Below the pieces are notes generated by a model that saw only the letters and a program-made list of their open reading frames with translations, did no database searches and had not been told where the DNA came from. A DNA stretch of 25,202 bases from an uncultured virus (IMG/VR IMGVR_UViG_3300028025_000094) (lineage: Duplodnaviria; Heunggongvirae; Uroviricota; Caudoviricetes). Position 1 is the first letter of the stretch; each line of letters starts with the position of its first letter. Of this stretch, positions 1 through 25,202 are shown piece after piece. Made by a program: the position numbers and the translations under genes. Location of the stretch: IMG/VR virus record IMGVR_UViG_3300028025_000094; one strand, written 5' to 3'.

Positions 1-147
1 TTTTTGGGAGCAGCATCGGAGAAGCTGTTAAATATTAATTTCAATAAGAAGTACTACGATTACATTTTAAAGATCCATCCCGGTTATCAAGGATTGGGTG
101 CATACGACGGAAGTGGTAGCAAAAGTTACTGCTTGGGATATTTTTAG
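1..147 (+). CDS. 3' end of hypothetical protein (partial)
   Basis: Frame 1 is open from the window start (FLGAASEK...YCLGYF) to TAG at 145-147, followed by a class I promoter. Confidence 0.6.
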   Translation, partial: FLGAASEKLLNINFNKKYYDYILKIHPGYQGLGAYDGSGSKSYCLGYF

Positions 148-232
148 TGGGGGAACATTTTTAAATTCCGGAAAAATCCTTTAAATTTGATCTTCTCTGG
201 TAAAAATATTTAATCAAAACAAATAGAACAAA

Positions 233-433
233 ATGGAATCAGCGGCACAAACAGCAATTAACGAGGCTCGTGAAATCATGGAAGGATTCGATGACCACGG
301 AGGCACCCTAGTTTTTTATAACCAGGAGAGCTACACCCTAACACAGGAGCAAATGACCAAGATTGCAGGTGCTCTTTACCTAGCGGACTGTGAAATTGGT
401 GAACGGACCTCCAATCAACCTAAATGTAATTAA
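233..433 (+). CDS. hypothetical protein
   Basis: 66-aa ORF downstream of promoter 156-189, with an A-rich leader. Confidence 0.8.
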   Translation: MESAAQTAINEAREIMEGFDDHGGTLVFYNQESYTLTQEQMTKIAGALYLADCEIGERTSNQPKCN

Positions 434-445
434 AACGAATAAATT

Positions 446-640
446 ATGGGATGGAAATCAACAGTAGACATTACAAGAGAGCAAGCAATTAGTCTTGCTA
501 CTAAAGAACTAGCTAAGAAAATAGGAGAGATTCACACTATGTCTGATACAGAATTAGAAGACTTACTAGAAGAATTAGGATATGGCGAGACTCAAGGTAT
601 GGAATACTTTGGACATAATTTTAATATAACACACGAATAA
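446..640 (+). CDS. hypothetical protein
   Basis: 64-aa ORF, operon spacing. Confidence 0.8.
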   Translation: MGWKSTVDITREQAISLATKELAKKIGEIHTMSDTELEDLLEELGYGETQGMEYFGHNFNITHE

Positions 641-643
641 TCT

Positions 644-979
644 ATGAAAACAGCAATGCAACTAATGTTAGAAGATTTAGAATTAAGATATAAAGTACTA
701 TCTAAGGCAGAAATGCTACAAGCGTGTGGTGCAATAGAAGGAACTATTGACTATGCTAAATCTTTAATTATAAAAGAAAAAGAGCAGATAGTAGAATCAT
801 TTGATAGTGGCATATATGTTGGAACATACGCAGTAGATAAAGATGGAGAAGATTACTACAACCAAACCTATAATCCGACTATCAGTAAAATAACCATTAC
901 AGAAATTAATACCCAAAAGCAGCACATCATTGACATGATGAAAGATGATGAAGATTTAGGATTGTATAGTCCCATATAA
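644..979 (+). CDS. hypothetical phage protein (MKTAMQ...EKEQI...YYNQTY type)
   Basis: 111-aa ORF; motif pattern recalled from Bacteroidota phage hypotheticals. Confidence 0.8.
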   Translation: MKTAMQLMLEDLELRYKVLSKAEMLQACGAIEGTIDYAKSLIIKEKEQIVESFDSGIYVGTYAVDKDGEDYYNQTYNPTISKITITEINTQKQHIIDMMKDDEDLGLYSPI

Positions 980-1046
980 TTCAGAATCCCCAGCATCCGA
1001 TCCAACGCATAGGCCAAAGAACTCGATATATAAGGGAAAACAAGGC

Positions 1047-1208
1047 ATGTACAAGATAGCACAAGGATCCAATACCACTGAATTAGAAACGCAGGTCAAT
1101 GCACTCATCCTAGAAGGGTACGCTCCCTCAGGTAGTATGGTGGTGATAAGTGATACCAGAAGAGATAACTCCCTCAAGTATATGCAACCAATGTACAATC
1201 CAGCATAG
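1047..1208 (+). CDS. DUF1737-like small protein (not in ORF track)
   Basis: MYKIAQGSNTTELETQVNALILEGYAPSGSMVV...YMQPMYNPA, 53 aa; the YK..LE..VN....EG..P.G pattern is shared with 6375..6590. Confidence 0.75.
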   Translation: MYKIAQGSNTTELETQVNALILEGYAPSGSMVVISDTRRDNSLKYMQPMYNPA

Positions 1209-1211
1209 ACT

Positions 1212-1772
1212 ATGAAACACATTCTGCTATACGAGAACTTTCTTTCCCCGATAGATGGCATAGAGATATTCCCAAGCAAGAGCAAGGCTTATCATCTCAC
1301 CCCTGACATCTACCTAGACAGTATCCAGAAAGAGGGACTCACACCTCGCACAGAAAGCAAGCTAGCTCCACATCCGGAGAGAATCTACCTTTATCTCAAC
1401 CCTTCAAGCTCGCTTAAGACCCTAGCGGGTGCTCTATGGCATGCTAGCTCATATAAGGACAGGGTAAAGAAATACCATATCCTAGAGATAGATCTGACAC
1501 AATTACCAGATCACAAGTTCTATGCAGATCCACATAGTTCTCTATCCTATGTAGCAATCTACACCAACCAGAGTATACCCCCATCTGCCTTTAAGGTCCT
1601 GGGAACAATCCCCGTAGAGAAGTTTCCTCCCCAGAAGGAGATAGATGATACCCCGACATACGTAAGAGAGCCACGAGATGAAGGACCATCCAAATGGGAG
1701 GAGCTCGGAAAGATGCTAGACAAATTACCAGCAGATAAGCAGACTATAAACCTAAAGGATTTAGTGGGTTAA
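1212..1772 (+). CDS. MKH-leader protein with ADP-ribosyltransferase/Tpt1-like fold
   Basis: N-terminus MKHILLYENF; YHLT...SIQKEGL.P, RIYL, ILEIDL and YT..SIPP motifs typical of Tpt1/DUF952-like ART folds. Confidence 0.65.
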   Translation: MKHILLYENFLSPIDGIEIFPSKSKAYHLTPDIYLDSIQKEGLTPRTESKLAPHPERIYLYLNPSSSLKTLAGALWHASSYKDRVKKYHILEIDLTQLPDHKFYADPHSSLSYVAIYTNQSIPPSAFKVLGTIPVEKFPPQKEIDDTPTYVREPRDEGPSKWEELGKMLDKLPADKQTINLKDLVG

Positions 1773-1802
1773 AAAGATATATAAATGAAAATAACGAAGG
1801 CA

Positions 1803-2168
1803 ATGAAACACATTAAACTTTTTGAGGGTTGGAGAGAGGGATATGACGACGATCTTGAGGATCGAGAATTGTACAGGGAGCTGAAACACGACGACGAGGA
1901 ATCGGATCCATATCTTTCCGACAGGGAAAAAGAGGAGCAATATAGGATGTTATCCGGTGAGTGGGTTTACGGCGAGGATTCTTCAGATGATATACTAATT
2001 AACGCCACTATTAAATCCCCTACAATGTCACCAGCTGATAAGTTGGAGACAATGATGGATGATGTGGAATTTACCCGTAAAAAATCCGACAGTCAAAGAA
2101 AGATGAAAAAAATTAGAAAATGGATAAGCTCGCTCTCTCCTGAGGAAAGAGCAGAGATCTCAATGTAA
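1803..2168 (+). CDS. MKH-leader acidic hypothetical protein
   Basis: Start moved to MKHIKLFEG at 1803, downstream of GATATATA 1776. Confidence 0.8.
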   Translation: MKHIKLFEGWREGYDDDLEDRELYRELKHDDEESDPYLSDREKEEQYRMLSGEWVYGEDSSDDILINATIKSPTMSPADKLETMMDDVEFTRKKSDSQRKMKKIRKWISSLSPEERAEISM

Positions 2169-2188
2169 GATTTTTAGATTCCGATTAG

Positions 2189-2218
2189 AAAAGGCTTAGA
2201 ATCATCTAAGCCTTTTTT
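2189..2218. terminator. bidirectional intrinsic terminator
   Basis: AAAAGGCTTAGA-ATCA-TCTAAGCCTTTTTT between convergent genes. Confidence 0.9.
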
Positions 2219-2241
2219 GTGTTTCGTAATGGAGTTGAACC

Positions 2242-2595
2242 TTAAGGTTTCATCAGTAAGCCAAGCAAAGCGTTTTTAAGGATCTTATCAAATTTTGCTT
2301 TAGCAATTGGATCTTTGACTGTCACTTCTCCTGCCTGTTCGTCTGAACAATAGCCATCTCCTTTCTTACATGTCCAGGTTTGAATCTGTTTCTCGGTACA
2401 GAATCTAACAAAAGCCTTAGTGTATTCAGGATTCTTCCAGTTGCCGTCTAGTGGAAGATTAAGCTTGTAATGCTTGTTAAAGAAGTTAGCCATCTTCTTG
2501 GTATGCTCTCCTTTTTTAGATGTCGGGTTACCCTTAGATAGTGCCTCTTCCTGAACAGGCCATGCCTCGGATTCAAAGATACGAAGGTGTTTCAT
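2242..2595 (-). CDS. MKH-leader hypothetical protein (weak resemblance to a peptidoglycan-binding domain)
   Basis: MKHLRIFESE; GATATATA on the minus strand at 2622-2615; L.LDG....YTKAF segment. Confidence 0.8.
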   Translation of the reverse strand: MKHLRIFESEAWPVQEEALSKGNPTSKKGEHTKKMANFFNKHYKLNLPLDGNWKNPEYTKAFVRFCTEKQIQTWTCKKGDGYCSDEQAGEVTVKDPIAKAKFDKILKNALLGLLMKP

Positions 2596-2712
2596 GATAG
2601 AATATTATTTTCATTATATATCCAGAGTCTCTCTTAGACCATCCAGGATCAAGCCCCTAGAATCCGCTCCAGCGCCTAGGCCCAAGGCCAAATACCAGTG
2701 ATATATAGAAGC

Positions 2713-3333
2713 ATGAAACATCTAAGATTATACGAGGAATTCTCCCACCAGGGGATCAATCCTGCCATCCAAGAGGTTTATGCCCTACATCCAGAGTTAA
2801 TCAAGATAGGCACGATAGAAGACTATGAGAGGTACACCAGGGAGATATTCCCGAACTCCAAGATCTCCTTCCCGGTCTATCATTCATCCAAGCATGCCTT
2901 TAGAGAGTTCGATCCTGAGAGAATTGCTTCGTCCACTGATAAAGGAGCATTTGGAAGAGGATTCTACTTCTCTCAGTTCGCCGCCTATTCAAAAGTGTAT
3001 GGAGAGCACACTAAGATCTGTCTAGTCAACCTAGAGCATCCCAAAATCATTCGCAATCTAGAAGGTTACAATAAAGAATATCAGGCTTATGCAGGTCTAC
3101 CTGTTAAGGAGATCTTTGGCGAGGAGTACGACGGAGTGGCAGTCTGGATAGATGATTGGAATTCGATGACCACCACGGGAGAACACGTCTCGTCAATTGA
3201 AGATCTCTACGAGTTAGGACTAGGCAAGGAGACAGGTCTACTAGAGGCAGTGGTACCCACAGTGGCTCAGATTCATGAGTTGGGTACAGAGGAAGACTTA
3301 CAGGGCTTCGCTAGATGGATCCGAAATATATAA
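2713..3333 (+). CDS. MKH-leader protein with ART-PolyVal-like ADP-ribosyltransferase domain
   Basis: MKHLRLYEEF; VYHSS..F.EFD...GAFGRGFYFS...YG...VNL..P...YDGV motif series. Confidence 0.7.
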   Translation: MKHLRLYEEFSHQGINPAIQEVYALHPELIKIGTIEDYERYTREIFPNSKISFPVYHSSKHAFREFDPERIASSTDKGAFGRGFYFSQFAAYSKVYGEHTKICLVNLEHPKIIRNLEGYNKEYQAYAGLPVKEIFGEEYDGVAVWIDDWNSMTTTGEHVSSIEDLYELGLGKETGLLEAVVPTVAQIHELGTEEDLQGFARWIRNI

Positions 3334-3337
3334 AGGC

Positions 3338-4159
3338 ATGAAACACATTCAACTTTTTGAGGCATACACACAAGGACTAACAGGATCACCCTCTAGACAC
3401 TTTATCCTAGACGGAGCTTCCTCGGCAGGCAAGAGTTCAGCCCTAAAGGGATTAGACTCATCCTGGGCGATACTAGCAGTGGACTCCTTCTTCAATGTCA
3501 TGGCAGAGGAGCTAGGCACAGAAGACTTTGGCAACGGCAACAAACCCACCATCCCTCAGATCTACCCTGGTTGCCCATATCCTCATACCACACCAGGGGA
3601 AGGAAGCTACGAATTGGCAGCTCGCTGGTACATGGCTCAAGAAGCTAGAGAAGGCAAGATCTTTCAGGCTGGGCTAAAAGATGCCACAGGAAATCTCTTC
3701 GGCAAACCCCAGGGAGTAGATAAGATCATCTATGACGATGTGGATGGCAGTGTGATCCAGATGTTCCCTAGGGACAATCGCCCACAATGGCTACTAGTAC
3801 ATGCACCCATCGATCATACCATTAAGAATGTCGAAAGAAGAGGAGATAGACCACTAGATGGCGTGTTAAAGAACTCTTACACTTTCAAGTACAAGGCATC
3901 TACTAGACAAGGAGGCGTAGATCCAGAGCATCCATGGACAGAGCAAGGGTTAAGAGATCTACTACCACAGGAGGAATGGGTGAGTGAGTTCTTAGACAAG
4001 CTAGGAGTTAAAGATCCTTCAGAGAGATACTGGATACACGCTAAGCCTCAACCACAAGGCACATACGACTATATCATTAACACTAGAGACGCCAATGGAG
4101 CTCAGAAGTCTATAGAAGAGCTAGCACAGGAAGCAGAGAGTATCTTCAATAGAGCATAG
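3338..4159 (+). CDS. MKH-leader P-loop kinase (chloramphenicol phosphotransferase-like)
   Basis: MKHIQLFEAY; Walker A FILDGASSAGKSS, AVDSF, IIYDDV, lid-like VERRGDR. Confidence 0.7.
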   Translation: MKHIQLFEAYTQGLTGSPSRHFILDGASSAGKSSALKGLDSSWAILAVDSFFNVMAEELGTEDFGNGNKPTIPQIYPGCPYPHTTPGEGSYELAARWYMAQEAREGKIFQAGLKDATGNLFGKPQGVDKIIYDDVDGSVIQMFPRDNRPQWLLVHAPIDHTIKNVERRGDRPLDGVLKNSYTFKYKASTRQGGVDPEHPWTEQGLRDLLPQEEWVSEFLDKLGVKDPSERYWIHAKPQPQGTYDYIINTRDANGAQKSIEELAQEAESIFNRA

Positions 4160-4184
4160 ACACACATAGACTCAAAGAACTCCC

Positions 4185-4233
4185 AGACCCCGTTAGGGGT
4201 CTTACCTAGGACCCCACTTGTTGGGGTCTTTTT
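4185..4233 (+). terminator. double hairpin plus terminator
   Basis: AGACCCC-GTTA-GGGGTCT, then GGACCCCA-CTTGT-TGGGGTCT-TTTT. Confidence 0.8.
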
Positions 4234-4416
4234 GTGGCATCCCATCCCTTTATTACCCGCATTTAAACCGTGTATAACACGCCCCGAATCCTCGCCCCGT
4301 ATTGGGCCTTGGATCGCCCCGCCGGATCTTGCTATTGCCCCGTATTGAGGCAGGAACCGGGGCGTAGATGAGATAGACTAGGGAATACCCCAGATGATCT
4401 TATAGAACGAGGCGGG

Positions 4417-4456
4417 AAGTGTGGAGAAGTGGTAAGAAGTGGGGAAAAGTGTCAAA
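4417..4456 (+). repeat. four 10-bp direct repeats AAGTG(G/T)NNNN (MraZ-box-like)
   Basis: AAGTGTGGAG AAGTGGTAAG AAGTGGGGAA AAGTGTCAAA. Confidence 0.7.
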
Positions 4457-5395
4457 AAATACCCGTACGAATAAAAAACCCTATATGAGGCACCCTTGGG
4501 CAGGCTTAGAGAAGACCTCGGGTAAAGACCCCTAAAAGTGCTCTTGAGTAACCCCCTCCTCTGCGTGTGTTTTAGGCAGGGGGTTCCCGGGGGGACCCCA
4601 CATGGCTTGGTATCCCGGATCCCTACCGAAATTTATCACGGTAATCCTTGAATTCTCTCGTGAAGCCGCCCCGAAATTTTTTCCAGTAAGGACTTAGCTG
4701 TGGGGGTGCCTTCACGGATTTTTTCCAGTAAACCCCAGATTTTCTAGGAATTCTTTCCACTAAGTCCTAGAACTCTGGGAAGTCTGGGAGGTTCTGAGAG
4801 AACTCCCCGAAAGGAAGAATAGTTGCAGAACCCAACCAATTCGGTGAGGGTGCCCCTACGGAGTTAATCCGTTATATCAGGATCTAACCTAGAGGTCTAG
4901 GAAATGAATGAGATTCCAGGGATAGCTTCGTGAGTGCTCCCCGGCAGGTTTCCGAGAGCTCCCCGCTTCCCCCCTCTGAGAGAATCCCCGGATGCTACGA
5001 GAAATCCTGGGGAGTGTGGAATAGGGCAAAAGTGGTTGGGGCGCCCTCACTTGCTGGGGATATACCTTGGATTCTCCCCGTAACAAAAGTTTCATAAAAA
5101 AGTTTCGGGGGTACGAATTCTCTTTGGAATTCCCCGTCTTTTCTTAGCCGAGGTGCCCTCACCCGATGACCATATCCTGGGTTTTTTCTGGGTCTAAAAG
5201 TGAGTAGCAACAGGGTCTAAAAATGACCAGCGGGGAATTTCTAAGAATCCCCGTTCACACATCCATTTTGGCTAGCACCCAAAAGGATGTGTGGGCGCCC
5301 TCACTGACTGCGGCCTGTTCCCGCATTTTCCCCGATACATTTTAATTCTGCGGGGTTCATTCTTATATTTGCCTTGTAATTAAAACAACACGACC

Positions 5396-5593
5396 ATGTC
5401 AAAAAAGTATGAACACGGGTACTTACCCAAAATCCAGTATCATTCTCTACAAGTAGTAGAGAGAACCGCCAACCTCATGGAACCCAACCTACCTGAGGAA
5501 TTCAAAGTCGGTGAGTTAGAAGCTCTTAATAAGAGTCTAGACTCTATCATTTACTTCACCACTAAAATAAGAGAACAATGGACCTTAAAGTAA
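5396..5593 (+). CDS. hypothetical protein
   Basis: Follows promoter 5338 with an AAACAACACGACC leader. Confidence 0.85.
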   Translation: MSKKYEHGYLPKIQYHSLQVVERTANLMEPNLPEEFKVGELEALNKSLDSIIYFTTKIREQWTLK

Positions 5594-5826
5594 ACTTTGA
5601 TTGGGACTATCCCCATGGAGCAGGAAAATTCCTTTGGGCAGTTATCTCAGTAGATGAAGATGACTCCGAGGATAGTAATGTTAGTCTTTGGAGAGCGGAT
5701 GATGAAGAACACCTATATGACCAAGTCAAAAGGGACTGGGTAGGTGATGATGAAGAGATAGCAGATGACTTTGAAGAGGCTTGGGCATATAGAATTATCC
5801 CTAAGAGACTAGGAGAAATTCTTTAG
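5578..5826 (+). CDS. acidic hypothetical protein
   Basis: 82-aa D/E-rich ORF overlapping the upstream stop. Confidence 0.8.
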   Translation: MDLKVNFDWDYPHGAGKFLWAVISVDEDDSEDSNVSLWRADDEEHLYDQVKRDWVGDDEEIADDFEEAWAYRIIPKRLGEIL

Positions 5827-5879
5827 GCATTTTTTTAATCCGCCTACGGGCTTTACTTTTACCTTCTAAAACACACACG

Positions 5880-6374
5880 ATGTCACAAGATTTAATGGTT
5901 TATGTTGGAGCTTACATAGAGATAACTAAGCTCCCTAAGGTTTGGGAAGAGGTTGAGAACGAAAGATTCAACCACCCAGAATGTAAAAAGAAGTGCGATC
6001 ACTCCTACTTAACTAACACAGCTAAGTTCTGTCCTTCATGTGGTAAGCCGGTTGAGGTAGTGATAGAGAAATTAAAGGCTGTGAAGCAATGGGATATGGC
6101 AGACCTTGAACATGAATTCTGTGAGGTCTTTAATTGGCCTAATGGTATGGGCTGGGGTGGATGTGAAGAATTGGATAAAGTCCTAATGCCACATGATGGT
6201 GGTAAATGGGGTAAGTACTATGAAGACAACGGGTTTGGCATCCTGGGTAAACTTCCCAAGTTAGCCAACCCCGAAGGAATTCTAAAAACCAAGTTCTCCA
6301 AGGACTTAGCTGACTTAGAAAAGATAGGTGCTAAGTACGTTATCAAAACTGGGATCTTGGCGTATTACGTATAA
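5880..6374 (+). CDS. zinc-ribbon-containing hypothetical protein
   Basis: C...C and AKFCPSCG motifs; promoter 5828. Confidence 0.85.
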   Translation: MSQDLMVYVGAYIEITKLPKVWEEVENERFNHPECKKKCDHSYLTNTAKFCPSCGKPVEVVIEKLKAVKQWDMADLEHEFCEVFNWPNGMGWGGCEELDKVLMPHDGGKWGKYYEDNGFGILGKLPKLANPEGILKTKFSKDLADLEKIGAKYVIKTGILAYYV

Positions 6375-6590
6375 ATGATAACAGAATATAAAATAGTTAA
6401 GACGAATTACACCGCGGCGGACTTGGAGCAAGAAGTTAACCAAGCGATTGGGGAAGGGTGGCAACCCTGGGGTCAACCCGCAGTTGCCCTTAGTTCTAAC
6501 GGAGCTCTTTATGTCCAAGCGCTAGTCAAGTACAGTTCCCACCCGGATGAGTGGCAAACTCTGAATGAGGAACAAACGGGCAGGGTTTAA
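6375..6590 (+). CDS. DUF1737-like protein
   Basis: YKIV...LEQEVNQAIGEGWQPWG...YVQALVK. Confidence 0.75.
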   Translation: MITEYKIVKTNYTAADLEQEVNQAIGEGWQPWGQPAVALSSNGALYVQALVKYSSHPDEWQTLNEEQTGRV

Positions 6591-6694
6591 GGGATTGAGA
6601 AAAAATCCTGGAACACATGTGGGATATCAAAATATAAGTGTTATATTTGCGAAATGATTAGCAGCAATGTAATTCTTAACTAAAATGTAATTAA

Positions 6695-6946
6695 ATGACA
6701 AGTTCAGAACTTCGAAGCCGTTTACTTAACCATGGGCGACGCCCACTCGGTAAATTAATTCAAGTACCTCTCAAGCAAGAAGGCAAGATCCTTTTCGCTG
6801 ATATCAAAAATGATAGAGCATATTCTTATTTTCTAATTGACCTTGAATCCAAATCTATCCGTGAAGGTCATATCTACGAGCGTTATCGTAAAAAGGTATT
6901 TGGTGCCTATGACGTTCCCTCTATCCCATTAGGAGCTTCCCTTTAA
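6695..6946 (+). CDS. hypothetical protein
   Basis: 83-aa ORF after TATATTTG at 6642. Confidence 0.75.
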   Translation: MTSSELRSRLLNHGRRPLGKLIQVPLKQEGKILFADIKNDRAYSYFLIDLESKSIREGHIYERYRKKVFGAYDVPSIPLGASL

Positions 6947-7015
6947 TTTTTAAGTCGCATTTTAAATTTCCGAGGAGGGGTTGTATATTTGCCTTGTAAA
7001 TAAATACACACGCAC

Positions 7016-7276
7016 ATGTACATTATCTTTAATCTAGACCCCGATGGCGATTCCTACTCTCTTCATGGTAGGATAGAAGACGCCCGTTACATCTTTGACC
7101 TCAAGGTAAAGGAATGGAGTAAGGCAGTTAACAACCGAGAGGAAGTTGGCTGGGACGATTACAAAACACTTCTATGTCACATCACCGATCTCACAAACTT
7201 TGGGTTTGGTGGTTACGGAGAAGTTTTCGGAATGGAACTTATTGATTCACTAAATTGGGAAGGAGACCAAGAATAG
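7016..7276 (+). CDS. hypothetical protein
   Basis: Promoter 6958, ACACACGCAC leader. Confidence 0.85.
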   Translation: MYIIFNLDPDGDSYSLHGRIEDARYIFDLKVKEWSKAVNNREEVGWDDYKTLLCHITDLTNFGFGGYGEVFGMELIDSLNWEGDQE

Positions 7277-7278
7277 TT

Positions 7279-7578
7279 ATGACACTACACGAATATCTAA
7301 ATCAGACCGACCCACAGAGAATGCCAGACGTGATTCTTCAAGAAGGAGAATACGAGGTTTGGAACACCGCTGGTGTTAAACCCTACAGGTTCACTCATAT
7401 CAGCGTTCCCTCAGTTAAAGGTAGCTATTCAGTTAAGGAAGGAGAGACTACCCTTTACACCCAAGACGCATTTGGCTATCCTAAGAGTCGTAGTTGTTTC
7501 AGCCTTGACAAACCATTAGAGAACCTAGTCAATTATGAAAGAGTAGGTCACAGTCACAATCCAAGCATTAACTCATGA
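7279..7578 (+). CDS. hypothetical protein
   Basis: Start moved to ATG 7279 (MTLHEYL), just after the upstream stop. Confidence 0.75.
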   Translation: MTLHEYLNQTDPQRMPDVILQEGEYEVWNTAGVKPYRFTHISVPSVKGSYSVKEGETTLYTQDAFGYPKSRSCFSLDKPLENLVNYERVGHSHNPSINS

Positions 7579-7685
7579 TAACAATTTTAGCATTAGCACT
7601 TCTGGCTACCGTTTCTATTTGGGGTACGATTGATATACTAAGTCAAATTAATCGAAACGAGAATGAGGGGAAGAAATCTAACTGA
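7575..7685 (+). CDS. small single-TM protein (not in ORF track)
   Basis: MITILALALLATVSIWGTIDILSQINRNENEGKKSN; ATGA overlap with the upstream gene. Confidence 0.6.
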   Translation: MITILALALLATVSIWGTIDILSQINRNENEGKKSN

Positions 7686-7800
7686 GTATCAAAAGGAATT
7701 GATTCATGAAAAGAAAGAAGAGGGAAAACCCATCAAGGTGATTGCCCAAGAGATAGGGAGATCTTATTCCTGCATCTATTTTCATTTAAAGAATAATTAA
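7663..7800 (+). CDS. stand-alone helix-turn-helix protein, 45 aa (not in ORF track)
   Basis: MRGRNLTEYQKELIHEKKEEGKPIKVIAQEIGRSYSCIYFHLKNN; LT..Q...I......G.....IA..IGRS...I pattern of HTH_38/Hin-type HTH. Confidence 0.75.
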   Translation: MRGRNLTEYQKELIHEKKEEGKPIKVIAQEIGRSYSCIYFHLKNN

Positions 7801-7820
7801 GAAAAACCAAACCAACTGCT

Positions 7821-7848
7821 AAAGCCAGACCTAGTGTCTGGTTTTTTT
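7821..7848 (+). terminator. intrinsic terminator
   Basis: AAAGCCAGAC-CTAGT-GTCTGGTTTTTTT. Confidence 0.85.
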
Positions 7849-8018
7849 GTGGCCTTTCCTACAGGAATTTGCCATATGGCTGGAATTCCGGTGAGGGCGC
7901 CCTGACCACAGGCTGGGTGATTTTCGACATCCGAAACTTATTGTAAATGTTTCATCGGGGCATTTTTTATTTTCGAAACATTTCATTACTTTAGCTGTGT
8001 TATAAAAACCCGCACGAT

Positions 8019-8507
8019 ATGTCAAAAGAAGTTCAATTTCCAAAGATCCCAACGGATCCACACAGTCTAGCTCTTTTAGGATCACTAGATACTATATCCT
8101 TTAGTATTCTAAATGCTCCTGAAGATGATTATGCATTTAGATGCGCGGCTTTCCTACACTTCCTAGCCACCGCACCCTTATCTGCAGATTACATTTATTT
8201 CAAGGTTCATGAAAACACTAGAGATATGTGCAGAAGTCTAAGCGATCATTACAATCATTACATTCACTCTCAAGGAGAAGCATATAAGCTTGAAATTCTT
8301 AATAGGGAGATTGGTTCATTTGGGAATCACTTTAATAGTTTTCAATTGTCCCTTTTCCACATAGATCTTAAAGCCAAGCAAAATCCAAATTGGGTACCTC
8401 TCAGTGATTTGATTTGGGGATTCTATTGCTCTCTATACAATCACAAGAGAAGCAATCAATTCCTAGAACTATTTCAGTCCACATTAAAAAATATTCAGAC
8501 CTCATAG
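8019..8507 (+). CDS. hypothetical protein
   Basis: 162-aa ORF after promoter 7961. Confidence 0.85.
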   Translation: MSKEVQFPKIPTDPHSLALLGSLDTISFSILNAPEDDYAFRCAAFLHFLATAPLSADYIYFKVHENTRDMCRSLSDHYNHYIHSQGEAYKLEILNREIGSFGNHFNSFQLSLFHIDLKAKQNPNWVPLSDLIWGFYCSLYNHKRSNQFLELFQSTLKNIQTS

Positions 8508-8584
8508 GAGAACATTTTTTATTTCCGCAGTCCAGTCTTATATTTACACTGTTATTAATTTAAAACCATAAAAATTTAACTCAC

Positions 8585-9121
8585 ATGGCAAATCTCACAT
8601 TTTCCAACAAAGGCATCCCAATGGGACGCAACAAGTCAGTCGCAGTAAACGCAAACTCCCATTGGAGTGCAGAGGAAGACAACTTCCTTCGCATGGCAGC
8701 TGCCCAGAACATGACAACCACTTTGGTTGCTTCTAAATTAGGTCGTACCCCAGCATCTGTTTACACCCGTAAATGGCAATTGGACATTCAGAACGACAAG
8801 GCAATGCCTAGAATCAAAGCACCCAAGACTGCTAAGGTAGTTAGAACAAAGACTGCTCAGGCAGTTAAAGTTCCAAAAGGAGTTCAGTTATTTCAATTGG
8901 AATCAGGCATTCCAGTTCCATCAAAAGGTGGCAACGAAGTACTTAAGAACCAAATTCGTTCCACATTCAATCGCATGGAAATTGGTAACTCATTTGTGAT
9001 TAACAAAGAAGCACTTAACTCAACAGTGTACATTGCTAAGAACGAATTTGGAGCCTACAGAATTAAAACAAGCGCTACCACTCCTGATAAAAAATTCTTT
9101 AGAATTTTCAGGATAGCTTAA
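8585..9121 (+). CDS. putative DNA-binding protein (N-terminal Myb/GcrA-like HTH, basic linker, C-terminal ESGIPVP...MEIGNSF domain)
   Basis: WSAEEDNFLR...VASKLGRTPASVYTR motif; Lys-rich; promoter 8513. Confidence 0.7.
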   Translation: MANLTFSNKGIPMGRNKSVAVNANSHWSAEEDNFLRMAAAQNMTTTLVASKLGRTPASVYTRKWQLDIQNDKAMPRIKAPKTAKVVRTKTAQAVKVPKGVQLFQLESGIPVPSKGGNEVLKNQIRSTFNRMEIGNSFVINKEALNSTVYIAKNEFGAYRIKTSATTPDKKFFRIFRIA

Positions 9122-9143
9122 AGGTTAGGTTTTAGATTACCCA

Positions 9144-9175
9144 AGGGTCTCATCGAAAGATGAGGCTCTTTTTTT
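9144..9175 (+). terminator. intrinsic terminator
   Basis: AGGGTCTCATC-GAAA-GATGAGGCTCT-TTTTTT. Confidence 0.9.
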
Positions 9176-9294
9176 GTGGGCCAAGGAATCGAACCCAAAC
9201 CGCTCGGTAAAACCTGGTTGGGGCGCCCTCGCGAATTATCCATATGGCGAGAAATCTTTTTCCCGAATGGGTATATAATGTAAAATCAAAAACA

Positions 9295-9417
9295 ATGAGC
9301 GTAGAAAATTTTGTAGATGTCGTTGTCTTTTTAATCAAGATAACTTTCGCAGCTGGTATCCTTGCTTTGGTGCTAAAGATAGCATCGGATATCTTTAAGA
9401 GTAAGGACGACAAATAA
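9295..9417 (+). CDS. small membrane protein, 40 aa (not in ORF track)
   Basis: MSVENFVDVVVFLIKITFAAGILALVLKIASDIFKSKDDK; class II-like motif at 9270. Confidence 0.65.
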   Translation: MSVENFVDVVVFLIKITFAAGILALVLKIASDIFKSKDDK

Positions 9418-9454
9418 TTTTTATTTACGGATTCTATTGATTACATTTGTAATC

Positions 9455-9536
9455 TGAAATTAAACACTTGCCAGTGTTTAGTTAAATGGTTAGGGTTAGT
9501 AAGTTATAAAAGAGAGGGTGGTTCCTCTCTTTTTTT
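9455..9536 (+). ncRNA. candidate small RNA (~80 nt)
   Basis: TACATTTG box 9442-9449, hairpin TAAACACT-TGCC-AGTGTTTA, GU-rich linker, terminator AGAGAGG..CCTCTCT-TTTTTT; only a 7-codon ORF inside. Confidence 0.55.
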
Positions 9537-9596
9537 GTGCGCATTTTTTCCTCCCGAAAAAGTTTCATATATTTGAATAACATAAAACACACACGT

Positions 9597-10034
9597 ATGT
9601 CAACTAATTCAAGAATCGGAAAATTACTTCCAGACGGAAGAGTAAGAGCTATTACATGTCACTTTGACGGATATGTAGAAGGAGGAGTCGGAGAAGATTT
9701 GTTAAAGTACTATAGCGATTCAACAAAGGTAGATTCGCTATTGGACTTAGGTAATCTATCCGCTCTCGGAAAAGAAATTGGAGAACAACAGGACTTCAAT
9801 GATTTCACATCTCATAATCAAAATTGGTGTTTAGCGTATGGAAGAGATCGGGGAGAATCGAAGATGGAATCCAAGATTGTCTCGCTAGAAGAATTCCAAA
9901 CCAATCTCGATTGGCCTTACCTCTATCTTTTTAAAGAAGGCGAATGGACTTTTCTGGATACATATAATAGATATTCAGGCTGGCAAACAATCAGCTCTTC
10001 ATTAAATAATATAAACCCTGAAGATGAAAATTAA
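9597..10034 (+). CDS. conserved phage hypothetical protein (MSTxSRIG...CHxDGY type)
   Basis: Start moved to 9597 (the track start lies in the promoter region); CHFDGY, LGNLS, CLAYGRDRGE motifs. Confidence 0.85.
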   Translation: MSTNSRIGKLLPDGRVRAITCHFDGYVEGGVGEDLLKYYSDSTKVDSLLDLGNLSALGKEIGEQQDFNDFTSHNQNWCLAYGRDRGESKMESKIVSLEEFQTNLDWPYLYLFKEGEWTFLDTYNRYSGWQTISSSLNNINPEDEN

Positions 10035-10329
10035 TAATCCATTTGAAACATACAGTAGAGGCATGACTGCTAGAGAAAGAAGAATTCGCAGTAGATGGGC
10101 TTTAATGTTTGTTATTAGTTCACTGATTGCAATTTGGTTAATGGTTAAAGTAAGCAATCAGGAAAACGAGATTGATGAATTAACCCGGAAAAATTCGGAA
10201 CTGCGTGATGAATTCTTCATCTCATCTACGGTTAACGGCAGGTATGAATTATCTTTGGAGTTTTTAAAAGAGATCGATTCAGTGGCTGCTAAAGAGTTCG
10301 AGGAGTTCTACGATCACCAGACTGAATAA
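10024..10329 (+). CDS. membrane-anchored coiled-coil protein
   Basis: TM segment WALMFVISSLIAIWLMV followed by a heptad region. Confidence 0.8.
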   Translation: MKINNPFETYSRGMTARERRIRSRWALMFVISSLIAIWLMVKVSNQENEIDELTRKNSELRDEFFISSTVNGRYELSLEFLKEIDSVAAKEFEEFYDHQTE

Positions 10330-10355
10330 TTTTTTAACCTTTAAATATAAGAGAG

Positions 10356-10466
10356 ATGGGATACTATGAGATTGTTAAAGGTACTCCAGGTGGAACTGTG
10401 AAAAAGCCTAAACCTAAACCTAAACCAAGAAAATCCAAGAGCAATGAAAAATCACGACTACTATAA
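10356..10466 (+). CDS. small basic KP-repeat peptide (not in ORF track)
   Basis: MGYYEIVKGTPGGTVKKPKPKPKPRKSKSNEKSRLL. Confidence 0.45.
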   Translation: MGYYEIVKGTPGGTVKKPKPKPKPRKSKSNEKSRLL

Positions 10467-10569
10467 TAAGAAGTACGAAAACTATGAGAGACAGAATACC
10501 GTTAAGGGTTGGATCAAACATATCTATCTTGTGTTACTTTCTCTTATAGTTAAACCTCCCTATAAATAA
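10444..10569 (+). CDS. small hypothetical protein (not in ORF track)
   Basis: MKNHDYYNKKYENYERQNTVKGWIKHIYLVLLSLIVKPPYK. Confidence 0.5.
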   Translation: MKNHDYYNKKYENYERQNTVKGWIKHIYLVLLSLIVKPPYK

Positions 10570-10604
10570 AGACCGTGTGTGTTGAGATTCTTTTAGAATC
10601 TCGG

Positions 10605-10631
10605 AGACCAGCAGCAATGCTGGTCTTTTTT
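10605..10631 (+). terminator. intrinsic terminator
   Basis: AGACCAGCA-GCAA-TGCTGGTCT-TTTTT, preceded by hairpin GAGATTC..GAATCTC. Confidence 0.9.
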
Positions 10632-10635
10632 GCGT

Positions 10636-10668
10636 AGGGGGATATGGGAAGGACCCCGCACGCGTACG
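10636..10668 (+). repeat. Element B copy 1 (33-bp G-rich element)
   Basis: AGGGGGATATGGGAAGGACCCCGCACGCGTACG. Confidence 0.9.
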
Positions 10669-10702
10669 TGGATACATATAGACAAATACGTCTATAACAC
10701 AC

Positions 10703-11203
10703 ATGAGCAACTTATATTTCAATCTAGGAAGTATTCTATCAGAGGAAGAATGTGATAACCTTGCACTGGAGGTTTTTGAACACCTCGAAAAAGGATCGGT
10801 GATTGCAGAAAGAGATACCCGATATTACAAAAACTCATTCGGTGGATCCACCCCTGGATCTTGGGAATGCCTAAAAAGGTTTACACCCTTAGTAATAGAA
10901 AAGAGCGGCAGGAATCTAAAGCCGGCTAATCCTTATTGTCGTATTTACAATAATGAATCAACTCTTAATCCACATAAAGATCGTGAGGGCTTGGATTGGA
11001 CCATTTCGGTTTGTCTATTTACTAATCTCAAACATGATTGGCCTTTAATAGTAAAAGGAGAAGAAGGCAATGTCGAATTCCGTACGATCACCGGTGAGGG
11101 CAACCTCGTTGCTGGACGCACGTTGGAACATTGGAGAGAACCTTTGGAGTGTGGGAGTGATGAATACGTGGTTCAGATGTTTCTCCATTGGTCTGAGGAG
11201 TAG
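10703..11203 (+). CDS. 2OG-Fe(II) oxygenase-like protein (prolyl hydroxylase type)
   Basis: YCRIY...L.PHKDR (HxD), TISVCL, HWREPL (distal His), VQMFLHW. Confidence 0.8.
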   Translation: MSNLYFNLGSILSEEECDNLALEVFEHLEKGSVIAERDTRYYKNSFGGSTPGSWECLKRFTPLVIEKSGRNLKPANPYCRIYNNESTLNPHKDREGLDWTISVCLFTNLKHDWPLIVKGEEGNVEFRTITGEGNLVAGRTLEHWREPLECGSDEYVVQMFLHWSEE

Positions 11204-11288
11204 GCGCCCTCACCAACTTTCGCGGTCGTCCCGCGGATGTTTTTTATCCGCATTTTTATTACCAACACCTGATCATTACTTTTGCACC

Positions 11289-11525
11289 ATGATAAACACC
11301 AAATTAGCAATTGTAAGATCAACAATCAACCTTAGAGGACATAGATTTCCTGCAGGAACGGTTGTTAGGGTATGGGAGACTAGTAGTGTCACATCAATTC
11401 AACCCGCAGTATTACCCACACCACTCCATGAAGCGATGTGGTACTTATTCCCCGAGATTCATTTAAAGGACCTTAGAAAGTTAGAGGATCACGAATGTCA
11501 GTTAGTTGATTACGGAATCTACTAG
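11289..11525 (+). CDS. hypothetical protein
   Basis: Start moved to 11289 (MINTKL), after promoter 11251. Confidence 0.7.
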   Translation: MINTKLAIVRSTINLRGHRFPAGTVVRVWETSSVTSIQPAVLPTPLHEAMWYLFPEIHLKDLRKLEDHECQLVDYGIY

Positions 11526-11577
11526 CATTTTTTTCTAGCGAGGTATAGTATTACTTTTACCTCATAAAACACACGAC

Positions 11578-11790
11578 ATGAAAAAAGAAGCACTAGAACT
11601 AGTTCGTAAAATCTATCAAAGTCTTAAATGGGATCTCATGTCTCAGAAAGACCTTGAAGAGGTATTTAACGCAGCGAAAACACAAGCAAAATTTCTTTGT
11701 GAAAAATTAACAGAAGAGAACAAGGACAGACAAGAGAAGTATGAGATGCTTCTTTCCGAGATTGAAAAAATAAAATTCCAAATGGTATGA
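11578..11790 (+). CDS. hypothetical protein
   Basis: Promoter 11526, AAACACACGAC leader. Confidence 0.85.
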   Translation: MKKEALELVRKIYQSLKWDLMSQKDLEEVFNAAKTQAKFLCEKLTEENKDRQEKYEMLLSEIEKIKFQMV

Positions 11791-12014
11791 GTGATTTCGA
11801 AAAGGCCAGGATGTTCGGTCTAATAGACATCCCTTATGGACAAAGATGTTTCCGCCCATTCATCGATAAGTATAATCCATATAGCATCGAAACTAACGGT
11901 CAGCCTGTTAGAGCAATGTGGCAAGGTAATAACATCATAGTTGATTTTGAAGATGGAGAAACCAGAATTTACAGTACTCTAAGTCCTGACGGATATTATA
12001 GAGTATCTAAATAA
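11787..12014 (+). CDS. hypothetical protein
   Basis: ATGA-coupled 75-aa ORF. Confidence 0.8.
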   Translation: MSDFEKARMFGLIDIPYGQRCFRPFIDKYNPYSIETNGQPVRAMWQGNNIIVDFEDGETRIYSTLSPDGYYRVSK

Positions 12015-12021
12015 AAATTTT

Positions 12022-12195
12022 ATGACCCTTCCTATTATCAGTGCTTCCCTTGCAATATTAGTTCTTGTGATTTCTCTTGTTATTTCGGGTAAAGAAACCT
12101 TGAAACTAAAGTGCCGTAACAGGCTATTATGTAGAGAAAATCACAAACTCAGAATCAAATTAAAGGAGCATGAAGACGGTACAAAAAGCAAATGA
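12022..12195 (+). CDS. small TM plus coiled-coil protein (not in ORF track)
   Basis: MTLPIISASLAILVLVISLVISGKETLKLKCRNRLL..., 57 aa. Confidence 0.65.
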   Translation: MTLPIISASLAILVLVISLVISGKETLKLKCRNRLLCRENHKLRIKLKEHEDGTKSK

Positions 12196-12340
12196 CATCA
12201 AGAGAGTAAAGGATGATGAAGCCGAATTAATGGTTAAGAATCGTGGATACAAATTCGTTCCAAAAAGTGTTTGGAAAGAAGCTACACGTCCAGTGAAACA
12301 AACCAAAGAGAAGGAAGTAAAAGAGAATGAGACAACTTAG
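12170..12340 (+). CDS. small hypothetical phage protein (not in ORF track)
   Basis: MKTVQKANDIKRVKDDEAELMVKNRGYKFVPKSVWKE..., 56 aa. Confidence 0.7.
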   Translation: MKTVQKANDIKRVKDDEAELMVKNRGYKFVPKSVWKEATRPVKQTKEKEVKENETT

Positions 12341-12434
12341 TTATAACAATATTTACAACCCGAAAACAGAACCATATTGGTTCAAAATGTTTAAGGAATA
12401 TAAGAGCTTCACAGTAGGATGGGTCACCATCTAA
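12327..12434 (+). CDS. small hypothetical protein (not in ORF track)
   Basis: MRQLSYNNIYNPKTEPYWFKMFKEYKSFTVGWVTI. Confidence 0.45.
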   Translation: MRQLSYNNIYNPKTEPYWFKMFKEYKSFTVGWVTI

Positions 12435-12527
12435 AAATGAAGGGTAATTTGCTTTTACGAATGAGGATTCTTTCAGCAAAAATTACCGAATGTGAATTTA
12501 GTCGTGTGAATTCACTTTCAAAAAACT

Positions 12528-12556
12528 CCCAAGCTATAATTAGCTTGGGTTTTTTT
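12528..12556 (+). terminator. intrinsic terminator
   Basis: CCCAAGCTA-TAAT-TAGCTTGGG-TTTTTTT. Confidence 0.9.
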
Positions 12557-12621
12557 ATGCCTCTCATTTTTTATCCGCGCGGAAAATACATACTTTTACC
12601 TTATAATCAAAAACACACGAC

Positions 12622-12948
12622 ATGAACACACAACAATTCAATGACCAAGATTTTCGCACAAGTGCAACTGAAACTGTTAATGCTTTCTTTGAAGGTTTTA
12701 CATATCCTTCACGAGAAGATTTTAATGATTCACAGATTAGCCATATTACTGATATTGTAGCTTCCATCTACATGACTCAGCATGTATATCGTATCGGTGG
12801 AGGATTCGTTCAATCAATCCTGGAAGATAAATTAGGAGCAGCCTTTTCCAGAGCAGATTCCACAATCGTTAAAGCAATTCGTATTATGGTTTATGCTAGG
12901 GATTACGGACAGGTTAAAAAGTTCAAACCTTCATTTGAAACAATCTAA
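12622..12948 (+). CDS. hypothetical protein
   Basis: Promoter 12565; GGGFVQSI...AFSRAD motif. Confidence 0.85.
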   Translation: MNTQQFNDQDFRTSATETVNAFFEGFTYPSREDFNDSQISHITDIVASIYMTQHVYRIGGGFVQSILEDKLGAAFSRADSTIVKAIRIMVYARDYGQVKKFKPSFETI

Positions 12949-12994
12949 ATTTGGATAAGTATAAGTAATATTATTCACCATTAGATTCAATTGT

Positions 12995-13192
12995 ATGAAC
13001 CTTGAACCGGAACAACAAGAAATATTTAATAACATCTTAGATTTGGTTTACACCTTAAAGAAGGAGGAAGACATCGAAAAGAAAACTCAGATTCAACACG
13101 TAATAGAATCCGAAAAGAATAAGCTCATGAAAAGTATGCCCTTTCGAGATTATATTTCTTTCATGAGAGAAGCATCTCCTTTATTTATATAA
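12995..13192 (+). CDS. hypothetical protein (probable paralog of 15070..15282)
   Basis: EQ..IF...LD ... SM....Y..F.......F pattern. Confidence 0.75.
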   Translation: MNLEPEQQEIFNNILDLVYTLKKEEDIEKKTQIQHVIESEKNKLMKSMPFRDYISFMREASPLFI

Positions 13193-13227
13193 CTCATTTC
13201 GCTGACTCCCCCTAGTTAGCAGGAATC

Positions 13228-13253
13228 GCCCTACCAGCAATGGAGGGCTTTTT
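13228..13253 (+). terminator. intrinsic terminator
   Basis: GCCCT(A)CCA-GCAA-TGGAGGGC-TTTTT. Confidence 0.75.
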
Positions 13254-13338
13254 CGTGGGCTAAGGTTTTCGATTCTTGACGGTCGAAAAACACCACGAGG
13301 GCGCCCCGACCTTTGTGCATATGGCTTTGCATTTAAGT

Positions 13339-13371
13339 AGGGGGATATGGGAAGGACCCCGCACGCGTACG
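13339..13371 (+). repeat. Element B copy 2
   Basis: Identical to 10636-10668. Confidence 0.9.
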
Positions 13372-13441
13372 GGGGTAAATCGCGATACATTTTTATTAAC
13401 CGAGGAAATTCTTTATTTTTATCCTATAAAAGAAATACAAT

Positions 13442-13825
13442 ATGGAATTAACTCATTGGTTTTACGGATTAGCAGATTGTCACGGCGTAGAATCGTTCGT
13501 ACATGATATAGACGATGCTTTAGCATCTCTATTTTATAGCGATGATGATAAGAAAGAAAAGAATTCTAGTCAGTTTGCGATGTGTCTACGTGCTCAGGCC
13601 AATCAACAAAGACACGCCGTTGTTTACCGGGCAGCAATCCCACAATCACATGTTGAGATAATTGAGGGGTTTATTAAAGGAGGAGATTACGAGGCTGCAC
13701 TGAAAGAAATCAAGGATTGCTCAACAGAGATAATGTTAGGTACCTATGGCACCACAAAGGCAGCAGCAGAGAAGAATTGGAAAATGATTCCAAACCCAGA
13801 TTTGGATCCTTATTACACAAAATAA
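13442..13825 (+). CDS. hypothetical protein
   Basis: Promoter 13388; GLADCHGVESF, RAQANQQRHAV. Confidence 0.85.
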   Translation: MELTHWFYGLADCHGVESFVHDIDDALASLFYSDDDKKEKNSSQFAMCLRAQANQQRHAVVYRAAIPQSHVEIIEGFIKGGDYEAALKEIKDCSTEIMLGTYGTTKAAAEKNWKMIPNPDLDPYYTK

Positions 13826-13829
13826 AAAC

Positions 13830-14483
13830 ATGGGATATCTAAAACACGCGACAAGTCACAAGTTGGATGCAGCAGCATTCAAGACGTTTATCTTTCAGGG
13901 TAAAGCTCTATTTACGCTTGAGAACAAGGAGAAAGGAACCTACATTACGTTTAAGGTTCAAAAGCTAAAAAGAAAACGTGACCAACCGGAAGAGACTAGA
14001 CTCTTTGATGTTCATGTGCGTGCATTGAATGACCAGTATCAGGGTTTAAAATACATTGGACGAGTTGATAGAAAGATGAAGACCTTTAAACCTTCGGGGT
14101 ATGTTGATAACGACCATGTTGGAATTCAAACCATGAATTGGCTAATAAGAAGTTGGGGTGATTTGGAAAGGTTGGAAGGAGGAGGAAAACTAGGCATGTA
14201 CCATCAAGGTATTTGTTGCAAATGTGGATTACCACTAACTGTTCCTGAGAGTATTGAAAACGGAATTGGTCCTCAATGTAAAAAGTATAGAGAAGCCAAA
14301 TCCCTAAAGTTCATGGAAGAAATTGGTATTCTAGTACCAGGATTAAGTTATAACGCACAGGTCATTCACGCTGTTGAGAATCGTCCAGATTGCTTTGAAA
14401 AAATATACATACCAGAAACAGTGCGTCGTTCAAACGAATGGATTAAAGACCTTGACCTATTTAGTTCTTATGGTCTTTGGTAG
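13830..14483 (+). CDS. DUF6011-like zinc-binding protein
   Basis: GKALFTL..., CCKCGLPLTVPESIENGIGPQC signature. Confidence 0.8.
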   Translation: MGYLKHATSHKLDAAAFKTFIFQGKALFTLENKEKGTYITFKVQKLKRKRDQPEETRLFDVHVRALNDQYQGLKYIGRVDRKMKTFKPSGYVDNDHVGIQTMNWLIRSWGDLERLEGGGKLGMYHQGICCKCGLPLTVPESIENGIGPQCKKYREAKSLKFMEEIGILVPGLSYNAQVIHAVENRPDCFEKIYIPETVRRSNEWIKDLDLFSSYGLW

Positions 14484-14514
14484 AGTAAGATAATTTTTGT
14501 TTATTTTTAGTTTT

Positions 14515-14545
14515 AAACCCTAGACTTATAGTCTGGGGTTTTTTT
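14515..14545 (+). terminator. intrinsic terminator
   Basis: AAACCCTAGACT-TAT-AGTCTGGGGTTTTTTT. Confidence 0.85.
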
Positions 14546-14775
14546 ATGCCCTAGGATTAGTGGTGTACGACAGGCGTAAAACACGTGAGGGCGCCCTGAC
14601 GCTTGGTAATGTTCCACATGTTCCTGATGTTCCCGATGTACCATTGTCGAGGCACCCTCACCGAGGTACATCTGGTACCTCTGGTACTTCTGGCACCTTG
14701 GGGATAACATTTTTTATTCCCGCGGGATTGTTATAAATTCGAGGTATAATTTACTAACAAATAAAAAACCTAAAA

Positions 14776-14994
14776 ATGAAACCGCAAACCACAAACCCAA
14801 ATTTCGATTTTTTCAGAGAACTAAACGGTAGAGAAATGATGCACTGGATAGGAACACCTTGCTTTGTCAAGGGGGTATCCAAAAAAGATGAAGACCGGGT
14901 TACCATAGTTACCATTGATGGTTACACCTATGATGAAATCAGATCTAATGATTTGGAAACTATGGATCCGACTGAGATAGCCTTATTTGTTTAA
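14776..14994 (+). CDS. hypothetical protein
   Basis: Promoter 14708. Confidence 0.8.
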   Translation: MKPQTTNPNFDFFRELNGREMMHWIGTPCFVKGVSKKDEDRVTIVTIDGYTYDEIRSNDLETMDPTEIALFV

Positions 14995-15069
14995 ATTCCA
15001 GAAGTGCGGGGAAACATTTTTAAATCCCGCACTTCTTTTATACATTTACATCATAAAATAAATCAAACG

Positions 15070-15282
15070 ATGACGCACGAACAATCCCTAATCTTCAGGA
15101 AGGTATTAGATACCAACTGGGAAGTAAAAGAATTAAAAGAATCTGGAAAGTGGCAGGAAGCTCTTGAAAAAGTTAAAGAGCATAACTCTCATGTCGAAGA
15201 ATTAAAATCCGCAATGGGAGCAGGTGCGTATGATAACTTTATAAACATGGGACGTAAAATGTTCGCACCAAAATCAGATTAA
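15070..15282 (+). CDS. hypothetical protein
   Basis: Start moved to 15070 (MTHEQ), after promoter 15015. Confidence 0.85.
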   Translation: MTHEQSLIFRKVLDTNWEVKELKESGKWQEALEKVKEHNSHVEELKSAMGAGAYDNFINMGRKMFAPKSD

Positions 15283-15283
15283 T

Positions 15284-15499
15284 ATGTTAAGATTTTCAGA
15301 CGGAATCAGTATTGACACCTCAGGAGAGCCAAGGGTTCTTAGGTTGAATGATGGATACTATGCGGTAGGTAAAGGAATTTTAATTCCAGTTGATAATCTA
15401 CAATCGGCGGAGTTTATGGTTCAGAGAATGGAAAGATGGGAACCGAGTGAGAACATTATTAATTCTCGAGGGGAAGTGTTAAATTTGCAAAATAAATAA
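15284..15499 (+). CDS. hypothetical protein
   Basis: LRFSDG.SIDTSG..R.....DG.Y.VG.G.LIPV; operon spacing. Confidence 0.8.
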   Translation: MLRFSDGISIDTSGEPRVLRLNDGYYAVGKGILIPVDNLQSAEFMVQRMERWEPSENIINSRGEVLNLQNK

Positions 15500-15509
15500 A
15501 TAAAAAGAA

Positions 15510-15797
15510 ATGCCAAGAAGACCTAAAAAGGGAAAATCAGCTTCGTTGCTGTTTAGAAATTTACTAAAAGATTTAAACCCATTGGAGTTAACTGTTCTAA
15601 GAGAAAGAGTCTTACACATCTGCGAAATTACAAAGCAGGATATCGTAATAAATCCTAAGAAATACGAGAGACATATTATCTCTCCGGATTTAATTGTAAA
15701 TTGTATGGACAAGTGTATCACAGGTTTAGGATACGAAGAAAAACCAAAGGTTAAAAAAGAATTTAAAATTTCACAACCAGAAGTTGTTGAGATATAA
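15510..15797 (+). CDS. hypothetical protein
   Basis: 95-aa ORF before a terminator. Confidence 0.8.
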   Translation: MPRRPKKGKSASLLFRNLLKDLNPLELTVLRERVLHICEITKQDIVINPKKYERHIISPDLIVNCMDKCITGLGYEEKPKVKKEFKISQPEVVEI

Positions 15798-15827
15798 AGA
15801 AGGTTAGTGTTAGTAAGTATACAGGGA

Positions 15828-15852
15828 AGGTCAGATTAGTCTGGCCTTTTTT
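15828..15852 (+). terminator. intrinsic terminator
   Basis: AGGTCAGA-TTAG-TCTGGCCT-TTTTT. Confidence 0.85.
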
Positions 15853-16002
15853 GTGTGTGGAGGAATCCAAATAGAAACTGTGGTACATCGTCAGGGCGCC
15901 CTCACCACTAAGTGTGCAGTCTATCTGCATTCATGAATACTTTGAGGACATTTTTTTATTACGCCGCGATTACATATATTTGTATTCTAAAATAAACACG
16001 AC

Positions 16003-16197
16003 ATGACACAAGAAAAAAAACCACAGTATGTAGTTATCCTTAATTTCGAATCAGGCCAAGTAGATATTATGATTCTAGATAACAAACCAGAAGGCATGGA
16101 TGACGAAGAGTTTATCGAAGGTACTCTTGATTATTCCTTATCCAATTGTGAATGGATGGTTACCACTAATCCTTTTCCTAATCCATTAAACTTCTAA
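16003..16197 (+). CDS. hypothetical protein
   Basis: Promoter 15949, AAACACGAC leader. Confidence 0.85.
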   Translation: MTQEKKPQYVVILNFESGQVDIMILDNKPEGMDDEEFIEGTLDYSLSNCEWMVTTNPFPNPLNF

Positions 16198-16199
16198 TC

Positions 16200-16667
16200 A
16201 TGCAACTAAATTTTAAATTAGGTAACAACATATTCCTACAAGGTGATAAGGTTATCAGTTATGAAACACACGTTGCTGATATCAAAGATGGCCACATCCA
16301 AGCAAGAGGTAAGTATTCTAGGACAACCAGTAAACAGATAAGCAAGGTAGCATCCACATTGAAATTAAAATTACACTCCTCTGATAAGAGAGAGGATTTT
16401 TGGAAACATGAATATGGAGCTAAGTTCTCAATCGACAACTGTCTAAGTGAAAAGATATCCGAATTCATTATTGGTTATATGAGGGAGAAGGAATTGGATT
16501 ACCTTAAATGCAGCCACGAAGATATGTTACCTATGCTAATCACCATACCTAATGTTGGACCTAAAGATTGGGGGATACTTAAAGAGTACTTAAATCTACC
16601 ACAGGATACACCAACCCCCCAGCAACAGGAGAAGGATACGGCAAAGGCACTGGCTATTTTATTCTAG
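16200..16667 (+). CDS. hypothetical phage protein (SY.T.VA...YS.TTSKQ N-terminal domain)
   Basis: 155-aa ORF; stop codon overlaps element B. Confidence 0.85.
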   Translation: MQLNFKLGNNIFLQGDKVISYETHVADIKDGHIQARGKYSRTTSKQISKVASTLKLKLHSSDKREDFWKHEYGAKFSIDNCLSEKISEFIIGYMREKELDYLKCSHEDMLPMLITIPNVGPKDWGILKEYLNLPQDTPTPQQQEKDTAKALAILF

Positions 16668-16698
16668 GGGGATGGGGGAAGGACCCCGCACGCGTACG
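16666..16698 (+). repeat. Element B copy 3
   Basis: AGGGGGATGGGGGAAGGACCCCGCACGCGTACG. Confidence 0.9.
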
Positions 16699-16754
16699 AG
16701 GGAAACATTTTAATTTTCCGCAATATAATCCTATATTTACTTTCTCAAATAAAT

Positions 16755-17036
16755 ATGTATATGTCAATCCAATTAGATGAGGTAGAATTATCAGATGTCT
16801 CAGTAGAAGACTTCATTGAATCCAAATTAATCGTGTATAACGATGATTTTAACACGTTTGACTGGGTCATAACTTGTTTATGTAATTACATTAAGCATAC
16901 ACCAGAACAAGCAGAACAGTGCGCTTTATTGATTCATACGAAAGGTAAATGCCAAGTTAAATCAGGAAGTAAAACCAAATTACAACCCATGAAAGAAGCC
17001 TTAACCGATGCTGGGTTATCTGCAGTCATAGAATAA
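16755..17036 (+). CDS. clpS: ATP-dependent Clp protease adaptor ClpS
   Basis: LIVYNDDFNTFDWVI..L......EQAEQCALLIHTKGKCQVK.G......M...L...GLSA, a Bacteroidetes-style ClpS. Confidence 0.9.
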   Translation: MYMSIQLDEVELSDVSVEDFIESKLIVYNDDFNTFDWVITCLCNYIKHTPEQAEQCALLIHTKGKCQVKSGSKTKLQPMKEALTDAGLSAVIE

Positions 17037-17071
17037 AGAACATCTGCCAAACGGGGAAGTAAAACCTTGCC

Positions 17072-17103
17072 AAACCTGGAACCAAAAGTTCTAGGTTTTT
17101 TTT
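17072..17103 (+). terminator. intrinsic terminator
   Basis: AAACCTGGAAC-CAAAA-GTTCTAGGTTTTTTTT. Confidence 0.85.
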
Positions 17104-17335
17104 GTGGGGAGGATTCACGGGAGAAGAATCGGATGTGTCTTTGTCGGGGCGCCCTCGGAATCGGATACCTCGGAGCTCCAGCAGAAACCCCGGAGGAGAA
17201 ATCATCCGAGGGTGCCCTCACGCCGATTCACAGACCGAACATAGCTAGGTTTTATGTGGAAAAGAAATTTATTCAAAACATTTTTTTATTTCGAGGATTA
17301 TTCATATATTTGCCTTGTAACTAAAATAAATAACC

Positions 17336-17605
17336 ATGTTAACAAACACGACAATCGAATCATCAACCACCCTAACACCTGATGATTTAAAAGAAAAATT
17401 AAGATTAGGGGCAATCAACTTTTCTTTCCAAAAGAAAGATGGTACAATCAGAAACGCTTACGGAACTTTGCTAATGAGCGAAATTCCAGATGACCAACAT
17501 CCTAAGTCCGGGTCAGAAGCATCCCCCAAGATTATTCCATTTTTTGATTTGGAAAAGTCAGCTTGGAGAAGTGTTGGAATAGAACAACCAATTTTCATCC
17601 AATAA
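17336..17605 (+). CDS. DUF2693 / WYL_2-like SH3 beta-barrel protein
   Basis: F.FQKKDGTIRNAYGTL ... FFDLEKSAWRS. Confidence 0.8.
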   Translation: MLTNTTIESSTTLTPDDLKEKLRLGAINFSFQKKDGTIRNAYGTLLMSEIPDDQHPKSGSEASPKIIPFFDLEKSAWRSVGIEQPIFIQ

Positions 17606-17619
17606 AAAATTATCAATCC

Positions 17620-17651
17620 AAAAAGTCCTAGATTTTCTAGGACTTTTTTTT
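17620..17651 (+). terminator. intrinsic terminator
   Basis: AAAAGTCCTAG-ATTTT-CTAGGACTTTTTTTT. Confidence 0.9.
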
Positions 17652-17818
17652 GTGGTCCAAATCTTTGGAAAGAGAAAACGCCATGCTAAAACGGGTCGGG
17701 GCACCCTCACTGATGTTAGCATGTTTTTTGTGACAGTAATCTTCAAATTTATTTTCGAGGCATTTTTTTATTACGCCTCTTTTTCTTATATTTGCTTTAT
17801 ACTTAAACACACACTCGC

Positions 17819-18124
17819 ATGAACATTAAAAAATTATCAGAAGAAAAAACGATTAACGGTACTTCATTCTATGACGATGTTTTCAGTGCATCTCCACAGC
17901 AATTGATTGATGCCTTTGGACCTCCTTCCTATTCTAACAATGATGGAGAAGGTAAAGTAAACATGGAATGGGAACTGGAACTTGGAGAAGGAATCGTTTT
18001 CACAATTTATGATTGGAAGGAATACCGCAAACTTTCCATGGACGAGGAAATTGAATGGCACATTGGGGCTCACGACCAATCTTCATCAACTCAGGCTATT
18101 CTAGAATTGCTTGAACACTTCTAA
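17819..18124 (+). CDS. conserved phage hypothetical protein (KV..EW...FTIYDWK...WHIG)
   Basis: Promoter 17761; motif series recalled from phage hypotheticals. Confidence 0.85.
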   Translation: MNIKKLSEEKTINGTSFYDDVFSASPQQLIDAFGPPSYSNNDGEGKVNMEWELELGEGIVFTIYDWKEYRKLSMDEEIEWHIGAHDQSSSTQAILELLEHF

Positions 18125-18140
18125 ATCCCAAACAGATTTA

Positions 18141-18169
18141 AAAGCCCGGACTTAGGTCTGGGTTTTTTT
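18141..18169 (+). terminator. intrinsic terminator
   Basis: AAAGCCCGGAC-TTAG-GTCTGGGTTTTTTT. Confidence 0.85.
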
Positions 18170-18256
18170 GTGGGTAAAGATTCCGGGTGGACCGAAGTAC
18201 ACGTGGGTAAAGGCGCCCTCACGATTCTCAGAATCGAATTTGAGATACATATGAAT

Positions 18257-18478
18257 ATGAAACACATTAAACTCTTTGAAGACTTTGGAGCATTGGAGGT
18301 TGAACCTTATCAAGTTCCCACTCAAATACAATGTAATAAATGTGGCTGGAATTGGAATTCCACCCAATCATCAGAGGAAGACCTTTATGTCTGTCACAAG
18401 TGTGGAGCAGATAATAAGGTTTTCTATGAGGGAGAACCTGATGATGAAGAATCAACTTCTGACTTAGAAGGGGCATAG
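18257..18478 (+). CDS. MKH-leader zinc-ribbon protein
   Basis: Start moved to MKHIKLFEDF; CNKCGW...CHKCG; GATACATA 18244. Confidence 0.8.
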   Translation: MKHIKLFEDFGALEVEPYQVPTQIQCNKCGWNWNSTQSSEEDLYVCHKCGADNKVFYEGEPDDEESTSDLEGA

Positions 18479-18509
18479 GGGGATGGGGGAAGGACCCCGC
18501 ACGCGTACG
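18477..18509 (+). repeat. Element B copy 4
   Basis: Identical to 16666-16698; overlaps a stop codon. Confidence 0.9.
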
Positions 18510-18650
18510 AGAGAAAAATCACAAGATATAAGTTAGAGAGAGCTGGTGAGGGTGCCGCCACACCGATAATAATCCGAAGCATCCGAATTCTTACATTTTT
18601 TTATTTCGAGGATTTATTCTATATTTGCCTTGTACTTAAACACACACGAC

Positions 18651-18833
18651 ATGAAAAGAAAAATCATTGATGCAGGAATCAAATTCCTAGAAGAAAGAGG
18701 AATATTTAACCAGGAACATTATCTCGTTTCTCTCCAAGGACCCACCTTTATTTTCACCTCTGTTGGTTCTACCATGTTAAATGATGAAATAAAATCAGGG
18801 ATACAGGAAAGAGGAATACTAATTCTGGCTTAA
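18651..18833 (+). CDS. hypothetical protein
   Basis: Start moved to 18651 after promoter 18594 and a CACACACGAC leader. Confidence 0.8.
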   Translation: MKRKIIDAGIKFLEERGIFNQEHYLVSLQGPTFIFTSVGSTMLNDEIKSGIQERGILILA

Positions 18834-18856
18834 ATCCATTCACCTTACAGAATCTT

Positions 18857-18888
18857 AAAAATCTAGACAAATTTGTCTAGATTTTTTT
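18857..18888 (+). terminator. intrinsic terminator
   Basis: AAAAATCTAGACA-AATT-TGTCTAGATTTTTTT. Confidence 0.9.
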
Positions 18889-19002
18889 GTGAGTGTTATA
18901 ATAGTTGGACAGTAGTTAAACTATGAGTGGGCGCCCTCACTCCGCATAGCGACAGATTTGCTCTTCGGAGTAAGATATATAAATCACAAAATAACTCAAA
19001 GA

Positions 19003-19275
19003 ATGAAACACATTAAAAAATTCGGTGAACTCACAGAAAGTTTCTGGGATTATAACTTCGGTAAACCCACAGTTAAAGATGCAGCTCATGATTCATTAAG
19101 GGGTCAAGGATTCAGTCACACTAAAAAAGACGATGCTGGAACTCAGACAATGGTCTTTAATGGTCAAGAATTTTATCCCGATCAAATCCAATATGCTGAT
19201 TATGGAGATGTTGGAGAAATACCAAGAATAGAAGGAGATAAACTAATAGTTGCTAATCCAGCTTGGTCTATGTAA
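19003..19275 (+). CDS. MKH-leader hypothetical protein
   Basis: MKHIKKFGELTES; GATATATA 18974. Confidence 0.8.
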   Translation: MKHIKKFGELTESFWDYNFGKPTVKDAAHDSLRGQGFSHTKKDDAGTQTMVFNGQEFYPDQIQYADYGDVGEIPRIEGDKLIVANPAWSM

Positions 19276-19294
19276 CTTTCACATAACCTTTTTT

Positions 19295-19324
19295 AAAAAG
19301 CCAAACCTAGTGTTTGGTTTTTTT
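19295..19324 (+). terminator. intrinsic terminator
   Basis: AAAAGCCAAAC-CTAGT-GTTTGGTTTTTTT. Confidence 0.85.
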
Positions 19325-19539
19325 GTGGCCTGCCTCGAAAGTGGCTGAGGGCGCCCCGACGGAAAGAACCACACTTTTCCCTTTTTTGGGTTTTAATCCC
19401 GGAGGTGCCCTCACCCCGATTCACATCCGAAACTTTCCTTGGATAATTTGAAACATTTCCTCGAAACATTTTTTATCTTCGGGGATTTATTTTATATTTG
19501 CCTTGTACTTAAATCCACAAACCTCAAAAAATTAAAAAA

Positions 19540-19944
19540 ATGGTAAACTTTCAAGTATCCCTCAGAGAACAAATCGAAGCATTTGAATTGGAAAAAAGAA
19601 TCATTGGCGATTATGAACATTGCTCCGGATTCTATGATTGGTTCTGTTCGGACAAAGCCTTACCCGGCAAAGCAATGAATCTTATGCCCAAGGTTATTAA
19701 ATTCGCTAAAGCCAAAGGAATAGATTTGGATAGACATTACGTTTGGTTCAAGAACAACTGTCCTTTTAACGGACCATTATACGATGATTTTCGTATTGCC
19801 TCATTAGAAACCGGAGATACAGTCTTCACTGTTACGCCTAAGTGTGGACACACAGGTTTAGCAGAAGTCTACGGCCAAGAGAATCTTTGGAACGGACCGA
19901 TTCATCAGGCTTCAACTTGGTCACAACTAGCAAGCACATTTTAG
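19540..19944 (+). CDS. conserved phage hypothetical protein (YDWFC...YVWFKNNCP..GPLYDDFRI)
   Basis: Promoter 19467; 134 aa. Confidence 0.85.
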   Translation: MVNFQVSLREQIEAFELEKRIIGDYEHCSGFYDWFCSDKALPGKAMNLMPKVIKFAKAKGIDLDRHYVWFKNNCPFNGPLYDDFRIASLETGDTVFTVTPKCGHTGLAEVYGQENLWNGPIHQASTWSQLASTF

Positions 19945-19962
19945 AACCTTCAATAAAAATGT

Positions 19963-20118
19963 ATGAGTATCCAAGAATTAAAAGAACAAATGCAGGAAGA
20001 CCTAATAAGTCTGTTGGAAGGAATAGGCATCGAAGATGCACTAGCCCCAGAGGATTGGGAAAACCTAAAGAATGAAGTTGGCGAAATAGTTATCTCCAAC
20101 ATCAATAGATTAAACTAA
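19963..20118 (+). CDS. small acidic protein (not in ORF track)
   Basis: MSIQELKEQMQEDLISLLEGIGIEDALAPEDWENLKNEVGEIVISNINRLN; ends just before a terminator. Confidence 0.75.
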   Translation: MSIQELKEQMQEDLISLLEGIGIEDALAPEDWENLKNEVGEIVISNINRLN

Positions 20119-20121
20119 TCG

Positions 20122-20155
20122 AAAATGGCCTGGGATTTTATCTCAGGCCATTTTT
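20122..20155 (+). terminator. intrinsic terminator
   Basis: AAAATGGCCTGGGAT..ATCTCAGGCCATTTTT. Confidence 0.85.
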
Positions 20156-20363
20156 GTGCGCGGTGGAAAAGCATTTACGCTGACGGAATCGAGGTGAGGG
20201 TGCCGCCACATCGAGATTTTATTTGGGGTCGGATTTGGAAATCAACCGAGGGTGCCCTCACCTGAAGACCTGGAAAAATTCTTTTTTGGGGTCGGATTCG
20301 GAAATCATCCGAGGGTGCCCTCACCTCGATAACCTCGGTCTCATTTCTGATAGGATCTGCATC

Positions 20364-20396
20364 AGGGGGATGGTGGGAGGACCCCGCGCTCGCGAA
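20364..20396 (+). repeat. Element B copy 5 (variant)
   Basis: AGGGGGATGGTGGGAGGACCCCGCGCTCGCGAA. Confidence 0.85.
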
Positions 20397-20457
20397 GGGG
20401 GTTTTCATTTTTATTCCTCGCAGTCTCACATTATATTTGTATTCTAAAACCACACAT

Positions 20458-20748
20458 ATGAAAAGTTATGAAATGTACTCAGCAGCCGGAGATAAGGCCT
20501 GCGAAACACTAGTTAATCGAATCTGCAAAAAGATTCATTCAAACGTTAGGGTCACAAGAGAGGAAATAGCAGGGGAAATCGAGAAGGGACAGATGCTCAT
20601 TGCCCTCATCTATCCAGAAGTTCATGACACTGAACCGCGAGGTCATATTTGTCATGACATAAGTAAGGCATTAAAAGATGCAGGATATGGATTCTTTATA
20701 GATTCATATGTTAATACCTGCGAGGGAGTATATCCGTATTATAGTTAG
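20458..20748 (+). CDS. hypothetical protein
   Basis: Start moved to 20458; MYSAAGDKAC...EVHDTEPR. Confidence 0.85.
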   Translation: MKSYEMYSAAGDKACETLVNRICKKIHSNVRVTREEIAGEIEKGQMLIALIYPEVHDTEPRGHICHDISKALKDAGYGFFIDSYVNTCEGVYPYYS

Positions 20749-20772
20749 ATTTGGGTTAAAGTTTAAAGTGTT

Positions 20773-20803
20773 AAAGGCCCAGGATTTTGTCCTGGGTTTT
20801 TTT
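20773..20803 (+). terminator. intrinsic terminator
   Basis: GGCCCAGGA-TTTTG-TCCTGGGTT-TTTTT. Confidence 0.85.
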
Positions 20804-20998
20804 GTGGGTGTTGGTTAAGGTTAGCTACAGGTAAACAGTGAGAGGCTGCCCCAGCGAAGAAAAAGGACCGGCCTAAAAATCATTAGGGGGTGCCCTCGCA
20901 CAGATTCACATGCAGATTCACATCCAAAAAGAATTCTTAAACATTTTTATTATCCGGGGAAAATCATTACTTTTACCTCATACCAAATAACTAAACAC

Positions 20999-21199
20999 AT
21001 GAGCAAAAGAACAACCTTACTAGTTCCAGTGGAATTCTACATTCCGGATGAAATTCGTTCCCGATTAGATAAGTTAAAAATTTCTCCAGAGATTCAAGAA
21101 GAAGCATTAGCTGATGCGATTTTCACTTATGTACAAGAAAGATTTCTAGTTGATGAAAGAGAAGAGATAATCGAACATGTTAAAAACTGGGAAGAGTAA
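20999..21199 (+). CDS. hypothetical protein
   Basis: Promoter 20942. Confidence 0.85.
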   Translation: MSKRTTLLVPVEFYIPDEIRSRLDKLKISPEIQEEALADAIFTYVQERFLVDEREEIIEHVKNWEE

Positions 21200-21216
21200 T
21201 CTTCCTTCCCCAACAG

Positions 21217-21246
21217 AAAACCTGAGATAATCCCTCAGGTTTTTTT
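21217..21246 (+). terminator. intrinsic terminator
   Basis: AAAACCTGAG-ATAATCC-CTCAGGTTTTTTT. Confidence 0.85.
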
Positions 21247-21442
21247 GTGGGTGTTAGTTAAGGTTAGCTACAGGTAAACAGCGTGAGGACGCCCCAGCGA
21301 GGAAAAAGGACCGGCCTAAAAATCATTAGGGGGTGCCCTCACCCCGATTCACATACGTTTTCACATCCAAAAAGAATTCGGTAACATTTTTTTATTTCGG
21401 GGGAAATCTGTATATTTGCCTTACACTTAAAAACATAACATC

Positions 21443-21871
21443 ATGTCAAAAATCAATCAAATCATTGTCAACCCAGAAATTCCCCAAACCCCTAAGTCGT
21501 CTAAAGAAACTCTTAATTCTCTTAAAAAAGAATTAGAGGTTTTAGGAGGAAAAGTTTTCTTAGGTTTTGTTCACCCAACTCTTTATGGGCCAGTTAGAAA
21601 TCTTAACTTTATTTTAGAAGGACCCAATCCAGAATTCTTAGATAAGTATTTAACAAATCCCCAAAAAGATATTGTAGTTGATGTTTGGAAAGAAACTATG
21701 ATGGCAACTCAACTAATGGTTCTTCCTTGGGAAATGAGTTTAACCTGTGAAATTAATCCTCCCACATTTAAAACAATTAAAGAATCAGAGATTTACATTC
21801 GAAAAAAGTTAGCGGATAATAAACAAAAGAATATTAATGATCCCTTCTTTTATCGAAAAGGAACAATCTAA
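21443..21871 (+). CDS. hypothetical protein
   Basis: Promoter 21385; 142 aa. Confidence 0.85.
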   Translation: MSKINQIIVNPEIPQTPKSSKETLNSLKKELEVLGGKVFLGFVHPTLYGPVRNLNFILEGPNPEFLDKYLTNPQKDIVVDVWKETMMATQLMVLPWEMSLTCEINPPTFKTIKESEIYIRKKLADNKQKNINDPFFYRKGTI

Positions 21872-21879
21872 AAAATCAG

Positions 21880-21911
21880 AAACCCTTAGGAAAATCACCT
21901 AAGGGTTTTTT
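21880..21911 (+). terminator. intrinsic terminator
   Basis: AAACCCTTAGG-AAAATCA-CCTAAGGGTTTTTT. Confidence 0.9.
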
Positions 21912-22100
21912 GTGGGGTTTACTTAAGCTTAACAGTAGCTAAGCGGGGTGAGGACGCCTCGACGAAAAAAAAAGCTAGCCTAAAAAATAGGGAGGCGCCC
22001 TCGCACAAAAAAGCATTGATGCTGATTCTCAGGTTTTGCATCACGAGGTAGCCCTCACGCCGTTTGTCTATGTGATTTGGATATATAAAATAAAAAAGAA

Positions 22101-22484
22101 ATGAAGCACTTAAGATTATACGAAGAGTTTAAAGAAGGACCAATGAGAAAAGAACCTTCTATTTTCCAGAAAATGTACAAAGGAGCTAAAGACTTTATTG
22201 GCATTGAGTCTAGTGAAGATAGAGAGAGATATGAAGACGTAGTTCGCATGATAACCATGAATGATTCTTACGGACTTAAGAAGAGCATTAGAGAAATTAA
22301 ACCGGGTGTGGTTGTAATGTGGTTAAATGACCAGAGTCTAACAATCGATACAGTTACTCCTGAGATTATTTGGAGAGGTAAGGTTTTAGATTTAAATGAT
22401 ACCCAGGAATCAGTAAACTATCTTTACAGTAGAATTAAGGATTACATAAACACTCCTCAGATGACTCAAGGTTTGAGAAGATAA
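22101..22484 (+). CDS. MKH-leader hypothetical protein
   Basis: MKHLRLYEEF, the first 10 aa identical to 2713..3333; GATATATA 22080. Confidence 0.85.
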   Translation: MKHLRLYEEFKEGPMRKEPSIFQKMYKGAKDFIGIESSEDRERYEDVVRMITMNDSYGLKKSIREIKPGVVVMWLNDQSLTIDTVTPEIIWRGKVLDLNDTQESVNYLYSRIKDYINTPQMTQGLRR

Positions 22485-22505
22485 AAATTAGTGTTTCATA
22501 AAAAT

Positions 22506-22535
22506 AAAAACCCAGGCTTAGGTCTGGGTTTTTTT
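22506..22535 (+). terminator. intrinsic terminator
   Basis: AAAACCCAGGC-TTAG-GTCTGGGTTTTTTT. Confidence 0.85.
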
Positions 22536-22641
22536 GTGGGTGGTGCCCTCACCACGATAACCTCGGGTTTCGATTCTTTAACTCACATTTTTATTTGTCG
22601 CGGAAATGATTTACATTAGCCTCATACTAATACACATACAT

Positions 22642-22818
22642 ATGATTCAGTTCAAAAACATTCTGCATTACATTACAAGAGATTCAGTTATCAATCTTCC
22701 TCTTCTGGTACAAATTCGAAGATGTAAGATGGAACAAGAAGGTTTCCAAACAGATAATATTAACTGGGAACATTACACCAGGGTTCTAATAGCTAAACAA
22801 AAAGCTTTAAAAGATTAG
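22642..22818 (+). CDS. hypothetical protein
   Basis: Start moved to 22642 (MIQFKN), after promoter 22586. Confidence 0.75.
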   Translation: MIQFKNILHYITRDSVINLPLLVQIRRCKMEQEGFQTDNINWEHYTRVLIAKQKALKD

Positions 22819-22820
22819 GC

Positions 22821-23039
22821 ATGAGAAAGACCTTTGAGATAGAAAGGATAAAGGCATTCGTTAATGAGCAACTCGCTAACGATCAAAACACCTTGGATGA
22901 AAAGCAAGGTATGATATCCGTGCTGGAACACGTGCTTCTTCGCAGTGATTCTTATCGGGGATTTATGTTTCTGGATGTAGGGGAAGAATCTATTGGACCT
23001 CCTGGTAGTCCGAAGCATGTTAGAAGAAAGTATTTCTAG
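22821..23039 (+). CDS. hypothetical protein
   Basis: MRKTF...VLEHVL....YRGF; operon spacing. Confidence 0.8.
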   Translation: MRKTFEIERIKAFVNEQLANDQNTLDEKQGMISVLEHVLLRSDSYRGFMFLDVGEESIGPPGSPKHVRRKYF

Positions 23040-23057
23040 CAGGAAGGGAGATTAATG

Positions 23058-23084
23058 AGTCTGAGAGCAATCTCAGACTTTTTT
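23058..23084 (+). terminator. intrinsic terminator
   Basis: AGTCTGAGA-GCAA-TCTCAGACT-TTTTT. Confidence 0.9.
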
Positions 23085-23089
23085 GTGTG

Positions 23090-23122
23090 TGGGGGATAGG
23101 GGGAGGACCCCGCGCTCGCGAG
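23090..23122 (+). repeat. Element B copy 6 (variant)
   Basis: TGGGGGATAGGGGGAGGACCCCGCGCTCGCGAG. Confidence 0.85.
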
Positions 23123-23353
23123 AGGGTTTTTAGGGATTTCTTCCTTTTAGAAAGCTTTCTAAATTCTAGTGAGTCCGCCCCAAATCGATTCAACCACTTA
23201 GTAATCAGCATGTTAGAAGAAAGTGTAAAAGATGTACAAATCGGAGAGAGCACCCCCGCAGGTGAGATCTGCAGAATTAACCTCTCATACATTTTATTAC
23301 CTCGGGGAAATCTTGTATATTTGCCTTATAATTAATCACTAAAAATCACGACT

Positions 23354-23533
23354 ATGTTTGAAGAACAAATTTCACAAGTAATTAGAGTATTCCAATCCCT
23401 AGATGGGGTTTCAAAATGGGCATTTACATTTTGGATGGTATGTGCTGCAGCTTTCTATGGCATGTTAGTTTACATTATGGGATTACTTATTAGAGAAGGA
23501 ATACTTAGAATCTCTAGACTCTCTAGAATTTAG
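23354..23533 (+). CDS. small membrane protein, 59 aa (not in ORF track)
   Basis: MFEEQISQVIRVFQSLDGVSKWAFTFWMVCAAAFYGMLVYIMGLLIREG...; promoter 23290. Confidence 0.75.
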   Translation: MFEEQISQVIRVFQSLDGVSKWAFTFWMVCAAAFYGMLVYIMGLLIREGILRISRLSRI

Positions 23534-23553
23534 AAAACACACTTAACAAAATT

Positions 23554-23579
23554 AAACCTGGATAACACCAGGTTTTTTT
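23554..23579 (+). terminator. intrinsic terminator
   Basis: AAACCTGG-ATAACA-CCAGGTTTTTTT. Confidence 0.8.
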
Positions 23580-23820
23580 GTGGGGTAACTTTTTTAAAAA
23601 ATTCTATAAACTTCTAGTGAGAGCACCCCCGCGAATTTTAAACTATAAAACTTTTTGTAAAGGCGCCCTCGCGGGTTTTCTGGATACAGCCTGAATATTT
23701 CCCAATCTCTCTCAAAAAATCCACGAGGTAGCCCTCACTAGAGAACTTGGAATTCTTTCCGTGCTCATTTTTTTCTTTCGCGGATAATTCATATATTTGC
23801 CTTACACTAAATAACACACA

Positions 23821-23982
23821 ATGGAAAGATTTAAATGTTGTCTATGCGACAAAGAAGTAGAAGGATTTGGAAACAACCCCGATCCACTAGGAACCGGAAC
23901 TGAAGATGAAGAATGCTGCGATGAGTGTAATCAAGAAAAGGTTATACCTGCTAGGCTAGAACTTCTTCTGAAAGGAGGTTAA
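23821..23982 (+). CDS. small zinc-finger protein, 53 aa (not in ORF track)
   Basis: MERFKCCLCDKEVEGFGNNPDPL...CCDECNQEKVIPARL; promoter 23766. Confidence 0.85.
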   Translation: MERFKCCLCDKEVEGFGNNPDPLGTGTEDEECCDECNQEKVIPARLELLLKGG

Positions 23983-24054
23983 TCCCACATACCTGCGGAA
24001 ACATTTTTTACTTCCGCAGGTTTTCTTTACTTTAGGATTATAAATAAATCAATC

Positions 24055-24261
24055 ATGACAAAAAGAACCTTTATTATCGTATCAGTCCTTTATTTTGTTG
24101 CCACAGCACTTTTCTGTTTCGCATTATACACAGATGGACATCCAACCTTATCAATGGGCATAGCAAGCCTAGCAACCGTGTCATGGACCTGTGTTAAGAT
24201 AGCTGTTGAGACCAATGGATTTAAAACCCCTCGTCGAAAAAACAAACCTCAGACATTTTAA
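24055..24261 (+). CDS. two-TM membrane protein
   Basis: Two hydrophobic segments and a basic tail; promoter 24002. Confidence 0.8.
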   Translation: MTKRTFIIVSVLYFVATALFCFALYTDGHPTLSMGIASLATVSWTCVKIAVETNGFKTPRRKNKPQTF

Positions 24262-24306
24262 TTCCTCGAGGAAAAGTCTTACATTTACCTTATAAAACAC
24301 AAGAAC

Positions 24307-24543
24307 ATGAAATGGATTTTTGAAGTAATAAAATATATTCTAGGATTCCTTTATCTAGCATGGAAGGGATTAGCATTCATCCTCATAGGCACAGCCTATT
24401 TCATTTGGGAATTTAGAATCTCATCATATAAGAAAGTCTGGGATTATCTCTTTGAAGACTTTTATACTCACAGAGACGGGGCAACGACCTACTGGACTTA
24501 CAAGACAATGGACGACTGGGTGAAAGGAGAAAGAACAAGATAA
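24307..24543 (+). CDS. membrane protein
   Basis: Hydrophobic N-terminal half; promoter 24254. Confidence 0.8.
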   Translation: MKWIFEVIKYILGFLYLAWKGLAFILIGTAYFIWEFRISSYKKVWDYLFEDFYTHRDGATTYWTYKTMDDWVKGERTR

Positions 24544-24584
24544 AAGAAAATAGTGTTTGTGGTTAGTTAATAAGTGTTAACGAG

Positions 24585-24613
24585 AAGCCTTCCAAGAAAT
24601 TGGAAGGTTTTTT
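24585..24613 (+). terminator. intrinsic terminator
   Basis: AAGCCTTCCAA-GAAA-TTGGAAGGTTTTTT. Confidence 0.9.
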
Positions 24614-24661
24614 ATGTGGGATGGGCCTAAGGATTCTTAGGCATTCTTATAGCTTATACTA

Positions 24662-25110
24662 GTGAGGGCACCTCCACGGATAAAAACCAAAAAAACCCAA
24701 AAAAGGGAAACTTAGGGTTTTTTAAATCGGGGTGCCCCCGCGGAAAATCAAAAAAGAGAAATTATAAAATTTAAACGGGGGGTGCCCCCACGGAAAAACT
24801 AAAAAAAAGTTTTTTTAGAAAATCAAATCGGGGTGCCCCCACGGAAAAAAAAGGAAGGAAGGGAAAAAAAGGAAAAAGAGAGAATTCCCATAGTGGGCGC
24901 CCTCACGGGTAAGGAAAATTAGGTTTTTTTGGAAATGCCATTATTTTAAATCGGGGTGCCCCCACAGAGAAAACCATTTAAAAAAATTTTAAGGCTATCT
25001 TAGTATGGGGTGCCCTCGCGGGTTGATTATAGTCTTTCTATAATGAGGAGGTCTCACAGTCAAAATAGGGACCAAAAAAAGCTCTATTACATCCCCCGGG
25101 GTGCCCCCAC
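24662..25110. repeat. array of 8-9 site A copies separated by A/T-tract spacers
   Basis: Starts 24662, 24726, 24776, 24827, 24891, 24950, 25004, (25042), 25095; period mostly 50-64 bp; no ORF. Confidence 0.85.
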
Positions 25111-25202
25111 TAAAAAGACCATTATTTAGACCCTAGGGGAGCCTGGGGGGAACGGGGCCTAAAAAGGGCCCTAAAATGGGGGGCTAAAAGGGGGTATTTA
25201 GG

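Follow-up and report, generated by a model that had tools for sequence, protein, structure and literature searches.

PeSLs of T4-type phages are described as repeated linkers, each comprising a terminator and a host-sigma early promoter, in a hyperplastic region of small ORFans, and gene gain, loss and relocation map to these linkers (PMC2839356, PMC4122927). In phage SPbeta, an intergenic motif of approximately 15 bp, SPBRE, is located at many phage promoters and is bound by the phage-encoded repressor MrpR (PMC10516654), and approximately 34 copies of a 17-bp inverted repeat are reported in the non-temperate Cluster O mycobacteriophages (PMC4351075). The means by which lytic jumbo phages silence early promoters that are independent and number in the dozens, and by which they control a fast-shuffling accessory block, are largely open questions.

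The window in the present study, a stretch of 25,202 nucleotides, originates from an uncultured freshwater Bacteroidetes-type jumbo phage. Similar to PeSL regions as described in the above reports, it is a hyperplastic region whose ORFans are separated by a repeated host-sigma early promoter joined to a terminator, with indels between close relatives mapping to the linkers. The element of interest is a 16-bp quasi-palindrome, designated site A, for which word searches of the open-access literature, at listing level apart from the papers cited, found no description.

Results

Phage context

Megablast of the window against GenBank phages gave no match and a distant blastn search gave one match of 49 bp; no tRNA or Rfam family was found in the window. 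Freshwater Bacteroidetes phages encoding bS21 are reported to have genomes of 293-331 kb with a GC content of 31-34% (PMC9723584), which the relatives G001-G003 resemble in encoding bS21, in CheckV-implied sizes near 330 kb and in Bacteroidetes-type promoters; GC content here is approximately 35%. A Gp23 search of the G001-G003 fragments, near bS21 and elsewhere, gave no match, and neither did its control.

Site A is confined to a block of early cassettes

The features of the block are as follows.

4200..4659: left border, GC-rich and non-coding, with a purine-rich element also found where the G003 array has its left edge
4660..25110: site A domain; approximately 48 small ORFs, + strand, in promoter-gene-terminator cassettes, with 42 site A copies
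4660..5304: left edge cluster, copies at 4660, 4700, 4844, 5035, 5147 and 5289, mostly widely spaced; same in G001 and G003
5338..24287, + strand: 22 class I promoters, CATTTW-N19-25-TAHHTTTR (Bacteroidetes -7 box), all 34 bp long
7891..7906: site A, strong half on the left
8585..9121, + strand: f18, HTH (PHROG 323, T5 D5-like, E 1.6e-8) and a weak DUF7303-like domain
9217..9232: site A preceding a degenerate class II promoter
10637..10667, + strand: site B, a second repeated element with a GGAAGGACCCCGCACGCGTAC core
11094..11213: site A pair, 104 bp apart, in the f23 CDS (11094) and over its stop codon (11198)
13295..13310: site A
14585..14661: site A doublet, outward strong halves, 61 bp apart
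15890..15905: site A
17143..17221: site A doublet with a spacing of 63 bp, located upstream of the mobile WYL_2 (f42) cassette
17695..17710: site A
18207..18222: site A at which the f43 cassette has its right junction
18546..18561: site A after a site B
18925..18940: site A before a class II box, GATATATAAA (18974)
19345..19414: site A doublet, 54 bp apart
20194..20324: site A triplet with spacings of 52 and 63 bp, where the f52 cassette is inserted in L037
20840..20899: site A doublet with a spacing of 44 bp, at which the f51+f52 deletion of L031 has its left end
21283..21342: site A doublet, 44 bp apart
21948..22058: site A triplet with spacings of 41 and 54 bp, followed by a class II box (22080)
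22537..22552: weak site A directly adjoining the tail of a terminator
23244..23259: site A
23617..23738: site A triplet with spacings of 40 and 66 bp
24662..25110: right edge cluster, 8 copies 50-64 bp apart, the last 91 bp; A-tract spacers
25111..25202: G/C-run tract, right border

In its best form, site A consists of a strongly conserved GG-YR-CCCTCAC with a weaker 5' half, GTSGRGG, and the 16-mer core is conserved while its flanks are not. A symmetric PWM at a score of >=11 or >=12 retrieved 42 copies (50 shuffles: mean 0.6-0.8, maximum 3-4), a slightly circular count because the PWM was trained on the sites that it scores; the consensus with <=3 mismatches gave 25 matches, against a shuffle mean of 0.14 and a maximum of 2 in 100 shuffles. 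All 42 copies, against approximately 0.7 expected by chance, lie at 4660-25110, and none occurs before 4400. A previous reading of the same DNA (the earlier note) had described a repeated quasi-palindrome in a 20-kb domain starting at approximately 4.7 kb, with 1-4.4 kb essentially empty; the repeat and the empty stretch were borne out, but a copy at 4660 precedes the one at 4700 and is the first. Three further copies, at 22043, 22537 and 23723, are weaker, with scores of 9.5-10.7. No copy matches the full consensus in both halves (0 of 42; left half perfect in 7, right half in 15), which agrees with the claim that none is perfectly palindromic and compares with 2.5 expected (Fisher p ~0.03, hand calculation).

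Judged by eye, site A precedes the next promoter after 18 of the 21 terminators in the block, consistent with its reported presence in almost every terminator-to-promoter gap; the terminators without it are near 9530, 10625 and 12550. Coding sequence had been described as essentially free of the motif, which is mostly so, the exceptions being the f23 pair, whose 104-bp spacing is kept in the window and in all six close relatives covering the locus. Further site B copies are located at about 13340, 16667, 18478, 20365 and 23091.

The class I promoter pattern, based on the Bacteroidetes -7 consensus as given in PMC6847099, matches 24 times in the window against 0.30 expected. The claim that site A also precedes class II promoters stood for 18925 and 22043, which are followed by an exact GATATATAAA, whereas the boxes after 9217 and 18207 are degenerate. 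The distance from site A to the promoter varies between 43 and 73 bp without phase (n=14; hand Rayleigh Z ~1.2), which rules out a fixed-distance activator or classical operator, and site A never overlaps a promoter core.

Spacings below 110 bp between neighboring sites group near 42, 53 and 63 bp in the window lineage and were phased at 10.5 bp in the window (n=20, p ~0.002) and in G001 (n=17, p<0.001; both hand V-tests), p-values that are inflated because a single duplicated unit gave rise to many of the 53-54 bp spacers. Orthologous spacers differ by approximately one turn (41/52, 40/53, 63/73, 61/52). Spacings in G002 are unphased (84, 46 seven times, 53, 45, 40, 50 and 60), and, thus, helical phasing holds in one lineage only and is not universal.

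Hairpin, REP and restriction-site readings

Across 36 of the 42 sites, none of six pairs showed a two-sided compensatory change, and pairing was equally good in 457 of 500 shuffles; four singly folded sites gave z values of +0.80, +0.92, +0.55 and -1.75. The absence of covariation and folding led us to reject hairpins or cruciforms at single sites and supports the earlier view of a loop-less dyad suited to protein binding. In the 12 doublets tested, folding was only modest (z -0.7 to -3.1), as two near-palindromes would give; judged by eye, the two inner halves match in one of seven window doublets.

The 11-mer GGYRCCCTCAC is common to site A and the inverted doublets of bacterial REP/REPIN elements, and the doublets are of similar length. 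REP-type doublets form a long perfect stem with the CCCT loop as its axis, and the Verrucomicrobia copies carry a GTAG foot; a REP/REPIN reading was rejected because site A has no tetranucleotide foot or extended hairpin and 57% pairing on the REP axis. A doublet scan of genome contigs returned at least 121 stretches, mainly REP-type doublets of Verrucomicrobia, Planctomycetes and others; 22 were aligned, and the two Bacteroidota loci among these 22 are long inverted repeats, not 16-bp dyads. The GGYRCC core is a BanI-type site. It occurs 45 times in the window against 9.5 expected, and 5, 1 and 1 times in three G001 stretches of 20 kb outside the block (4.8, 3.5 and 4.2 expected), counts too few to call avoidance, and a restriction-site decoy was not adopted.

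Relatives keep the layout and change the motif

In G001, a relative at 83-87% identity, all 40 site A copies lie in 80.0-103.5 kb of 111 kb, matching the block of the window, and this region coincides with an island of host-type early promoters (21 class I matches in 80-102.5 kb, 7 in the 80 kb beyond). All 31 copies in G002 lie in 0-17.4 kb of 132 kb and all 37 in G003 in 0.3-21.8 kb of 66 kb; thus, confinement and conservation in relatives, which the earlier note had proposed to examine, held in these three partial genomes. In G002 and G003, a more distant lineage that has genes and edge anatomy in common with the window, the consensus has shifted to GNYGMGG-CG-CCCCKRC. The window consensus has no match in these two, nor has theirs in G001; the layout is kept while the site sequence changed across the whole block. 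In G002, neither of the f23 copies is present, and a new copy of the lineage type stands instead at another codon position of the CDS, which fits selection for presence along the DNA and not for cassette ends. G005 carries a different 21-bp dyad in 5 copies in the same terminator-to-promoter slot. The spacers between sites turn over completely between relatives. Edge anatomy is kept in two lineages, with a widely spaced left cluster and a right cluster of 7-8 copies with A-tract spacers (still a cluster in G001 and G002), followed in G001 and G002 by the G/C-run tract and two copies of ATGCGCGTACGCAC.

Complete 373-kb relatives have one genome-wide site A match each, against six for a control pattern. 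No repeated dyad was found in the 12-20 kb examined in them, and the early-promoter island is present, so site A is dispensable in this phage group. The dyad-bearing relatives are partial genomes, 19-55% complete. An inversion of the whole block, suggested by one flanking gene located left in the window and G001 and right in G002, is ruled out by the colinear downstream core.

Cassette junctions

The order and content of cassettes differ between relatives, and indels map to linkers. Among the junction events, most of which were read by eye and two aligned, 7 end at site A and 8 elsewhere, namely, at a terminator tail (2), a promoter plus tail (1), site B (1), and an operon interior or promoter (4). 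Two are precise A-to-A events: the f52 cassette in L037 versus L031, with the crossover within GCCCTCAC, and f51+f52 in the window versus L031, within a shared stretch of 11 bp; the other five end at site A or <=7 bp from one. The f43 cassette is absent in L025, L031 and L037. Crossovers fall in either half of site A, at no single position, and all cassettes have the same orientation although site A is nearly symmetric. Duplicated linker pieces are visible in the window. Regarding the proposal of cassette-shuffling sites, shuffling in the PeSL sense was found, but the junctions are also at terminator tails, promoters and site B; because these and operon interiors are used as well, a dedicated recombinase is disfavored.

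Candidate binders

Searches for an integrase or tyrosine recombinase (PF00589), ParB_N and Y1 transposase (RAYT, Y1_Tnp) were negative in each of the five partial relatives (19-55% complete), and that for a resolvase (PF00239) in the partial genome of G001. The HTH protein f18 was not supported as the binder because its recognition helix differs between the window and G001 though both share site A, and resembles that of G005, whose dyad differs; moreover, G004 has f18 yet no array. Its predicted structure had no PDB match at E<=0.001. Set aside as well was a 45-aa HTH protein (7663-7800), which is absent between the flanking genes in the site-bearing L024 and G003. The Atlas matches of the DUF6011 protein f34 are hypothetical DUF6011 clusters only.

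Discussion

We favor, with a confidence slightly above even, the reading that site A copies are binding sites of a phage dsDNA-binding protein that coats the early block and silences or insulates it, recombination being a by-product. Protein binding, the phage origin of the protein, and repression or insulation are what we infer from sequence comparisons; the concerted turnover of the motif and the new copy within a gene favor the loading-site and the domain-wide repression or insulation options of the earlier note. Site A would be the recognition sequence of a putative phage-encoded, sequence-specific protein, probably a dimer, which may occupy the whole island of host-RNA-polymerase early promoters as a multi-site complex. 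This complex would silence the early cassettes once the first minutes of infection have passed, or would block read-through between them, and the putative binder would not constitute a classical promoter-overlapping operator system. The repeats would offer 8-17 bp of shared sequence as crossover points for PeSL-type gain, loss and relocation, which terminator tails, promoters and site B may provide likewise. We more tentatively suggest, with a confidence well below even, a macrodomain in which one phage protein coats the 20-kb block by binding dozens of dyads that are sub-optimal by design, with the dense clusters at both edges as anchors, and silences, compacts or positions the block as a unit; protein and site would co-evolve rapidly, with sister lineages rewriting all 30-40 sites or replacing the dyad.

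The conserved edge anatomy, together with contigs that start or end near the edges (the window end, the G003 start and L026), may also point to an architectural hub, in which the edge clusters serve replication, packaging or DNA entry as iterons or loading sites (at an origin, pac site or terminal-repeat end), and the copies scattered over the domain spread this protein or titrate it in a parS-like manner. Considering that ParB_N was not found in the five partial relatives, that the block is internal to the contig in G001, and that complete relatives have no site A, we regard this hub as unlikely. The seven junctions at or within 7 bp of site A, two of them precise, are what an integron- or shufflon-like system would leave, with site A as the crossover site of a dedicated recombinase excising and inserting cassettes; it is nevertheless improbable in view of the eight events elsewhere, crossovers in either half, the single cassette orientation, copies within CDS and in gene-free clusters, and the negative searches for a tyrosine recombinase (five partial relatives) and a resolvase (G001).

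A marginally lower probability is assigned to the reading that the phage has copied the site of a host transcription factor and uses it for activation or as a sponge. The location of site A upstream of host-type promoters is in keeping with this, and differing hosts could explain lineage-specific dyads; however, the promoter distance is not fixed, the doublet scan, among the matches listed, yielded mainly REP-type doublets, the two Bacteroidota loci among the 22 aligned are not 16-bp dyads, and the gradual drift of the whole consensus better suits a co-evolving phage protein. Least probable in our view is a passenger sequence with no function of its own, homogenized by repeated linker copying: linker pieces are visibly duplicated and complete relatives manage without site A, but the core is conserved where its flanks are not, spacers turn over completely, and a new copy arose within a CDS in G002.

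The locus provides a short site amenable to testing, three naturally occurring variants of its sequence against which a binder can be matched by covariation, and close relatives free of the site.

Regarding known systems, as far as they are described in the reports cited in the introduction, site A resembles SPBRE and stoperators in occurring in many copies in the promoter regions of one phage. SPBRE comprises approximately 10 sites in a temperate phage, whereas the jumbo phage, apparently lytic, has 42 copies of site A within a single 20-kb block; a tyrosine-recombinase-family gene was not found in the five partial relatives. The Cluster O repeat is likewise a dyad of a non-temperate phage, denser toward one genome end and with some copies within genes; however, the Cluster O arms are invariant, perfectly symmetric and genome-wide, whereas site A never has two perfect halves and occupies one block. 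Cluster A stoperators are asymmetric and all oriented along transcription (PMC4351075), whereas site A doublets point outward. The likeness to parS is one of arrangement, 16-bp palindromes clustered in one domain. In contrast to PeSL, the structured part of which is a true stem-loop terminator, site A is a loop-less dyad downstream of a separate terminator, and the block has edge clusters and in-gene copies. The locus may thereby separate linker-mediated shuffling from a protein-binding element, which are joined in the PeSL work.

Site A in the window

Site A, a loop-less 16-bp near-palindrome, is a real element: its consensus has 25 matches in the window at ≤3 mismatches versus 0.14 by chance, and a symmetric position weight matrix (PWM), trained on the same window sites, finds 42 copies spanning 4660-25110 and none upstream of 4400 (shuffles, 0.6-0.8). 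The earlier note, which had counted approximately 43 copies in a 20-kb domain and essentially none at 1-4.4 kb, was close to the mark, and its statement that no copy is perfectly palindromic also holds; both halves are perfect in none of the 42 (left 7, right 15; Fisher p about 0.03, hand calculation). It had also placed site A in almost every terminator-promoter gap and essentially outside coding sequence; a copy does follow 18 of the 21 terminators of the block (counted by eye), but one lies within a CDS. The features concerned are as follows.

4660-25110: early-gene block carrying site A
8585..9121 (+): f18, helix-turn-helix (HTH) gene
11094: site-A copy within the CDS of the gene f23
11198: site-A copy at the f23 stop
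10637, 13340, 16667, 18478, 20365, 23091: site B, another repeated element, lying directly upstream of promoters

The alignment of 36 of the 42 copies, each oriented by its better half, yielded a conserved GG-YR-CCCTCAC and a weaker GTSGRGG between unconserved flanks, and the strong halves of doublets mostly face outward. The central dinucleotide in the window is CG in 18 copies, TG in 18, CA in 6 and TA in none of the 42 (hand count), and is CG in almost all copies of the more distant lineage (G002 and G003), a pattern that fits single C-to-T changes from CG. Tandem short repeats of the TGTTCC/GGGACA type occupy some adjacent linkers in both lineages (window 14615-14700; L164:255-315; L024:5930-6010). 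One copy in the close relative G001 (L008:6530-6550, minus strand) forms a perfect inverted repeat of 21 bp in which the centre is duplicated, and the matching place in L024 holds a lone left half.

A hairpin was rejected because compensatory changes were absent from site A, pairing was no better than in shuffled sequences, and single copies did not fold significantly; doublets fold modestly. Among the matches listed, REP-like doublets of bacteria have an 11-mer in common with site A, and the REP reading was also rejected because their symmetry axis differs and phage sites pair on it in only 57% of cells. Long inverted doublets of Lentimicrobium and Omnitrophica with this 11-mer (L047, L075, L113 and other genome loci, among the matches listed) look like an undescribed REPIN-type family.

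Genes, promoters and site B

Neither megablast nor distant blastn against phage sequences found a cultured relative of the window. The ORFs of the block are small and mostly without annotation, ClpS, WYL_2, DUF6011, DUF1737, HTH_38 and a D5-like HTH being recognisable. Its 22 promoters of 34 bp (class I) terminate in a Bacteroidetes -7 box, the consensus of which is TAHHTTTG in the relevant part of PMC6847099. G001-G003 encode bS21, and the size of approximately 330 kb implied by their CheckV completeness resembles that of the freshwater Bacteroidetes phages in the part of PMC9723584 concerned, a similarity of size.

In 21 of the 22 class I promoters (window 5338-24287), CG occupies a fixed position at about -25/-24, and in 13 of them NGG comes next. 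This CG-NGG is similar to the weaker half of site A, and most promoters of the relatives G005 and G008 have GAA in its place. The motif might serve as a half-site for the site-A protein, or it may be no more than a promoter element. Many of the genes that follow the class II box, the second promoter type, start with MKH(I/L)x(L/I)(F/Y)E (window 1212-4159, 18257, 19003 and 22101; many in G001/G002), which resembles the leader that targets internal proteins of T4 to the capsid; they may encode late-expressed, packaged proteins. Two of these proteins resemble ADP-ribosyltransferase-type folds, with one weak ART-PolyVal match.

A cassette unique to G001 (L008:9040-10020, minus strand) has its insertion point at a terminator tail; its 314-aa gene shows, by eye, motifs like those of DNA methyltransferases. 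One gene (window 2242-2595; L168:6327-6674) lies left of the block in the window and G001 and right of it in G002, pointing away from it in both positions. In G005 and G008, the early region (L167:4180-6365; L181:15135-16900) contains a RecA/RadA-like ATPase, with a weak PF00154 match in G005, followed by a conserved gene of unknown function; this pair is missing from the window block. Site B is kept in G002 and is the location of one deletion (L027); its CGCACGCG-type tail reappears in G005.

Confinement and turnover between lineages

The earlier note had proposed a PWM scan of relatives, and copies proved block-confined in each of three. In G001 (83-87% identity), 40 of 40 lie within 80.0-103.5 kb of a 111-kb contig, and the block, internal to the contig, coincides with 21 of 30 class I promoter matches; site A therefore marks a host-polymerase early island. 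G002 and G003, reached through alignment of the in-block HTH protein, share with the window most genes, the terminator-dyad-promoter linkers, site B and the edge anatomy. Their dyad is GNYGMGG-CG-CCCCKRC, with 31 and 37 matches, every one in the block, and cross-matching with the G001 dyad is zero. G002 has lost both copies at the end of f23, and a lineage-type copy now lies inside the CDS at a different codon.

G005 has five copies of a distinct 21-bp dyad in the same linker slot, close to a contig end; a 75-bp tandem repeat (L167:6466-6638) contains half-sites of this dyad spaced about seven helical turns. G004 has the HTH gene and no dyad array, three complete relatives (343-373 kb) have one site-A match each, at chance level, and inspection of 12-20 kb of one of them showed no repeated dyad. 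These lineage-wide differences, together with complete relatives without the array, indicate that site A is lineage-specific, rewritten in concert and dispensable across the wider phage group.

Interpretation of site A

We lean modestly towards the reading that a phage protein binds site A along the early block. This protein would occupy the copies and shut off or insulate the early cassettes, and shuffling would be a secondary effect of the repeats; we infer the binding, the phage origin of the binder and the repression. A classical operator was rejected because site A lies 43-73 bp from the promoter that follows, without helical phase (n=14). Neighbour spacings below 110 bp cluster at integral helical turns, both in the window (n=20; p about 0.002 by a V-test calculated by hand, omitting wider gaps of 112-144 bp and the weak copy at 4930) and in G001 (n=17), with orthologous spacers about 10 bp apart in length. 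The main spacing in G002 is 46 bp, off phase, and many spacers derive from a single unit by copying; phasing of neighbouring sites is thus suggestive, and for one lineage only. No DNA-binding partner was found. The predicted fold of f18 is an HTH with a winged-type domain (pLDDT 67), the model has no significant PDB match, and f18 is not supported as the binder because differences in its recognition helix do not track those of the dyad across relatives.

Gene order and content vary among 12 close relatives, and the suggestion in the earlier note that site A is a cassette-shuffling site is correct in part. Among junctions read by eye, seven events terminate inside site A or no more than 7 bp away from it, and two of these are clean A-to-A crossovers, which would suit a dedicated recombinase; however, eight lie at terminator tails (two), a promoter plus tail (one), site B (one, on a single contig and possibly an assembly artefact) and operon interiors or promoters (four), and crossovers at site A occur in either half. 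The search for recombinase or ParB-like genes proposed earlier found no integrase, ParB_N or Y1 transposase in five partial genomes (19-55% complete) and no resolvase in the partial G001 genome, and a recombinase acting at site A appears improbable. A role as an architectural hub in replication, packaging or DNA entry, against which the lack of ParB_N in these genomes counts, is unlikely. We see a slim chance that a host factor binds site A and a slimmer one that it is a passenger repeat.

The junctions match exchange through short shared sequence, as the PeSL cassettes of T4-type phages are described in parts of PMC2839356 and PMC4122927, rather than a site-specific recombinase, and PeSL is also closest to the block in layout. 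From the portions of the sources concerned, the TLS 21-nt repeats are direct, unlike the dyad of site A (PMC11447400), and SPBRE-MrpR (PMC10516654) and the Cluster O dyads, themselves unexplained (PMC4351075), are among the closest described elements to site A.

Follow-up and report, generated by a model that had tools for sequence, protein, structure and literature searches.

A polar, GC-rich repeat of ~32-33 nt, hereafter element B, occurs six times in a 25,202-nt stretch of DNA (the window) from an uncultured freshwater phage of the Caudoviricetes (IMGVR_UViG_3300028025_000094), and this repeat is real and strongly conserved. The interpretation given to it in an earlier, sequence-only reading is partly supported here. 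The best explanation that can be offered, held tentatively and at somewhat less than an even chance, is that element B serves phage transcription control as a cis-acting recognition box of fixed orientation, situated in composite terminator/promoter boundary cassettes similar to the promoter-early stem-loops (PeSLs) of T4-type phages. The region hosting these cassettes would be a fast-evolving early-gene region, and the invariant core of the box would be read sequence-specifically by a putative protein (a phage product or a host factor modified by the phage) that may act at the level of either duplex DNA or nascent RNA. Such a reader might stop or insulate transcription arriving from the upstream unit and set the activity of the downstream unit. 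As a by-product, the repeated boxes could become places of cassette deletion, duplication, and exchange. In favor of this explanation are the non-random occurrence and conservation of the repeat, its position ahead of genes and promoters, the terminator-like type II copies, recombination between copies, and a core-plus-promoter stretch that behaves as a mobile module; counted against it is that no reader protein was identified.

Copies, alleles, and conservation of element B

A scan of the whole window with a 24-nt element B consensus, allowing up to three mismatches, returned exactly six matches, all on the plus strand (starting at 10636, 13339, 16666, 18477, 20364, and 23090), whereas 100 dinucleotide-preserving shuffles gave none at all. 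The six same-orientation copies reported earlier are thereby borne out. Each unit runs from a G5 tract (in some instances inverted to C5) through a short G-tract, A(N)GGA, and CCCCGC to a CG-rich 3' box that is nearly palindromic and exists as two main alleles. The core AGGACCCCGC followed by ACGCGTACG defines type I (copies 1-4), and the same core followed by GCTCGCGA, the box common to copies 5 and 6, defines type II. The sorting of the copies into three subtype pairs was likewise recovered, with pair members identical or near-identical; copy 1 equals copy 2, and copy 3 equals copy 4, over 33 nt. Two compositional claims also hold, namely that the copies are far more GC-rich than their surroundings (0.67-0.76 vs 0.35-0.45 in 200-nt flanks and 0.397 in the window) and that they end in CG palindromes, these being ACGCGT and CGTACG in type I and TCGCGA in type II. 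All four ACGCGT sites in the window, and two of its four TCGCGA sites, lie inside element B.

Lack of conservation in relatives had been named among the findings that would refute a cis-acting role, and element B is in fact kept. A syntenic relative (G001; 74.5-86.7% DNA identity), recovered via a protein and independently of the motif search, has a copy at each of the six corresponding places; AGGACCCCGC and the 3' box are preserved there without change, and differences from the window fall in the G-runs and flanks. No further element B was found in the remaining ~98 kb of the 111 kb of this relative. A wider set, drawn from contigs of related phages, holds 46 distinct instances: 22 of type I, 9 of G-type II, and 15 of a C-type class in which the 5' G-run block is inverted to a C-run. 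Across five ortholog groups, 5 of 121 columns vary in the core. The corresponding counts are 185 of 300 for the upstream flank, 35 of 80 for the part with the G-runs, and 27 of 112 for the immediately downstream stretch, the core count being partly circular since the more distant ortholog rows were collected with the exact core pattern. The 18-19-nt core stays constant while the flanks diverge.

The same set bears on the suggestion that element B acts as a G-quadruplex, which is barely conceivable. A two-tier pattern is possible in 27 of the 31 G-type instances but in 0 of the 15 C-type instances, and the canonical three-tier pattern (four G3 tracts, loops of up to 7) occurs in 0 of 46 instances on the plus strand and 2 of 46 on the minus strand. 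Moreover, the invariant part consists of the C-run and the CG box rather than the G-runs. A class with a C-run in place of the G-run also counters the idea, and G-type and C-type units stand at about the same position upstream of a syntenic block in related phages.

Placement among genes, promoters, and terminators

Every instance found is intergenic and points in the direction of the next gene, which, together with a core conserved far above the flanks, upholds the earlier proposal of a directional cis-site. In the window (all features on the plus strand), copy 1 (type I; 10636-10668) begins 3 nt past the T-run of a canonical terminator (10606-10633) and stands 34 nt before the ATG of ORF 10703, a conserved gene (PHROG match, E 3.6e-22). 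Copy 2 (type I; 13339-13371) is bordered by a PAL palindrome (13297-13308) on one side and a promoter (13388-13421) on the other. Copy 3 (type I; 16666-16698) is followed by a promoter (16706-16739) and a ClpS-like ORF at 16755, and copy 4 (type I; 18477-18509) by a PAL at 18548 and a promoter at 18594. As had been noticed before, these two copies overlap TAG stops that are not followed by a hairpin terminator: the TAG of copy 3, just 5' of its G-run, terminates ORF 16200-16667, that of copy 4 terminates ORF 18170/18251-18478, and neither copy is followed by a T-run terminator. Copy 5 (type II; 20364-20396) lies past a PAL at 20311 and ahead of a promoter (20406-20441), and copy 6 (type II; 23090-23122) lies 3 nt past a canonical terminator (23058-23087), with the next family promoter at 23290.

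Of the four promoters that the sequence-only reading placed next to copies, those at 13388, 16706, and 20406 belong to the repeated promoter family of the window, whereas the one at 10671 falls outside it; no family promoter is present in the 34 nt between copy 1 and the ATG of ORF 10703. The family box, which in the copy 2 promoter is a TAnnTTT(G/A) starting 26 nt after the C of CATTTT, fits at -12 to -5 the TAnnTTTG that the source cited here gives as the -7 box of Flavobacterium sigma-A (PMC9723704). Element B usually abuts the -33 side of such a Bacteroidota sigma-A-type promoter, whose start lies 25-47 nt past GGACCCC in 27 of 45 distinct contexts. The spacing varies and lacks helical phasing (25-37 nt, with further values of 47, 67, and 102-107), and 11 of the 45 contexts have no family promoter within ~170 nt, a combination that is awkward for a classical activator site. 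These points tell against the boundary-box explanation, as does the presence of element B at only 6 of the ~30 promoter regions in the window; it is thus not a general part of the cassettes.

An unlikely, if credible, alternative would make element B a promoter in its own right, or the target of an RNA polymerase, a sigma factor, or an activator specified by the phage. About six transcription units of the early region would then form one class with a timing of its own, with the adjacent host-type promoter serving as a tandem early promoter, an arrangement for which the early/middle promoter pairs of T4 provide precedent. This alternative is favored by a polar unit with ~22 nt invariant that always lies between genes and upstream of a co-oriented one, and by a link to gene starts that is tighter than that to upstream gene ends. 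Among 32 contexts scored with co-oriented ORFs of at least 40 aa, 28 have the next start no more than 120 nt away and 31 no more than 250 nt away (mostly 33-143 nt downstream of the element), and the ends of upstream ORFs are spread more widely (16 of 32 within 100 nt). The two 3'-box alleles, which are always paired as different alleles in tandem units, the G-run that is often next to the box at the expected start-site position, and the confinement of element B to a 12.5-kb sub-region, with none elsewhere in G001, agree with it as well. So does the setting of copy 1 and its orthologs, which stand past a terminator and ahead of a conserved gene lacking a family promoter. This placement is easier to reconcile with a positive or promoter function than with insulation and so weighs against the boundary-box explanation. 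It should be noted, however, that an A-rich, late-promoter-like stretch 5' of ORF 10703 might, on a weak reading, serve that gene. Also opposed to a promoter are the very high GC content with no A/T-rich segment to melt, the host-type promoter already present downstream in the 27 contexts above, and the existence of otherwise intact units whose 5' G-tract is inverted to a C-tract, which is unusual for a promoter. Lastly, no sigma-70 region 2 match was detected in ~204 kb of G001-G003 (fragments); in the search for a T7-type polymerase, the control matched nowhere.

Hairpins, termination, and RNA-level readings

The earlier proposal of a termination signal fits type II, where copies 5 and 6 combine a GC hairpin with a T-run, and does not fit type I, which has neither. 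In copy 5, a predicted hairpin on the plus strand (20377-20406) pairs GAGGACCCC with GGGGUUUUC across a 12-nt loop (MFE -18.3 kcal/mol, z -0.82), and its T-run merges into the CATTTT of the promoter; hairpin and T-run together look like an intrinsic terminator. Copy 6 is followed on the same strand by the 3' arm and T-run GAGGGTTTTT (23123-23131). TTTT occurs within 16 nt past the box in all nine G-type II instances vs 4 of 22 of type I, and the four scoring type I runs appear, from their sequences, to be the promoter's own CATTTT. In MFE folds, pairing of the CCCC to a G-run further downstream is predicted for 8 of 9 instances of G-type II, 10 of 15 of the C-type, and 10 of 22 of type I, in which the 3' arm is poorly conserved. 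Both arms changed together in two variants, GAGAC...GUCUC (L081) and GGAC...GUCC (L085). Single-sequence folds were no better than those of shuffles (z +0.63 to -2.05), and none of 17 Rfam matches, at E up to 10, overlapped a copy.

Type II resembles an ordinary intrinsic (Rho-independent) terminator in its GC-rich hairpin GGACCCC...GGGGU and trailing T-run, and its arms resemble those of a regular terminator of the window at 4208. Element B differs in that its loop and 5' extension are sequence-invariant, that type I has no T-run or conserved 3' arm, and that copies 1 and 6 directly follow another, canonical terminator, where a second terminator or insulator seems redundant. That redundancy, like the missing T-run and poorly conserved 3' arm of type I and the single-sequence fold results, counts against the boundary-box explanation.

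It is doubtful that element B works instead as RNA. In that case a protein would bind nascent RNA carrying a mini-hairpin, GGG(G)-A(N)GGA-CCC(C), followed by a linear CG-rich box, and the result could be nut-like processive antitermination, processing, or 3'-end protection. Every variant appears able to fold in this manner, with A(N)GGA in a purine loop, loops of differing length (AGGA, AAGGA, AGAGGA, CUAGGA, and AGGAGA) still fitting. Orientation strictly follows the direction of transcription, and transcription from a promoter further upstream can reach four of the six copies without crossing a canonical terminator. Terminators are also abundant in the window (34 vs 13.7 expected), such that an antitermination system would have work. 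Set against this, the stem has just 3-5 G:C pairs and never covaries, the motif being partly contained in the search pattern, and the fold and Rfam results above lend it no support. Little transcript should carry copies 1 and 6, given the terminators that precede them. The inversion of G-tract to C-tract alters the RNA and not the duplex, and no CsrA-like protein was found among the 58 scanned ORFs of the window or in G001-G003.

The nut sites of phage lambda are polar antitermination RNA signals, each a small GC hairpin with a purine-rich loop plus a linear conserved box, located just downstream of promoters in a terminator-full early region. Element B shares the polarity, the GC mini-hairpin with its purine-rich loop, the linear box, and the terminator-full early setting. 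It differs in lying upstream of the adjacent promoters, in occurring six times per 12.5 kb, and in having a weaker hairpin without covariation; no N-like protein was identified.

Recombination and comparison with known elements

Comparison of related contigs shows that copies of element B recombine, with deletion, tandem units, and within-genome homogenization as the outcomes. In L076, the upstream flank of copy 3 is joined to the downstream flank of copy 4 at a junction inside the element, and the 1.8 kb between the two copies is lost. An extra 33-nt type I unit stands in tandem at the copy 6 site in L013 and L047, and tandem C-type units occur in L036 and L085. Paralogs are closer than orthologs (1 = 2 and 3 = 4 in the window, 5 = 6 in G001). 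Additionally, core and promoter (20375-20454) are the only DNA in common with otherwise unrelated phage contigs (~80% identity).

These events are what would be expected of a selfish or neutral small repeat (REP/MITE-like) that is kept by gene conversion and is a recombination substrate only, as are the presence of element B in unrelated gene contexts and the 7-nt terminal inverted repeat formed by the C-type ends (ACCCCCT...AGGGGGT). This explanation is nonetheless improbable. The core is identical across genomes that are 15-25% different elsewhere, all six orthologous places are kept, and such between-genome identity is not explained by within-genome gene conversion. Moreover, placement with respect to promoters and to gene starts is constrained, neither a transposase nor a RAYT-like gene was seen in the window, and there is no evident target-site duplication.

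It is very improbable that element B is a strand-specific nick, DNA translocation, or packaging signal as in T5, phiKMV-like, and tf-like phages, a candidate role raised earlier. With those nick sites it shares the form of a short, conserved, one-strand site at kilobase intervals (PMC3517423), although the location of all copies on one strand is uninformative given that all genes of the region are on one strand. The 8-nt consensus of the T5 major nicks, R/GCGCRGG in that source, occurs twice in the window, both times on the minus strand inside type II copies. It is missing from the type I copies (4 of 6), and at least two matches arose in 10 of 100 shuffles, making the match weak. The phiKMV and tf consensuses were searched for and are absent, and no nickase-like domain or gene was seen in the window. 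Element B is also much longer, and its ties to gene starts and promoters and its terminator-like 3' arm are without counterpart in the portions of the nick-site descriptions drawn on (PMC3517423).

The closest likeness for the favored boundary-box explanation is with PeSLs, which the accounts used here present as composite terminator/promoter cassettes of T4-type phages that mediate indels, with a place upstream of the -35 as one described position of the stem-loop (PMC2839356; PMC4122927). Element B differs from them in a ~19-nt core that is invariant beyond any pairing need, in a type I without a usable terminator hairpin, in a promoter of Bacteroidota rather than sigma-70 type, and in a box that is restricted to a minority of promoter regions, with separate canonical terminators and the PAL box alongside. 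T4-type ancestry is only hinted at here, by protein matches to T4-like cyanophages and vibriophages. As far as those accounts extend, both are small, repeated intergenic modules among many small genes of unknown function, both join a host-type early promoter to a stem-loop with polyG followed by polyC, and both suggest a terminator/attenuator role for the stem-loop, which type II fits. In both, recombination between copies deletes, duplicates, and swaps cassettes, as exemplified here by L076, L013/L047, and L082.

Copies of Element B and their conservation in relatives

Element B, a GC-rich repeat of 33 nt, occurs at 10636, 13339, 16666, 18477, 20364, and 23090 (copies 1 to 6). The six copies proposed in the sequence-only reading were recovered with a 24-nt consensus that, at up to 3 mismatches, gave exactly 6 matches in the window, all on the + strand; none of 100 dinucleotide-preserving shuffles of the window matched this consensus. 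The proposed division into three subtype pairs also held: copies 1 and 2 agree at all 33 nt, as do copies 3 and 4 (together type I), and copies 5 and 6 (type II) have in common a different 3' box. The copies are, as had been described, far richer in G+C (67-76%) than their 200-nt flanks (35-45%) or the window (39.7%), and they end in the CG palindromes ascribed to them, with ACGCGT and CGTACG contained in the type I box, ACGCGTACG, and TCGCGA in the type II box, GCTCGCGA. All 4 ACGCGT sites of the window lie within Element B and a total of 5 ACGCGT and 3 TCGCGA sites are present in a related 111-kb viral contig (G001); the two hexamers are nearly restricted to the element. A restriction-site reading of this near-confinement was rejected, as no mechanism could be attached to it. 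Separately, the + strand of the window carries 26 GGACC versus 3 GGTCC motifs (12.9 and 10.5 expected), an asymmetry that extends beyond the six copies.

G001 (CheckV completeness 33%) was located by protein search; it is syntenic with the window, with a DNA identity of 74.5-86.7%. It bears out the conservation in relatives that was looked for, since it carries six copies on one strand at orthologous places, with no further copy in the rest of the contig. In all six, AGGACCCCGC and the 3' box are unchanged and the type is retained, whereas the 5' G-runs and flanks diverge. Because G001 was found independently of the motif, it provides the cleanest evidence of selection on Element B. Exact-core scans added G002 and G003, two further viral contigs with a single site apiece, and a metagenome scan requiring the exact core yielded at least 32 low-GC loci; an exact 23-nt G-run pattern matched no locus in IMG/VR, the G-runs of the relatives being different. 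A total of 46 distinct instances were gathered, termed G-type if they have a 5' G-run and C-type if they have an inverted 5' C-run, and these comprised 22 G-type I, 9 G-type II, 13 C-type II, and 2 C-type instances with another box. When columns were compared within five ortholog groups, variation affected 5 of the 121 in the core; the corresponding numbers were 185 of 300 for the upstream flank, 35 of 80 for the G-run part, 27 of 112 for the adjacent downstream sequence, and 113 of 358 further on, a contrast that is inflated for distant members because these were found by the exact core pattern. Extra copies detected in those distant contigs with a looser pattern likewise keep ACCCCGC and the box. 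The 19-nt core, unchanged across diverged freshwater phages, may thus mark a specific factor-DNA or factor-RNA contact.

Runs that contain window DNA derive from subsurface and lake or freshwater metagenomes. A search of 185,579 prokaryote species genomes with the core pattern returned 95 loci, with a single match in all 80 listed; the matches listed were to high-GC taxa and included no Bacteroidota, and these single matches are taken as chance. A solitary CRISPR repeat, as in RNA anti-CRISPRs, was rejected given the lack of an array and the single matches in all 80 listed of those 95 loci. A guide-RNA target was likewise rejected, as neither strand of the window or of G001 holds another core copy. 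Megablast of 14 kb of the window against 50,697 deposited phage records found no near relative, and blastn of copy 5 with its promoter against cultured phages gave only a chance-level match of 33 nt to an unannotated metagenomic phage record. Among the matches listed, a full-text literature search for the core string returned no phage paper, and a keyword search for intergenic motifs of Bacteroidetes jumbo phages returned nothing relevant.

Anatomy and predicted folding of the unit

The unit is about 32 nt long, with limits set by two tandem arrangements: at the site of copy 6, a type II unit immediately preceded by an additional 33-nt type I unit (contigs L013 and L047), and two successive C-type units (L036 and L085). 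It consists of G4-5 (part a), 2-4 variable bases (b), G3-5 (c), A(N)GGA (d), CCCC (e), GC (f), and a CG-rich near-palindromic box (g) with the main alleles ACGCGTACG and GCTCGCGA and the rare forms GCTCGCAC and GCACGTGA. The 5' block of the C-type, CCCCCTCCC, is the exact reverse complement of GGGAGGGGG in copies 5 and 6 of G001. Moreover, the C-type copy of G002 lies about 2.5 kb upstream of a block syntenic with G001, and copy 6 of G001 lies about 2.8 kb upstream of the same block. A reverse-complemented block at a similar place in the two contigs indicates that the element survives inversion of its 5' tract. Parts d to g are fixed in sequence and orientation, unlike this flippable tract.

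Folding of single sequences was inconsistent and no better than that of shuffles (z from +0.63 to -2.05). In type II, a credible hairpin is predicted in which (G)GACCCC pairs with GGGGU(Y)(Y) with the box between them. Two variants of this hairpin have both arms changed together (GAGAC/GUCUC and GGAC/GUCC), TTTT follows within 16 nt of the box in all nine G-type II instances, and the arms resemble those of an ordinary window terminator at 4208. In minimum free energy folds, the C-run paired with a downstream G-run in 8 of 9 G-type II and 10 of 15 C-type instances, and it paired downstream in 10 of 22 type I instances. Type I has a poorly conserved 3' arm and no T-run of its own. The earlier suggestion of a termination signal fits only copies 5 and 6 and the nine G-type II instances, which combine a predicted hairpin with a U-tract, and does not fit type I. 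Every variant can also form a mini-hairpin of 3-5 bp, GGG(G)/CCC(C) with A(N)GGA in the loop; this stem carries no evidential weight because it is invariant and partly contained in the search pattern.

The 19-nt core is invariant irrespective of pairing, which argues for sequence-specific recognition. Recognition at the RNA level, with Element B as a nut-like protein site, is judged quite unlikely. No match at the gathering score was found in the window with the covariance models of Rfam 15, none of 17 Rfam matches at E up to 10 between 10500 and 23400 overlapped a copy, and ARAGORN found no tRNA in the window. A ribozyme, a riboswitch, a tRNA-like element, and an integron attC site were rejected on reading the sequences. 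The G-quadruplex that had been put forward from the sequence is scarcely credible: on the + strand, none of the 46 instances has four tracts of three or more G joined by loops of 1-7 nt, and a two-tier pattern occurs in none of the 15 C-type instances. A programmed nick or translocation site is very improbable as well. The T5 nick consensus R/GCGCRGG (PMC3517423) is present in 2 of the 6 copies, both type II and on the minus strand, but at least two matches also occurred in 10 of 100 shuffles, and the phiKMV consensus (up to 3 mismatches) and the tf consensus had no matches.

Setting at the front of transcription units

The window is made up of small + strand ORFs with few recognizable families, among them a 2OG-Fe(II)-oxygenase-like protein, DUF6011, ClpS, WYL_2, DUF1737, and a match to a Myb-like regulator. 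Pfam and PHROGs searches of 58 window ORFs detected no nuclease, recombinase, transposase, or CsrA, and the sole candidate nucleic-acid binders among them are the Myb-like protein (ORF 8585-9121, PHROG 323), the WYL_2 Sm-like protein (ORF 17336), and zinc ribbons (ORFs 5880 and 18170). CsrA and Sigma70_r2 had no match in G001 to G003, a weak result since these contigs are genome fragments. The ClpS adaptor homolog (16755-17036; Pfam E 3e-17) is encoded directly downstream of copy 3, and the WYL_2 Sm-like beta-barrel protein (17336-17605; E 1.3e-17) is encoded in the next unit.

The window is crowded with repeat families. A highly conserved promoter-like family of about 50 nt has at least 25 sites in it (e.g., 5338, 6958, 17279, 18594, 19467, 21385, and 23290). 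It comprises CATTTT, a central YCGRGG, and a TAnnTTT(G/A) box that starts 26 nt after the C of CATTTT, with the ATG 15-27 nt past the box and an A/C-rich leader free of Shine-Dalgarno sequence. The box fits the sigma-A -7 box TAnnTTTG, which an excerpt of PMC9723704 gives as mapped to -12 to -5 in Flavobacterium, and the family as a whole fits Bacteroidota sigma-A promoters. Window genes, on reading of their leaders, are without Shine-Dalgarno sequences, and members of the Bacteroidetes are reported to be without them in an excerpt of PMC6847099. Relatives encode a SusC-type outer-membrane protein (CarboxypepD_reg, Plug, and beta-barrel). Taken together, the promoter box, the lack of Shine-Dalgarno sequences, and the SusC-type protein suggest that the host is probably a member of the Bacteroidota.

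Canonical terminators of the window end in TTTTTTTGTGGG (34 terminator-like sites, 13.7 expected), and the typical intergenic order is terminator, PAL, promoter, and ORF, where PAL is a palindrome family of 12-16 nt, GAGGGYGCCCTC. PAL has about 35 window sites (e.g., 17208, 20248, 20311, and 21329), usually between terminator and promoter, and forms an array of five copies, 50-145 nt apart, at the window end (24728-25123); in appearance it is another boundary box or operator, much more frequent than Element B. A GC-rich stretch of 1.2 kb (4160-5340) has no + strand ORF of at least 50 aa before its 3' edge and holds several PALs and 14 co-oriented CCCCG motifs (36 in the window, about 6.6 expected), a motif that is also the centre of Element B; this stretch could be an origin or a regulatory region. 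At least seven ORFs (1785, 2242 on the minus strand, 2698, 3275, 18251, 19003, and 22101) have in common an MKH(I/L)(K/R)L(F/Y)E N-terminus and the DNA around the start codon (repeat family D17). Those at 18251, 19003, and 22101 follow a terminator and PAL with no family promoter, and the region upstream of the MKH-motif ORFs may be a different promoter class.

Within this setting, Element B is always intergenic and co-oriented with the following gene, and all six window copies lie amid small + strand ORFs. Copies 1 and 6 come 3 nt after a canonical terminator, copies 2 and 5 are between PAL and promoter, and a stop codon directly adjoins copies 3 and 4. For the latter two, the TAG ahead of the G-run is, as had been noticed, the stop codon of the upstream ORF, and the absence of a T-run terminator downstream was likewise confirmed. 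In 28 of 32 contexts, the start of an ORF of 40 aa or more in the same orientation is no further than 120 nt downstream, and the ends of upstream ORFs are scattered (16 of 32 within 100 nt, 8 beyond 200 nt). The element is thus associated with the start of the unit that follows it more than with the end of the one before. The family promoter adjoins the 33-nt element and lies outside it. Of 45 distinct contexts, 27 have the promoter start 25-47 nt after GGACCCC, the first units of two tandems have it at 67 nt, and 5 have it at 102-107 nt; in the other 11, none is found within about 170 nt. Judged by the position of the -7 box, the core would lie roughly 45-75 nt upstream of the start site, with unphased spacing.

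Promoters had been placed shortly after four copies; three of the six window copies do abut a family promoter, and the site at 10671, after copy 1, falls outside the family. The conserved gene that comes after copy 1 and after its orthologs lacks a family promoter (in the window, the ATG of ORF 10703 is 34 nt after copy 1). This arrangement is best explained by the main rival to the interpretation favored below, in which Element B itself serves as a phage-specific kind of promoter; its high G+C content and invertible 5' tract fit such a promoter poorly, and we consider this rival unlikely. Sigma-54 and ECF promoter geometries were rejected on reading the sequences. Element B is present in only 6 of roughly 30 promoter regions of the window. 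Its strict polarity, its location where units begin, and the terminator-like form of type II point to a role in transcription.

Exchange at the copies and candidate roles

In one relative (L076), the upstream flank of copy 3 is fused to the downstream flank of copy 4, with the junction inside the element and 1.8 kb lost, and in a more distant one (L082) different genes lie between copies 3 and 4. Paralogs are closer than orthologs (copies 1 and 2 and copies 3 and 4 in the window, copies 5 and 6 in G001), copy 3 of G001 has the G-run version of window copy 5, and the core with its promoter (20375-20454) is the sole DNA common to otherwise unrelated contigs, at about 80% identity. By these comparisons and the tandem units, the copies are points of insertion, deletion, and exchange between related phages. 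Element B also shows, at single-site resolution, how repeated regulatory boxes act as the breaks at which cassettes of a phage accessory region are lost, duplicated, and exchanged. That the element is simply a selfish repeat is improbable.

The nearest described thing is the promoter-early stem-loop (PeSL) of T4-type phages, a composite terminator/promoter cassette that, in the excerpted text of PMC2839356 and PMC4122927, combines a promoter with a polyG/polyC stem-loop, ends upstream transcription, and is a site of cassette exchange. Like PeSLs, Element B recurs between genes in a hyperplastic region of small genes without known function, shortly ahead of ORFs. The nearest cultured-phage matches of two window proteins are to T4-like cyanophages and vibriophages (below 60% identity), and a T4-type ancestry, as for the hosts of PeSLs, is only suggested. 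Given this likeness and the invariant core, Element B is tentatively interpreted as a factor-recognized boundary box inside PeSL-like cassettes, a reading that we hold to fall somewhat short of an even chance. To the observed anatomy, conservation, position, and recombination, it would add a protein that binds Element B and an insulating or tuning effect on transcription. Even if Element B is only PeSL-like, a concept from T4 phages would be extended to a new host phylum, with a sequence-specific box in addition. Its core with two box alleles, strict polarity, and place at the borders of transcription units may offer a handle on the timing of early genes.

To our knowledge, there has been almost no exploration of how Bacteroidota phages control transcription. 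Unusual promoters (PMC9723704) and a lack of Shine-Dalgarno sequences (PMC6847099) are described for their hosts, each in excerpt. A more specific proposal, possible but speculative and on the unlikely side, is that a dedicated transcription factor or polymerase form of a Bacteroidota phage loads at Element B, which would act as a second, GC-rich promoter class or as a polar terminator/antiterminator switch. The ACGCGTACG and GCTCGCGA boxes would then be two specificities and the invertible G5/C5 tract a structural arm. Were this so, about six units within the early region would form a separately timed regulon.

Several further features were observed around the copies. A direct repeat of 203 nt (20795-20997 and 21238-21440; 84% identity, 443 nt apart) has a third, partial copy at 21898-21988, and each copy spans a terminator, PAL, and promoter (families D6 and D10); these repeats may be the reason that relatives' contigs end shortly before copy 6. 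Between its copies 2 and 3, G001 has an extra cassette of about 1.7 kb, not present in the window, with an N6/N4 DNA methylase (L250:9037-9981), and elsewhere it has a weak TROVE (Ro60-like) match (L247:8964-10592). G002 encodes a homolog of the anti-Thoeris protein Tad3 (L254:3964-4539), and the relatives carry many glycosyltransferase, radical-SAM, lectin, and SusC-like accessory genes.
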